Assembly: GCA_964603545.1 (NCBI GenBank)
Contig: CAZRVD010000001.1
Coordinates: 1,001-57,520, forward strand
Length of the DNA stretch: 56,520 bases
DNA from: an uncultured Candidatus Saccharibacteria bacterium
GTDB lineage: Bacteria > Patescibacteriota > Minisyncoccia > Phycocordibacterales > DATDWN01
Direction: 5' to 3'
A model generated the notes under the pieces. The model did not search any database. It was not told the DNA's origin and saw only the letters and a list, made by a program, of their open reading frames with translations. The position numbers were made by a program, and so were the translations under genes. This document shows positions 1-56,520 of the stretch, in pieces (positions within the stretch are counted from its first letter, which is position 1; the number at the start of each line of letters is the position of its first letter).

Positions 1-1
1 G

Positions 2-112
2 TTTACGGTGGATGCAATGGAAATGAAATCTGTCAGGGGAGAACATATTGAATATCTAAAATCTCGTGTTTCCGGTGCACATGAAAACTCAGAGTTGGAA
101 CGTTTGAGATAG
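2..112 (+). CDS. Possible 3' end of a gene entering the window
   Basis: Frame open from the window edge to TAG at 110-112 (FTVDAMEMKSVRGEHIEYLKSRVSGAHENSELERLR*); no recognisable motif. Confidence 0.4.
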   Translation, partial: FTVDAMEMKSVRGEHIEYLKSRVSGAHENSELERLR

Positions 113-218
113 TTTCTTAAGTAGTAACAAATAATTAAATGATATTTGTGGGGACAAGTCATTCCATCTCTCTGGCGTAAGTGCTTTAGTTTTGTCCCAA
201 TTGTGCTATATTAACCAA

Positions 219-1079
219 ATGAAAAGAGACATAATCATATTTTGTGCGGTTTTTCTCCTTTCGCCCTTTATTACCTCAGCTTTTTCGGGGTCGGAAGTTC
301 ATATTACAAAGGACGGATTAGCTACTATTACTGACACCAAAGTGATGCAAATCGCTGGTGGGACTTTTTTTACCAGAATGTATTGGGGAGACTCATATGT
401 GCGTTTGACTATAAAAACAAATTCAAATACAAAGTTTTTTAGAGGAACTGGTGAACCTACAACGTTGTCTGAAATCTCAGTAGGAGACATGCTGGATGTT
501 TCTGGTGAGTTGGGTGGGAGTGATGTTCTTACTTTGACAGCTGTTTCTGTTAAAAATTCTTCTGTGCAAAAAAAGCAGACAGTTTTTTCTGGCAAAGTTC
601 AAAGTATTGACTTGAATTCAAAAAGTTTTGTTTTGGATGATAAAAAGGTTGGTTCTGTTACTGTAGTAGCAACGAGTACAACTAGATTTATAAAAGGTAA
701 TAGAACTCTTGATCTGGCTCACATAGTAGTCGGTGATTTTATTACTAAAGTAGCAGGAGATTATAATATAACTACAAAGACTGTAGTAGCGGACTCAGTT
801 ATAACTTATGTTGATCCAAACTATTATAAACCTAAAAATTTTCAAGGGATTTTAAAGGAAATCAACCTAATCTCAGTTCCAATGTCGGTCAAAGTTTCAA
901 TTGATGGTAAGTTGTTTATGGTGAAGCTGGCTAATAATACTTCTATCTTAAACAAAGCAAGACTTCCCGTTTCTCTTGGTCGTTTTGTTTTGGAAGATGT
1001 AGTTCGTCTCTACGGAGCTATTCGCGAAATCGATGAGCCCATAATAGATGCTGAAATTCTTCGCAATATAAGTTTGTAG
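219..1079 (+). CDS. Secreted protein with repeated beta-rich (DUF5666/OB-fold-like) domains
   Basis: Signal peptide from ATG 219; three similar segments (TKF..TLSEISVGDMLDVSG; TRF..DLAHIVVGDFITKVAG; TSI..SLGRFVLEDVVRLYG); TGcTATATT 6 nt before ATG. Confidence 0.65.
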   Translation: MKRDIIIFCAVFLLSPFITSAFSGSEVHITKDGLATITDTKVMQIAGGTFFTRMYWGDSYVRLTIKTNSNTKFFRGTGEPTTLSEISVGDMLDVSGELGGSDVLTLTAVSVKNSSVQKKQTVFSGKVQSIDLNSKSFVLDDKKVGSVTVVATSTTRFIKGNRTLDLAHIVVGDFITKVAGDYNITTKTVVADSVITYVDPNYYKPKNFQGILKEINLISVPMSVKVSIDGKLFMVKLANNTSILNKARLPVSLGRFVLEDVVRLYGAIREIDEPIIDAEILRNISL

Positions 1080-1080
1080 T

Positions 1081-1323
1081 ATGTCTTATTTTGTCTATAT
1101 TCTTAAGTGCTCGGATAAATCTCTCTACACCGGCATAACTACGGACGTAAAAAGGAGGTTTGCAGAGCACAAGAAGGGTTTTGGTGGACACTACACAAGA
1201 GCTAGAAAAGTTCTTAAAATTGTTTACTTAGAAAAACACAAAGATAGATCTAGTGCATCCAGGCGCGAAGCAGAGATTAAAAATTTAACTAGAGATAAGA
1301 AAATTAATTTAATTAAAACATGA
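1081..1323 (+). CDS. GIY-YIG nuclease family protein (UPF0213/YhbQ-like)
   Basis: YFVYILKC..SLYTGITTDVKRRF..H and A..REAEIK motifs, 80 aa. Confidence 0.9.
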   Translation: MSYFVYILKCSDKSLYTGITTDVKRRFAEHKKGFGGHYTRARKVLKIVYLEKHKDRSSASRREAEIKNLTRDKKINLIKT

Positions 1324-1817
1324 GAAAAATATTTATATTAATCATTGTTCTCGGCCTACTAGTTGGAGGATTTTATGCTTTGAATAGTTATATTTACAAT
1401 GAGAAACAAAATGGGGGAGATTATCAGGGTGTAAAACTTTATTTTTACAATCCTAGCCTAGATCAGGGGGTTGGAGGGGTGCAATGTACTAAAGCTGGTC
1501 TAGTAGAAGTGACGCGTACAATACCAAAGACGATAACACCTCTAGAAGACACAATAAAACTTTTACTCAAAGGGGAATTAACGGAAGAAGAGAGGTCTCA
1601 GGGTATAACAACAGAATTTCCCTTATCTGGCGTTAGTTTGACTAACGTGAACCTTAAGGAAGGTGTTGCGACTTTAGAATTCGCAGATCCTCTGAATAAG
1701 ACCGGAGGTGGCTCATGCAGGATAGCAATATTATGGGCACAAATAGAGACAACCGCAAAACAGTTTCCTACTGTAAAAGAAGTCAAGTTTATACCAGAGG
1801 AGTTGTTCCAACCATAA
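1320..1817 (+). CDS. GerMN domain membrane-anchored protein
   Basis: N-terminal TM; LLLKG..EE..G..T.FP, GGSC..WAQIETTAKQFPTVKEV. Confidence 0.8.
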   Translation: MRKIFILIIVLGLLVGGFYALNSYIYNEKQNGGDYQGVKLYFYNPSLDQGVGGVQCTKAGLVEVTRTIPKTITPLEDTIKLLLKGELTEEERSQGITTEFPLSGVSLTNVNLKEGVATLEFADPLNKTGGGSCRIAILWAQIETTAKQFPTVKEVKFIPEELFQP

Positions 1818-1864
1818 GTTCTAAAGAATTTTTAGATATAATTTGTTTTCCTTAACAAAAAACC

Positions 1865-2461
1865 ATGATTATAGATGGTCTAAAAAATAAAAAGTGGATG
1901 AAATATGTAATAGGCCTACTTCCTCTCTTAATAATTGGGAGTTTGTCTATTGTTATTTTTTATTATTATAGTCCTGACTACATTGTGAATCTTTTTGGTG
2001 TGGAAAATGCTTACGCTCTTATTTTTATTACCGCGATTGCAGGAGGTTTTACAACGTTCAATATCATTCCTTACCACATACTTCTTATTACACTCGCAAT
2101 AGGGGGGCTTAATCCACTTCTTCTAGGTTTTCTAGCTGCTATTGGGGTTTCACTTGGAGATTCGACCTCTTATTTTATCGGGTACCAAGGTAGGACAATA
2201 TTGCCAGAAAAAATGGACAAATGGTTTGAGCGTGTGCACCGTATAGGCACAGAACGTCCTAAACTTTTTATGCTTCTATGTTTCTTATACAGTTGTTTTA
2301 TACCAGAATCAAATGACTTTATAACTATTCCTGCTGGTCTAGCAAGGTTACCATTTTTTAATGTAATGATTCCTCTTGTTCTCGGTAACATTATTTTTGA
2401 TATTTCTTTGGCTTTTCTTGCACCTAGCGTTTACGACCTTTTACAAGGGATCTTTTTTTAA
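1865..2461 (+). CDS. DedA/VTT family membrane protein
   Basis: Hydrophobic; GVSLGDSTSYFIGYQGR and P..D.ITIPAGLARLPF motifs. Confidence 0.75.
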   Translation: MIIDGLKNKKWMKYVIGLLPLLIIGSLSIVIFYYYSPDYIVNLFGVENAYALIFITAIAGGFTTFNIIPYHILLITLAIGGLNPLLLGFLAAIGVSLGDSTSYFIGYQGRTILPEKMDKWFERVHRIGTERPKLFMLLCFLYSCFIPESNDFITIPAGLARLPFFNVMIPLVLGNIIFDISLAFLAPSVYDLLQGIFF

Positions 2462-2473
2462 GATTTTTGTCAC

Positions 2474-2503
2474 TTGACTAATGATACCCCCTGGGGGTAT
2501 ACT
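2474..2503 (+). promoter_or_regulatory. Sigma70 promoter with embedded CsoR-type operator
   Basis: TTGACT(2474)-18 nt-TATACT(2498); inverted repeat ATACCCCC-T-GGGGGTAT (2484-2500) matches the C-tract/G-tract CsoR/RcnR operator style, directly before csoR. Confidence 0.85.
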
Positions 2504-2509
2504 CAGTCT

Positions 2510-2776
2510 ATGAAAAAAGATATTAAAAAAAGTCTTGAAAGACGTATATCAATTATCTCGGGTCAAGTTAGAGGTATCCAAGAAATGATTGAGAACGAGA
2601 AATACTGTGTGGATATTATTACTCAAGTTGAAGCCGTTAGAGAGGCGCTGTCTAGCGTAGGGAATTTAGTGATGCAAAACCATTTAGAGACTCACGTTAT
2701 GCACCAGATAAAAAATGGTGAAGAAAGTAAGGCAATTAAAGAGATGCTAAAAATTTATAATTTAAAGAGCAAATAA
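2510..2776 (+). CDS. csoR: CsoR family metal-sensing repressor
   Basis: GQVRGIQEMIENEKYCVDIITQ..A, NHLETHV; ATG 2510 preferred over the upstream TTG. Confidence 0.9.
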   Translation: MKKDIKKSLERRISIISGQVRGIQEMIENEKYCVDIITQVEAVREALSSVGNLVMQNHLETHVMHQIKNGEESKAIKEMLKIYNLKSK

Positions 2777-2777
2777 T

Positions 2778-5111
2778 ATGTCTAGCAATATAATAAATGA
2801 AACTTATAATGTGAGGGGAATGCACTGTGCCTCATGCTCATATTTAATTGAAAAGACTTTTAAAAAAGTTCCCGGAGTGCAATCTGTAGAAGTAAATTAT
2901 GGCACAGAAAAAGCTAAGGTTACTTTTGATTCATCTAAAACAAATCCACATCATCTTTCTCAAAAAATAGAACCACTTGGATATTCTCTTGCGCTAGATC
3001 AGGGAGCTTCACACGGACACAATGATCAATCAGCAGAAGAGATGGGTATGTCGGCAGATGAGCACGCTACTCATCTTGGACTCAATCAATCAAAGAAAGA
3101 GAAGCTTGCAGAGGTTGCGGACATGAAGGCAAAAGTTTGGTCAGCTATTCCGCTTGCAATATTTGCTGCACTTGTTATGGGTTGGGATATTTTGGCAGAG
3201 TACAATGCTGTCCCTCCCATGAGTGTAGTTGCACAAGAATTCATTCACCATTTACTTCCTATACTTGCCACATACGTACTTTTTGTTGTTGGAAAGCCCT
3301 ATCTCATGGGGTTTTATCGTTTTCTTCGCTATGGCAAAGCAAATATGGATACTCTTATTGGAATCGGAACAACAGCAGCATTTTTATATAGTTTTGTAGT
3401 TACAGCTTTTGAGGAGACACTTCAACCTTTTATAAATGTTGATTATCAATATTATGATGTAACGATTGTTGTTATTACCTTTATTGCTCTCGGAAAATAC
3501 TTAGAGGCAAGATCAAAAATAAAAACAGGTGATGCCATCGAAAAACTTCTTAATCTCCAAGTAAAAACTGCATTAGTAGTTCGTGATGGTAAGGAAATAG
3601 AGATTTCTATAAACGATGTAAAACATGGAGATCATATTATTGTAAAACCAGGAGCACGTATCCCAGTAGATGGAGTTATTACCGAAGGCAGTTCTTTCAT
3701 TGATGAATCTATGGTTACTGGGGAGCCAATGCCAGCACAGAAAAGGATTGGAGACAGTATTGTATCTGGGACAATCAATACAAGTGGTTCATTCACATTC
3801 AAGGCTACAAAGGTTGGCTCCGAAACACTCTTAGCACAGATAATTAAAATGGTTGAGGATGCTCAGGGAAGTCGTGCACCAATTCAAGCACTAGCAGACA
3901 AAATATCTTCTGTTTTTGTATCTATTGTTTTAGTGATCGCTTTTCTTACGCTGGGAGTTTGGCTCATATTTGGTTCACAATATCTAGGTTTTTCACAAGC
4001 GCTTTCATTCGGTCTAGTTTCATTTGTCGGCATTCTTGTTATAGCCTGTCCTTGTGCTCTTGGTCTCGCTACACCAACTGCTATTATTGTTGGAGTTGGT
4101 AAGGGAGCAAAGGAAGGCATCCTCATTAAAGATGCAGCGACACTAGAGAAGCTTCATAAAGTAAACACAGTTGTTGTAGATAAGACAGGCACAATCACTA
4201 AAGGTAAGCCAACATTGGTCGATGTACAAAACTTTTCCGATCTAAAAGATGAAGAATTGATTTCAATTGTAGCTTCACTTGAAAAGAAATCTGAGCATCC
4301 AATAGCACATGCGATTGTAAATTATGCACAGGAGAAAAATCTTTCAATGAAAGATGTATCTGATTTCGAGAGCGTACAGGGTAAGGGACTAAAGGGAAAA
4401 GTTCAAGAAGTTGAATATTTTGTTGGTAATGCAAAACTAATACATGACCTCGGACTTTCCTTTGATATGACAAGGTTGGATGAGTTTACTTCACAAGGTA
4501 AAACACCAGTAATTTTTGCTAACAAAGAAAAGGTTCTTGGCTTTGTAATGGTGGCAGATGAAATAAAAACTGAATCAGTTGAAGCGGTGAAAAATCTTCA
4601 TGCACTAGGAATCGTCGTTGTCATGCTTACTGGTGATGATGAAAAAGCTGCGAAATATATCGCATCACTTGTCGGTATTGATAATGTTGTTGCTCACGTA
4701 TTGCCTCAAGATAAACTTGAAAAAATAAAAGAATTGCAATCACAAGGTCGAGTGGTTGCCATGGCTGGAGATGGTGTAAACGATGCTCCAGCCCTTGCTC
4801 AAGCTGATGTAGGTATTGCTATGGGAACTGGAACAGATGTGGCTATAGAATCAGCGGGCATAACGCTTCTTGGTGGGGATATTTCAAAGTTAGTGAAAGC
4901 TATTAAGCTTTCCAAGATCACAATGAGAGGAATTAAACAAAATCTTTTCTGGGCATTTATCTATAACATTGTTGGAATTCCTCTTGCGGCAGGTATCTTT
5001 TATCCTTTTTTTGGGTGGCTTCTAAATCCAGTCTTTGCAGGATTTGCAATGGCACTTTCAAGTGTGTCAGTAGTATCGAACTCACTTAGAATTAAGGCCA
5101 AGAAATTATAA
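2778..5111 (+). CDS. copA: Copper-translocating P1B-type ATPase
   Basis: GMHCASC HMA domain, TGE, CPC, DKTGT, SEHP, GDGVNDAP, YN and MALSS motifs. Confidence 0.95.
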   Translation: MSSNIINETYNVRGMHCASCSYLIEKTFKKVPGVQSVEVNYGTEKAKVTFDSSKTNPHHLSQKIEPLGYSLALDQGASHGHNDQSAEEMGMSADEHATHLGLNQSKKEKLAEVADMKAKVWSAIPLAIFAALVMGWDILAEYNAVPPMSVVAQEFIHHLLPILATYVLFVVGKPYLMGFYRFLRYGKANMDTLIGIGTTAAFLYSFVVTAFEETLQPFINVDYQYYDVTIVVITFIALGKYLEARSKIKTGDAIEKLLNLQVKTALVVRDGKEIEISINDVKHGDHIIVKPGARIPVDGVITEGSSFIDESMVTGEPMPAQKRIGDSIVSGTINTSGSFTFKATKVGSETLLAQIIKMVEDAQGSRAPIQALADKISSVFVSIVLVIAFLTLGVWLIFGSQYLGFSQALSFGLVSFVGILVIACPCALGLATPTAIIVGVGKGAKEGILIKDAATLEKLHKVNTVVVDKTGTITKGKPTLVDVQNFSDLKDEELISIVASLEKKSEHPIAHAIVNYAQEKNLSMKDVSDFESVQGKGLKGKVQEVEYFVGNAKLIHDLGLSFDMTRLDEFTSQGKTPVIFANKEKVLGFVMVADEIKTESVEAVKNLHALGIVVVMLTGDDEKAAKYIASLVGIDNVVAHVLPQDKLEKIKELQSQGRVVAMAGDGVNDAPALAQADVGIAMGTGTDVAIESAGITLLGGDISKLVKAIKLSKITMRGIKQNLFWAFIYNIVGIPLAAGIFYPFFGWLLNPVFAGFAMALSSVSVVSNSLRIKAKKL

Positions 5112-5116
5112 TTATT

Positions 5117-6148
5117 ATGAATACTCCAACACAAAAATATACATTCCACGTTCATGGTATGCATTGTAATGCTTGCGTTTTGATGATAGATAGTGAAATA
5201 GGTGATCTACCAAATGTCACAAGTGTAAAATCCAGTCTCAAGGATCACTCAGTCGAAGTAATTGGGGATTTCGGCGATAAAACACCAGAGCAAATTGCGG
5301 AAGAACTCACGGTACCACTTAAGTCTCATGGCTATATCGTTTCAATTGATAGGCAAGAGCACAATGCAAAATGGGGAGATTTCAAAATCGCAGTCCCAAT
5401 CGCACTTGGTTTTGTAGTTCTGTTTGTTGTATTACAAAAAATGGGAATAGTAAATCTTGTAAGTAGCGGTAATGTTACGTATGGCACAGCATTTGTGATA
5501 GGAATTATCGCATCGCTTTCAACATGCATGGCTGTTGTTGGGGGTTTATTACTATCAATGTCTGCTACATTTGCAAAAGAGGGTGACAGGATAAAACCTC
5601 AACTTATGTTCCATGGTGGTAGAATCATTTCGTTCTTTATCCTAGGAGGAGTCATTGGTGCTATAGGATCTGCATTTACACTCAATACAGGGGCTACATT
5701 TATTCTAAGCTTAATCATAGGTATTGTAATGCTCATACTTGGCATTAATCTTCTCGATACGTTCCATTGGGCTAAGAAATTACAGCCGGGAATGCCAAAG
5801 TTTATTGCAAAACATGCACATGGTGTCTCTAAGATGAATCATACACTTACTCCGCTTCTTGTTGGTATTGCTACTTTTTTCCTACCATGCGGATTTACTC
5901 AATCGATGCAACTTTACACTCTCACTACAGGCTCTTTCTTGCCGGGGGGTTTGACCATGCTCGCATTCGCACTTGGTACATTGCCTGTATTAGCATTAAT
6001 CAGCTTTAGCTCATTCAGTATTCAAAAGAGTTCTAAGGCGGGCATTTTTTTCAAGAGTGCAGGATTGATTGTAATTATTTTTGCTTTATTCAATCTTGTT
6101 AATAGCTTGGTAGTGATTGGGTTAATACCACCTATATTTAATATCTAA
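5117..6148 (+). CDS. HMA + DsbD_2/TauE-SafE-like membrane protein
   Basis: N-terminal GMHCNAC; STCMAVVGG and FFLPCGFTQSMQ TM motifs; follows copA. Confidence 0.85.
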   Translation: MNTPTQKYTFHVHGMHCNACVLMIDSEIGDLPNVTSVKSSLKDHSVEVIGDFGDKTPEQIAEELTVPLKSHGYIVSIDRQEHNAKWGDFKIAVPIALGFVVLFVVLQKMGIVNLVSSGNVTYGTAFVIGIIASLSTCMAVVGGLLLSMSATFAKEGDRIKPQLMFHGGRIISFFILGGVIGAIGSAFTLNTGATFILSLIIGIVMLILGINLLDTFHWAKKLQPGMPKFIAKHAHGVSKMNHTLTPLLVGIATFFLPCGFTQSMQLYTLTTGSFLPGGLTMLAFALGTLPVLALISFSSFSIQKSSKAGIFFKSAGLIVIIFALFNLVNSLVVIGLIPPIFNI

Positions 6149-6173
6149 TGTAATTTCTAGTATAATGACACAA

Positions 6174-6557
6174 ATGAAAGCAATCATCATATCTATCATT
6201 CTTGCCTTAGCCCTTATTGTGGGAGCTTTTATCCTGAGCGGAGGAGGTGGATCTCCTAAAGAAGTTGTAAACAATGTCTCTATAGTAGATGGTAAACAAA
6301 TAATTCTAATTACTGCAAAAGGTGGTTATGAGCCTAGAAAAAGCGTGGCTAAAGCTGGCGTCCCAACTATCTTAAGATTTGAAACTAAGGGTACATTTGA
6401 CTGTTCTGCCTCAGTCCGAATTCCTAGTATGAATATTTCAAAAATATTACCACAAACAGGGTTAACCGATATTGAAATAGGTAATCCTCAAATAGCCACT
6501 CTTCAGGGAATGTGTGGTATGGGGATGTACCAATTTGAGATTGATTTTACAGGTTAA
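6174..6557 (+). CDS. Membrane-anchored cupredoxin-domain protein (CupA-like)
   Basis: GGYEP, DC and C-terminal CGMGMY; TATAAT 7 nt before ATG 6174. Confidence 0.8.
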   Translation: MKAIIISIILALALIVGAFILSGGGGSPKEVVNNVSIVDGKQIILITAKGGYEPRKSVAKAGVPTILRFETKGTFDCSASVRIPSMNISKILPQTGLTDIEIGNPQIATLQGMCGMGMYQFEIDFTG

Positions 6558-6589
6558 AGATTTAAGGTGTTTTTTGGTATAATAGAGCT

Positions 6590-7513
6590 ATGACAAATAA
6601 TAAAACAATCTTAGCTGTAGTTTTAATCATAATTGTCGGAATAGCGACTTATTTTGGGTATTATAAAAATACGCGTGTTTCTGATTTGGAAACTGGAGCA
6701 AATCCAAAAAATGCAACATATAAAATTGTTGGAGAAAATGTAACTTTGGTTAACGGTGAAGAGAGCCACCCTTCTGCTCCAGGTTCAGCAAGTATGACTG
6801 TGACTAAATACTTTGGAAACGAAGTAAGTTATGACTTTGATAAGGATGGAAGGACTGATACAGCATTCATACTGACCCAAAATGCTGGAGGTAGTGGGAC
6901 TTTTTATTTTCTAGTATATGCGTTAAACAAAGAGGGTGGATATGTTGGTTCTGAAGGTCTTTATATAGGAGACAGAATAGCCCCACAGACAACAGAGTTA
7001 TCTAAAGAAGTTGGTAAAGAAGATCTCGTTATTGTTAACTATGCAGATAGAAAGCCAGGTGAAAGTTTTGCTGTCGCTCCATCACTCGGTAAGAGCTTAT
7101 GGGCCAAACTTGATCTAAAAACAATGCAACCAGGTGAAGTGGTTCAAAATTTTGAAGGTGAGGCAGACCCAAAGAAAATGACTCTCACAATGAAAACTTG
7201 GGGTTGGGTAAAAACAATGTTAAACGATGGGAGTATTGTAACCCCAAAAAGTCCTGAAAAATTTAAGCTGATTTTTAAAGATAGTAAAACATTTTCCGCA
7301 ACAACTGATTGTAATAGTGTGAGCGGAGAATACAGGGTTACTGGAGACAAAATAGTGTTTGAGAAAATGATGTCCACTCTTATGGCTTGTCAGGACTCAC
7401 AAGAGTCTGTTTTTACAGGATATTTACAAAACACATCTAGCTATTTGTTTACTTCTAAAGGAGAACTTGTTCTTAATCTAAAATATGATAGCGGTTCTGT
7501 GATTTTTAGGTAA
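6590..7513 (+). CDS. Membrane-anchored META (HslJ-like) domain protein
   Basis: TDCNS and STLMAC motifs; N-terminal TM. Confidence 0.8.
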   Translation: MTNNKTILAVVLIIIVGIATYFGYYKNTRVSDLETGANPKNATYKIVGENVTLVNGEESHPSAPGSASMTVTKYFGNEVSYDFDKDGRTDTAFILTQNAGGSGTFYFLVYALNKEGGYVGSEGLYIGDRIAPQTTELSKEVGKEDLVIVNYADRKPGESFAVAPSLGKSLWAKLDLKTMQPGEVVQNFEGEADPKKMTLTMKTWGWVKTMLNDGSIVTPKSPEKFKLIFKDSKTFSATTDCNSVSGEYRVTGDKIVFEKMMSTLMACQDSQESVFTGYLQNTSSYLFTSKGELVLNLKYDSGSVIFR

Positions 7514-7528
7514 CAATTAAACAGTATT

Positions 7529-8110
7529 ATGAAAACATATCATTATGTATTAGCTATTTTACTAATACTGATTTTAGGCTCTTGGTATTACTCACTAAAA
7601 AAAGAAGTTTTAGAAAACAATTTATACACAGTTTATAAAAACGAATCTTTAGGTTTTTCTATAAAAATTCCAAAAGATTTTACTGTTGATGAAAAATATC
7701 AGTACCAAGTTAACTCAAGTACCGTAATCTCGGGAGTGAAATTTACAATTCCAGAATCTTTGAAAGAGGGAACAAATCTTTCTTCTGATACATACATAAG
7801 TGTTGAAGCTAAGCCTGGAGCTGTTAATTCCTGTAGCGCTGAAATATATCTAGACAATTCTGTTTCCTCTGGATTTATAGATAGCGGGGGGCACAGGTAT
7901 TCAATGGCTACCTTTAGTGGTGCAGCTGCTGGCAACAGGTACGATGAAACAGTTTTTGCCACACCAGTAGATGGTGGTTGTATTGCTGTTCGATATTTTG
8001 TGCACTATGGAGTCTTTGAAAACTATCCAGAAGGAAGTATATCTAGGTTTGATGAAGTTTCCCTTAAATCATTATTTGATTCCATTAGAGAAACATTGGT
8101 TTTGGATTAA
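7529..8110 (+). CDS. Membrane-anchored hypothetical protein (PsbP-like start)
   Basis: TM followed by YKNESLGFSIKIP; GAAAGNRY. Confidence 0.6.
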   Translation: MKTYHYVLAILLILILGSWYYSLKKEVLENNLYTVYKNESLGFSIKIPKDFTVDEKYQYQVNSSTVISGVKFTIPESLKEGTNLSSDTYISVEAKPGAVNSCSAEIYLDNSVSSGFIDSGGHRYSMATFSGAAAGNRYDETVFATPVDGGCIAVRYFVHYGVFENYPEGSISRFDEVSLKSLFDSIRETLVLD

Positions 8111-8130
8111 ATTACTGATATAATTCTTAT

Positions 8131-8469
8131 ATGAAAATATTCACACATTTACTTGTTTCAGCGGTAGCAATTATTATTACAGCCTATCTTCTTCCTGGTG
8201 CCACAGTTACACTAGTTAGTGCTTTGATTTTAGCTGTTGTTTTAGGGATAATAAATGTTTTTATAAAACCGGTTGTAAAACTGATAACCCTACCACTTAC
8301 GATAGTAACTCTTGGGCTCTTTTCTCTAGTTATAAATGCACTTTTTGTGCTATTAGCATCTAAAATTGTTCCAGGGTTCAGTGTCGCTGGTTTCTGGACA
8401 GCTTTTTGGTTCTCAATTATTCTTTCTCTGGTAAATGCCTTGTTTAATAGGTTTAAAGACGAAGATTAG
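8131..8469 (+). CDS. YvlD/DUF360 4-TM ('holin-like') membrane protein
   Basis: N.FIKP...ITLPL...TLGLFSLVINA signature. Confidence 0.88.
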   Translation: MKIFTHLLVSAVAIIITAYLLPGATVTLVSALILAVVLGIINVFIKPVVKLITLPLTIVTLGLFSLVINALFVLLASKIVPGFSVAGFWTAFWFSIILSLVNALFNRFKDED

Positions 8470-8575
8470 TGAAGTTTCAGTCTATTAATTCACACAGTCT
8501 ATATTGTGTTGTCTACTGTTGTTATCTATAAGGGGATACTGTATAATAGACCCATTACTATAATTAATAAAAATA

Positions 8576-8830
8576 ATGGCAAAAGTTAATTCTGCATTTA
8601 TGAAACCGATGACTATTAGTAGCGACCTAGCAGTAGTCGTTGGAAAAGGCCCAATGCCTCGATCTGAAGTAGTTAAGAAGCTTTGGGTTTACATTAAGGG
8701 TAAGAATCTTCAAGATCCAAAGAATAAAAGAAATATAGTGGCTGATGAGGCTCTAAAGAAAGTATTTGGAGGTAAAGCTGTTGTTAATATGTTTGAGATG
8801 ACAAAGCTCGTTTCAAAGCATCTATCATAA
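8576..8830 (+). CDS. Stand-alone SWIB/MDM2 domain protein
   Basis: RSEVVKKLWVYIK..NLQDPKNKRNI.AD..LK.VFG, MFEM.K..SKHL. Confidence 0.92.
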   Translation: MAKVNSAFMKPMTISSDLAVVVGKGPMPRSEVVKKLWVYIKGKNLQDPKNKRNIVADEALKKVFGGKAVVNMFEMTKLVSKHLS

Positions 8831-8852
8831 TAGCTTCCAAATTAGTTTGATG

Positions 8853-8883
8853 AGAAGAATCCCCGAAAGGGGTTTTTCTTTTT
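8853..8883 (+). terminator. Intrinsic terminator
   Basis: CCCC-GAAA-GGGG hairpin followed by T-run. Confidence 0.8.
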
Positions 8884-8905
8884 ATACATATGCTACAATA
8901 TTTAT

Positions 8906-8959
8906 ATGGCAAAAGGAGAAACACATCGAAAAGAAAAAAAGAAACCAAAGAAGAAATAA
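8906..8959 (+). CDS. Putative 17-aa basic peptide MAKGETHRKEKKKPKKK
   Basis: ATG..TAA; extended -10 TGcTACAAT 6 nt upstream; hairpin downstream. Confidence 0.55.
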   Translation: MAKGETHRKEKKKPKKK

Positions 8960-9011
8960 TCACGCAAAACAGAGTGGTCATGCGACCATAAGGTTTGCAT
9001 AACAGTTTTTA

Positions 9012-9584
9012 ATGAAAATTCACAAAAACCCAACCAAGGGAGAGGGTATTTTGGTTCAAGATATCGCCATCATTTTTTTTAGCGTCTTAATTGCCGTTGT
9101 TTTAATTAAAACAAGAGTAATTTCGGATCTACTACTCTCTACCGAAAGGTTTGAATTATTTGGAGCATTTTTTGCGGGTATGTTTTTTACAACTATCTTT
9201 ACCACTGCACCGGCCATAGTTACCTTAGGAAACATAGCACTACATACCTCACCCCTTACAACAGCAATTCTTGGAGCTTGTGGAGCTATGATAGGGGATT
9301 TAATCATCTTCAGATTTATAAGAGACAGACTTTCAGAACACTTATTTGAACTTATAAATCACAATACTATCTGGAAGAGAGCAAAACACTTATTTAGGCT
9401 TCGTTACTTTAGATGGTTTACTTTTTTAATAGGTGGCCTTCTTATTGCATCACCCTTACCAGATGAGTTAGGTATTGGCTTATTAGGTTTTACTAAGATG
9501 AAAACCAAACAGTTCATACCAATATCTCTATTTTTTAACTTTGTCGGGATCCTACTTATAGGAATCGTTGCGAGAGCTATTTAG
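9012..9584 (+). CDS. DedA/VTT-like membrane protein
   Basis: GAMIGDLIIFRF and ASPLPDE motifs, multiple TMs. Confidence 0.65.
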   Translation: MKIHKNPTKGEGILVQDIAIIFFSVLIAVVLIKTRVISDLLLSTERFELFGAFFAGMFFTTIFTTAPAIVTLGNIALHTSPLTTAILGACGAMIGDLIIFRFIRDRLSEHLFELINHNTIWKRAKHLFRLRYFRWFTFLIGGLLIASPLPDELGIGLLGFTKMKTKQFIPISLFFNFVGILLIGIVARAI

Positions 9585-10017
9585 GGTGGTGGTTAGATAT
9601 CTCTACTTCTATTTTTTCTATATTGTCCTCAACCTTTTTTAGAGTTTTTTCCAGTTGTTTTATCTGGTCTTCTTCTGTATGGATCTCCTCCTCAGTTTTC
9701 TCCGCGAGTTTTTTCTCTCCAGAAAGACCTGTTATTAAAAGTCTGTTACCTATAAAAGCAGATACATAAACACCTGTAATGAGTAGGATTATAGTTCCGA
9801 CTAGGAAAGATAGTGGTCCATCTATAATGTTAAATAAATTTATTTCAGCAACTCCTATCATATAAGCGGTTATAAAGTCCGTAGTATGCCAAACACCCCG
9901 CCAAAACAGTACAACACCAACACCTCCAAGTAGTGCATATAAAAGTGGAAAATGACTCAATTTGGCTCGAGTTCTGTCCTCCAATTTGTCAAAAAAGTTT
10001 ATTATGTATTTAGCCAT
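9577..10017 (-). CDS. Hypothetical membrane protein with C-terminal coiled coil
   Basis: 2-3 TMs (VLFWRGVWH), charged tail. Confidence 0.7.
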   Translation of the reverse strand: MAKYIINFFDKLEDRTRAKLSHFPLLYALLGGVGVVLFWRGVWHTTDFITAYMIGVAEINLFNIIDGPLSFLVGTIILLITGVYVSAFIGNRLLITGLSGEKKLAEKTEEEIHTEEDQIKQLEKTLKKVEDNIEKIEVEISNHHPK

Positions 10018-10067
10018 TCGTTTTCTAATTCTCTGTATTGTGTATAATATTACAATAATAACACAGT

Positions 10068-10820
10068 ATGATTAATAACAAAAAAGCCATAGTCTGTGAT
10101 CTAGACGGAACATTAGCAAAGAGTAAGTCCTCCCTAACCCCAGAAATGTCTGAAGTTTTATGTAAATTACTTTCAAAACATTATTTAGTGGTTGTCTCTG
10201 GAGGGGCTTACAGTCAGTTCCAAAAGCAGTTTCTTACAAATTTTTCTTGTCCAAAAGAACTTCTTAAGAACCTATCTTTCTTTCCAACAATGGGAAGCAC
10301 TTGTTATGTTTATGACTATGAAAAAGACATCTGGAAACAACTTTATGATGAAAAATTTAGTGATGGAGAGAAATTAGAAATAATGAAAGCTCTGAAAGAA
10401 TCCATAGCTGAATCCAGTTTAGATCTCTCTTCACCTTTTGGTGAAATAATTGAGGACAGGGGCAGTCAGATTACTTTTTCAGGTAGGGGTCAGGATGCTC
10501 CGATAGAAATCAAGGTCGCCTGGGATCATGACCAGGCTAAACGAAAAGCACTGGTGGAATTAATCAAAGCAAAAATCCCACAATTTGAAATAAGTATCGG
10601 CGGGACAACTTCAATAGATGTTACAAGAAAGGGTATAGATAAAGCTTATGCAATAGGAAAAATTAAAAATCTTTTAAAAGTAAATGATGAGGATATTATT
10701 TTTGTCGGTGACGCACTTTGGAAGGGAGGGAATGACTCTCCAGTTAAGAAAACGGGGGTGGATTATATACAAGAGGATGGCCCAGATGAGACTCTAGAGT
10801 TTCTTAAGCAGTATATCTAA
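10068..10820 (+). CDS. HAD-IIB phosphomannomutase (eukaryotic PMM-like)
   Basis: DLDGTL, VSG, EDRGSQITFS, GGTTSIDV, FVGD...GGND; next to a PMI cupin. Confidence 0.8.
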   Translation: MINNKKAIVCDLDGTLAKSKSSLTPEMSEVLCKLLSKHYLVVVSGGAYSQFQKQFLTNFSCPKELLKNLSFFPTMGSTCYVYDYEKDIWKQLYDEKFSDGEKLEIMKALKESIAESSLDLSSPFGEIIEDRGSQITFSGRGQDAPIEIKVAWDHDQAKRKALVELIKAKIPQFEISIGGTTSIDVTRKGIDKAYAIGKIKNLLKVNDEDIIFVGDALWKGGNDSPVKKTGVDYIQEDGPDETLEFLKQYI

Positions 10821-10885
10821 CATAGATATCAACATTTACTCGTTATTTATAGTTTTATTTCGTTTTTGTGTGTTAAAATTTAACT

Positions 10886-11227
10886 ATGGAATCCGAAACC
10901 ACCAAAAGACCATGGGGGTCATTTACTCGTTTTACAAATAATGAACCTTCTACTGTAAAGATTTTACATATCGATAAGGGGGAAGAATTTAGTTTGCAGT
11001 ATCACACTCACAGGCAGGAATTTTGGAAAATATTGAAAGGTAATCCAGAAGTTATTGTTGGAGATAAAACGGAGTATCCACATGAGGGTGAAGAGTTTGT
11101 CATAGAACCACACGTCAACCATCGCATTTTTGCCCCAAATGATGATGTTACGGTTTTAGAGATTTCAACCGGTCAGTTTGACGAGAATGATATTGTTCGG
11201 CTAGAAGACAAGTACAACCGGGTCTAA
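10886..11227 (+). CDS. Mannose-6-phosphate isomerase type II C-terminal cupin
   Basis: RPWG, SLQYH.HR.EFW, HR, LEIS.G..DENDIVRLEDKY.R. Confidence 0.88.
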   Translation: MESETTKRPWGSFTRFTNNEPSTVKILHIDKGEEFSLQYHTHRQEFWKILKGNPEVIVGDKTEYPHEGEEFVIEPHVNHRIFAPNDDVTVLEISTGQFDENDIVRLEDKYNRV

Positions 11228-11245
11228 AGTTATTTTTAAAATTTA

Positions 11246-13129
11246 ATGAAGAAAAGTACTTCCAAATTTAAAAGAATAAAAAATTCTGAAGGAGTGCCTC
11301 TTGCTGTGGCAACAGTAGCTAATGATGTAGTCATATTAAATCGTTTAAATAAAAGAGGTTCGGACTCACTTTTCCTTTCTTGGAGCAAAAATGGAGTGGA
11401 TTTTGTTAATGACTCTCAAAAAGTAACTCTAAAAACTTTAGGTAAAAAGTCTGAGAAAATAAGTTCTTGTTTTAATTTTGGGGTAAGCCGTACTCCCAAT
11501 GGTTTCGTTTTAACTTATTTTAGAAAGGGAAATCTTAGGGTAAAAGATAAACTAGTCATTGCCCGTTCAAAGGACATGTATAAGTGGGAGGTCAAGTCAG
11601 AAGTTTTGGCACTAGATTCAAATCACGCAACCGTTGTGTATGACAAACAGAAAGATAAGTTTGAAATGTACAGGGATGGACTGTTTATTAAAAACCAAGC
11701 TTCAGTTTCACTTGCTGTCTGGAAAGAAAAGCCATCACTTATTTTTACATCTAGAGTTGGACAGTTTGACGCTGGGAAGATAAAAATTATTGGAAGCGCT
11801 GTAACTTCCGAAGGTATCGTTCTTGTTTATGATGCTTCTGTAGAACAAAAAACCAAAACTTTGCTCCAAGCAGGTGCAATAGTCTTTGATTTAAATGATC
11901 CACGACGAGTGATATGGCGTGCCGGGATACCTGTGTGGCAAGGAGTAGTGGATTCAAAAGACAATACAAGACCAATAGAGCCCTTTGGTTTTGCAACTTT
12001 AAAAAAGTCATTCATCTTGTATTGGATAACGGAAGACAAAACACTTATTGTTGCAAAGATCCCACCGATTTTTAGAGAAGCAGAAGACGCAAAGCTTCAT
12101 CCAAAGATTATGGAGAGACACCACGGCAACCCGATTATTGAACCTATACATGGAAGTCCGTGGGAAGGAGAAGGTACGTTTAACCCAGCGGTTGTGGAAG
12201 ATGATGAGGGGATTATACACCTATTGTACAGAGCTGTGGGTAACGACGGTATTTCTAGAATTGGTTATGCAAGAAGTTTAGACGGTAAAGATTTTAGCAA
12301 CAGATACCCATACCCAGTTTTTGAGCCTGCTCGCGGTTATGGCATGCCAGATGGTAGGGTCGCTATGGGTCCACTCTCGTACAACCCATACATATATACT
12401 TCTGGTGGTGGTTGGGGAGGGGCAGAAGACCCTAGAGCAGTTTTGATAGAGGGTAGAGTTTATATGATGTATACGGCTTTTGAAGGATGGAATTCAATGC
12501 GTATAGCCCTGACCTCTATAAGTGTTGAGGATTTCAAAGCAGGGAAATGGAAATGGAAGAAACCAAAACTGATTTCTTCTCCAAAAAACAGAAGTAAAAA
12601 TTGGTTACTTTTTCCAGAAAAAGTAAATGGAAAGTTTGCAATACTCCACAGTATCAGTCCAAAAGTTTTAGTTGAGTATATAGATGATCTAGATAGTTTT
12701 GATGATGTGATACATAGTCCGCGACCCGAAGGTCCACAACCAGGAAGAAAAAATGCTTGGGATCATTTGCTAAAAGGTTCTGGTCCACCACCAGTAAGGA
12801 CAGAACTCGGTTGGCTTCTTTTGTACCATGCACTAGAGAAAAGTGACACTGGCAAATACAGACTTGGAGCTATGATTTTGGATGAAAAAGATCCAACCAA
12901 GGTTTTGTACCGCTCTGCACATCCTATCCTTTCTCCAGATATGCATTATGAAAACGACGGTAAGCCCGGAGTAGTTTACGCATCTGGAACAGTTGTTCGC
13001 GGAGATGATTTGTATGTTTATTATGGAGGAGGTGATAAGGTGGTTTGTGTCGCCACAACACCACTTAAAAAGTTTTTGAAATATCTGACTACTGGCAATG
13101 CAAAGAGCTATCAACTAAAGAAAATATAA
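11246..13129 (+). CDS. GH130 family protein (degenerate N-terminal propeller + GH130 domain)
   Basis: FNPA, LYRA, AEDPR, KNW.LFPEK, YYGGGD only in the C-terminal half. Confidence 0.85.
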   Translation: MKKSTSKFKRIKNSEGVPLAVATVANDVVILNRLNKRGSDSLFLSWSKNGVDFVNDSQKVTLKTLGKKSEKISSCFNFGVSRTPNGFVLTYFRKGNLRVKDKLVIARSKDMYKWEVKSEVLALDSNHATVVYDKQKDKFEMYRDGLFIKNQASVSLAVWKEKPSLIFTSRVGQFDAGKIKIIGSAVTSEGIVLVYDASVEQKTKTLLQAGAIVFDLNDPRRVIWRAGIPVWQGVVDSKDNTRPIEPFGFATLKKSFILYWITEDKTLIVAKIPPIFREAEDAKLHPKIMERHHGNPIIEPIHGSPWEGEGTFNPAVVEDDEGIIHLLYRAVGNDGISRIGYARSLDGKDFSNRYPYPVFEPARGYGMPDGRVAMGPLSYNPYIYTSGGGWGGAEDPRAVLIEGRVYMMYTAFEGWNSMRIALTSISVEDFKAGKWKWKKPKLISSPKNRSKNWLLFPEKVNGKFAILHSISPKVLVEYIDDLDSFDDVIHSPRPEGPQPGRKNAWDHLLKGSGPPPVRTELGWLLLYHALEKSDTGKYRLGAMILDEKDPTKVLYRSAHPILSPDMHYENDGKPGVVYASGTVVRGDDLYVYYGGGDKVVCVATTPLKKFLKYLTTGNAKSYQLKKI

Positions 13130-13132
13130 ATA

Positions 13133-14179
13133 ATGAAGTTTAAATTACAGAGATATCCAAGCAATGAAAATCCTCGACCTATTCTTGAACCAAGAAAAGA
13201 AATTGATTGGGAAGGTGGTGCAGTTTTTAATCCATCTGTTATTTATGATGGAGGTCTTTTTAAAATGTTGTATAGGACGTACCCGAGTAATTTGGAGTTG
13301 GTTAGTCCAAGGCTGAAACGTCCAGGATTTTACTTTAAAAATCAAAATTCATATATTGGTTATGCAGAAAGTAAGGATGGAATTAACTTTGAAAGAAGAG
13401 ATTCTCCTTTTATTTCTCCTGATACGGAATATGATGGTTTTGGATGTGAAGACTCAAGGATTACAAAAATTGAAGATACTTTTTATATAACTTATACTGC
13501 AATTGATAGTCCAATACATAGTTGGGACAAGAAAGACCCAAATATAAAAACGGCAAACGTCCGTATTGCTTTGGCAACAACCAAAGATTTCATTGAGGTA
13601 AAAAAACATGGGGTTATTGGTCCCCCAAAAGCATCCAAAGCATCAGCTTTTTTTTCTGAACAAGTAAATGGAGGGAAAATTGGTCTGTTAATGACGATCG
13701 ACGCCGATTCAGTCAATTCCCATATTGCTATTCGGTATTATGATTCAATTGAGGACGTTTTAAATCAGACAGATGAATCGTGGGCAACTTTTTTAGAAAC
13801 CTCACAAAAAACAGCAGTGCTAAAAACACAATCCTGGCTACACAGAGGACCAGAGCTTGGTGCAACTCCAATAAAAACTGAAAAAGGCTGGCTAGTAATT
13901 TTCTCCAATGAATCAATGTCTGATTCATGGACTATTGGTGCCGCTCTTTTAGATCTTAACGAACCAAACAAAATTGTATCTAGAACATCAGGTTATCTTT
14001 TACAACCCGTAACAAGTTATGAGAGAGAAGGTCTTGTCCCAAACGTTACTTTTCCAGAAGGGGCAGTTATTGTTGGTGATGAATTGTATGTTTACTACGG
14101 TTGTGCTGATACGGTGATTGGTCTTGCTACATGTAAAATTGAAGAGTTATTGAATTATTTGCTCACAAATAAGCTATAA
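13133..14179 (+). CDS. GH130 family glycoside phosphorylase/hydrolase
   Basis: FNPS, GCEDSR, YTA, G.VPNVTFP.G, YYGCAD. Confidence 0.85.
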
Positions 14180-14195
14180 GCTTGGGAATATACCA

Positions 14196-15569
14196 ATGAA
14201 AAAGAGTAAATTTAAAAATCTAAAAGCTAGACCAAAAATAAAAGACAGGATGTTCGTTAGTGATTTTATCGATAATGAAATGACCAGAATTTCAGAAGGT
14301 ATAAAAGATCAAAATCTAAAAAGAATGTTTAATCAGTGTTTTCCAAACACTCTGGACACAACAGTTAGTTATTACGAAGATAAAAATGGAAATCCTGACA
14401 CATTTATTGCGACGGGTGATATTCCTGCTATGTGGCTTAGAGATTCCACAAATCAAGTCTGGCCATATTTACAATTCATAAACGAAGATCAGAAAATAAA
14501 GAATCTGTTTATTGGTCTTATTAACCGTCAAGTAAAAAATATTTTGATTGATCCATACGCCAATGCATTTATAGATATTTTGAATAAAAAAAGCAAAACT
14601 TGGTGGAAAAAGGGAAAATCTTGGAAAAAAGAAGTCTGGGAAAGAAAATATGAATTAGATAGTCTATGCGCCTTTTTTAGGCTGTCTGTTGGATATTATG
14701 AGAAGACAAAGGATGCTTCTGTATTTGATAAGGATTGGGTAAAAGCGTTAAAAAAAGCAATTGGAGTTATGAAAAATGAACAGAATTCTCTAACAAAAGA
14801 TAACGCTAAGGAAATGTACCGATTTTACCTTCCTGACAAAAAACCCCATCCTGCTATAAGAATGCGCGGGTTTGGTTATCCAGGAAAAGAATGTGGATTG
14901 GTTAGAAATGTGTTCAGGCCCTCCGACGACGAATCTGTATTTCCTTATTTAATACCAGCAAATGCTATGGCAGTTGTGACTCTTCGAGGGCTATTAAATA
15001 TACTTGAAATGATTAATGAAGCTGATTTGAAAAATAATGTAATTGAATTAGCAAACGAAATAGATTCTGGGATTAAAAAGTTTGGGATCGTTAGTCACCC
15101 AGAATTTGGAAAAATATACGCATATGAGGTAGATGGTTTTGGTTCACATTATGTTATGGATGATCCAAATGTGCCGAGTTTGTTAAGCCTGCCTTACTTA
15201 GGATATTGTTCTGCTGATGATCCTATCTATCAAGCAACAAGGAGGTTTATATTAAGTGAAAACAATCCATTTTATGCTAATGGCAAAATTACTTCCGGTT
15301 TAACAAGTCCTCACACGGGAGTTCTTGATCACTTTTGGCCTATTTCTACTATTATGCAAGCACTTACATCGAATAATGAAGAGGAAATAGTTTCTTGCCT
15401 GGAAACATTAAAGAAAACTCATGCTGGAACTTATTTTATGCACGAAAGTGTTAATGTTGATAATCCTAAAAAATATACCAGGCCCTGGTTTGGGTGGGCT
15501 AATTCTTTATTTGGAGAGTTAATAATTCAACTAATGAATAGAAATTCAAAAATATTTGAAAGAGTGTGA
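14196..15569 (+). CDS. GH125 exo-alpha-1,6-mannosidase-like protein
   Basis: [45 protein letters not shown]. Confidence 0.92.
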
Positions 15570-15581
15570 TAAAATAAAAAT

Positions 15582-17489
15582 ATGTTTGTTGTAAAAAGAT
15601 CAAAACTTAATCCGATACTTGCGCCAAATCAAGCAAACTCTTGGGAGAATTATGCTGTCTTCAACGGCAATCCAGTAATGATAAAAGATAAGGTTCATTT
15701 AGTATACAGAGCTCAATCCACACCAGAAAAAGTAGAGGGTATTAATTTTTCTCTATCGGTTATAGGAAAAGCAGAAAGTAGAGATGGAGTGAATTTTAAA
15801 AACAGGCAAGTGTTCATAAAACCAGAACATCCATGGGAAAGATATGGTTGTGAAGACCCAAGGGTTACAAAAATAGACGGTAAATATTATATTTTCTACA
15901 CAGCCCTTTCGGCATTCCCACTTAATATTCCAGAGGGAATTAGGGTAGGACTCGCGATTAGTCGTGATATGAAAAAGGTTTCTGAGAAGCACATCATCAC
16001 GCCTTTCAACGCAAAGGCAATGACTTTGTTTCCAGAAAAAATAAACGGAAAATACGTCGCATTACTTACAGTAAATCCTGACCGCTTGCCAACACACATG
16101 GCTATAGCAGAGTTTACTAAACTTGAGGACATGTGGGACGAGAAGTATTGGAAGAAATGGTACGACAAACTAGATAAACATATTTTTATTAGAGGTGACG
16201 ACGTAGACAGAATAGAAATTGGAAGTTGTCCTCTGAAAACCGAGAGAGGTTGGCTTCTAGTAACATGTAGAATCCAAAATCATACTTCACCAGACAGAGT
16301 TTTTGCTATTGAGGCTATTCTTCTTGATTTGAAAGACCCTAAAAAAATAATTGGCAAGACTCGAGGAGCCCTGGTTGTACCAGAAGAAAATTACGAAATA
16401 AATGGAACAATAGGAAATACTATTTTTCCAAGTGGAGCATTCATAAAAGATTGTGATCTTTATATTTACTATGGCGCCACAGACACGACCATTGCAATGG
16501 CAAAGGTAAATATAGATGGACTTCTTGATGTTATGGAATATCCATATAGAGAAATAGGTTTTCACCGCATAGGAGAGGGAGCTTTGATGAAACCTAGAAA
16601 AAATATACCTTGGGAAGAAAAGGCAATATTTAATCCCGCAGCTATAGACGTTGATGGAACTGCCAGAATATTTTACAGAGCAATGAGTCTAGATAACACT
16701 TCTGTTGTTGGTTATGCAGAAAGTGTAAACGCTACGGATATTTCTTATATTTCTGACAAGCCGGCATATGTTCCAAGAGAATCTTTTGAAAATAAAGGTG
16801 TCCCGGGTGGAAATTCAGGTTGTGAAGATCCGAGGTTAGTGAAAATAGGTAATACGATATATATGTATTACACAGCTTACAATGGCGTTACGCCTCCATC
16901 TGTCGCGATGTCTAGTATAAAAGAAAAGGATGTTAAAAACAGAAAATGGAATTGGACCAAACCAGTTTTAGTTACGGCTGATGGGGTTGACGACAAGGAC
17001 GGATGTCTTCACCCAGAAAAAGTAAACGGTAAGTATCTTCTATATCACAGAGTCGACAATCATATTTGCGTTGATTTTGGTTCCACCCCGGCTTTTCCAG
17101 AAAGAAATAGTTTTAAAAATATACCACTTATAAAAGCCAGAAAGGGAATGTGGGATTCTGTAAAAGTGGGGATGTCTGTTCCACCAATAAAAACCAGTAA
17201 AGGCTGGATACTGCTTTATCATGGAGTTTCTGGGAGGTCTCGTTATAGAGTGGGTGCAGTACTCCTTGACTTAAAAGACCCTACAAAAGTGCTTGCTAGG
17301 ATGACAGACCCTATATTTGAACCTCGTGAGGCCTATGAGATAGCAGGTCAGGTGAACTACGTGGTGTTTCCTTGTGGAGCAATAGTTAGAAATAGTTATA
17401 TTTACATGTATTATGGGGGAGGGGATGATGTTGTGGACGTAGCATCAATCTCACTTAAGAAATTACTAAGTGTTTTAACTACAAAATAA
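15582..17489 (+). CDS. Tandem double GH130 protein
   Basis: Two domains, each with FN, YRA, GCEDPR, YTA and YYG..D. Confidence 0.88.
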   Translation: MFVVKRSKLNPILAPNQANSWENYAVFNGNPVMIKDKVHLVYRAQSTPEKVEGINFSLSVIGKAESRDGVNFKNRQVFIKPEHPWERYGCEDPRVTKIDGKYYIFYTALSAFPLNIPEGIRVGLAISRDMKKVSEKHIITPFNAKAMTLFPEKINGKYVALLTVNPDRLPTHMAIAEFTKLEDMWDEKYWKKWYDKLDKHIFIRGDDVDRIEIGSCPLKTERGWLLVTCRIQNHTSPDRVFAIEAILLDLKDPKKIIGKTRGALVVPEENYEINGTIGNTIFPSGAFIKDCDLYIYYGATDTTIAMAKVNIDGLLDVMEYPYREIGFHRIGEGALMKPRKNIPWEEKAIFNPAAIDVDGTARIFYRAMSLDNTSVVGYAESVNATDISYISDKPAYVPRESFENKGVPGGNSGCEDPRLVKIGNTIYMYYTAYNGVTPPSVAMSSIKEKDVKNRKWNWTKPVLVTADGVDDKDGCLHPEKVNGKYLLYHRVDNHICVDFGSTPAFPERNSFKNIPLIKARKGMWDSVKVGMSVPPIKTSKGWILLYHGVSGRSRYRVGAVLLDLKDPTKVLARMTDPIFEPREAYEIAGQVNYVVFPCGAIVRNSYIYMYYGGGDDVVDVASISLKKLLSVLTTK

Positions 17490-17490
17490 A

Positions 17491-17814
17491 ATGGGAATAG
17501 ACGGAATACCACAAATGCCAACGGGAGAGAGTATGCCAACAAAAGAAGAAATTCTGAATAAACTTAAGTCAGAAGGGCTAACGGAAGAAAACAAAGCAAT
17601 GGTTATAAGATGGACAGAATTACAAGAAGCTGAAGTAAAAAACTCCAGAGATGCTATTTTATTAAATATACAAAGAATTGATTTTTATCTTGCAGTCAGC
17701 GACGATGACGGAGCTTGGGAATGTGCGCAACAAGCATTTGAAAATGCTTATAGGGAAGGTGAGGAAGATCTCTGTGAAAAGCTTCGCAAAATTTATCCCG
17801 GTTTGGGCTTATAG
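17491..17814 (+). CDS. Hypothetical acidic helical protein
   Basis: 107-aa ORF starting 1 nt after the previous stop. Confidence 0.6.
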   Translation: MGIDGIPQMPTGESMPTKEEILNKLKSEGLTEENKAMVIRWTELQEAEVKNSRDAILLNIQRIDFYLAVSDDDGAWECAQQAFENAYREGEEDLCEKLRKIYPGLGL

Positions 17815-17817
17815 TTA

Positions 17818-18993
17818 TCACCTAGTATCTTTAAGGGCTAAAGAGTAGCGAGTTCCCAAAATCATAATAATTCCAACAAATATAAAAATATATTGGAAGG
17901 AGATAAATTGGAGTAAAATGGTTGCTATGACAGGTGCTAAAACTAGTGCCAGGGGTCTACTTACACGAAACAGACTGATAACATCCGTCTGCTCCTTTTT
18001 TACTTGTTTGAAAAAATAGCTCTCCGTACTGACTTCTACCAAACTTGCTCCCACTCTTGTTATGAAAAGCAGTACAGCCCAAACCCAAAAGTTTTTGAGC
18101 GTTATAAAACTTATTATTAGAGTAAAAATTCCCATTATAATAAGTCCTATGGTTAAAAATTCTTTCTCTCCGTATTTGTCATCCGCCATCTCTCCAACTG
18201 GTAGTTCAAACAAAACAAAAGGCAGGAGCATTATTGTAAAAATAACTCCTATTTCTGACCACGAAAACCCAATGTATTTTTCCAGATAAAGCGGAGTGTA
18301 AATAACCATAAAACCGTAGAAAAGTTGAAGCAAGGTGTGTGATATAAAAATATTGTATAGGTTTTTATTTACGAGATATTCACTTAGAGTTTCTTTTACT
18401 CGTATGTGATGCATTTTTACTTCTTTAATAAATTTGAATTTTCTTATGGAGAAATACATGGGAATCATAAGTAGTGCAGATAAAATATAGACGAGTGAGT
18501 AGCTCCCATTTTTTACCAAAAACGCAATAGACAGCGGAGCCAGAACTATCATTACGTTTGTTATGGTCAGATATGTTCCTCTTATACTACCAGTTATAGA
18601 CTCGTCATTTGATACACTTTCAACGAAGACATCCATATTAAAAAGAAGTATGGATATTGCCGATAGGTGTATCATAAAACTTATTCCAGCAACTAGTGCT
18701 GTTGTAGGGAAAACCAAACCAAAAACAGCTAAAAATTCTAAGAGAATGACTATTGTCGCGAATCTATAGTTGCTTATTTTCTCCAGTATTTTTGAAGCGT
18801 TTAAAAGTATTAGTACGTTTACTAATGAGCCAATTATATACAAAGCAGAGATCTGTGTTTCTGAGAAAAATTTACTCAGAAAAGACGAGTTTAGATATAT
18901 CACTAGTGCATAGTGAAAAGATATGAAAGTGTTGGATAAAAACAGGGAGTTAAGAAGCTTATTTTGTCTGAAGGGTAGAAGAATCCGATCCAT
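17818..18993 (-). CDS. MFS transporter
   Basis: ~12 TMs; G.MADDKYGEK loop motif. Confidence 0.85.
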   Translation of the reverse strand: MDRILLPFRQNKLLNSLFLSNTFISFHYALVIYLNSSFLSKFFSETQISALYIIGSLVNVLILLNASKILEKISNYRFATIVILLEFLAVFGLVFPTTALVAGISFMIHLSAISILLFNMDVFVESVSNDESITGSIRGTYLTITNVMIVLAPLSIAFLVKNGSYSLVYILSALLMIPMYFSIRKFKFIKEVKMHHIRVKETLSEYLVNKNLYNIFISHTLLQLFYGFMVIYTPLYLEKYIGFSWSEIGVIFTIMLLPFVLFELPVGEMADDKYGEKEFLTIGLIIMGIFTLIISFITLKNFWVWAVLLFITRVGASLVEVSTESYFFKQVKKEQTDVISLFRVSRPLALVLAPVIATILLQFISFQYIFIFVGIIMILGTRYSLALKDTR

Positions 18994-19019
18994 TTAACAT
19001 ATTGTAACTTAATTCTTTT

Positions 19020-20858
19020 TTAAACTCCAAGAATAACTGGTATAACAATCGGCTTTTTAGCCGTTTGTTGGAAGAGGTATCTACCTACGTCGTCAACAAG
19101 TGCACCTTTGATTAAATCAAAATCAATCGGGTTCATACCACGGGTGGTGTCTTCTGTTGTTTTCTTTATTATCATTCGGGTGTGGTTTAGCAAATCTTGC
19201 GACTCACGTAGGTAAACGAAACCACGGGATATAATATCAGGGGATTTCTTTAACTTGCCAGTTTTTGTGTTTAGACTGACGACGATAAGGAAAATTCCGT
19301 CTTGAGCAAGCATTTTTCTGTCTCTTATAACCATCTCTTGGATGTTTCCAACAGCAAAACCATCAACAAGCACTAGACTTGATGGAACTTTTTCTTTTAG
19401 AATTCTAATCTTATCTCCGTTATCGTAAATCTCTACAATAGAACCATTGTCTGGTATGACCACACTTTCTTTGTTGTGGCCTAGGGAATAAGAAAGTTCT
19501 GCATGCTGGCAAAGCATATAGTGTTGTCCATGAACTGGCATAAAGAATTTGTAAGGAATTTGTTGGTGTATCCACTTAAGCTCGTCACGGTTTCCATGGC
19601 CCGATGCATGAATGTCTGAGTCCAAATATGTAACAATCTTTGCACCAGATCTGTACAAGTTGTCTTTAAGGTTCACAACTGACTTATGGTTTGTTGGGAT
19701 AACTGACGCAGAAAGTAAAACGGTGTCAGTAGGTTTTAGTCGGACATATTTGTGAGTTTTGTTTGCTATTCGCATTAAAGCTGCGAATTCTTCTCCTTGA
19801 GCGCCCGTTACAAGCATAACAATCCTGTCTGGAGGGTAGTTTTCAATGTCTTCAAGTGGAATAATATTGTTAACCTCCACTAGTTTTAGTTGTTTTATTA
19901 TTTCAATGTTTGATTTCATTGACCGGCCTTCAATGACAAGTTTCTTTCCGTACTTTTCAGCAGATTTTATGATAGAAATTATTCTTTCTACTTGAGATGC
20001 AAAAGTCGCAATGATCAGTCTACTTTTTGTATCTTTTATAAACTGGTCTATGTTTTCTACCACTACGTTCTCAGAAAGAGAGAAGCCTGGTTTTTCTATA
20101 GAAGTTGAGTCCATAGTGAGAAGAAGAACATTCATATCCTTAAATCTTTTGTATTGCTCTATTTCTTCTTCTGTTGGTACTCCCTTTATGTTATCCACTC
20201 TCACATCTTCAATAAAAACAATATTTCCCTGCAAAGTTTCTATAACAAGTCCCATTGAGTCGGGGATAGTGTGAGAAATAGGAAAAGTTTTTATTTTAAG
20301 TGCGCCACAAGTAATAGTTTCATTTCCATCTATGATTTGGATATCAAGAGGTTTCAGGTGAGGGAATTCATCCTGTCTTTTTTGAATCATTATCGCTCCA
20401 AATTGTCTTGTAAATATTTTCGGATAACCAATACGATCTATGATAAACGGTAGACCGCCTATGTGGTCCAAGTGTCCGTGCGTAATAAACACCCCCTTTA
20501 TTCTCTCCTTGTTATCTTCTAGGTATTTTGTATTTGGCAAAATATAGTCAATTCCGGGCGTATCTTCATCTTTGAACTGAAAACCAATATCAACAACGAT
20601 AATATCTCCCTTATACTCAATCATCGTCATGTTTCTACCTATTTCCTCAACTCCTCCAAGCGGTATTATTCTGATGTTGTCTCCTTCAATTGGAGGGATG
20701 ATATCCTCAGTTTTCCTCATCGTATTTCTTACAGTTGGAGTGTCTCGTCTACCGAAAGATTTGCCTCGGAAAGACTGCCTACTCCTTGTACCAGAGTGAC
20801 TTCTTGTGTCTCTTGTCGCATTTACTTCTCCTGTCGTTTTTGTTTCTTCTCTTTCCAT
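19020..20858 (-). CDS. rnj: Ribonuclease J
   Basis: PLGGVEEIGRNM, THGHLDHIG, TGAQGE, HASGH, PVHG. Confidence 0.95.
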   Translation of the reverse strand: MEREETKTTGEVNATRDTRSHSGTRSRQSFRGKSFGRRDTPTVRNTMRKTEDIIPPIEGDNIRIIPLGGVEEIGRNMTMIEYKGDIIVVDIGFQFKDEDTPGIDYILPNTKYLEDNKERIKGVFITHGHLDHIGGLPFIIDRIGYPKIFTRQFGAIMIQKRQDEFPHLKPLDIQIIDGNETITCGALKIKTFPISHTIPDSMGLVIETLQGNIVFIEDVRVDNIKGVPTEEEIEQYKRFKDMNVLLLTMDSTSIEKPGFSLSENVVVENIDQFIKDTKSRLIIATFASQVERIISIIKSAEKYGKKLVIEGRSMKSNIEIIKQLKLVEVNNIIPLEDIENYPPDRIVMLVTGAQGEEFAALMRIANKTHKYVRLKPTDTVLLSASVIPTNHKSVVNLKDNLYRSGAKIVTYLDSDIHASGHGNRDELKWIHQQIPYKFFMPVHGQHYMLCQHAELSYSLGHNKESVVIPDNGSIVEIYDNGDKIRILKEKVPSSLVLVDGFAVGNIQEMVIRDRKMLAQDGIFLIVVSLNTKTGKLKKSPDIISRGFVYLRESQDLLNHTRMIIKKTTEDTTRGMNPIDFDLIKGALVDDVGRYLFQQTAKKPIVIPVILGV

Positions 20859-20913
20859 TTATTGTGTTGTTAATTTTTAATTTTTATTATGGCCATACGA
20901 CTACTGCTCGCTT

Positions 20914-22659
20914 TCAGCGGTTGAATATTTCCCAAACTCTATTTGTTTCTATATACCATTTAGATACATCTACAAACCTTTCTCCCGGGTTGGTTAACAA
21001 TCCTAGGTTTATATTTTTTATTTCCTCTGGGACGATGTAAATAAAGTATGGAGAATATGTGAAAACAGTCGGGACATCATTTTTTATTTCCTTACTGAAA
21101 CTTTCAAGATAAGTTTTTTGCTCTTCTCTGTCACTAGTTTTTCTGATGTTTTCTAACAGCTTGTCTGCTTTTGAATTTGTATACATAGCAATGTTTAGTC
21201 CAGGACTATTTCTTTCTGACGAATGCCAAAATGGGTACAGGTCCATGTCTCTACCAACAATTTCTCCAAAAAGAAGTGAATCATACTTTCTTGGTTTTAT
21301 AATATTTTGGTTTAAGTCTCCGATTTCAAAAATTTTAACTTCCACTTCTGCACCGAGCGCCTGCCACTGCCTCTGTATTAACATCGCAACTTCTTTTAAC
21401 TCCGGAGCGTTTCCTGTTGATATTGAAAGAGATAGTCTTGTTGTTTTTGTTTTTTCTTTCTTTTCAAATATACCACTTGCATTTTGCTTCCAGCCATTTT
21501 TTATAAGAAGTTCTTTGGCTTTTTCTAATCCAGAAAAGTTTCCAGTTGTAGTAGCTTCACTTTGGGCTGTCTCGAGTGGTACTGGGCTGTCTATTACTTT
21601 GCCGTAGCCACCCAAAACATTATCAACAATAGCTTGTTTATCTGTAGCTAAATCTAGGGCAAGCCTCACTTCTTTATAAACTAGCACGGGGGCAACGTTT
21701 TGATTGAAAAATACACCGAATATTCTAGGGAGAGGAGAGAGCATAACGTTTTTTCCTTCGATTTTCAAGTCAGACATTTGTTTGGGTGAGATGCTGTGCA
21801 GACTGTCTATGTCATTGTTGTTATAAGCATTTAATATCTCTTTTTCATTTTGATAAGACTTAATATTTAGATTTGTTATAAAAGGTTTACCAAGTGCATA
21901 TTGGCTAAATGATTTAAGCTTGTACTCTTTAGGCAACCCACTATCTGTATATGAAATAGATTCTACTTTATAAGGCCCTGTACCAATAGGTTTTATATTA
22001 AATTGGCTGAAAGGGAATTCTTCTATACTAGCGTCTTTCCAAATATGTTTAGGAAGTATTCCTAGTGTAGTGTTTTGTATAAAAGGTGAGTAAGCTTGTT
22101 TTAAGGTGAAGGAAACTGTAAGGTCATCTATCTTTTCTACTTTAACTCCTGCCCAGTTTGCTTCTCTAGGACTTTTTAAAAGTGAGTCTTGAGCTTTTTC
22201 TACTGTAAAAATAACATCGTCTGCTGAAAGTTTACTTCCGTCTTGGAAGTAAATGTCTTTTTTTAAAGTGAATGTGTAGTTTAGTCCATCATCTGAAGCA
22301 GTGTAACTTTCGGCTATGTCGGGTACTAATTCTCCAGAAGGGGTGACCTTCATAAGTCCGGAGTAAATAAGTGTCACAAGGTCCTTGTCTGTGTCACTAG
22401 AAGCTAATAAGGGATTTATAAAACGTGGTGAACCAATCACTCCTTCGTTTAGGGATCCTCCGTAGTCTGGTACTTCAACTAGAAATGATCCATTTACTTT
22501 ATATAAAAGAGAGAGACTGCTTGCAATAAAAATTATAGAAAATATTACAAAAAGAGTTTTTTCTGTAAGAGAAAAAGATCTGACAATAGCCATCAGCTTC
22601 TCTAGTACTCCAATTTTCCATTCTTTATGTGCAAGCTCCTGAATTTTTTCTTTATCCAC
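20914..22659 (-). CDS. ABC peptide/nickel substrate-binding protein (SBP family 5), membrane anchored
   Basis: GG.L.EG, INP, YSGL, F.DG..L.ADDV.FT, PIGTGPY; GTG start. Confidence 0.88.
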   Translation of the reverse strand: MDKEKIQELAHKEWKIGVLEKLMAIVRSFSLTEKTLFVIFSIIFIASSLSLLYKVNGSFLVEVPDYGGSLNEGVIGSPRFINPLLASSDTDKDLVTLIYSGLMKVTPSGELVPDIAESYTASDDGLNYTFTLKKDIYFQDGSKLSADDVIFTVEKAQDSLLKSPREANWAGVKVEKIDDLTVSFTLKQAYSPFIQNTTLGILPKHIWKDASIEEFPFSQFNIKPIGTGPYKVESISYTDSGLPKEYKLKSFSQYALGKPFITNLNIKSYQNEKEILNAYNNNDIDSLHSISPKQMSDLKIEGKNVMLSPLPRIFGVFFNQNVAPVLVYKEVRLALDLATDKQAIVDNVLGGYGKVIDSPVPLETAQSEATTTGNFSGLEKAKELLIKNGWKQNASGIFEKKEKTKTTRLSLSISTGNAPELKEVAMLIQRQWQALGAEVEVKIFEIGDLNQNIIKPRKYDSLLFGEIVGRDMDLYPFWHSSERNSPGLNIAMYTNSKADKLLENIRKTSDREEQKTYLESFSKEIKNDVPTVFTYSPYFIYIVPEEIKNINLGLLTNPGERFVDVSKWYIETNRVWEIFNR

Positions 22660-22701
22660 GATTGATTTTTAAATAATTAATTGAGTATTTTTACTAAACT
22701 T

Positions 22702-22829
22702 ATTTAAACTAGGAAATTTGAGTGAAGTCCGAGACGGACAAGGAAAATAATTGGAGGCGTACACTTAGTACGATGAGAATTATTTTTTGAAGTCCAACAA
22801 AGGAATTCACCAAATTTAGTAGTTTAAAT
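22702..22829 (-). repeat. ERIC-like long-hairpin element, copy A
   Basis: Terminal IR ATTTAAACTA/TAGTTTAAAT; minus-strand core CTCATCGTAC-TAAGT-GTACGCCTCC; abuts the secG stop. Confidence 0.85.
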
Positions 22830-23068
22830 TAAAAAAGAAGACTGAAGGAAACAAGTACAAATAATATTGCCACCACTATAGTAGAAACAAAGATGAACTT
22901 CTCAGCACCTCTTTTTGTGTGAAATCCAGAAGAAAAACCGTCACCACCACCAAAAGCTCCGCCTAAGCCAGCTTCAGATTGTTGTAGGAGGATACCTCCT
23001 ATAAGTAGGACAGATAGCACTATCTGGACTATCGGTATTAACTGCGGGAAACTCTGAACAATACTCAT
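22829..23068 (-). CDS. secG: Preprotein translocase subunit SecG
   Basis: ILLQQSEAGLGGAFGG..TKRGAEK, two TMs; ATG 23068 preferred. Confidence 0.92.
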   Translation of the reverse strand: MSIVQSFPQLIPIVQIVLSVLLIGGILLQQSEAGLGGAFGGGDGFSSGFHTKRGAEKFIFVSTIVVAILFVLVSFSLLF

Positions 23069-23203
23069 AATGGATAATAGCATACTATTTATCACAAAAA
23101 TAAGCAAATACTATTAGGGGGTCAAATTTGGGGGTTTTCCTCCAAAATGTGCTATAATGCAACTTAATCATTAATAAAATTATTAAACAATTATAAAAAC
23201 ATT

Positions 23204-23800
23204 ATGGAACCACAGACACAACAATCATCATTTTTAGGTAGAAACATAAAGTGGGTAGTTGTTTTAGGTGTTATCGTACTTTTGGCTATCTGGGTAGTTG
23301 GTAAAAACAATAGCTTCGTAAGAGCTGGTGAAGCTATCACCGCACAGTGGGCACAGGTAGAGAACCAGTACCAAAGACGGTTCGATCTTATCCCAAACAT
23401 TGTAAACACGGTAAAAGGTGTAGCAAAACAAGAGACAGATGTTTTCACAGCAATAGCAGATGCCAGAACAAGATACTCCGGAGCAACTACTCCAAGCGAG
23501 AAAGCACAAGCAGCAACACAAGTTGAAGGGGCGCTAGGCAGGCTCCTCGTAATTGCCGAAGCGTATCCAGTACTTCAATCTTCACAAGCTTACAGAGACT
23601 TGATCACTTCTCTTGAGGGAACAGAAAACAGAATTTCAGTTGAGAGAATGAAATACAACGATTTGGTCCGTGCGTTTAATACAAACGTAAAGACATTTCC
23701 GTCTTCACTTGTGGCTAAGCTCTTTAGTGTAGAGGCAGGAGCATACTTTGATGTGCCAACAGAAAATCAGACAGCTCCAACCGTTGATTTCGTTAACTAA
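23204..23800 (+). CDS. lemA: LemA family protein
   Basis: WAQVENQYQRRFDLIPN, EAYP.L, LEGTENRISVER..YN. Confidence 0.95.
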   Translation: MEPQTQQSSFLGRNIKWVVVLGVIVLLAIWVVGKNNSFVRAGEAITAQWAQVENQYQRRFDLIPNIVNTVKGVAKQETDVFTAIADARTRYSGATTPSEKAQAATQVEGALGRLLVIAEAYPVLQSSQAYRDLITSLEGTENRISVERMKYNDLVRAFNTNVKTFPSSLVAKLFSVEAGAYFDVPTENQTAPTVDFVN

Positions 23801-23926
23801 ATTTTCAAATCTGGCGAACTCCTAGTCTCGGACTTGAAAATGTTCGTCACCTTACTACTTGTAAGGCTTCTCTCATTTTCAAGTCCTCAACGTCGGATTT
23901 CATCCAGATTATGAAAGTTTGAAAAT
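23801..23926 (+). repeat. ERIC-like long-hairpin element, copy B
   Basis: ATTTTCAAA/TTTGAAAAT ends; GGACTTGAAAATG/CATTTTCAAGTCC stem; core GTCACCTTAC-TACTT-GTAAGGCTTC; starts right after the lemA stop. Confidence 0.85.
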
Positions 23927-23942
23927 CTAAAAGGCGGAAATT

Positions 23943-24809
23943 ATGAAAAAATTCCTTACACTACTTCTGTTACTTCCTGTTTTTTCATCTGCCTTTACTG
24001 TGCCCGAAAGACCAACTGGTTTTGTTCAAGACTATGCGGGGATACTAAGCGGTGAACAAGTGGTGACTCTTGAAGCTAAGATTTCAAACTTTGAAAAAAG
24101 TTCTACGAACGAAATTGCCGTTGTTACAATAAATTCTCTTGACGGAGATACTATAGAAAATGTTGCACAGGAAATATTTACAAAATGGGGGATAGGAAAG
24201 AAAGACAAAAACAATGGAGTTCTTTTTTTGATTTCTTTAACTGACAGAAAAACTCGTATTCACACAGGCTATGGTGTTGAGGGAGATTTAACAGATCTTG
24301 GTACATCTTACATTCAGCAAGACATTGTCACTCCAGCTTTTCGTGAAGGGAAATATTTTGAGGGAATAAATAGCGCAGTAGATAAAATGATAGAGGCACT
24401 TGGTGGAAACAATATCGTTCCAGAAGGTTATTCTGAAAGTAGCAGTTCAAATCTTCCTTGGGAATTTATTTTCTTCATTATATTTGTTTTGCTTCAGTGG
24501 GTTGGAGCGATTCTTTCCAGATCCAAATCTTGGTGGCACGGGGGAGTTCTCGGAGGAATTCTTGGTGGAGGAATTATCTGGTGGTTTGGAATTGCAATAC
24601 TTTTTGGAACATTTATTTTTGTTATCCTCATTCTTCTCGGACTACTCTTTGACTACATTGTTTCGAAAACATATGCAAAAGCAAAAGCTACAGGACATTA
24701 CCCTTGGTTTATTGGTGGAGGTGGTCATGGAGGTGGTAGTTCCGGTGGAGGATTTGGTGGTTTTGGCGGGGGATCAAGTGGTGGAGGTGGTTCCAGCGGC
24801 TCTTGGTAG
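23943..24809 (+). CDS. TPM domain protein (YgcG-like)
   Basis: V.DYAG.L, WGIGKKDKNNGVL, GYGVEG.LTD, Gly-rich tail ending GSW. Confidence 0.92.
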   Translation: MKKFLTLLLLLPVFSSAFTVPERPTGFVQDYAGILSGEQVVTLEAKISNFEKSSTNEIAVVTINSLDGDTIENVAQEIFTKWGIGKKDKNNGVLFLISLTDRKTRIHTGYGVEGDLTDLGTSYIQQDIVTPAFREGKYFEGINSAVDKMIEALGGNNIVPEGYSESSSSNLPWEFIFFIIFVLLQWVGAILSRSKSWWHGGVLGGILGGGIIWWFGIAILFGTFIFVILILLGLLFDYIVSKTYAKAKATGHYPWFIGGGGHGGGSSGGGFGGFGGGSSGGGGSSGSW

Positions 24810-24810
24810 T

Positions 24811-24933
24811 AAAACAAGTAAAATTATCTCATCTGCGTTGTTGCTGTTCAATTTTGTTCACTCACCGTACTATCTGTACGGCTCATTCACAAAATCTTCA
24901 GCGCCTAGCATCTGAGGCAATTTTACTTGTTTT
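24811..24933 (+). repeat. ERIC-like long-hairpin element, copy C
   Basis: 15-bp terminal IR AAAACAAGTAAAATT/AATTTTACTTGTTTT; core CTCACCGTAC-TATCT-GTACGGCTC. Confidence 0.85.
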
Positions 24934-24973
24934 CGGTTTTTACAGTTTGATTTTTATGCTAGACTAAAAACAT

Positions 24974-25576
24974 ATGCAAGATGAATTTCACGAAAAATTA
25001 GAAAAAAGAGTTGCAGAACTTGAAGCTCTGATACATGAACTTGAGAAGGACCTTATCCACGACTCACTGACAGGTCTTCGAACTCGCGCATTTTTTGAAG
25101 AAGAGCTGGGTGTTTATTTAAAAGCCTTTACTACACTAGAAGCGGGGAAGAGACGGGAGTGGTTCGGATTTAAAACTCTGTCTTTTCTTTTTTTTGATAT
25201 TGATAACTTTAAAAAAATAAATGATACATATGGTCACTCCTATGGTGATGAAGTTCTACGCGAAATATCTAAAGTTATAAATAGAAGTGTTCGAGAGGGA
25301 GATACAGTTGCACGTTGGGGTGGTGAAGAAATAGTTGCATGTCTTTTGGGGGCAAATGAACAGGATGCAAGGGATAAGGCCCAGAGTATTCGAAAAGTTA
25401 TAGAAAAACTCACATTCACTAACGATGTTCTAAACATAACTGTTAGTGTAGGTGTAGCCACAAATTGGAAAGGCACGACTTTTTTGGAACTCATAGAGAG
25501 AGCCGACAAAGCTCTTTACCAAGCAAAAGAAAGTGGCCGAAACAAAGTAGTAGTGTATTCAGAAATCAAGGAGTAA
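24974..25576 (+). CDS. Diguanylate cyclase (GGDEF domain)
   Basis: DSLTGL, DIDNFKKINDTYGH..GD, RxxD I-site (REGD), RWGGEEI, ADKALYQAKESGRN. Confidence 0.92.
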   Translation: MQDEFHEKLEKRVAELEALIHELEKDLIHDSLTGLRTRAFFEEELGVYLKAFTTLEAGKRREWFGFKTLSFLFFDIDNFKKINDTYGHSYGDEVLREISKVINRSVREGDTVARWGGEEIVACLLGANEQDARDKAQSIRKVIEKLTFTNDVLNITVSVGVATNWKGTTFLELIERADKALYQAKESGRNKVVVYSEIKE

Positions 25577-25585
25577 AATATTGAT

Positions 25586-25945
25586 ATGGAAAAAGCTATA
25601 GAATTGGTAAGACAATTTCATCAAAAATTTCATGCTCCTGTTTTGGACAAACCATCCTTGATTCCTCAAGACCGTTCCGATTTAAGGTATAAACTCATGA
25701 AGGACGAAGTTGAAGAGTATCCTTTGGGTGTAAAAAATAAAGATTTAGAAAATATAGCAAAAGAGCTGGCAGATGTTTTATATGCTGTTTATGGAACTAT
25801 TTTGGAACATGGTTTACAAGATAAATTTGAAGAAATTTTTGAAGAGGTTCATAAATCAAATATGAGTAAGGATTATCATGAATATAAAATGATAAAAGGC
25901 CCAAGTTATTTTAAGGCAGATGTTAAGAAGATTTTAGATAAGTAA
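25586..25945 (+). CDS. MazG-like/PRA-PH nucleotide pyrophosphohydrolase
   Basis: EVEEY, KELADVLY, EVHKSNMSK, KGPSY. Confidence 0.85.
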   Translation: MEKAIELVRQFHQKFHAPVLDKPSLIPQDRSDLRYKLMKDEVEEYPLGVKNKDLENIAKELADVLYAVYGTILEHGLQDKFEEIFEEVHKSNMSKDYHEYKMIKGPSYFKADVKKILDK

Positions 25946-26004
25946 ATATTTTGATTTTCTTGAAAAAATAAGAAATAAGTATAGTATCTATTTCGGAGTG
26001 GCTC

Positions 26005-26538
26005 ATGAACAACGTCTACGCGGAGGTTCGGAACAGGGCAACACTGATTTTCCCTGTGAAGGGTCGTAAAGTGGTGCTTGGTAAGAAAAGAAGCAAGGTC
26101 TGCGCCGGGTACCTCAACGGTTACGGTGGCAAGGTGGAGGAAGGAGAGAGTATCCACGAGTGTGCAATGCGCGAGTTTACGGAGGAGACTGGTGGAGCCG
26201 TCATCATTCCTCACTTCCTCAACTGTGTCGGCGTGCTTTACGTTCGCAACCACGATGCAGAGGGTAAGGTCATCTACGAGTGCGATGTGTACACCTACTT
26301 GGTGTACATGTGGGATGGCGGGATTGTCTCCACTCCAGAAATGGAGGATCCTGCCCTGTATTCGTTTGAGGATCTTGGTGAGCAGAACATCACGATTCAC
26401 GACAAGGTCTGGATGCCCGAAATTCTGGAAAACGGAAAACGTGTCCGCGTCCACCTAGATTTCGAGTCCGATGGTAAGACATTGCGTGACTTGGTCCGTC
26501 TTGATTTCATTTCCCGTGATTCCAAGAACCTTTACTGA
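26005..26538 (+). CDS. NUDIX hydrolase (MutT/MTH1-like), GC-rich gene
   Basis: NGYGGKVEEGESIHECAMREFTEETG Nudix box; GGAG SD. Confidence 0.85.
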   Translation: MNNVYAEVRNRATLIFPVKGRKVVLGKKRSKVCAGYLNGYGGKVEEGESIHECAMREFTEETGGAVIIPHFLNCVGVLYVRNHDAEGKVIYECDVYTYLVYMWDGGIVSTPEMEDPALYSFEDLGEQNITIHDKVWMPEILENGKRVRVHLDFESDGKTLRDLVRLDFISRDSKNLY

Positions 26539-26576
26539 GAGGAGGTGGCGCGCAAATTCGTCACCTCCTCGTTTTT
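26539..26576 (+). terminator. Intrinsic terminator
   Basis: GAGGAGGTGGCG..CGTCACCTCCTC followed by GTTTTT. Confidence 0.8.
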
Positions 26577-26599
26577 AATATAAAATGAACTAGAATTTT

Positions 26600-26689
26600 G
26601 GAGAAATGCGAGAGTGGTTTAATCGGCAGTCCTGGAAAGACTGTGTATCGGAAACGGTACCAAGGGTTCGAATCCCTTTTTCTCCGCCA
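26600..26689 (+). tRNA. tRNA-Ser(GGA)
   Basis: Acceptor GGAGAAA/TTTCTCC, anticodon arm CAGTC-CTGGAAA-GACTG, long variable arm, AAGGG-TTCGAAT-CCCTT, discriminator G, encoded CCA. Confidence 0.97.
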
Positions 26690-26695
26690 AAAAAT

Positions 26696-27622
26696 ATGAA
26701 ACCTATTCTCGTAACATGTTATGTAAATCCAGATTTGGACGGTGTCGCCGGGGCTATTGGCTATGCAGAGTTTTTGTCTAAGACTGGGAAGAATTGCGAA
26801 GTCGGAATCGTTGGTGAACCACACGATGAAGCAAAATACATTTTAGATCGTTTTGGTTTCTCTTATCCAAAATCAATACAAAATGCAGATGACTATGAGG
26901 AAGTTATACTAGTAGACGCAAGTGACGTAAATGGACTTGAAGGCAAGATAGCTCCCGAAAAAGTTATTGAAATTATTGACCATAGAAAAGCGCACGAGGC
27001 AGGTAAATTTCCAAATGCAAAAGTACAGATAGAACTTGTTGGAGCTGCTGCAACTTTGGTTGCGGAAAAGTTTATGCAAGATGGTGTTGAGATTTCCAAA
27101 GAGTCCGCAACTCTTATTTATGGTGCTATACTTTCCAACACACTCAATTTCAAGGGCACAGTAACAACTGACCGAGACAAGAAATCTGCTGAATGGTTAA
27201 ATCAAACATTAAAGCTCCCTGAAAATTTTTGGAAAGAACTTTTTATCGCCAAGTCCGACCTCTCTGGGCCCAAGCTTGCAGAAAGGATTGAAGGGGATTT
27301 CGCCTGGTTTGTATTGGGGGATAAGAGAGTCGGCATCGCCCAAATTGAAATAATCGGAGCAAAGAAACTTGTCGAAGAAAGAGAAGTAGAAATTCTCCAA
27401 ACACTAAACAAAATCAAAAATAAGATGAATTTGGATTTTGTATTCCAAAACACTATTGAATTAGAAGATGCCAAAACATTTTTTGTTACAGAAGACGCTC
27501 CAACTAAAGCTTTAATAGAGAAAATACTAAATGTTAAATTTTCTGGTAATATAGCGGAAAGGCCAAGTTTAATAATGCGCAAGCAAATAGTACCCTTACT
27601 AAAAGAGGAATTAGAAAAATAA
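26696..27622 (+). CDS. ppaC: Mn-dependent (DHH family) inorganic pyrophosphatase
   Basis: NPDLDG, ILVD, IIDHR, ILSNTLNF..TT..D, MRKQIVP; start moved to ATG 26696 after the tRNA. Confidence 0.85.
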   Translation: MKPILVTCYVNPDLDGVAGAIGYAEFLSKTGKNCEVGIVGEPHDEAKYILDRFGFSYPKSIQNADDYEEVILVDASDVNGLEGKIAPEKVIEIIDHRKAHEAGKFPNAKVQIELVGAAATLVAEKFMQDGVEISKESATLIYGAILSNTLNFKGTVTTDRDKKSAEWLNQTLKLPENFWKELFIAKSDLSGPKLAERIEGDFAWFVLGDKRVGIAQIEIIGAKKLVEEREVEILQTLNKIKNKMNLDFVFQNTIELEDAKTFFVTEDAPTKALIEKILNVKFSGNIAERPSLIMRKQIVPLLKEELEK

Positions 27623-27623
27623 T

Positions 27624-28034
27624 ATGGCAGATTATTCAAAAAACTTAATTAAAGATTACAAATACTGGAGTGTTTATATTCACGAAAATCAAGGGATTTT
27701 GGGCAGAACCTATGTTTGGTGTAATAGAGAAGACGCATTAGATTTGCCTGATGCCACAGAAGAAGAACAAAAAGAATTGTTTTTAGTTCTTCAAGAAATG
27801 GAAAAGGTTTTAACAAAAACATTTAGTCCAGACATGTTTAACTATGCTTTTCTCGGTAACGAGACTCATCATCTTCACGGACATATACTTCCTCGATATT
27901 CAAAACCCGTAGAATTTAATGGTCAGACTTTTATTGATAAAAACTGGGGACATAATTACAAAACCGATCCAAGTTTTATTACTTCTCCTGAATTATTAGA
28001 AGCTGTAAAGAAAAATATTAAAGATAATTTATGA
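27624..28034 (+). CDS. HIT family hydrolase
   Basis: LGN..HHLHGHILPRY. Confidence 0.9.
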   Translation: MADYSKNLIKDYKYWSVYIHENQGILGRTYVWCNREDALDLPDATEEEQKELFLVLQEMEKVLTKTFSPDMFNYAFLGNETHHLHGHILPRYSKPVEFNGQTFIDKNWGHNYKTDPSFITSPELLEAVKKNIKDNL

Positions 28035-28579
28035 CAGTACACATTACATACTTCGTACACGGGACAACAATGGATAACGAGAAAAAAATTTCATCGGGTT
28101 GGTCCGACGTTGAACTTTCCGATCTTGGAATACAGCAGTCAATTGCGCTAAAGGAAAAAACAAAAGATAAAAAGTTTGATGTAGTTTTTTGTTCTGACTT
28201 ACAACGCGCGATAAAGTCAGCAGAGCTTGCTTGGGGCGGAATGCACGAAATCATTCCAGACAAAAGATTGCGCGAATGCAATTATGGAAAACTGAACGGT
28301 GCTGCATCTGCAATAGTTGAACCAATGCAAGAAGAAGAATGTATTCTAAAGCCATTTCCAGAAGGGGAGAGTTATGAAGACGTAAAAGCTCGAATGGCTG
28401 ATTTTCTAGAATCTCTCAAAAAGAATTATGACGGAAGAAATGTTGCGATCGTTGGTCATAAAGCACCACAACTTTCTCTAGATGTTTTAATCCATGGTAA
28501 AACTTGGAAACAAGCACTCGCAGAAGATTGGCGAAAAACCCACTCCTGGAAACCCGGCTGGGATTATGAGTTGGAATAA
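28031..28579 (+). CDS. Histidine phosphatase family protein
   Basis: FVHG.T (RHG variant), SDLQRA, LRECNYG, GES, VGH. Confidence 0.85.
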   Translation: MTVHITYFVHGTTMDNEKKISSGWSDVELSDLGIQQSIALKEKTKDKKFDVVFCSDLQRAIKSAELAWGGMHEIIPDKRLRECNYGKLNGAASAIVEPMQEEECILKPFPEGESYEDVKARMADFLESLKKNYDGRNVAIVGHKAPQLSLDVLIHGKTWKQALAEDWRKTHSWKPGWDYELE

Positions 28580-28590
28580 TTATTCCTAAC

Positions 28591-28609
28591 CAAATCCCTC
28601 CGTCTCCGC
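28591..28609 (+). other. tRNA-Ser-like 3'-end remnant (att-like direct repeat)
   Basis: CAAATCCCTCCGTCTCCGC versus tRNA end CGAATCCCTTTTTCTCCGC (15/19 identical). Confidence 0.6.
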
Positions 28610-28640
28610 ATAGAATTAGACAATTTGTTATAATACCCAC

Positions 28641-29426
28641 ATGAAATACGTATATATAATTTTAGGACTACTTATTATCGGTGGAGCGTTTCTCTTTTAT
28701 AAAAGCGATAAAACAAATACAAACATGACACAAAACGAAAATGTAGAAACAAAACAAAGTCCGGTAACAGTAACACCAATCTCGCACGCATCAGCAGTTT
28801 TGAAATGGGATGATAAAATTATTTACATGGATCCTGTCGGTGAAGCCGAGGATTATGCCAGTCAACCAAAAGCCGACATCATTTTGATAACAGATATTCA
28901 CCAAGATCATTTTGATCCAGACACTATTTCTGCAGTTTCAAAAGAATCTACAACCGTTGTTGTTCCTCAAGCTGTTTTCAATTTATTAAAAACAAAACCA
29001 AACAAAGTCGTGGGTTTAGTCGTTTTAAACAATGGTGAAAAAATTATTCCTCCAAACTTTTCTGCAAATATAGAAGCAATGCCAATGTACAACCTCCCTG
29101 AAAAAACAGATGCTTTTCACACAAAAGGTAGAGGAAACGGCTACCTTGTAGAAAAAGATGGTTTCAGAGTTTACATCGCGGGGGACACAGAGGGCATTCC
29201 AGAAATGCGCGCTTTGACTGACATAGATATTGCTTTTGTTCCAATGAATCTACCGTACACTATGAGCGTACAAGATGCAGCGGAGGCAGTTCTCGCTTTC
29301 AAACCAAAACAAGTTTGGCCATACCACTACCGTGGTCCTGATGGTTTAAGTGACGTCGGTCTTTTCAAATCCCTGGTCAACGCTGGTAATCCAAGTATCG
29401 AGGTAGTCCTAGGTAAGTGGTATTAA
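28641..29426 (+). CDS. Membrane-anchored MBL-fold metallo-hydrolase
   Basis: HAS, DP, ITDIHQDH, YIAGDT, PYTM, PYHY. Confidence 0.88.
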   Translation: MKYVYIILGLLIIGGAFLFYKSDKTNTNMTQNENVETKQSPVTVTPISHASAVLKWDDKIIYMDPVGEAEDYASQPKADIILITDIHQDHFDPDTISAVSKESTTVVVPQAVFNLLKTKPNKVVGLVVLNNGEKIIPPNFSANIEAMPMYNLPEKTDAFHTKGRGNGYLVEKDGFRVYIAGDTEGIPEMRALTDIDIAFVPMNLPYTMSVQDAAEAVLAFKPKQVWPYHYRGPDGLSDVGLFKSLVNAGNPSIEVVLGKWY

Positions 29427-29453
29427 ATTCCAAAATTTTACAAACTGGATTCT

Positions 29454-29556
29454 TGTGCCGGGGTGGGGTGAGAAGTGATGGGTATCACTTCGCAAGGCCG
29501 GAGGCTGATGAGCCGAGGCGGGGTCGCGGAATTTTTCAGTAGAAAAATATTTGTGA
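29454..29556. other. GC-rich multi-hairpin element at the left edge of the defence island; minus strand ends like a tRNA-Leu 3' end
   Basis: Hairpins GAAGTGAT-GGGT-ATCACTTC, GGCT-GATG-AGCC, TCGCGGAATTTTTC-AGTA-GAAAAATATTTGTGA; reverse strand ends CCCCA-CCCCGGC-A. Confidence 0.5.
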
Positions 29557-29635
29557 TAAAAAGTGGTATTGTTTGGAATTGGTCCATGTCATTTTGACCA
29601 TAGATAAATGCATCCAAAAGTGGTAGAGTTTTAAA

Positions 29636-31093
29636 ATGTTTGAGAACTCATTTAAAAACATAGATCAAGTACTCCACACTGACTCTGGGTCGGCGACTGA
29701 ACTTGACTATGTGGAGCAGACTTCGTGGATCCTTTTTTTGAAATATTTAGATGATTTGGACCAGACCAAGAAGACAGAGGCGGCGCTGGCTGGCAAGAAA
29801 TATGAATACATTCTAGATGCTCAGTATCGATGGGATGCGTGGGCATGTCCTAAAGGAAAGGATGGAAAGATAGACCATCACAAAGCGATGACTGGTGATG
29901 ATCTAAATGATTTTGTGAATGGCAAATTGTTCCCTTATCTTAAGAAGTTTAAGAATCCTGTTGCGGATTCAAATACTATTGAATATAAGATTGGCGAAAT
30001 CTTCAGTGAATTGAAGAACAAAATCTCGAGTGGTTACAAACTGCGTGAGATTTTGAACATTGTGGATGGAATGCACTTCCGTCTTTATGAAGAGAAGCAT
30101 GAACTATCGCATCTCTATGAGGCAAAGATCGCAAAGATGGGAAATGCTGGACGAAATGGTGGCGAGTATTATACTCCACGCCCGCTCATCAAAACAATAG
30201 TAAAAGTTGTAGATCCTAAGATTGGAGAGACTATCTATGATGGTGCGTGCGGTTCAGCAGGATTCTTAGTGGAGTCATACAACTATCTCACTGAAAATCA
30301 AGCAAAGTTATCATCTGCACAGATGGCTACACTGCAGAATAAGACATTCTATGGCAAGGAGATAAAGTCGCTCGCATACATCATTGGCATCATGAACATG
30401 ATTCTGCACGGTATAGAAGCACCAAACATCCGGCACATGGATACGTTGGCACAGAACATCAATGATATTCAGGAAAAGGATCGCTACAACGTAATTCTGG
30501 CAAATCCTCCTTTCGGTGCAGGTATAGGGAGAGAGATTCAACAAAACTTTCCTATTAAGACTGGTGAGACCGCTTTTCTATTCCTTCAACACTTCATAAA
30601 GATTCTTAAGGCGGGAGGACGAGCAGGAATTGTTATTAAGAACACATTTCTTTCAAACACAGATAATGCCTCAGTAAGTCTACGTAAGCTACTTTTAGAG
30701 AACTGCAATTTGCACACGGTGTTAGATCTGCCCGGGGGCGTATTTGCGGGTGCAGGAGTAAAGACAGTGGTGCTTTTCTTTGAGAAGGGCAAACCTACAA
30801 AGAAAGTCTGGTTCTACTCACTCAACCTTGGTCGTAACTTAGGCAAAGGCAATCCTCTTAACGAAGTTGATTTGGCGGAGTTTATAAAGCTACAGAAAAC
30901 AAAAGCAGATAGTGAAAACTCATGGAGTGTTGATGTTTCTAGTGTAGATCAAGAGACTTTTGATCTGTCAGTAAAGAATCCTAATAAGAAAGATGAGACT
31001 GTGCTACGAACACCCGATGAAATCATCAAGGAGATGGATAAGCTCGATACTGAAATCAAGAGCAGTATTTTGAGCATCAAGAAAATTATATGA
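29636..31093 (+). CDS. hsdM: Type I R-M methyltransferase subunit
   Basis: GEYYTPR, DGACGSAGFL, NPPF. Confidence 0.95.
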   Translation: MFENSFKNIDQVLHTDSGSATELDYVEQTSWILFLKYLDDLDQTKKTEAALAGKKYEYILDAQYRWDAWACPKGKDGKIDHHKAMTGDDLNDFVNGKLFPYLKKFKNPVADSNTIEYKIGEIFSELKNKISSGYKLREILNIVDGMHFRLYEEKHELSHLYEAKIAKMGNAGRNGGEYYTPRPLIKTIVKVVDPKIGETIYDGACGSAGFLVESYNYLTENQAKLSSAQMATLQNKTFYGKEIKSLAYIIGIMNMILHGIEAPNIRHMDTLAQNINDIQEKDRYNVILANPPFGAGIGREIQQNFPIKTGETAFLFLQHFIKILKAGGRAGIVIKNTFLSNTDNASVSLRKLLLENCNLHTVLDLPGGVFAGAGVKTVVLFFEKGKPTKKVWFYSLNLGRNLGKGNPLNEVDLAEFIKLQKTKADSENSWSVDVSSVDQETFDLSVKNPNKKDETVLRTPDEIIKEMDKLDTEIKSSILSIKKII

Positions 31094-32520
31094 AGTTAAA
31101 GTCAATCAAAATCAAGAATTACAGGAGCGTTGAAGAAATATCATTTGAAACCACTGCTCTAAGTGATGGAACTTTCACATATGGTCTGATTGGCGTTAAC
31201 GAGGCCGGAAAGTCAACAATTTTAAAAGCTCTAGCGCTTAAGGACGGCTTAAAAAATGCAAAAGGAGAGAAATTACCATTAGCGAAGGATTTCAGAGATA
31301 AGAATGAGTCTATTGAGATCGAATATTTATATAATTTAGAAAAAGTTGACGTTGATGATATTAGAAATCATTTAAAAACTGATCCACCACTAGCTGATGA
31401 CGACATTGATTTTTCTTCAGTTAAGTACACCGCCTCTTTTGAATATGATAAGCCAGGACAAACTTTTGAAAGTTTGGAAATAACTAACTTAGATGAAAGT
31501 AATCCATCTAAAGATGCAGTTGAGGAAAAGCTCAGGTCTCTTATTTCAAAGAAGACTCATCAGGCAATTTTTTGGACTGCAGAGGATAGATATTTGATAT
31601 CCCAACCTATAAACTTGGCTCAATTTTCTGAAAATCCTGACGATATCTCATTACCTCTTAAGAATTGTTTCGCACTAGCCGGAATTAGCGGGAAAACGGC
31701 TATTAAAGAAAAGATCGGACTAATTTCAGAATCCACTGAAAGAGAACAGCTTGAAGACACGCTCAGTAAAAAGGTCAGTAAGCATATAAACAATGCGTGG
31801 CCTAAGCACAAGATAAAAATTACATTCAATATCTCAGATGGCCTAATCAATTTTCATGTTCATGACCTAAAAACCACTAGTAAGGCAAAGACTGCGGATC
31901 AAAGGAGCGATGGGTTTGGTCAGTTTGTATCCTTCCTGCTGACAATCTCAGCTCAAAATAAAAATGATGAACTTTCAAACACAATTCTTTTACTTGATGA
32001 ACCTGAAACTCACCTACACCCTCAAGCACAAGAAGACTTACTCAAGGAACTGATCACAATAACCGCAAATAAAAGAAATAATATTGCGTTTTTTGCAACC
32101 CACTCAAATTATATGATAGATAAAAAAGATTTGAGTAGGAACTATAAGATTTCTAAAGATGGACACGGGACTGAAAGAGAGCAATTTGACAGGAAAGTTT
32201 CTACTTATGCAAGCGTCACTTATGAAGTCTTTGAAATCTCAAGTGGAGATTACCACAATCAACTTTACGATCTGTTAAGAGAACAATATGCAAAGAGTGT
32301 TAATAAAGACCCTGATGAAGTAGGAGTCAAGGAATTTGACGTTGCCTTTTTCCAACATGTAAAGAGTTTGAAGCTAGAGTATCCATACAAAGGAAAATCC
32401 AATACTACTACATTACCTACATATGTCCGTAACGCTATTCATTATCCTGAGAATCAGAGTGAAGAATTCGAGGATAAGCTTAAAGAATCAATCGAACTTT
32501 TAAAAAGTTATGAATCCTAA
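31090..32520 (+). CDS. ABC-type (AAA_15/AAA_21-like) ATPase with small C-terminal putative effector domain
   Basis: IKNYRS, Walker A GVNEAGKST, signature RSDG, Walker B LLLDEPETHLHP, ATHS; C-terminal YVRNAIHYPEN. Confidence 0.85.
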   Translation: MKLKSIKIKNYRSVEEISFETTALSDGTFTYGLIGVNEAGKSTILKALALKDGLKNAKGEKLPLAKDFRDKNESIEIEYLYNLEKVDVDDIRNHLKTDPPLADDDIDFSSVKYTASFEYDKPGQTFESLEITNLDESNPSKDAVEEKLRSLISKKTHQAIFWTAEDRYLISQPINLAQFSENPDDISLPLKNCFALAGISGKTAIKEKIGLISESTEREQLEDTLSKKVSKHINNAWPKHKIKITFNISDGLINFHVHDLKTTSKAKTADQRSDGFGQFVSFLLTISAQNKNDELSNTILLLDEPETHLHPQAQEDLLKELITITANKRNNIAFFATHSNYMIDKKDLSRNYKISKDGHGTEREQFDRKVSTYASVTYEVFEISSGDYHNQLYDLLREQYAKSVNKDPDEVGVKEFDVAFFQHVKSLKLEYPYKGKSNTTTLPTYVRNAIHYPENQSEEFEDKLKESIELLKSYES

Positions 32521-33703
32521 TTGGCAAACAAAAAAACTCGGTGATCTTTATGACATTACCTCGAGTAAGCGGGTTTTTAAGTCCGAATGGAAAAGAAACG
32601 GAGTACCATTTTATAGAGCCAGAGAAATAGTTAAATTGGCAAAACAGGGATATGTAAATAATGATCTATTTATCTCTGATGAAATGTACAAGAAGTATTC
32701 AGAGAAATACGGCGCCCCAAAAGAAGGAGACATCATGGTTACCGGAGTAGGCACGTTGGGTATCTGTTATGTAGTGAAAAAAGATGACAAGTTTTATTTT
32801 AAGGATGGAAATATAATTTGGCTTCGAACAAAAAATGAAGCAGATTCTAGACTAATTGAGTATGCATTTAAGTCAGACGTTTTTAAAAAACAAATTAATG
32901 ATGGCAAGGGCGCCACAGTAGGAACATACACGATTATTAAGGCTAAAAATACAAGCATCCCCTTGCCATCATTAGATGAGCAAAAACGAATTGCAAATAA
33001 GCTTGATGAGGTTTCTGAGAAAGTGACGAAAGCGAAAGACAATGCGGAGAAGAACCTACAAAATTCAAAGGAGCTTTTTGAGTTGTATTTGCAGAGCGTG
33101 TTTTCGAATCCCGGCAAGAATTGGGAGGAGACGAAACTCGGTGATGCTTATGATGTTAGAGATGGGACACATGACTCACCTCGATATCAAAAAGAAGGCT
33201 TCGCTCTAATAACTTCAAAAAACCTGAAGAGGGATTTGCTTAATTTCAATAAGGTTAAATATATTTCAGAAAAGGATTACAAGAAAATAAACGACAGAAG
33301 TAAGGTTGATAAGGAAGACATATTGTTTGCAATGATTGGGACAATTGGTAATCCTGTTGTCGTGGAAGTCGAGCCTAATTTTGCAATAAAGAATGTGGCT
33401 CTGTTTAAAATTCCAAAAGAACAAAGTGCTTATTTTTTGAAATACTTTCTCGATTCAAGGTTTGTAATTGATAAAATGATGAGTGAGGCGAAGGGAACAA
33501 CACAGAAGTTTGTGGGATTGGGATACCTGAGGAGTTTTAAAATAAAGTTGCCACCTCTGGTTGAACAAAAAACAATCGTAAAAAAGCTTGAAATTCTTTC
33601 GTTGGAAACAAGAAAGCTTGAGAAAATATACGAGCAAAAACTGTCTGATCTTGAAGAACTTAAGAAGTCGATCTTAAGCAAAGCTTTTCACGCTGAACTA
33701 TAA
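32510..33703 (+). CDS. hsdS: Type I R-M specificity subunit
   Basis: Two TRDs: W..KLGD.YD twice, IPLPSLDEQ and KLPPLVEQ, SILSKAF. Confidence 0.95.
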   Translation: MNPNWQTKKLGDLYDITSSKRVFKSEWKRNGVPFYRAREIVKLAKQGYVNNDLFISDEMYKKYSEKYGAPKEGDIMVTGVGTLGICYVVKKDDKFYFKDGNIIWLRTKNEADSRLIEYAFKSDVFKKQINDGKGATVGTYTIIKAKNTSIPLPSLDEQKRIANKLDEVSEKVTKAKDNAEKNLQNSKELFELYLQSVFSNPGKNWEETKLGDAYDVRDGTHDSPRYQKEGFALITSKNLKRDLLNFNKVKYISEKDYKKINDRSKVDKEDILFAMIGTIGNPVVVEVEPNFAIKNVALFKIPKEQSAYFLKYFLDSRFVIDKMMSEAKGTTQKFVGLGYLRSFKIKLPPLVEQKTIVKKLEILSLETRKLEKIYEQKLSDLEELKKSILSKAFHAEL

Positions 33704-33710
33704 TAAACAT

Positions 33711-36029
33711 ATGAACGAATCAGAAACACGAGCTGAATACATCGACCCAATGCTTAAGGCAAGCGGATGGGGTGAAGTCGATGGATCAAGAGTCCTTCGT
33801 GAATTTCGTATTACTGAAGGCAAAATTCAAACTGGTGGTAAACGAAGTAAGCCAGAAATTGCTGACTATATTTTGGTCTATAAGAACCGCAAGATTGCTG
33901 TGATTGAAGCAAAGCAGGCAGAGCTACCGGCAACTGAAGGTGTTGCACAGGCAAAGTCGTATGCAGAGAAACTACATATTGATTACACCTACTCCACGAA
34001 TGGCAAGGAGCTCTATCAGATTTCAATGAAGTCTGGACAAGAGGGAGAAGTTAAAGCATTCCCAACACCTGATGAATTGTGGGCAAAGACATATTCAGAT
34101 CAGAATGAATGGAAAGAAAAGTTTACTTCCGTCGCAATTGAGGGCGATCATGGCAAACGTTATTACCAAGAGCTTGCAATCAACAATGCTCTCGATGCTG
34201 TAGCGGAAGAGAAGACACGAATACTGCTTACCATGGCAACAGGAACAGGAAAGACAGCTGTAGCAGCACAAATTGCGTGGAAGCTATTTCAAACGAGGTG
34301 GAATCTCAAACGAGATGGTACACGAAGACCACGAATTCTTTTCTTGGCGGATAGAAACATTCTCGCAGATCAGGCGTTTGGTAACGACTTTTCTATTTTC
34401 CCTAGTGATGCACGAGTACGCATAAACCCTCTCGATATTCGCAGACGTGGTGGTGTGCCTATGGGTGGAAGTATTTACTTCACAATCTTCCAGACGTTTA
34501 TGAGTGGTGCGGATGATACTCCGTATTTTGGTGAATACCCACCAGACTTCTTTGATTTTATTATTATTGACGAGTGTCACCGTGGTGGTGCAAATAATGA
34601 GGGTAACTGGCGAGGGATATTGGAATACTTTGCTCCGGCCGTACAACTAGGACTCACAGCTACTCCAAAAAGAAAGGACAACGTAGACACATATAAATAC
34701 TTTGGTAAACCGGTATATATTTACTCACTCAAGCAAGGAGTAAATGATGGGTTTCTAACACCATTCAAAGTAAAGCGCATCAAGACAACGCTTGATGACT
34801 ATATCTATACCTCTGACGATCAAATTGTGGAGGGAGAGGTTGAAGAAGGAAAGATCTATGAAGAAGCAGATTTCAATAAGATCATTGTGATTAAGGAGCG
34901 TGAGGCAAAGCGTGTGCGAGTGGTGCTTGATGAGATAAATCAAAATGAGAAAACGATTATTTTCTGTGCGAATCAAGATCACGCACTTGCGGTGCGAGAC
35001 TTGGTCAATCAGATGAAAGATAGTAAGGATCCAAATTACTGTCAGCGTGTGACTGCGAATGATGGCGCACGAGGTGAACAATATCTACGTGAGTTTCAAG
35101 ATAACGAAAAAACTATTCCGACTATTCTGACGACATCACAAAAGCTCTCTACGGGGGTAGATGCAAGGAATGTGCGTAATATTGTGCTCATGAGACCAGT
35201 CAATTCAATGATTGAGTTTAAGCAGATTATTGGTCGTGGAACTCGTCTTTTTGATGGCAAGGAATACTTTACTGTCTATGACTTTGTGGATGCGTACCAC
35301 CATTTTGCTGACCCTGAATGGGATGGTGAACCAGTAGATGAGACTACGGAAACAGAGCCTCCTAGAGGACCCGTAGGTCCAAAACCACTACCAGAGCCTT
35401 GTCCTGTTTGCGGTCAGTACCTTTGTGTTTGTGGGGTTGAATTATCAAAGAAGAAATTAAAAATAAAATTACGGGATGGTAAGGAGCGAGAGATACAGCA
35501 CATGGTCTCAACCTCATTTTGGAGCGCAGATGGTAAACCAGTATCGGTGCAGGAGTTCATGGATAATATGTTTGGCGCAATGCCGGAATTCTTTAAGAGC
35601 GAGGAGGAGCTCCGGAAGATATGGTCTAATCCTGTGACTCGAAGGGCCTTTCTAGAGAAGATCGCCGCTATTGGGTATGGCAAGGATGAATTGGAGATAC
35701 TTCAGAAGATGATTGATGCAGAGAATAGTGATCTATTTGATGTTTTGAATTATGTTTCTTTCTTGAACCCGATAATTTCTAGAACTGAGCGTGTGGGTCA
35801 GGCAAAGGCGAGTATATACGATGGGCTGGATGACAAACAAAAAGAGTTTCTAGATTTTGTCTTGTCTAAATATGAAGAAAGGGGAGTGGAAGAATTGGAT
35901 GAGGAGAAGCTACCTGTGCTTTTGAATCTCAAGTATCACGCCATTGCTAATGCTGAACAATCTCTTGGTGATGTAGATAAAATCAGGACCGTGTTCTTTA
36001 ATTTTCAAAAACTTTTATATTCAAAATAA
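33711..36029 (+). CDS. hsdR: Type I R-M restriction subunit (EcoEI-like length)
   Basis: ADY..VIEAK nuclease, MATGTGKT, DECHRG, GLTATP, LSTGVD, QIIGRGTR. Confidence 0.95.
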   Translation: MNESETRAEYIDPMLKASGWGEVDGSRVLREFRITEGKIQTGGKRSKPEIADYILVYKNRKIAVIEAKQAELPATEGVAQAKSYAEKLHIDYTYSTNGKELYQISMKSGQEGEVKAFPTPDELWAKTYSDQNEWKEKFTSVAIEGDHGKRYYQELAINNALDAVAEEKTRILLTMATGTGKTAVAAQIAWKLFQTRWNLKRDGTRRPRILFLADRNILADQAFGNDFSIFPSDARVRINPLDIRRRGGVPMGGSIYFTIFQTFMSGADDTPYFGEYPPDFFDFIIIDECHRGGANNEGNWRGILEYFAPAVQLGLTATPKRKDNVDTYKYFGKPVYIYSLKQGVNDGFLTPFKVKRIKTTLDDYIYTSDDQIVEGEVEEGKIYEEADFNKIIVIKEREAKRVRVVLDEINQNEKTIIFCANQDHALAVRDLVNQMKDSKDPNYCQRVTANDGARGEQYLREFQDNEKTIPTILTTSQKLSTGVDARNVRNIVLMRPVNSMIEFKQIIGRGTRLFDGKEYFTVYDFVDAYHHFADPEWDGEPVDETTETEPPRGPVGPKPLPEPCPVCGQYLCVCGVELSKKKLKIKLRDGKEREIQHMVSTSFWSADGKPVSVQEFMDNMFGAMPEFFKSEEELRKIWSNPVTRRAFLEKIAAIGYGKDELEILQKMIDAENSDLFDVLNYVSFLNPIISRTERVGQAKASIYDGLDDKQKEFLDFVLSKYEERGVEELDEEKLPVLLNLKYHAIANAEQSLGDVDKIRTVFFNFQKLLYSK

Positions 36030-36041
36030 TAAATAAAATAT

Positions 36042-36983
36042 ATGTCACTTTTTAAAAAACAAAATGAAAATATAGAATTGGTAAGAGAAAAACCTTTTGC
36101 ATTAGAAAAAGAGTTGCAAAAAATAACGGAGAGTAATTTAAAAGATGTTTTTGGTTTTGACTTTGTTGCGAGTGAATTTCAACATAATGATTTGAGAATT
36201 GATACTCTTGCATTTGACGGAAATCTGAATACATTTATAGTTATTGAATACAAACGAGAAAAAAGTTTTAGTGTTATAGATCAAGGGTTTGCGTATCTAT
36301 CTCTTATCTTAAATAATAAAGCCGAATTTGTTTTGGAATATAATAAGAAATTTAAAAGTAATAAAGAAAAAAAGGATTTCGACTGGTCACAAATGAAAGT
36401 TTTGTTCATAACAAGATCTTTCACAGTTCACCAGTTAGAAGCAATTAATTTTAGAGATCTACCTATTGAATTATGGGAAGTAACAGGATATGAGAATGAT
36501 TTAATTGATTACTCCCAGGTAAAGAAATCAGGCGCTAAGGCCTCTATTGATTCATTGGGTTTGAAGAATAGTGAAGTGCAGAAAATTTCCCGAGAAGTTA
36601 AGAGCTATTCTGAGGAAGATTATTTAAAGAGTAAGCCAGACGGGGTAGGTAAGAAGCTCTTTGAAATGTTAAAAGAAAAAATTCAAATCATTGACACAAA
36701 TTTGGTTCCTCATCCTACAAAATCGTATATATCTTTTCAGATTCCAAACAATACAAAGAATATTTTTTATTGTCATATTTTCGCAAGTAAAATAAAAATT
36801 GATTTTACACGGGCTGAGCCAAAGGATTTCAAGGATCCTGAAAATAAAGTTTTTTATAACGAAAATAGCATGAAACATTATAATCAACATATTTCTTCAG
36901 TTGAAATGAGTAACGAGAAAGAACTCGAGTATAGCATATATTTAGTTCAACAAGCATACGATAGATTTATAAAAGAGAATTAA
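36042..36983 (+). CDS. PD-(D/E)xK (NucS-like) nuclease domain + DUF5655-like domain protein
   Basis: LEKELQ, RIDTLAFD..IVIEYK..Q...Y; C-terminal K.YISF..QAY. Confidence 0.7.
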   Translation: MSLFKKQNENIELVREKPFALEKELQKITESNLKDVFGFDFVASEFQHNDLRIDTLAFDGNLNTFIVIEYKREKSFSVIDQGFAYLSLILNNKAEFVLEYNKKFKSNKEKKDFDWSQMKVLFITRSFTVHQLEAINFRDLPIELWEVTGYENDLIDYSQVKKSGAKASIDSLGLKNSEVQKISREVKSYSEEDYLKSKPDGVGKKLFEMLKEKIQIIDTNLVPHPTKSYISFQIPNNTKNIFYCHIFASKIKIDFTRAEPKDFKDPENKVFYNENSMKHYNQHISSVEMSNEKELEYSIYLVQQAYDRFIKEN

Positions 36984-37005
36984 AGTATAGATAAAAAATA
37001 GTTGT

Positions 37006-37710
37006 ATGGAAAAATTTGAATTTCCTGGAGAATTAGATTATATAAGTCCAATAAAATTAATTGATAAAGAAAATCAAGATGATTTTAGTAGCTTTTTTCT
37101 TATTTTAGCAATGGTGTTTAATGATTTAAAAAGTCTGATATTTGTACAAAAGTTTGTCGAAGATAATTATCGAAAGCCAGAAATTGATGAAATTTCAGTA
37201 CAAATGGGTGAATGGGGTGGAATAATGACTCATACAAACAAATTAATTGTATCAACTGTAAATGAATTTTTAATATTTCTTGAAAAAAATAAAGATATTA
37301 CCTCTAGTCTAAGATTTTCTTTTTTATTAAAAAATCTAACTAAAAATGAAAAAGCAAATTGGACAAAAATAATTGATCCAAATAAAGACGAATCATCTGT
37401 TATTTCCAAAATCGCAAGAATTAGATCTAATGTTTCTTTTCATTACGATCATTCCAAAGAGGAACTTAGAAGGGGGTTTATCAGAAGTTTTTTTGGTGAA
37501 AGTAAAGGAATTCTTCAACACAAGAAGGCTTATTTTTCCCTTGGAAGAGATATGAGAACCACAAGATTTTTTTATGCAGATGCTGCTGTAGAAGATTATG
37601 CGAGATCACTACTTAGTGAAAAAGATATTAAAGTTGTCAGAAGTACAATTGATACTATGAATTTGACCATTCAATCACTTTTATCGGCTTATATCAAATC
37701 GGTAAAATAG
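37006..37710 (+). CDS. Hypothetical protein, HEPN-like
   Basis: Helical, AT-rich; IRSNVSFHYD is an R-x5-H motif. Confidence 0.55.
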   Translation: MEKFEFPGELDYISPIKLIDKENQDDFSSFFLILAMVFNDLKSLIFVQKFVEDNYRKPEIDEISVQMGEWGGIMTHTNKLIVSTVNEFLIFLEKNKDITSSLRFSFLLKNLTKNEKANWTKIIDPNKDESSVISKIARIRSNVSFHYDHSKEELRRGFIRSFFGESKGILQHKKAYFSLGRDMRTTRFFYADAAVEDYARSLLSEKDIKVVRSTIDTMNLTIQSLLSAYIKSVK

Positions 37711-37737
37711 CTATAATTTTTAATATTCATTCCAATT

Positions 37738-37787
37738 CATCCCTACATTATACAGTGAACTATAGTTCACTGTATAATGTAGGGATG
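37738..37787. promoter_or_regulatory. Perfect 50-bp palindrome holding the dinB -10 box, start codon and a central GAAC-N4-GTTC box
   Basis: CATCCCTACATTATACAGTGAACTA|TAGTTCACTGTATAATGTAGGGATG. Confidence 0.8.
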
Positions 37788-39017
37788 TCAAAGAGTCGAG
37801 TAATTTTTCATATGGATGGGGATGCCTTTTTTGTCGGGTGTGAGGTCGCCAAAAATCCAAAACTAAAAGGACTCCCTGTGGTAACCGGGCAAGAGCGCGG
37901 GATTGTTTCTGCACTTTCATACGAAGCCAAAGCACTCGGCATAATTCGTGGTATGCCTATTTATCGTGTAAAGAAAAACTTTCCACAAGTTTTAATTTTA
38001 CCAGGGGATTATGCATCGTACGTTTCATACTCCGAAAAAATGTTTGATATCGTGCGTAGGTACGCCGATGGTGTAGAAGAGTACAGTATAGATGAATGTT
38101 TTGCAGATCTTACAGGACTTCACAAACCTCTTTACATGTCATACAAACAAATAGCGGAGAGAATAAAAAAAGAAGTTGTGGCGGAACTTGGACTTTCTGT
38201 TTCTGTGGGGCTCGCACCAACAAAAGTTTTGGCAAAAGTTGCATCCAAATGGAAAAAGCCAGACGGACTGACTGTTATTGAACCAGAAAACATAATGAAA
38301 TTTTTATCACAAACACCGATAGATAAAATTTGGGGTATTGGTCCACGCACCGGAGAGCACTTAAGACAAGTGGGAATAAAAACAGCGGGGGATTTTGCAG
38401 GAAAAGATATGACCTGGGTTCGGAATAATTTTTCTAAACCATATATAGAGATATGGCTGGAGTTAAATGGAGTCTGTGTAAACCAAGTTGATCCAAAACC
38501 AAAAACAACATATTCATCTGTTCAAAAAACTAGAACTTTTTACCCAACAACAAACGACAAAGTTTTTCTGCTTTCGCAAATTTCCAAACACACAGAGGAG
38601 GCCTGTCGCAAAGCTAGGTATTACTCTCTTGTCCCAAAAAAATTTTCTTTCTTTTTGAAAAGTCAGGATTTTAAATATTTTTCTCACACTGTAGTTTTGC
38701 AGGCACCTACCAACGCCCCAGAAACTTTGGTGAGTCTGGCCCGCTTTCATTTAAACAAAGTCTGGCGAGCGGGTGTACAGTTTCGCACCGCCGGAGTAAC
38801 ACTTTCAGAACTTGAAGCTGAGGATGTAAAACAAGGAGATTTATTTGGCAGTATAGAAAGGACTAGTAAGTTTGAAACTATTCACAAACAGATAGATAGT
38901 CTAGAAGAAAAGTTTGGCAAAGGTGTGGTGCATCTCGGCTCTACTCACAAAGCACTAAAAAACAAAAAAATTAGTACAGACTCGGACGACCTCTCTCGCG
39001 ACCTACTTTTTTTATAA
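37785..39017 (+). CDS. dinB: Y-family DNA polymerase IV
   Basis: HMDGDAFF, SYEAKALG, YSIDE, LAKVAS..KPDG, IWGIG. Confidence 0.93.
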   Translation: MSKSRVIFHMDGDAFFVGCEVAKNPKLKGLPVVTGQERGIVSALSYEAKALGIIRGMPIYRVKKNFPQVLILPGDYASYVSYSEKMFDIVRRYADGVEEYSIDECFADLTGLHKPLYMSYKQIAERIKKEVVAELGLSVSVGLAPTKVLAKVASKWKKPDGLTVIEPENIMKFLSQTPIDKIWGIGPRTGEHLRQVGIKTAGDFAGKDMTWVRNNFSKPYIEIWLELNGVCVNQVDPKPKTTYSSVQKTRTFYPTTNDKVFLLSQISKHTEEACRKARYYSLVPKKFSFFLKSQDFKYFSHTVVLQAPTNAPETLVSLARFHLNKVWRAGVQFRTAGVTLSELEAEDVKQGDLFGSIERTSKFETIHKQIDSLEEKFGKGVVHLGSTHKALKNKKISTDSDDLSRDLLFL

Positions 39018-39021
39018 AACA

Positions 39022-39068
39022 AAACCACCTCCCGTACAGCAACATTTGTGCTGGGGGAGGTGGGGTTT
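39022..39068. terminator. Bidirectional terminator hairpin between convergent genes
   Basis: CCACCTCCC..GGGAGGTGG with A/T flanks. Confidence 0.75.
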
Positions 39069-39510
39069 AGCGCAGAGCGTTCGCCACTGCGTCAGCGTCG
39101 ACCTTGTCGACCGTGATGATCACGACGTCCCTACGGCCGAAGAACATCATGTTCTCGGTGTAGCAGGATGCCTGCAAGACGTTCCGCGCGACGGCACCAT
39201 GCAGTTTGCGAAGAGGGGTGGGGAGTTCGCTCTGTGCGATCTCCACTTGTTGCCCCATGTGCCCAAGGACCCAAACGGATCCCGACTTCTCATCCTGCCC
39301 GGCGGGCATGACCTTCGGTTTGAAGGTTAGGATGCTTGGGACCGGCGTCTGTCCGAGCTTCTTTGCGAAGCTAAAGCACATGTCGACAAATACATCGTCG
39401 CTTGCCGTGACCGTAGGCACATATGACGAGGTGTCCACGACGACCGTGGTCTGGGCGCTGGCGCCGGAGCTGAGTACAAGGATGAAAAGGGAGATCGGGA
39501 CATACTTCAT
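39067..39510 (-). CDS. Secreted hypothetical protein, GC-rich gene
   Basis: TTGACA-17-TACCAT promoter (39559-39531), GGAGG SD, ATG 39510, signal peptide ending ASA-QTT. Confidence 0.75.
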   Translation of the reverse strand: MKYVPISLFILVLSSGASAQTTVVVDTSSYVPTVTASDDVFVDMCFSFAKKLGQTPVPSILTFKPKVMPAGQDEKSGSVWVLGHMGQQVEIAQSELPTPLRKLHGAVARNVLQASCYTENMMFFGRRDVVIITVDKVDADAVANALR

Positions 39511-39634
39511 GTAAGCATCCTCCAACCACAATGGTATCACATTTGAGTCAAATTGTCAACTAATAAAGTGAAGGAAGTAATGCTTTCTTTTTGTGATGAG
39601 TAAGTTTTTTTTGCTATAATTACTTATCTAGATT

Positions 39635-40561
39635 ATGAATAAAATTTTTAACATTGTTTTTCTAGTCGCTGTTGTTGTCTTTGGCTATTTCTACAGAGAT
39701 CAGATACAAAATATTTGGTCACAGTCACTAACGCGGTATTTTCCTTGTAGAACTCCTATTTCTTATTCAATAGGTAGTTTTGATAAAAAGTTTGGTGTAA
39801 GTGAAAAAGATTTTCTTGGTGCACTAGAAGACGCTGAAGACATCTGGGAAAAAACAATAAATAAAGATTTGTTCAAACACGTAGCGGAAGGAAGTTTGAA
39901 AGTAAATCTTATTTACGATGTTCGTCAAGACACAACTCTTCAATTAAAAAATATGGGAGTGGTTGTGGAAAATACTAGGGGCTCGTATGACAGCATGAAA
40001 TTGAGGTATGACAGCTTGATTGCACAATATAATGAAGAGAAAAGAATTTTTGAATCAAGACTTGCTGACTTTGAAGTGCGCAAAAGAGCATATGATGTAG
40101 AGGTAACAGCTGTAAACAAAAGAGGCGGAGCAAACAAAGAAACATTTAATCGGCTCAATACTGAGAAAAATTATTTAAATCAAGAAATAATTTACATAAA
40201 TCAGTTGCAAGCAAATCTTAACCAAAAAGCTGAAAATATAAATGCTCTGACAACAACATTAAACCAACTCGCGACAAATCTGAACTTGAATGTTAAAAAG
40301 TTTAACACTATTGGTAGCAGTTTAGGTGGAGAGTTTGAAGAGGGAACATATAGTAGTGATGTAAATGGTCAGAGGATAGATATTTATCAATTTGAAAACA
40401 GAAGTAAACTTGTCAGGGTTTTGGCGCATGAACTAGGACACGCACTAGGCTTAGAGCATTTAGAAGACTCAAAAGCCATAATGTACAGACTCAATAATGG
40501 TTACAACGAGAAAGCAACAGCTTCTGACATATTACAATTAAAAAATCTTTGCGGAATTTAA
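39635..40561 (+). CDS. Matrixin (M10-like) zinc metalloprotease with coiled-coil insert
   Basis: HELGHALGLEH, AIMY Met-turn, N-terminal TM, ~110-aa heptad region. Confidence 0.85.
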   Translation: MNKIFNIVFLVAVVVFGYFYRDQIQNIWSQSLTRYFPCRTPISYSIGSFDKKFGVSEKDFLGALEDAEDIWEKTINKDLFKHVAEGSLKVNLIYDVRQDTTLQLKNMGVVVENTRGSYDSMKLRYDSLIAQYNEEKRIFESRLADFEVRKRAYDVEVTAVNKRGGANKETFNRLNTEKNYLNQEIIYINQLQANLNQKAENINALTTTLNQLATNLNLNVKKFNTIGSSLGGEFEEGTYSSDVNGQRIDIYQFENRSKLVRVLAHELGHALGLEHLEDSKAIMYRLNNGYNEKATASDILQLKNLCGI

Positions 40562-40566
40562 TTTTG

Positions 40567-40610
40567 CAAAAAGTAAGGGCCGGACTGAGAGTTTCCCAGC
40601 CGGCCCAAAA
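40567..40610. terminator. Terminator hairpin between convergent genes
   Basis: GGGCCGG..CCGGCCC with A-runs on both sides. Confidence 0.65.
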
Positions 40611-40632
40611 GTGTTCAAGTTGTTCGAAAGTT

Positions 40633-42225
40633 TCAGTGTAGGATGAACCACCAAACGATGTCCCACACAACCTTGTCGCTGATTCGCCAGACGACCTCAT
40701 TTCCTCTACCCGAGAACAAAGGGTCTTCGGAAACGTAGATGATGTGTGGGTTAGCTCGCGTGGCTACCGACGCCACGATGTGAGCTTGCTCCGCCGGAGT
40801 GACGTCCGACATGAACCACCGAGCCGCGTAACCGTAGAAGACGTATTTCATGTCGTAGTCTTCAGGTACGCGAACGATGGTGATCCGGGATTGCCAAGCC
40901 TTGAAGACCTGATCTTTCAGTGCCGGTACCACTTTGTCACCGGCGCCAGAAAGGAGTGGGTCCGAGGAAACATACTGAATCCTCGGGTTTCCTGCCTGTG
41001 CAATGATGTCCAGGACATTCTGCCTTTCTGCCTGGGTCGCCGACATGAAATACTTTCCAGCGAGTTCGTCGAGCATTCCAGGAAGAGTGTTTCCATCACT
41101 CGACACATCGTGGTCGAGTGGCATTTTGTCACGGATGAAGTTCTGGATGAGCGTCATCTTGCCGATACCCCAACGCCCACCAGTTGCAGGGTTCAACCCC
41201 TGATCGAGCACTCCGTGAGCCGAAGTGGTGATCGGTACACTCTCGTTGCATGGGCCATTCTCGTAGACCCACACATTTGCCGATCCTCCTCGAGCTTTGA
41301 TGGCCGAGAAGAACTCGGTTGCTTGATTCACAGGGACCATACAGTCGTCGGTTCCGTGTATCATGAGTAGTGGTGTGTGAAAGCGACTCGCCAGTGATTC
41401 GTACGTTATCCCACTCCAATTCGCCGGGTCCATTCCAAAGGACGCTGCCCAGCGATTTTTGTAGGAATTGTAGAACCACGGGTTCTTTTTCATGAATTCC
41501 CACATCTTTGCCGGCTCCATCCATCCTGCAAGTGATACTGCTCCTGCGAGGATGCGAAGAAGTCGCGGGTCATCTGATGGGATGGCACCTGGAACACCAG
41601 ATGGAAACGTCAAGGGGTGAATGGCGAGTTGTCCACCTTGGGACATCCCGACAATAACCACTTTCTCAACTCTTGAGTCATCGCTAAGTGTGATGAGGGC
41701 TTGTTGAACGCCAAACATCATACTCAAGGCGTCGTTGCCCAGGTAGTGTCCGTTCAATAGTACAGCCACTCCATAACCCTCGTCGAAGAGTCTGTCCAGT
41801 AGGGTATTGCCGGGGATTTCCCCCGCCACGTTGCCCAACCTTGAGAGGTCGTTTTCAGCTACAGCGGGCATTGCAAAAATCTGGCAGTCCCCATCGCAGG
41901 GATAGAGTCTTCGACTCTGTGGCAGGTTGACGTCTGCATACATTCCCACGGCGCCAACTCTTGCTACCCATGCGCTATCCACGATTCGAACAGCGTAGGG
42001 AGCATTGAAAAGTACGACTGGGTGACTTGACTTTCCGTCGTTTGGGAAAGCTTTCACGTATCTGTCGTATGCCCCAGAACCTGGGTTATAGGTCACAACA
42101 CGCTCTACCTGGACGCTCTTGTAGGGTCCAACGTAGGTCGTGGTCTGTCCCGAAACTGGAACAGGGAAAGTGGCGAAGAAGATCGCCATGAGGGTCACAA
42201 ACAAGCGAACCACCAGTCGAATCAT
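40633..42225 (-). CDS. Secreted alpha/beta hydrolase (S9-like) with duplicated C-terminal domain, GC-rich gene
   Basis: GMSQGG, PLLMIHGTDD, AHG; GGAGG SD before ATG 42225; signal peptide. Confidence 0.8.
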   Translation of the reverse strand: MIRLVVRLFVTLMAIFFATFPVPVSGQTTTYVGPYKSVQVERVVTYNPGSGAYDRYVKAFPNDGKSSHPVVLFNAPYAVRIVDSAWVARVGAVGMYADVNLPQSRRLYPCDGDCQIFAMPAVAENDLSRLGNVAGEIPGNTLLDRLFDEGYGVAVLLNGHYLGNDALSMMFGVQQALITLSDDSRVEKVVIVGMSQGGQLAIHPLTFPSGVPGAIPSDDPRLLRILAGAVSLAGWMEPAKMWEFMKKNPWFYNSYKNRWAASFGMDPANWSGITYESLASRFHTPLLMIHGTDDCMVPVNQATEFFSAIKARGGSANVWVYENGPCNESVPITTSAHGVLDQGLNPATGGRWGIGKMTLIQNFIRDKMPLDHDVSSDGNTLPGMLDELAGKYFMSATQAERQNVLDIIAQAGNPRIQYVSSDPLLSGAGDKVVPALKDQVFKAWQSRITIVRVPEDYDMKYVFYGYAARWFMSDVTPAEQAHIVASVATRANPHIIYVSEDPLFSGRGNEVVWRISDKVVWDIVWWFILH

Positions 42226-42400
42226 CTTCGGCCTCCACACAGGAAACTTGCTAACTGTCAAAATTCTTAGAGACCACGTCGTGATCTCTTCTGACCAAAA
42301 TCATATACTTCTTTCCAAAACTTTCAATACAACATCAATTTCGAGTATTTTTTTCTAGAAATCTTTGCGGAATTTAATAATCTGCTATAATATCACTCTA

Positions 42401-43072
42401 ATGAAAAATTTAATTTTAAGCATTGTAGTTGTCGGTCTGATTATTTGGGGCGGTTATTATTTATTTAAAGATGACAAATCTTCACAAAATAATTCTGGTC
42501 TAGCAACTAGTACAGACTTATATAGTACAAGTACACCAGTTTTTGAAGATGGTACTTTACCAGCAGAAGATAACGTTCAGACCTCAACTGAGCAAAATAA
42601 AAAAACACATATGATAACAATAGAAACAAATTACGGAAAAATAGTTTTTGAAACTTATGAAGCAGACGCGCCAAACACGGTGAAAAACTTTATTACACTT
42701 GCCGACAAGGGTTTTTACAACGGGCTAACATTTCACAGGGTGATAAAAGGTTTTATGATTCAGGGAGGGGATCCAAATGGTAACGGAACTGGTGGTCCGG
42801 GGTATAAATTTGACGATGAGTTGAATCCAAATACTCCTTCATACAAAGCAGGATACAAAAAAGGTGTGGTGGCCATGGCAAACGCAGGTCCAAACACAAA
42901 TGGCAGTCAGTTTTTTATAATGCACGCCGACTATCCACTACCTAACTCTTATACTATTTTCGGTAAGGTTGTTTCTGGGCAAGATGTAGTAGACAAGATA
43001 GCAAATGTTACTGTAGGGGCTAATGATAAGCCTATTACATCGGTTGTTATGAAAACAGTAACAACTAAATAA
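42401..43072 (+). CDS. Cyclophilin-type peptidyl-prolyl isomerase, membrane anchored
   Basis: FHRVIKGFMIQGGDP, AMANAGPNTNGSQFFI. Confidence 0.95.
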   Translation: MKNLILSIVVVGLIIWGGYYLFKDDKSSQNNSGLATSTDLYSTSTPVFEDGTLPAEDNVQTSTEQNKKTHMITIETNYGKIVFETYEADAPNTVKNFITLADKGFYNGLTFHRVIKGFMIQGGDPNGNGTGGPGYKFDDELNPNTPSYKAGYKKGVVAMANAGPNTNGSQFFIMHADYPLPNSYTIFGKVVSGQDVVDKIANVTVGANDKPITSVVMKTVTTK

Positions 43073-43077
43073 CCGAC

Positions 43078-43106
43078 TTGACTTTTAAGAATGATAGGAG
43101 TATAAT
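43078..43106 (+). promoter_or_regulatory. Near-consensus sigma70 promoter of the RRM gene
   Basis: TTGACT-17-TATAAT. Confidence 0.75.
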
Positions 43107-43212
43107 AGTGGGTAATGTAAGTATCTCAATGTTTTCGTATTTTCGAAGAGAAAGTTGAAAAGGAGAGAAACTAGTCGCCTTACAGTTTAAAATAAAGACT
43201 AGAGAAAATATA

Positions 43213-43524
43213 ATGGCAAAGAAGCTATACGTAGGAGGAATTTCTTATTCAACAACTAACGATGGATTGAAAGATGCATTCGCACAAGTTGGAGAAGTTA
43301 TCAAGGCAGATATTATTATGGACAAGATGACAGGCCGATCAAAAGGATTCGGTTTCGTTGAGTTCGCAAACGATGCAGATGCTGATGCAGCAATCGCAAA
43401 GTGGAACGGTCAAGAACTTGATGGACGAAAACTAACAGTTAATGAAGCTCGACCAATGGAACCAAGAGCACCTAGAACTGGAGGATTCGACCGAGGTAAT
43501 GACCGAGGTGGCCGAACATGGTAA
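43213..43524 (+). CDS. RRM RNA-binding protein
   Basis: KLYVGG (RNP2), KGFGFVEF (RNP1), LTVNEARP, RGG tail. Confidence 0.95.
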   Translation: MAKKLYVGGISYSTTNDGLKDAFAQVGEVIKADIIMDKMTGRSKGFGFVEFANDADADAAIAKWNGQELDGRKLTVNEARPMEPRAPRTGGFDRGNDRGGRTW

Positions 43525-43650
43525 TAAAAGATTTCCAAATTTAGCGAATTTCTTTGTTGGGATTCAAATTTGATCGTCATCGTACTAAATGTACGTTTCC
43601 TCTCAAATTTTTCTCCCGCCTCGAACTTCATCTAAATTTGAAAACTTTTA
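43525..43650 (+). repeat. ERIC-like long-hairpin element, copy D
   Basis: TAAAAG/CTTTTA ends; core GTCATCGTAC-TAAAT-GTACGTTTCC; begins right after the RRM stop. Confidence 0.85.
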
Positions 43651-43667
43651 GAATCTCAATTCTAACA

Positions 43668-43699
43668 AACAAAAAACATCTTAACGGGTGTTTTTTGTT
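43668..43699 (+). terminator. Intrinsic terminator
   Basis: AACAAAAAACATC..GGTGTTTTTTGTT. Confidence 0.7.
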
Positions 43700-43727
43700 A
43701 ACTAAAAAAAGTGATAGAATTAATGGG

Positions 43728-44183
43728 ATGAAATTTAACAAGACTCGAGTATCCTTTATGCTTTTTATAGTAGTTGGAGTTACTCTTATTGTTTATCTAT
43801 CTACTGTAAATTATAAAAGTAGAGCGATTGTTGGAGGAAAAACTTTTAGCATAGATGTTGCTGACACAACTTTTACAATGAGCAAGGGTCTCTCTGGAAG
43901 AAAATCAATTTCCAAAGATGAAGGAATGGTTTTTGTGTTTGAAAAGTTAGATAAACACGGTTTTTGGATGAAGGATATGCTTTTTCCAATTGATATTCTT
44001 TGGATGGATGAAAATTTTAAAATTGTACACATAGAAAAATCTGTCAGCCCAGAAACTTATCCTACAATTTTTTCTCCGGACCGACTTTCTTTATATGTTC
44101 TAGAAATTTCTGCTGGCCAGACCGATTCGCTTGGAGTTAAGGTTGGAGATAGGGTAGATTTTGTATACAAGAATTCAATCTAG
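43728..44183 (+). CDS. DUF192 family protein
   Basis: GLSGR, GM.FVF, FWMKDM.FPIDI.W, YVLEI.AG; ATG 43728 preferred. Confidence 0.9.
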   Translation: MKFNKTRVSFMLFIVVGVTLIVYLSTVNYKSRAIVGGKTFSIDVADTTFTMSKGLSGRKSISKDEGMVFVFEKLDKHGFWMKDMLFPIDILWMDENFKIVHIEKSVSPETYPTIFSPDRLSLYVLEISAGQTDSLGVKVGDRVDFVYKNSI

Positions 44184-44257
44184 ACCATTTTTTGGCCTTT
44201 TTGTGAGGGGGGTACTTTACATAAAAAGCTTTGTATTTTGAAGTAGTTTTTTGGCTG

Positions 44258-44266
44258 TTATCCACA
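44258..44266 (+). promoter_or_regulatory. Possible DnaA box upstream of nrdA
   Basis: TTATCCACA consensus; a single copy could be chance. Confidence 0.45.
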
Positions 44267-44440
44267 TATTTTTTTGAGGGAGTTTGCAGTACAATAAAAA
44301 GACAAATTTAAAGATTTTTGATAAATTCTATCGTTTGTTTCTGCTTTTCTGCGATTTTTCTCTGAATTCTTGATATTTTTTTAGAAAATCGTAAAAATTT
44401 AAATACCAATCAAATTTATTAATTTAATTTTATCTAAACT

Positions 44441-47191
44441 ATGAGTATCACCGTAACAAGACACGATGGAACAAGAGAACCGTTCAATGCGGACAAAATA
44501 AATCGTTCTATTGAAAGAGCTTGTTACGGACTTACAGATCCAATTTCCAAAGTTACTCAAATCGCAAGTGAGACACAACTTACGCTTTACGATGGTATAA
44601 CAAAAGATGAAATGGATCAGGCAACGATAAACGCTGCTATCCAAAATATCAAAGAAGACATTGCTTACGATAAAATTGCCACAAGACTTTTTCTAAAAGT
44701 TATTTATAGAAGAATTATTGGAGATTATTCTCACGACAAAGATACTTTAGTTAAACTTCATAAAGAATTTTTTATAAAATATATTGAAAAAGGAATTAGT
44801 CTTGGTCGACTAGATAAAAGAATGAAAGAAAAGTTTGATTTACAAAAACTTTCTGAAGCTATTAAACTAGATCGCGATGAACTTTTTGAATATACAGGAC
44901 TTTCAACTGTTGCATCTTTGTATTTATTAAAAGATGAAAAAGAAAACTATCTAGAAACTCCTCAAATGTTTTGGATGAGAATCGCCATGGGACTTTCTTA
45001 CAACGAAAGTGATCCAACAGCTTGGGCAATTTCTTTCTACAACAAAATGTCCAAGATGGAGTATGTTGCGGGGACTTCAACAAATCTTGGTGCGGGAACT
45101 TCTAGACCAGCACTTTCTAATTGCTTTCTGATGGAAATGCATGATGACATGGAGCATATTGCAAAAACAGTTGCAGATACAATGCTTATATCAAAAGCAA
45201 CCGGAGGCATAGGTCTCTCTCTTACTAAACTACGTGCTTCTGGCTCGCCATTAAAATCTAATAATGGAGCTTCTTCTGGACCAACACCTTTTGCAAAAAT
45301 TATTGATACTGCTATTCGGGCTATTATGCGTGCGGGCAAACGAAGAGGCGCCCTATGTTTTTATATGGAGCCTTGGCACTTGGATTTCCATGAATTTCTG
45401 GACTGGAAGCACAATGCAGGTGATGACCATATGAGAATGCGTACAGCAAACACAGCAGCCTTTATACCAGATGAGTTTATGAATAGGGTCAGTAAGGGTG
45501 AAGAGTGGTATATGTTTGACCCAGCAGAGACAGGGGATTTAAACGAGTTATACGGACAAGCTTTTTCTGTAAGGTACAGAGAATACGTAGAAAAGGCGGA
45601 TAATGGGGAACTGCGAGCATACAAAAAAATGCCAGCCACAGAGCTTTACAGAAAAATGTTAGTTTCTCTTCAATCTACTTCACACCCATGGCTTGTTTGG
45701 AAAGACTCTATAAATGTTCGTGCTCTAAACAACAACACTGGTACTATTCATATGTCTAACTTGTGTACGGAGATTTGTTTGCCACAAGACAGAGAGAACA
45801 TTGCTGTCTGTAACCTAGCATCACTTAATCTCGCACCACATATTCAAAACAAAGAAGTAAATTGGTCTAAACTAGAAGAAACTGTTCGTTTAGCTGTCCG
45901 TCAGCTAGATAATCTTATTGATATAAATCAACTTCCGATTCCTGAAGCGGTAAAATCTGACAGCGAAAATCGTGCAGTAGGACTAGGCGTGATGGGACTC
46001 TCTGATGTGCTCGAGCAACTTGGTATGGCATACGATTCTACTCACGCTTGGGATTTCACAGACAGAATATTTGAATTTATTTCTTACATGGCTATAGATG
46101 AAAGCGCGAACCTTGCTCAAACTCGTGGTTCATATAAAAATTTTGAGGGTTCTGGTTGGTCAAAAGGTTTAGTGCCGATAGATACATTGGATAGATTAGA
46201 AAAAGAAAGAGGCGTTCCGCTTACAGTTGCAAAAGAGTCTAGACACAAAGGTTTGGATTGGAATATTCTTCGGGCAAAAGTTAAGAAGGGAATGAGAAAT
46301 GCAACTCTTATGGCTGTTGCACCGAATGCAACTATTGGTCTTGTAGCTGGAACTGTTCCTGGTATTGATCCACGTTTCGCTCAAGTTTTTTCTAGAAACA
46401 CTCTTTCAGGAAAATACTTAGATATAAATCATAACTTGGTAAAAGATCTTACAAACTTAGGAATTTGGGAAAAAGTAAAAGGTCAGATTATAGAGTTTCA
46501 AGGAGATATTTCTGGAATTGAAGAAATTCCACAGCATATAAAAGATGTTTATAAAACTTCTTTCACCACATCTCCATACGCGTTTATAGAAGTAGCAGCG
46601 CGCGCACAAAAATGGATTGATCAGGCACTCTCTAGAAATATGTATCTAGAAACTCGTGACATAGATGAAACAATGAAGATTTACACAACTGCATGGGGTA
46701 AGGGTGTAAAATCAACATACTACCTACACATGAAGCCAAGGCATACTGCGGAGCAAAGTACAACTGATGTAAACAAAGCCACAAAAATTGGTAAAGTTGG
46801 TTTCGGAGCTTTGAATTTTGCAAATTCTCCAGCATTCTCTGCACCACTTCAGAAGTCTTTTAACGTTGGAGTAACGCCAGAGTCCACACCTGTTATAGCA
46901 CCTTCTGTTGAACCAGTGGTAAATAGTAGCCAAGCTGTTTTGGATGTATTAGATACTCCCAAAGATGAAGAGATACTTGTTTCCACAACAACTTATAAAC
47001 CGAAAGTTGACGCTACTCCCTCAGTTTCTGCTATAGTGGAACAAGTTGCTGTAGAAGAAGTATTTGTTCCATCCGTAAAAGTTGAGGAGAGAAGTGAATA
47101 CAAACCTCTTCAAAGTGTTAGTGTAAACAATAGTAATATTATTGGTCCTGAGGACCCGGCCGATGCTAACATTTGCATCAGCTGTCAGTAA
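44441..47191 (+). CDS. nrdA: Ribonucleoside-diphosphate reductase alpha subunit
   Basis: ATP cone, SNCF, SNLCTEI, CNLAS, APNAT, STYY, terminal CISCQ. Confidence 0.95.
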   Translation: MSITVTRHDGTREPFNADKINRSIERACYGLTDPISKVTQIASETQLTLYDGITKDEMDQATINAAIQNIKEDIAYDKIATRLFLKVIYRRIIGDYSHDKDTLVKLHKEFFIKYIEKGISLGRLDKRMKEKFDLQKLSEAIKLDRDELFEYTGLSTVASLYLLKDEKENYLETPQMFWMRIAMGLSYNESDPTAWAISFYNKMSKMEYVAGTSTNLGAGTSRPALSNCFLMEMHDDMEHIAKTVADTMLISKATGGIGLSLTKLRASGSPLKSNNGASSGPTPFAKIIDTAIRAIMRAGKRRGALCFYMEPWHLDFHEFLDWKHNAGDDHMRMRTANTAAFIPDEFMNRVSKGEEWYMFDPAETGDLNELYGQAFSVRYREYVEKADNGELRAYKKMPATELYRKMLVSLQSTSHPWLVWKDSINVRALNNNTGTIHMSNLCTEICLPQDRENIAVCNLASLNLAPHIQNKEVNWSKLEETVRLAVRQLDNLIDINQLPIPEAVKSDSENRAVGLGVMGLSDVLEQLGMAYDSTHAWDFTDRIFEFISYMAIDESANLAQTRGSYKNFEGSGWSKGLVPIDTLDRLEKERGVPLTVAKESRHKGLDWNILRAKVKKGMRNATLMAVAPNATIGLVAGTVPGIDPRFAQVFSRNTLSGKYLDINHNLVKDLTNLGIWEKVKGQIIEFQGDISGIEEIPQHIKDVYKTSFTTSPYAFIEVAARAQKWIDQALSRNMYLETRDIDETMKIYTTAWGKGVKSTYYLHMKPRHTAEQSTTDVNKATKIGKVGFGALNFANSPAFSAPLQKSFNVGVTPESTPVIAPSVEPVVNSSQAVLDVLDTPKDEEILVSTTTYKPKVDATPSVSAIVEQVAVEEVFVPSVKVEERSEYKPLQSVSVNNSNIIGPEDPADANICISCQ

Positions 47192-47221
47192 GTTTATTTA
47201 TCAAAGTAATAATTTAATTAC

Positions 47222-47340
47222 GAACTTTCAGATTTGAGCCAAGTTCTAGGAGAAGGAGAAAAATAATTGGAGGCGTATAAGCATACGATGAGAATTATTT
47301 TTTGAACTTCGACAAAGAAATTGGCCAAATGTGGAAGTTC
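47222..47340 (-). repeat. ERIC-like long-hairpin element, copy E
   Basis: GAACTT/AAGTTC ends; shares AAAATAATTGGAGGCGTA..TACGATGAGAATTATTTTTTGAA with copy A. Confidence 0.85.
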
Positions 47341-47353
47341 TAAACAAAAACAC

Positions 47354-48376
47354 ATGGCACTTATAGGAAAACCATCACCAACCGACATGAACCTTCACCC
47401 ACTAAACTACAAGTGGGCATATGACTTGTATAATCAGGCGGTAAGAAACACATGGTTTCCACACGAAATTGCACTCAAAGAAGATTTGGATGATTTTGAA
47501 AAAATGACAGAGGACGAGAAACATGCAGTGAAATTTCTCATGGCTTTCTTTAATCCCGCAGAACTCATTGTGAATCGTTCTATTGCTCTAGGTATGTATC
47601 CTTACCTAAAAGCTCCAGAGTGTCATTTATACTTGGCAAAAGTTATGTGGGAAGAAGCAAACCACTGCGTTGCTTTTGAGTACGTACTAGAAACTTTTCC
47701 TTTTGATAAAGAAACTATTTTCAACACCCACCTAGAAGTTCCTTCTATGCTTGCTAAGGAAGCATACATAAATAAATATCTGACTAGGATGACGGAGGAG
47801 AAGCTAGACATTTCAACCGTTGACGGAAAAAAAGATTTTATCAGAAATCTTGTCGCTACAAATATTGTTATGGAAGGTATTTGGTTCTATTCTGGTTTTA
47901 TGGTCGCACTCTCTTTTAGACAGAGAAATCAACTTAGAAACTTTGGTTCAATGATTAACTGGGTGCTTCGTGACGAAAGCTTGCACTTAAAATTTGGAAT
48001 AAATCTCGTACATAACGTATTAGAGGAAAACACAGAACTATTAACAGAAGAATTTGCCACAGAGATTAGGAATATCATAATTGAGGGAGTAGATTTGGAA
48101 ACTGCATATAATAAAGACCTTTTCCCAAATGGAATTTTAGGACTTAACGCAGATTATGTAAACCAGTACGTGCAATACGTTGCAGACAGGAGACTGGCAG
48201 AACTTGGAATGCCAAAATACTACAACGTAACAAACCCAGCAAAGTGGATGTCTACAGCAACAGACGTGTTTGAACTTGTGAATTTCTTTGAGTCACAGAA
48301 CACTTCATACGAGGTGGATGGACATGCAAGCACAAAGGCTAAAAAGGATGACACCATGCCTCCATTTAAGGAATAA
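47354..48376 (+). CDS. nrdB: Ribonucleotide reductase beta subunit, class Ic (R2c)-like
   Basis: FFNPAE, EEANHCVAF, MEGIWFYSGF, RDESLH, NFFE; ATG 47354. Confidence 0.92.
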   Translation: MALIGKPSPTDMNLHPLNYKWAYDLYNQAVRNTWFPHEIALKEDLDDFEKMTEDEKHAVKFLMAFFNPAELIVNRSIALGMYPYLKAPECHLYLAKVMWEEANHCVAFEYVLETFPFDKETIFNTHLEVPSMLAKEAYINKYLTRMTEEKLDISTVDGKKDFIRNLVATNIVMEGIWFYSGFMVALSFRQRNQLRNFGSMINWVLRDESLHLKFGINLVHNVLEENTELLTEEFATEIRNIIIEGVDLETAYNKDLFPNGILGLNADYVNQYVQYVADRRLAELGMPKYYNVTNPAKWMSTATDVFELVNFFESQNTSYEVDGHASTKAKKDDTMPPFKE

Positions 48377-48406
48377 TTAACTAACTCGGACCTTGTTCTA
48401 CACAGG

Positions 48407-48432
48407 AACCGTCGGCCTTGGTCGGCGGTTTT
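48407..48432 (+). terminator. Intrinsic terminator after nrdB
   Basis: AACCGTCGGCC-TT-GGTCGGCGGTTTT. Confidence 0.7.
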
Positions 48433-48467
48433 CCTATGTCTCTGGATTTGTTATAATTTATCTACGT

Positions 48468-48494
48468 TTCATTATTCATTATTCATTATTCATT
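48468..48494 (+). repeat. Heptamer tandem repeat (TTCATTA)x~4 just before the gap ATG
   Basis: TTCATTA TTCATTA TTCATTA TTCATT. Confidence 0.85.
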
Positions 48495-48496
48495 TT

Positions 48497-49504
48497 ATGA
48501 TAAAAGTTGCCATAAACGGTTTTGGAAGAATTGGTAGAGCCTTTCTTAAAGAATCTTGGGAAAGTGGTGAGCTAGAAGTTGTTGCTGTAAATGACCTTGG
48601 TAATGTAGACAACATGGCTTACTTACTAAAATACGATACCGTTTATAAAACTTGGAAGCACGACGTTGGGGTCAAGGACGGGAATCTTGTTATAGATGGC
48701 CGAACTGTTAAATTTGTATCTGAAAAAGAACCAACTAAACTTCCTTGGAAGGATTTAGGTATTGATGTTGTCGTTGAATCTACTGGTCTTTTCACTGCCT
48801 ATGATAAAGCCAGCGTCCACTTGGAAGCTGGAGCAAAGAAAGTTGTGATTTCCGCTCCAGCAAAAGGTGAAGGTGTGGGCGAGACGATTCTTATGGGTGT
48901 AAATGAAGAAAAGTTCGGCACTTGCAATGTTACTTCAAACGCATCTTGCACAACAAACGCAGCTTCTCCACTTATCGCAATACTCGATGAAAATTTTGGT
49001 ATCGAAAAAGCAATATTAAATACTGTTCATGGTTACACCGCTTCGCAGTCTCTCGTTGATGGTCCATCTAAAAAAGATTTAAGAGAAGGAAGAGCTGCTG
49101 CCCAAAATATTGTTCCATCTTCAACAGGTGCTGCTATTGCCGTGACAAAAGCATTTACAAAACTAGAGGGACTTTTTGACGGTATTTCCATTCGTGTTCC
49201 TGTTCCAGCCGGTTCTATTGTGGACGTAACTTTTATTTCTAAAAAGGAAACTACAGCTGAAGAAGTAAATGAGGTATTAAGAAGGGAAGCAAAAAATAAT
49301 AGGTGGCAGGATACTTTCAGTGCTACGGATGAAGAGCTTGTTTCTTCAGATATTTTAGGAAGTAAATTCGGTTCTATCGCAGATTTAAAAATGACTAGAG
49401 TAGTTGGTGGAAATTTAGTGAAGGTTATGGCTTGGTATGACAACGAAGCGGGGTATACTCATACACTTATCAACCATGTAATCAAAACAGCAAAATCGAT
49501 ATAA
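48497..49504 (+). CDS. gap: Glyceraldehyde-3-phosphate dehydrogenase
   Basis: INGFGRIGR, SNASCTTN, WYDNE. Confidence 0.97.
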   Translation: MIKVAINGFGRIGRAFLKESWESGELEVVAVNDLGNVDNMAYLLKYDTVYKTWKHDVGVKDGNLVIDGRTVKFVSEKEPTKLPWKDLGIDVVVESTGLFTAYDKASVHLEAGAKKVVISAPAKGEGVGETILMGVNEEKFGTCNVTSNASCTTNAASPLIAILDENFGIEKAILNTVHGYTASQSLVDGPSKKDLREGRAAAQNIVPSSTGAAIAVTKAFTKLEGLFDGISIRVPVPAGSIVDVTFISKKETTAEEVNEVLRREAKNNRWQDTFSATDEELVSSDILGSKFGSIADLKMTRVVGGNLVKVMAWYDNEAGYTHTLINHVIKTAKSI

Positions 49505-49508
49505 ATTT

Positions 49509-49775
49509 ATGTTAAATACTAAAAAATCTGCATCTATCGCACTTTCAGTTTTTATAACAATCAATATCATTGCTGCTTTTTATTGCGTTGCATATCTCTA
49601 TCCAGTTTTTTTTGTTTTATTAATAATACAGATTTATTTATTACTCAAAACATTAAAACAGTTTAATTTGACAAGTTTTGTGAGAATTTCATTAGCGTCA
49701 GTTGTTGGAACATTGCTTTTGTTATTACCACTTATTGTGACTAGCTTGTTTGGGATAAGTTGCCCACAAATATAA
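49509..49775 (+). CDS. Small hypothetical membrane protein
   Basis: 3 hydrophobic segments; tight operonic spacing. Confidence 0.55.
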   Translation: MLNTKKSASIALSVFITINIIAAFYCVAYLYPVFFVLLIIQIYLLLKTLKQFNLTSFVRISLASVVGTLLLLLPLIVTSLFGISCPQI

Positions 49776-50018
49776 ATGAAAAAAGTTTTATTAATTATTA
49801 TAATCATATTGATAATCTGTACAGGATATTTTTTTCTTAATTATAAAATAGAAACAGTTTGTTTCGGTGACGTGTGTCCTGATAATGGGGGGACATATGT
49901 TTTTTATCGAGAAAAATTAACAGAGGAAGAGTGTTTAGCCCAAGGAGATTATCCAGTGGTGGGAATTGGTTGGTCAAGAGTATATGCTGGATGTTCCCCA
50001 ATAAACTATAGTAAATGA
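49776..50018 (+). CDS. Small membrane-anchored Cys-rich protein
   Basis: TM followed by CFGDVCP..EEC..YAGC. Confidence 0.6.
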   Translation: MKKVLLIIIIILIICTGYFFLNYKIETVCFGDVCPDNGGTYVFYREKLTEEECLAQGDYPVVGIGWSRVYAGCSPINYSK

Positions 50019-50464
50019 AAATATATATTGGATCAGATCATGCGGGGTTTGGGGTTAAAGGGGAACTCATAGAGTACCTTAAGACTTTACCTTATGAATG
50101 CTACGACTGTGGTCCACATGAGTATAATCATGAAGATGATTATCCAGACTACATTTCTCTTGTTGCCAAAGAAGTCTCGGAAGATCCAGAAAACTCTCGC
50201 GGAATAATTTTAGGTTTTTCTGGTCAAGGTGAAGCAATGGTTGCAAACAGGTTTCCAAATGTTCGCTGTGCTGTGTTTTACGGAGGAACAAAACATATTC
50301 TCACTTTGTCTCGTGAGCACAACGACGCTAATATGCTCTCTATTGGTGCACATTTTGTAACAACACAGGAGGCGAAATCGGCTGTAGAATTATGGCTTCA
50401 TACAGATTTTACTAATGAGGAGCGTCACATTAGAAGAATTAAAAAAATAGAACAATATAATTAA
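50015..50464 (+). CDS. rpiB: Ribose-5-phosphate isomerase B family
   Basis: GSDHAG, DYPD, REHNDAN, RH.RRI; SGQG where many RpiBs have CGTG. Confidence 0.9.
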   Translation: MKIYIGSDHAGFGVKGELIEYLKTLPYECYDCGPHEYNHEDDYPDYISLVAKEVSEDPENSRGIILGFSGQGEAMVANRFPNVRCAVFYGGTKHILTLSREHNDANMLSIGAHFVTTQEAKSAVELWLHTDFTNEERHIRRIKKIEQYN

Positions 50465-50571
50465 GATACGAATATGAAAACAATTCAAAACTACGAATAT
50501 ATACGAATAGAATATACGGATGATTTTATTCGTAGTCATTCGTTATTTATTTAGATTTTAATTCGTATCTT
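50463..50571. repeat. Imperfect palindrome built of TACGAAT / ATTCGTA units
   Basis: AAGATACGAAT..ATTCGTATCTT ends; 3-4 TACG(A/G)AT units, then 3 ATTCGT units. Confidence 0.7.
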
Positions 50572-50572
50572 T

Positions 50573-51241
50573 ATGAAAGTACTACCTGCAATAATTCCAA
50601 TAAACAAATCTCAGCTTGAGGAGGAGATAAAAAAAGTAAGTAGCTTTGCTGATTTAGTTCAGATAGATATTTCTGATGGAGTTTTTACAAACACACGAAC
50701 TTGGCCGTACAACGGACAAGATAGAGATTATTTTGAGGAGTTGACCAAACAGACAGAGGGTTGGCCTAAGTGGGAGGAAGTAGATATAGAGCTTCATTTG
50801 ATGGTTAAAAATCCAGAAGATGTATTAGACGAGTGGATATCTACAGGAGTGTCCGCAGTTGTTTGCCATATCGAGGCGACAGAAGATTTTCAAAAAGTTA
50901 TAGATATGTGCCGTGCTAAAAATGTTTCTGTGGGTGTTGCAATAAAACCAAACACAGATATTGAAAAAATAAAAGATTTTATAGAACAAGTAGATTTTAT
51001 TCAAGTCATGGGTTCAAATGATCTCGGCAGACACGGGGTTACATTAGATCCAAAAGCAATTGAAGTAATAAAATCATTGCAGAAGCTTTATCCTGAGAGT
51101 ATAATTGCTATTGATATTGGTGTAACAGAAGATACTGAAGATATTTTAATTTCTGCAGGAGCGGATAAAATAATATCTGGTGGGGCGATACTGAATTCAG
51201 AAGATCCGAGAGGAGTTTTTGAGTTTCTAAAATCTCATTAA
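50573..51241 (+). CDS. rpe: Ribulose-phosphate 3-epimerase
   Basis: QIDISDG, ELHLMV, QVMG, IDIG. Confidence 0.88.
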   Translation: MKVLPAIIPINKSQLEEEIKKVSSFADLVQIDISDGVFTNTRTWPYNGQDRDYFEELTKQTEGWPKWEEVDIELHLMVKNPEDVLDEWISTGVSAVVCHIEATEDFQKVIDMCRAKNVSVGVAIKPNTDIEKIKDFIEQVDFIQVMGSNDLGRHGVTLDPKAIEVIKSLQKLYPESIIAIDIGVTEDTEDILISAGADKIISGGAILNSEDPRGVFEFLKSH

Positions 51242-51242
51242 A

Positions 51243-52142
51243 ATGTTAAACAATTTAACAGACGACAAAATAACGTTCCTTACAGAAAAAGCCAAGGAGA
51301 TCAGAATTTCTATTATAGAGATGCTTGTTTCAGCTGGTTCGGGACACTCCGCGGGACCTCTTGGTATGGCAGATGTTTTCACTGCTCTATATTTTTATAT
51401 ACTCAAACACAATCCAAGAGACCCATTTTGGGAAGAACGAGACAGGCTTGTGCTTTCAAATGGTCATATAAATCCAGTACTCTACGCAACTTTGGCGCAT
51501 GCAGGGTATTTCAGAGTGGAAGAGCTTCTGACGCTTAGAAAATTCGGCACAAGACTGCAAGGTCATCCTCACAGAGAATTTTTACCAATTCTTGAAAACA
51601 GTTCTGGTCCACTTGGAGCTGGTCTTTCACAAGCTGTTGGTATGGCAATAGCGGATAGAATGGATAAGGGAAAAACATCGGATAGGTTTTTTTACTGCTT
51701 ACTTGGAGATGGAGAATTGGATGAAGGACAAAACTGGGAAGCAATAATGCTTGCTTCAAAAGAAAAACTTGGAAATCTTATCGCAATAGTTGATAGAAAC
51801 AATATACAACTAGATGGAAATACAGAAGATATTATGCCACTTGAGTCCTTAGTGCATAAATTTGAGGCTTTTGGTTGGCATGTGGAAGAAATAGATGGAC
51901 ACAACTTTGCTTCAATTGTTGAGTCTGTTGGACGAGCGCAAGCGGTATTTGATGGACCAAGCGTTATTATCGCCAGAACTATTCCAGGGAAAGGGGTTTC
52001 TTTTATGGAGCGTGACTATAAATGGCACGGCAATCCACCAGGAACAGAGCTTCCTGGTGAGCCACCCAAAGAAGAGCAGGCGAAAATTGCACTTCACGAT
52101 CTTCGAACATTGGGGGGTCAGATAACCGGTGAACATGAATAA
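51243..52142 (+). CDS. Transketolase N-terminal subunit
   Basis: SGH, LSNGH, LQGHP, GDGELDEG..WE..DRN. Confidence 0.93.
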   Translation: MLNNLTDDKITFLTEKAKEIRISIIEMLVSAGSGHSAGPLGMADVFTALYFYILKHNPRDPFWEERDRLVLSNGHINPVLYATLAHAGYFRVEELLTLRKFGTRLQGHPHREFLPILENSSGPLGAGLSQAVGMAIADRMDKGKTSDRFFYCLLGDGELDEGQNWEAIMLASKEKLGNLIAIVDRNNIQLDGNTEDIMPLESLVHKFEAFGWHVEEIDGHNFASIVESVGRAQAVFDGPSVIIARTIPGKGVSFMERDYKWHGNPPGTELPGEPPKEEQAKIALHDLRTLGGQITGEHE

Positions 52143-52264
52143 AACTTCCAAATTATGAACAATCTCATCGTCTAAATTTTAAAAATATTCGTCACCTTAC
52201 TACTTGTAAGGCTTCTCATCTTTTTAAAATTTATACGTGATCTCGTCCAAATTTGAAAGTTTTA
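52140..52264 (+). repeat. ERIC-like long-hairpin element, copy F
   Basis: TAAAACTT/AAGTTTTA ends overlapping the tkt-N TAA; core TTCGTCACCTTACTACTTGTAAGGCTTCTC identical to copy B. Confidence 0.85.
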
Positions 52265-52290
52265 TATTTTCAAAATGGTATAATATTTTT

Positions 52291-53289
52291 ATGTTAAATT
52301 CTTCACAAAAATTAAATCCAAAACTTTTTGATAAAAAAGTAGACCAACTTCCGATCCGTCAAGGCTTTGGTGAAGGGCTCTTGGAGGTTGGAGAGAAAAA
52401 TTCTCAAGTCGTTGGTCTTTGTGCAGATCTTACAGAGTCTACAAAAATGCATTTGTTTGCTAAGAAATTTCCAGAAAGATTTGTACAAGTCGGAATTGCA
52501 GAACAAAACCTGGCTTCTGTTGCCTCTGGCATGGCCGCGATGGGTAAAATTCCTTTTATATCTAGTTATGCAATGTTTTCTCCAGGAAGAAACTGGGAAC
52601 AAATTCGTACAACTATTTGCTACAACGATAGGGCAGTAATAATTGCAGGAAGTCATGCTGGAATTTCTGTCGGTCCTGATGGGGGAACTCACCAAGCCAT
52701 AGAAGACATCGCCATAACAAGAGTTATTCCAAATATGGTGGTTATTTCTCCGTGTGATGCTATTGAAGCTCATAAGGCAACCGTTGCTTCGGTGGAACTT
52801 GGTAAACCGACGTATATTAGATTGGCTAGAGAAAAAACTCCAGTTATTACAACAATTGATACACCATTTGAAGTTGGTAAAGCACAAATACTATATGGCG
52901 AAGAAAAAGCTCGAGCAGATATCGGTATTGTGGCTACTGGTGCGTTAGTCTATAAGGCACTAAAAGTCGCAGAAACTTTGAAGGATGAAGGTATAAATGT
53001 AAAAGTTTTAAATATTTCAACAATAAAACCACTAGACAGTGAGGCTGTCGTAAATTTAGCAAAAACTTGTGGAGCAGTTGTAAGTGTTGAGGAGCATCAA
53101 ATTGTTGGTGGACTTGGTTCAGCAGTTGCAGAATGTCTATCGCAAAACTTTCCTGTACCGCAGGAATTCATTGGTGTTAAAAATCTTTTTGGTCAAAGTG
53201 GAAAACAAGATGAGCTTATAAAACACTACGAGATGGATGAGGAGGCGATAACTAAGGCTTGCAAGAAGGTAATTGGTAGAAAAATTTAA
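52291..53289 (+). CDS. Transketolase C-terminal subunit
   Basis: ADL, GIAEQN, GPDGGTHQ, TIKPLD, EEH..GGLGS; ATG 52291. Confidence 0.93.
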   Translation: MLNSSQKLNPKLFDKKVDQLPIRQGFGEGLLEVGEKNSQVVGLCADLTESTKMHLFAKKFPERFVQVGIAEQNLASVASGMAAMGKIPFISSYAMFSPGRNWEQIRTTICYNDRAVIIAGSHAGISVGPDGGTHQAIEDIAITRVIPNMVVISPCDAIEAHKATVASVELGKPTYIRLAREKTPVITTIDTPFEVGKAQILYGEEKARADIGIVATGALVYKALKVAETLKDEGINVKVLNISTIKPLDSEAVVNLAKTCGAVVSVEEHQIVGGLGSAVAECLSQNFPVPQEFIGVKNLFGQSGKQDELIKHYEMDEEAITKACKKVIGRKI

Positions 53290-53328
53290 AATAAAAACCG
53301 CCATATGGCGGTTTTTATTTTAAATTTT
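53281..53328. terminator. Perfect 48-bp palindrome / bidirectional terminator
   Basis: AAAATTTAAAATAAAAACCGCCAT|ATGGCGGTTTTTATTTTAAATTTT. Confidence 0.85.
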
Positions 53329-54321
53329 ACTTAACTTGTATTCTGCGGGAGCATTTTTTAGGTACTCTTCTAGTTTTTCACGCGTAAGTAGGCCTTTTTG
53401 CGCACCGACTTGTAGTGTTACTGACATGGCGTTTATTGGTGCCCAAGTTAGAGCTTCATCTAGTGTTTTACCGTGTATGAGTGCAGAAACTATTGTAGAA
53501 GCAAAGGCGTCTCCTGCACCCGTGCTTTCAAAAGGTGTATGTGGGTAAACTGGTATAAAGAAAATATCTTCGCTACTGGTGTCGTGTGAATAGGCGCCCT
53601 GGAATCCATCTGTAACCACAACTTTTTTTGGTCCAAGAGACACTAGACCTTTTATCAAAGTTTTTATATCGCGTGTTGTTTCTCCAAGTATTCTTTGTGC
53701 CTCTTCTACATTACAGAAAAATATTTCTGTATTTTTGTATATTCTCTCTAGTGCAACGCTCCCCATTTTTACTTGAAATGTTCCTGGTTGGAAGGCTAAC
53801 TTAGTTTCGGGATGCCTTTCCACGAAATCCATTACTTGCATTTGAAAATCTAAAGTGTTTTCTCCAAGCGAAGTAAGATAAATCCATTTTGGTACAGCGT
53901 TCATTTCGAAGTTGTATTTGAAGTGTTCATGTTTAACTAAAATAGTTCTGTTCGCTTCATACCAAAGTACATAGTGATAGTTTGTTTTGTTGTCAGGATC
54001 AACATGCATATAAGTTGTGTCTACCCTGTCTTTTTCCAATGACGCCAAACAGTCTTTTCCTTGTTGGTCACCGCCGAGGTATGAATATAGTGCGGAAGAA
54101 AGTCCAAGTCTGCTTACTGAAACAGCAGCATTGGCGCAGTTTCCAACAGCATAACAAATTTCTACTGATTCATAAGGAACCTTGTCTCCAAATCTAACAC
54201 ACAATTCGCACTCTTCACTATTTAGTTTGCAGTGCGTTGAGGCATCTTTTAGTCTAATAAAAGCATCTATCACAGTGTCTCCAATGGCCAGTAAATCTAT
54301 CTGTTTATTTTCATTATTCAT
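53320..54321 (-). CDS. PfkB family carbohydrate kinase
   Basis: G..ANAAV..SRLGL, N.EEA, VTDG..GA, STGAGDAF. Confidence 0.92.
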   Translation of the reverse strand: MNNENKQIDLLAIGDTVIDAFIRLKDASTHCKLNSEECELCVRFGDKVPYESVEICYAVGNCANAAVSVSRLGLSSALYSYLGGDQQGKDCLASLEKDRVDTTYMHVDPDNKTNYHYVLWYEANRTILVKHEHFKYNFEMNAVPKWIYLTSLGENTLDFQMQVMDFVERHPETKLAFQPGTFQVKMGSVALERIYKNTEIFFCNVEEAQRILGETTRDIKTLIKGLVSLGPKKVVVTDGFQGAYSHDTSSEDIFFIPVYPHTPFESTGAGDAFASTIVSALIHGKTLDEALTWAPINAMSVTLQVGAQKGLLTREKLEEYLKNAPAEYKLSKI

Positions 54322-54367
54322 GTGGAAATTATAGCATATGATTAAAGAGTCGTGCTATAATTTTAGG

Positions 54368-55234
54368 ATGAAAACACTAAAAGAAACTGTCTGGGAGGCA
54401 ATGGAGAAAAAAGTTGCGGTAGGTCATTTTAATATTTCTAACCTAGAGGCATTGTGGGGGATTTTCAGAGCTGCACAGAGTTTGAACGTTCCGGTTATTA
54501 TCGGAGTATCCGAAGGAGAGAGAGATTTTGTCGGGGTAAAGCAGGTTGTGGCACTTGTAAAAAGTATACGCGAAGAGTTTGACTATCCTATTTATTTAAA
54601 CGCTGACCATACATATTCGTTTGATAGGGTAAGGGAGGCAATAGATGCCGGTTTTGATTCAGTAATTATAGATGGCGCAAAGCTTTCTTTTGAGGAGAAT
54701 GTAAAACTTACGAAACAATGCGTGGATTATGCCAGAAACTGTGGGCGAGAAGTTTTGGTAGAGGCAGAGCTTGGTTACATAGGTCAGTCATCAAAAGTTT
54801 TGGATGAAATTCCAGATGGTGTGATGCTAGATGAGAGTTCGCTTACAGATCCAGCAAAGGCAAAGGAATTCGTAGAACTGACAGGAGTAGACATGCTCGC
54901 GCCTGCAGTTGGGAACTTTCACGGCATGCTACGTAGCGGAGTGGATCCAAAACTAAATATTGAAAGAGTAAAAGAAATCGCGGACATTACCGGAATTCCT
55001 CTTGTTCTTCATGGGGGGTCAGGAAATTCAGAGGACGATTTTAAACAGTCAATCGCAAACGGCATTAGTATTGTTCATATAAATACAGAAATTCGCCTAG
55101 CCTTCAGAGATGGCGTGAAAAAATCCCTGCAAGAAAATCCAGACGAAGTTGCTCCATACAAGTTTCTAAAACCTGGAATGAAAGCTGTGCAAGATGTTGT
55201 AGAAAAAAAGTTGCGTTTCTTTAATAACTTATAA
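54368..55234 (+). CDS. fba: Class II fructose-bisphosphate aldolase
   Basis: ADH, VEAELG, GNFHG, VLHGGSG, NINTE-like HINTE; ATG 54368. Confidence 0.93.
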   Translation: MKTLKETVWEAMEKKVAVGHFNISNLEALWGIFRAAQSLNVPVIIGVSEGERDFVGVKQVVALVKSIREEFDYPIYLNADHTYSFDRVREAIDAGFDSVIIDGAKLSFEENVKLTKQCVDYARNCGREVLVEAELGYIGQSSKVLDEIPDGVMLDESSLTDPAKAKEFVELTGVDMLAPAVGNFHGMLRSGVDPKLNIERVKEIADITGIPLVLHGGSGNSEDDFKQSIANGISIVHINTEIRLAFRDGVKKSLQENPDEVAPYKFLKPGMKAVQDVVEKKLRFFNNL

Positions 55235-55236
55235 CT

Positions 55237-56520
55237 ATGAAATTCACACATTCAGAGTTGCTGGATAAAATAAAAACTATTTTTGATGGAGAAGTTAATT
55301 CTGATGTTAAAACACTGGATACATATAGCAGAGATGCCAGTTTACTAGAAGTAAAACCAGAGCTAGTACTTTTTCCAAAAGACTCTAACGATATCCAAAA
55401 ATTAGTAAAGTTTGTGGGGGAAAACAAAAATGATAATCCAGCGCTTTCTATAACTGCTCGTGCAGCAGGGACATGTATGTCTGGGGGAGCACTTAACGAG
55501 TCAATTATTTTAGACATAACAAAGCACATGAGTGGGATGAAAGAAGTTACTCACGAAGAAGCAACAGTCTTGCCCGGAACTTTTTATAGAGATTTTGAAG
55601 AGGAAACGCTAAAACACGGTGCAATACTTCCGTGCTTCACGGCATCAAAGAATTTAAATACTGTGGGTGGAATGGTGGCAAACAATTCTGCTGGTGAAAA
55701 AACTTTGGCATATGGCAAGACAGAGGATTATGTTAAGGAGTTGAAAGTTATTTTTGCTGATGGAAATGAGTATGTTACAAAACAACTTAACAAAGAAGAG
55801 CTCGAGAGGAAAATATCACAAGGTGACTATGAGGGAAATATTTATAAAAATCTCTGGAATCTTATACAAGAAAATGAGCATGCGATAAAATATGCCAAAC
55901 CAGACGTGTCCAAAAATTCCGCAGGGTACTACTTATGGAATGTCTGGAACGGAAATACTTTTGATATCAACAAACTTATCACAGGCTCTCAAGGAACACT
56001 TGGAATAATAACAGAAATAAAGTTTAGATTGGTGAGAGTCAAAAAGAAGTCAAAACTTTTCGTTATTTTCCTTCGCAAACTTGACCACTTAAGTGAACTT
56101 GTAAATGAAATACTTCCTTTCAAACCCGAGTCCTTGGAGTCATATGATGACAGTACAATGAAGCTCGCTATAAAGTTTCTCCCTGCAATGATAAAAAGAA
56201 TGAAAATTCATCACTTTTTCAAACTGATGTTTGGATTTTTGCCAGAAGTGGGAATGATGATAACTGGGGGGATACCAAAACTAATTTTACTTGTTGAATT
56301 TTCCGATGATGATGAAAAAGAGATAGATAAAAAAATGTATGATTTGCAGAAAAAAGTCGCTCATTTTGGTTTGAAAACTAGAGTATCCAAATCAGAAGAA
56401 GAATCCAGCAAATACTGGACTATTAGACGAGAAAGTTTTAATCTTCTTCGCCAGCACGTGAGGGGAGCTCGCACTGCACCCTTTATAGATGATGTCTGTG
56501 TAAAACCACAGTACCTTCCT
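55237..56520 (+). CDS. FAD-binding oxidoreductase (GlcD/D-lactate dehydrogenase-like), runs off the window
   Basis: Absent from the ORF track; my translation gives YSRDAS, RAAGTCMSG, TVGGMVANNSAG, GSQGTLGIITE. Confidence 0.85.
   Translation, partial: MKFTHSELLDKIKTIFDGEVNSDVKTLDTYSRDASLLEVKPELVLFPKDSNDIQKLVKFVGENKNDNPALSITARAAGTCMSGGALNESIILDITKHMSGMKEVTHEEATVLPGTFYRDFEEETLKHGAILPCFTASKNLNTVGGMVANNSAGEKTLAYGKTEDYVKELKVIFADGNEYVTKQLNKEELERKISQGDYEGNIYKNLWNLIQENEHAIKYAKPDVSKNSAGYYLWNVWNGNTFDINKLITGSQGTLGIITEIKFRLVRVKKKSKLFVIFLRKLDHLSELVNEILPFKPESLESYDDSTMKLAIKFLPAMIKRMKIHHFFKLMFGFLPEVGMMITGGIPKLILLVEFSDDDEKEIDKKMYDLQKKVAHFGLKTRVSKSEEESSKYWTIRRESFNLLRQHVRGARTAPFIDDVCVKPQYLP

Follow-up and report, generated by a model that had tools for sequence, protein, structure and literature searches.

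Six hairpin elements of a groundwater Patescibacterium, five of them at stop codons, as members of an ERIC-like palindromic repeat family

The window analysed here is a 56,520-nt stretch of the 672,023-nt, 99.7%-complete genome of a groundwater Patescibacterium. The one run recorded as containing this sequence is of DNA and is stored as contigs. An earlier note, made from the letters of the window, had described six intergenic elements, each folding as a long hairpin with interruptions. These six copies were used to build a covariance model (R1), which was run over the window with filters off. The result showed exactly six strong matches (99–136 bits; the next best, 23 bits), located at 22698–22833(−), 23791–23927(+), 24805–24940(+), 43521–43655(+), 47214–47348(−) and 52134–52270(+), and all six elements, each a single long interrupted hairpin, were recovered. 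Pfam bore out the upstream gene names (SecG, LemA, TPM, RRM_1, NrdA/NrdB and Transketolase_N). The features are as follows, with fold energies and R1 scores.

22702–22831, minus strand: copy A, in secG sense (SecG by Pfam), with the TAA stop (22829–22831) immediately 5′ of the first paired base; −39.9 kcal/mol, z −9.4; 136.3 bits
22829–23107, minus strand: secG ORF, upstream of copy A
23798–23926, plus strand: copy B, starting on the lemA TAA stop (23798–23800), flanked by LemA and TPM (Pfam); −48.6 kcal/mol, z −8.7; 112.8 bits
23943 (start): TPM gene, downstream of copy B
24807–24933, plus strand: copy C, CTGCGTTGTTG subfamily, with the TPM TAG stop (24807–24809) and then the element's own TAAAAC end; −43.7 kcal/mol, z −7.1; 115 bits
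43522–43650, plus strand: copy D, with the TAA stop (43522–43524) of an RNA-binding protein gene (RRM_1 by Pfam) and then the element end TAAAAG; −34.9 kcal/mol, z −5.3; 135.7 bits
47222–47340, minus strand: copy E, reversed, between the nrdA stop (47189–47191) and the nrdB ATG (47354), both genes by Pfam; −33.8 kcal/mol in family sense and −46.8 on the nrd-mRNA strand; 123.7 bits on the minus strand
52140–52264, plus strand: copy F, its terminal TAA (52140–52142) being the stop codon of the transketolase N-terminal subunit gene (flanks Transketolase_N and Transket_pyr/Transketolase_C by Pfam); −32.5 kcal/mol, z −8.9; 99 bits
52291 (likely ATG): transketolase C-terminal subunit gene, downstream of copy F

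The folds of the six copies ranged from −32.5 to −48.6 kcal/mol (z = −5.3 to −9.4), and 0 of 200 shuffles were as stable. In these copies alone, 25 of the 41 predicted pairs had changed on both sides with pairing kept, in agreement with the compensatory changes reported earlier, and the TCA 5′ of the apical stem was indeed invariant in all six (alignment columns T60, C61 and A62). In an alignment of 106 copies from many genomes, which had been fitted to the structure of the model, 89.3% of cells were paired compared with 67.0% after shuffling (a value reached by 0 of 500 shuffles) and 32–53% in slid controls, and double-sided changes were found in 39 of the 41 pairs. These data support the proposal that the elements are maintained for structure, although covariation would look the same for a hairpin in RNA as for a hairpin or cruciform in DNA. 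The inverted-repeat arms end in 5′-TA(A/G)AAC...GTT(T/C)TA-3′ and vary in sequence with pairing kept. The conserved part is the apex, (T)C(G)TCA-CCTTAC/CGTAC-loop-GTAAGG/GTACG-CTCC, and the termini differ among subfamilies; two bulges, C.T.GTT and CCTCG, are also conserved. This anatomy is best read as both MITE-like and ERIC-like.

Scanning the whole genome with R1 gave 64 matches at E ≤ 1, corresponding to 48 distinct places, 46 of which score at least 47 bits while two are weak (33 and 24 bits); the family occupies 6587 of the 672,023 nt (about 1% of the genome). It was present in all 24 sampled genomes of the genus, with 5 to 52 matches each, in 43 of 151 genomes of the order and in 4 of 150 genomes of the phylum outside the order. 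The suggestion of a dispersed family in a CPR (Patescibacteria) genome was confirmed by these 48 places and by its presence in relatives, and the six elements are best read as members of an old palindromic repeat family of about 125–135 nt that is native to one Patescibacteria order. The copies within the genome are old, because identity to the nearest neighbour has a median of 84% and one pair reaches at least 95%. One copy contains a nested insertion of 182 nt (C3:20126–20307).

As described earlier, five of the six window copies share the direction of the gene upstream and sit at its stop codon or immediately past it, and the nrdA–nrdB copy is reversed; it starts about 30 nt past the nrdA stop. 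This seat was also found genome-wide: 38 of the 48 copies, judged by greedy ORF calls that dropped at least one true gene (nrdB), lie in upstream-ORF sense with the stop within the first bases of the match, whereas 10 do not follow the rule. Of 75 copies examined in other genomes, 57 are in sense at a stop and 12 show the opposite arrangement. In sense copies the hairpin opens with the T of the stop codon, which is TAA or TAG and never TGA (26, 12 and 0 of the 38 copies, compared with 437, 212 and 93 stops genome-wide), and pairing frequency is 0.68–0.97 from this T to +7 and 0.39 at −1. The genes secG(−) and lemA(+) lie 1 kb apart with a sense copy at each, and one convergent gene pair bears two sense copies tail-to-tail, indicating that orientation tracks the gene and not replication. 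Convergent gene ends account for 6 of the 38 sense copies versus 28% of gene ends genome-wide, and the next gene is co-directional after 32 of the 38. Since copies lie between nrdA and nrdB and between the split transketolase halves, read-through is required. Around the six window copies, consensus sites resembling promoters or terminators did not exceed their frequency in shuffled sequence. Stop codons are also where at least two further hairpin families start.

In all 48 copies the opposite strand folds better than the sense strand (−46.8 versus −34.4 kcal/mol). Unpaired columns of the sense strand hold 32% C, 37% T and 10% G, and there are 5 Shine-Dalgarno (SD)-like 4-mers on this strand versus 162 on its complement, coding sequence having a background of 1.9 per 135 nt. 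The copies share ancestry, so neither strand count (48 of 48 or 41 of 48) can be treated as a set of independent events, and the only separate cases for strand asymmetry are the several subfamilies and ERIC.

Copies at site C in four species are 78–90% identical to each other, those of the three relatives being 78–84% identical to window copy C, and the adjacent TPM gene in the same four species is 65–73% identical overall and 44–49% at third positions. At this one site, on which the cross-species comparison rests, the repeat is better conserved between species than the neighbouring gene. The same-site copy ranks first or second of 48 as best match for the site-C orthologues. Such conservation might not come from selection on the copy in place: a conserved master could have re-inserted there repeatedly. 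Among 29 orthologous lemA–TPM spacers, the family was found in four (the window and three relatives), with one further truncated remnant, a different hairpin family of about 130 nt in ten and other palindromes in the rest, while six relatives have an empty spacer of 7–18 nt. The subfamily at the secG 3′ site differs by species. Mobility is shown only indirectly, by this variable occupancy. Of the empty sites and TA duplication that the earlier note had proposed to look for, the former were found in the lemA–TPM spacer, but no target-site duplication was established, nor was an empty allele found in a near-identical genome. The lack of a mobilising enzyme noted for the window extends to the whole genome, in which seven Pfam transposase or reverse-transcriptase families gave no match and the sole tyrosine recombinase is Xer-like. 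Since neither a transposase, a target-site duplication nor such an empty allele in a near-identical genome was found, anatomy and patchy occupancy are all that argue for a MITE origin.

The family was compared with other known systems. Correia/NEMIS elements of Neisseria are 100–155 bp, with inverted-repeat arms, gene-adjacent and co-transcribed, and RNase III is present in this genus too; passages of PMC2229807 describe them as MITEs whose RNA hairpins are proposed RNase III substrates, and passages of PMC3184786 report promoters and an IHF site, many elements lying 5′ of genes. Unlike Correia elements as described there, the six window copies show no above-chance promoter consensus, and 38 of the family's 48 copies are on stop codons. 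Integron attC sites are imperfect palindromes of 57–141 nt that lie directly after an ORF in fixed orientation, with structure conserved over sequence and one strand folding better. In contrast, the present copies are dispersed after housekeeping genes with no cassette array, and their ends, TA(A/G)AAC and GTT(T/C)TA, misfit the attC core sites (RYYYAAC and GTTRRRY).

ERIC (IRU, RU-1) of Enterobacterales is treated in passages of PMC2759123, PMC2229807 and PMC3184786 (Sharples & Lloyd 1990; Hulton et al. 1991), and Yersinia ERIC is reported in PMC2229807, in the passage concerned, to be co-transcribed, with orientation crucial to its effect on mRNA. The ERIC core given in the earlier note proved correct, the motif occurring 14 times in E. 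coli K-12 at ≤3 mismatches. Like the family, ERIC is an imperfect palindrome (about 127 nt) forming one long hairpin with TA ends beside genes. The two have in common the apex TCA / C[G/T]TAC...GTA[A/C]G / CTCC (in K-12 ERICs GTCA-C[T/G]TAC-loop-GTA[A/C]G-CTCC, where both stem variants recur) and the bulges CGTTGG and CCGCCT[C/T]GA, the CGTTGG word lying in the 5′ arm and CCGCCTTG in the 3′ arm. As in the family, the reverse strand folds better in 13 of the 14 K-12 ERICs, SD-like words number 3 versus 41 between strands with the stop-abutting strand poor, and 5 of the 14 lie against the stop codon of a preceding ORF on their own strand, with the motif oriented the same way. De Gregorio and colleagues reportedly observed in 2005 that stop-codon-proximal ERICs favour one orientation. 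Unlike ERIC, however, the family lies in another phylum, its A+T-rich arms are unrelated in sequence, its apex-flanking internal loop is larger (about 7×7 versus 3×3 nt), and the genus yielded no RNase E, the enzyme suggested to act on ERIC. That the copies are true ERIC members, homologues of enterobacterial ERIC/IRU through descent or horizontal transfer, is possible but doubtful, and would not exclude the explanation favoured below. Apex-anchored windows exceeded mirrored shuffles in 36 of the 48 copies (0 of 300 shuffles each), and the mean local alignment score was 21.3 versus 18.07 ± 0.32 (0 of 100); but the copies are one lineage, so these shuffle tests amount to one comparison picked post hoc, and the maximum local score was matched by 7 of 100 shuffle sets. 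The six best matches of the broad model R3 in 14 ERIC loci were ERICs, full length and on the sense strand, and its alignment of L087 has all three motifs in register; however, R3 gives unrelated hairpins 11–19 bits, the range of ERIC. Covariance-model similarity to ERIC, whose absence the earlier note had named as telling against its reading, was not obtained with the other models either: R1 matched no ERIC, whether run on the entire K-12 genome or, with filters off, on 14 ERIC loci, and the apex-only model R2 gave ERIC cores 7–15.5 bits, with a best E of 1.6 genome-wide. Moreover, blastn with copy B against 5,426 E. coli genomes returned nothing at E ≤ 10, nhmmer was empty in both directions, and ERIC 7- to 10-mers were no richer than the reversed control. 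The likeness to ERIC therefore holds for length, apex, bulges, strand asymmetry and stop-abutting orientation but not for any significant blastn, nhmmer or covariance-model match, and what stands of the earlier interpretation, besides this resemblance, is a structured, dispersed stop-codon family in gene orientation, with no mobilising enzyme.

Another reading is that the copies are REPIN-like and owe their movement to RAYT-like HUH tyrosine transposases acting on single-stranded DNA hairpins, the conserved apex (often after CGTC) and the strand asymmetry reflecting recognition of one DNA strand and not RNA. REP/REPIN populations with RAYT are, like the family, hairpin-forming, vertically inherited and long-lived, and lie after genes; an apex conserved above variable termini is the reverse of what upkeep by a DDE transposase leaves. 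About half of the copies have the word CGTC ahead of the apical palindrome (CGTCA in 23 of 48), and CGTC-tagged palindromes are a REP class described in a passage of PMC3733652. The co-occurring transposase/HUH gene sought was absent from this genome (Y1_Tnp, 0 Pfam matches; tblastn with five relatives' proteins, best E = 0.058) but Y1_Tnp genes were found in 21 of 41 genus genomes, about half, with up to 9 each, mostly 205–240 aa. Four of these proteins matched REP_Tyr_transpos best in NCBIfam (63–75 bits, E 1e-17 to 1e-21), scores under the curated cut-off of 80. We nevertheless consider this reading distinctly improbable. REPs are units of 20–40 bp and a REPIN is two inverted REPs, whereas the family has a single small palindrome atop a 130-nt hairpin; this genome, lacking RAYT, is among those with the highest family copy numbers; RAYT-like genes are unlinked to copy number, the mean match count being about 22 with or without a Y1 gene (25 genomes scored for both); 13 loci around Y1 genes hold only 3 family matches, none in a flanking pattern; and orientation tracks the gene, not the replication strand. 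It is also unlikely, if less so, that the copies are purely selfish, functionless MITEs that inserted at TA sites either way round, the survivors being those in the harmless orientation between stop codon and next ribosome-binding site and the apparent conservation being continual replacement by fresh copies of conserved masters. The variable filling of the lemA–TPM spacer, empty in six relatives, the change of subfamily with species at secG, the range of match counts in the genus, the nested insertion and the occurrence of other hairpin families at stops (16 of the 37 hairpins found at 738 stops were non-family; control anchor, 5) all fit that account. Against it, the genome has none of the transposase families sought, its copies are old and diverged with no fresh replacement evident, the same-site match at site C exceeds the identity of the neighbouring gene, and about 1% of junk DNA kept order-wide in a 0.67-Mb genome would be unexpected. 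Transcription terminators or attenuators substituting for Rho are a highly improbable alternative. The Rho RNA-binding domain was found in 0 of 11 genus genomes, and the hairpins lie directly after genes with a 3′ arm ending in GTTTT; but T runs do not follow any G+C-rich stem, the 5-bp apex of copy D is all that the consensus scan picks out, the overall excess of terminator-like sites is not significant (4 versus 2.2 ± 1.4 and 9 versus 5.3 ± 2.6), and copies sit inside the nrdA–nrdB and transketolase-subunit pairs and mostly before a co-directional gene.

We therefore favour, with moderate confidence, an ERIC-like, MITE-type hairpin family retained as a co-transcribed 3′-UTR or intercistronic RNA structure. 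In the past the family would have spread by inserting on stop codons that contain TA or immediately behind them, sites that may have been the only free DNA given genome spacers of about 10 nt. Copies today would be retained as part of the mRNA, each presumably transcribed together with the gene before it, and in most cases also with the gene after it, as an interrupted hairpin whose base would contain or abut the stop codon and whose C/U-rich loops would be free of SD-like words. Selection on this RNA form could fix orientation, because the reverse orientation would place a much stronger hairpin and exposed GGAG-type words within the stretch that a ribosome covers at termination. The elements would probably influence how the flanking cistrons are processed, how stable their transcripts are or how their translation is coupled. 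The obvious candidate nuclease would be RNase III (11 of 11 genus genomes), since RNase E/G (0 of 11) and Rho were not found there. In the case of the reversed copy E, the nrd mRNA would carry the purine-rich, better-folding strand.

Folding showed that each of the six copies of the hairpin repeat in the window forms one single long hairpin (−32.5 to −48.6 kcal/mol; z −5.3 to −9.4), with a stability that was reached by 0 of 200 shuffles. Every element of the family likewise folded as a single hairpin, with spans of 119–139 nt. The six copies are as follows.

Copy A: 22702..22831 (−), at secG
Copy B: 23798..23926 (+), at lemA
Copy C: 24807..24933 (+), at TPM
Copy D: 43522..43650 (+), at RRM_1
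Copy E: 47222..47340 (−), reversed, between nrdA and nrdB
Copy F: 52140..52264 (+), between the N and C halves of transketolase

The copies were aligned along the direction of the upstream gene, A and E being reverse-complemented. Mean column identity was 68%, and RNAalifold returned 41 pairs, 25 of which carried a pair-keeping change on both sides. A covariance model of the six copies (R1), run on the window with filters off, recovered A–F at 99–136 bits on the preferred strand versus 17–44 bits on the opposite strand, and nothing else above 23 bits. These results bear out the earlier note on this DNA, which had described six long interrupted hairpins whose stems differ in sequence and keep their pairing; the TCA that it placed before the apical stem was invariant in 6/6 aligned copies. 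Pfam identified SecG, LemA, TPM, an RRM_1 protein, NrdA, NrdB and a split transketolase (an N-terminal and a C-terminal gene) in the window, confirming the upstream gene names proposed there. Rfam at gathering thresholds found only tRNA in the window and no family for the elements, and at E ≤ 10 it gave no match over 22600–25050, where three of the copies lie.

The structure was also examined in 106 related copies from many genomes, in an alignment to the model that is itself fitted to the structure. The result showed that 89.3% of its cells hold a standard pair, compared with 67.0 ± 0.4% when the 3′ partners were shuffled (0 of 500 shuffles reached the observed value) and 32–53% when, as a control, the partners were slid by 1–3 columns. 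Two-sided changes occurred in 39 of the 41 pairs (843 cells). Sequence is kept in the consensus at the apex, TC.TCA-CCTTAC-loop-GTAAGG-CTC (variant CGTAC/GTACG), and also in C.T.GTT of the 5′ arm and CCTCG of the 3′ arm; between subfamilies, the termini and arms vary. Judged from this consensus, a conserved apex with variable termini would be the opposite of the pattern kept by a MITE that a DDE transposase drives.

A search of the host genome and of Patescibacteria with R1 confirmed that the repeat is dispersed well beyond the window. In the host genome (672,023 bases, 12 contigs, 99.7% complete), where the window is C1:1001-57520, 64 R1 matches at E ≤ 1 corresponded to 48 distinct places (46 at a minimum of 47 bits and two weak ones) on 10 of the 12 contigs, with a combined length of 6,587 nt (0.98% of the DNA). 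One copy, at C3:20126-20307, is 182 nt long and has an extra structured segment at its apex, a nested insertion. All 24 sampled genomes of the genus matched R1, with 5–52 matches each when both strands are counted. Matches were found in 43/151 genomes and 37/132 genera of the order (E ≤ 1e-5) and in 4/150 genomes of the remaining phylum, where one family accounts for three and a second family for the fourth; the same plan was retained in the distant copies. A scan for the apex pattern, with one genome per species, matched at least 111 stretches, of which 80 were made into loci. Among the matches listed, most were from Patescibacteria labelled Zambryskibacteria, Paceibacterota or Parcubacteria and some from genomes labelled Saccharibacteria. 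Nearly all of the listed Patescibacteria matches had an R1 match; none of those listed from elsewhere (Lachnospiraceae, Rahnella, Neobacillus, others) had one, and the Rahnella match lies in coding-like sequence. The 2.9 million viral contigs yielded one core-pattern match, without an R1 match. A free-standing apex module was rejected, as outside the family the loose apex pattern gave non-specific matches only. The carriers labelled 'Candidatus Saccharibacteria' were not counted as a wider range, because the match in one such record coincides, coordinates included, with that in a genome of the genus.

By our own ORF calls, the upstream ORF runs in the same sense as the element at 38 of the 48 copies, and its stop falls within the first matched bases (offsets −17 to +2, mode −9), so that the family provides, or directly adjoins, the stop codon in 38 of the ~740 genes of the host. 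These stops are TAA in 26 cases, TAG in 12 and TGA in none; TGA ends 93 of 742 genes of the genome. The frequency of arm pairing was 0.68, 0.71 and 0.92 over the three bases of the stop codon; it stayed high through +9 and was 0.39, the chance level, at −1, indicating that the stop codon is where the hairpin begins. The terminal TAA of the element is itself the stop of the gene in copy F, and in copies C and D the gene stop is followed immediately by the element's own TAA. An exact TA...TA end pair was present in 14/38 copies by automatic register, the T of TAA or TAG being the first base to pair. In other genomes, a same-strand ORF ends at 57 of 75 distinct copies (TAA 44, TAG 12, TGA 1) and an opposite-strand ORF ends at the far end in only 12 of the 75. 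The family is a real, structured, order-wide hairpin repeat that begins on stop codons. The ORF calls put TTG/GTG starts at 47321 (nrdB, inside copy E) and at 52237 (the C-terminal transketolase gene, inside copy F); the in-frame ATGs at 47354 and 52291, just past the elements, are the more likely starts.

The orientation of the copies goes with the gene, not with the replication strand: a sense copy is found at both secG (−) and lemA (+), which are 1 kb from each other, and two sense copies stand tail-to-tail at one convergent gene pair. Copies antisense to the neighbouring gene never overlap its stop, which lies 8–155 nt from the ends of the match.

The two strands of the element are not equivalent. 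The strand opposite the upstream gene gave the better fold in 48/48 copies (mean −46.8 versus −34.4 kcal/mol). The modelled pairs show no G–U bias (170 G–U versus 121 A–C); the asymmetry sits in the loops, whose sense-strand composition is C 32%, T 37%, A 21% and G 10%. Because its loops are C/T-rich and G-poor, the sense strand is poor in Shine–Dalgarno (SD)-like words (GGAG, GAGG, AGGA), with 5 in the 48 copies versus 162 on the opposite strand; the figure for coding sequence is 1.9 per 135 nt. The counts were similarly asymmetric in every subfamily, the copies not being independent events. Asymmetry as a general trait of stop-codon hairpins was rejected, as it was seen in only 9/16 hairpins of other families. 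Being tied to gene direction and to ribosome-binding words, the asymmetry speaks for RNA and is hard to explain by a role at the DNA level. A strong hairpin with exposed SD-like words in the footprint of a terminating ribosome would be selected against, and the weak, pyrimidine-looped sense form would be tolerated or used.

The genomic context also bears on the RNA reading. Copies lie within gene pairs (nrdA–nrdB and the two transketolase genes), and a co-directional gene comes next after 32 of the 38 sense copies; on this arrangement of genes, co-transcription of the copies with the flanking genes would be required. Promoter-like consensus sites around the copies were not above shuffles, and terminator-like sites were at most slightly above them. 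An intrinsic terminator was discarded as an explanation, as the consensus scans found no G+C-rich stem with a T run and copies stand inside the nrdAB and split-transketolase pairs. RNase III was found in 11/11 genomes of the genus, and the RNase E/G domain and the Rho RNA-binding domain in 0/11. The RNase III gene of the host, C1:79504-80196, has a family copy (80190-80325) on its own stop codon; among the family matches listed for the two relatives compared (G002 and G007), none is beside rnc.

Small, non-coding and many in number, with terminal inverted repeats, ~130 nt in length and arms that pair end to end, the elements have the features of a MITE, and several ways of moving them were weighed. 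The earlier note had seen no mobilising enzyme in the window, which held and extends to the whole genome for the families searched: Pfam gave 0 matches for Y1_Tnp, DDE_3, DDE_Tnp_1, rve, the TnpB zinc ribbon and RVT_1, and among these families no transposase that could act in trans from a parent IS with matching ends was found in the genome. The sole tyrosine recombinase of the host is Xer-like, scoring best as XerD/XerC and far below integron-integrase cut-offs; with this as the only tyrosine recombinase, and with copies dispersed and in no cassette array, identity as integron attC sites was rejected. DDE_3 was found in 2/41 genomes of the genus. Y1_Tnp was found in 21/41, at up to 9 per genome, mostly as multi-copy HUH/Y1 proteins of 205–240 aa, of which two gene examples are:

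L204:2322-2945 (−), Y1 gene in a relative
L205:2439-3113 (+), Y1 gene in a relative

The four Y1 proteins scanned scored best as REP-associated tyrosine transposase, at 63–75 bits, below the cut-off of 80. A RAYT-like Y1 gene is absent from the host, genus genomes scored for both have the same mean of ~22 family matches with or without Y1 genes, and the 13 loci around the relatives' Y1 genes held three family matches, none of them flanking. Membership in a REP/REPIN–RAYT system (the REP, RAYT and CGTC classes are described in passages of PMC3733652) was rejected on the lack of a RAYT in the host and of family copies flanking the relatives' genes. The co-occurring transposase or HUH gene that the earlier note had proposed to look for was, among the families searched, missing from the host, and the Y1 genes of relatives do not track the hairpin family.

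Occupancy of orthologous sites was patchy. The lemA–TPM spacer, compared across 29 loci (28 from relatives plus that of the window), was empty (7–18 nt) in six, held the studied family in four (one being the window's own) and a truncated remnant of it in one more, and held a different ~130-nt hairpin family in 10; the rest had other palindromes or genes. Empty sites, which the earlier note had proposed seeking in relatives, exist at this spacer, and occupancy is not identical across the relatives. The sites after secG and TPM were patchy too, with different subfamilies after secG in different species. Such patchy, subfamily-switching occupancy is a signature of turnover, gain and loss not being separable at these sites because the species compared are distant. 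Within the host genome the copies are old, with a median nearest-neighbour identity of 84% and one pair reaching 95% or more. At the site after TPM, identity among the copies from four species is 78–90%, compared with 65–73% for the adjacent TPM gene overall and 44–49% at its third positions. Refilling of the site from conserved masters would also give similar copies there; the relatives' after-TPM copies, however, have the same-site copy as first or second best match of 48. Purifying selection on resident copies, measured at this one site, is favoured over refilling.

The kinship with ERIC was assessed against the E. coli K-12 copies, located at 14 places by a 20-nt core motif. In the portions of the literature drawn on here (PMC2759123, PMC2229807, PMC3184786), ERIC/IRU is described as a ~127-bp imperfect palindrome forming one long stem-loop, with TA at both ends and a TA target-site duplication, and as limited to Enterobacterales and relatives. 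The family shares with K-12 ERIC its length and single-hairpin fold, the apex GTCA-C[T/G]TAC-loop-GTA[A/C]G-CTCC, including both stem variants, and the words CGTTGG and CCGCCTTG in the arms. As in the family, the reverse strand of K-12 ERIC folds better (13/14 copies), SD-like words are unequal between its strands (3 versus 41), and 5/14 copies directly adjoin the stop of an ORF that lies upstream on the same strand, with the motif oriented alike. Unlike ERIC, the family has Patescibacteria as its hosts. The sole positive similarity test was that of apex-anchored windows, which against ERIC beat mirrored shuffles in 36/48 copies (0/300 each). No match to ERIC was given by blastn, by R1 on K-12 and the ERIC loci or by nhmmer in both directions, and ERIC k-mers were not enriched in the family. 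The apex-only model (R2) gave its best ERIC core at E = 1.6 across the whole K-12 genome, and the broad model (R3) put ERICs top in their own loci at 11.5–18.3 bits, where unrelated hairpins score 11–19 bits. The expected covariance-model similarity to ERIC was accordingly not obtained. What stands of the proposal of an ERIC-related MITE is the build, the apex, the strand asymmetry and the stop-codon orientation; detectable sequence or model similarity does not. As the standard tests were negative or non-discriminating, the family is filed as ERIC-like in build and behaviour and not as a member, and homology to ERIC appears unlikely.

By anatomy the family is a MITE of the ERIC type, and we infer its mobility; by behaviour it looks like a retained 3′-UTR or intercistronic RNA element acting through a putative mechanism. 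A wider reading, to which we give little credence, is that ERIC and this family are two branches of an ancient cross-phylum class of domesticated cis-regulators whose loops are read by a universal machine. The arms would then need only to pair, and the conserved apex (TCA, C[G/T]TAC...GTA[A/C]G, CTCC) and the anti-SD-like pyrimidine loops would be the recognised parts, with the terminating ribosome, the 16S 3′ end or RNase III as reader; such modules would set the output of the upstream and downstream cistrons. If so, they would be cis-regulators giving the stop codon to ~5% of the organism's genes, and not junk DNA.

Few known genomes are as small and streamlined as those of Patescibacteria (CPR), from which one would expect repeats to have been purged; to our knowledge, such organisms cannot yet be grown alone. 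In the 0.67-Mb host genome, a single hairpin family, which persists across an order, makes up ~1% of the DNA. As read from sequence, this persistence, the use of stop codons and the conservation after TPM would point to gene control by a cis-acting RNA layer, in organisms where Rho and RNase E were not found. In the full-text literature, supplements excepted, no report of a MITE, REP, REPIN or RAYT in CPR, Patescibacteria or Parcubacteria was found. The ERIC parallels in a distant phylum (apex, strand asymmetry, stop orientation) make an ERIC-type function testable by comparison, traits common to two unrelated hosts being the most likely to matter. Hairpin repeats of 130 nt are also a practical marker that can break assemblies and mislead gene callers, as with the starts called inside E and F.

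Other hairpins occupy the same niche. A scan of all 738 stops found 37 long hairpins starting 0–3 nt from the stop, versus five at a control anchor; since 21 of these belong to the studied family and 16 to others, several hairpin families in this genome use the stop-codon niche. The intergenic DNA of the host is crowded with further long-hairpin repeat families, composite and nested forms included, and a single-linkage cluster comprised 88 intergenic regions, only 38 of which hold the studied family. Examples outside the family are:

Window 50462-50572 (+): other-family hairpin TAAGATACGAATATG..., starting on the TAA stop of an RpiB-like ORF (50015..50464)
Host C2:62954-63114: third-family hairpin TAAAATCTC...GAGATTTTA, 161 nt, between two convergent genes
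Window 53273-53336: A+T-rich short palindrome, 23 bits with R1 on both strands, between ORFs 52237..53289 (+) and 53320..54321 (−)

The TAAGATACGAATATG family forms a cluster of ~10 related intergenic regions in the genome, the two ends of the C2 hairpin are the TAA stops of both convergent genes, and the short palindrome may be a two-way terminator. Copy D (43522-43650) lies on the stop codon of a small gene for an RRM_1 RNA-binding protein (43213-43524), and from this arrangement it is conceivable that the protein could bind the conserved loops of the family.
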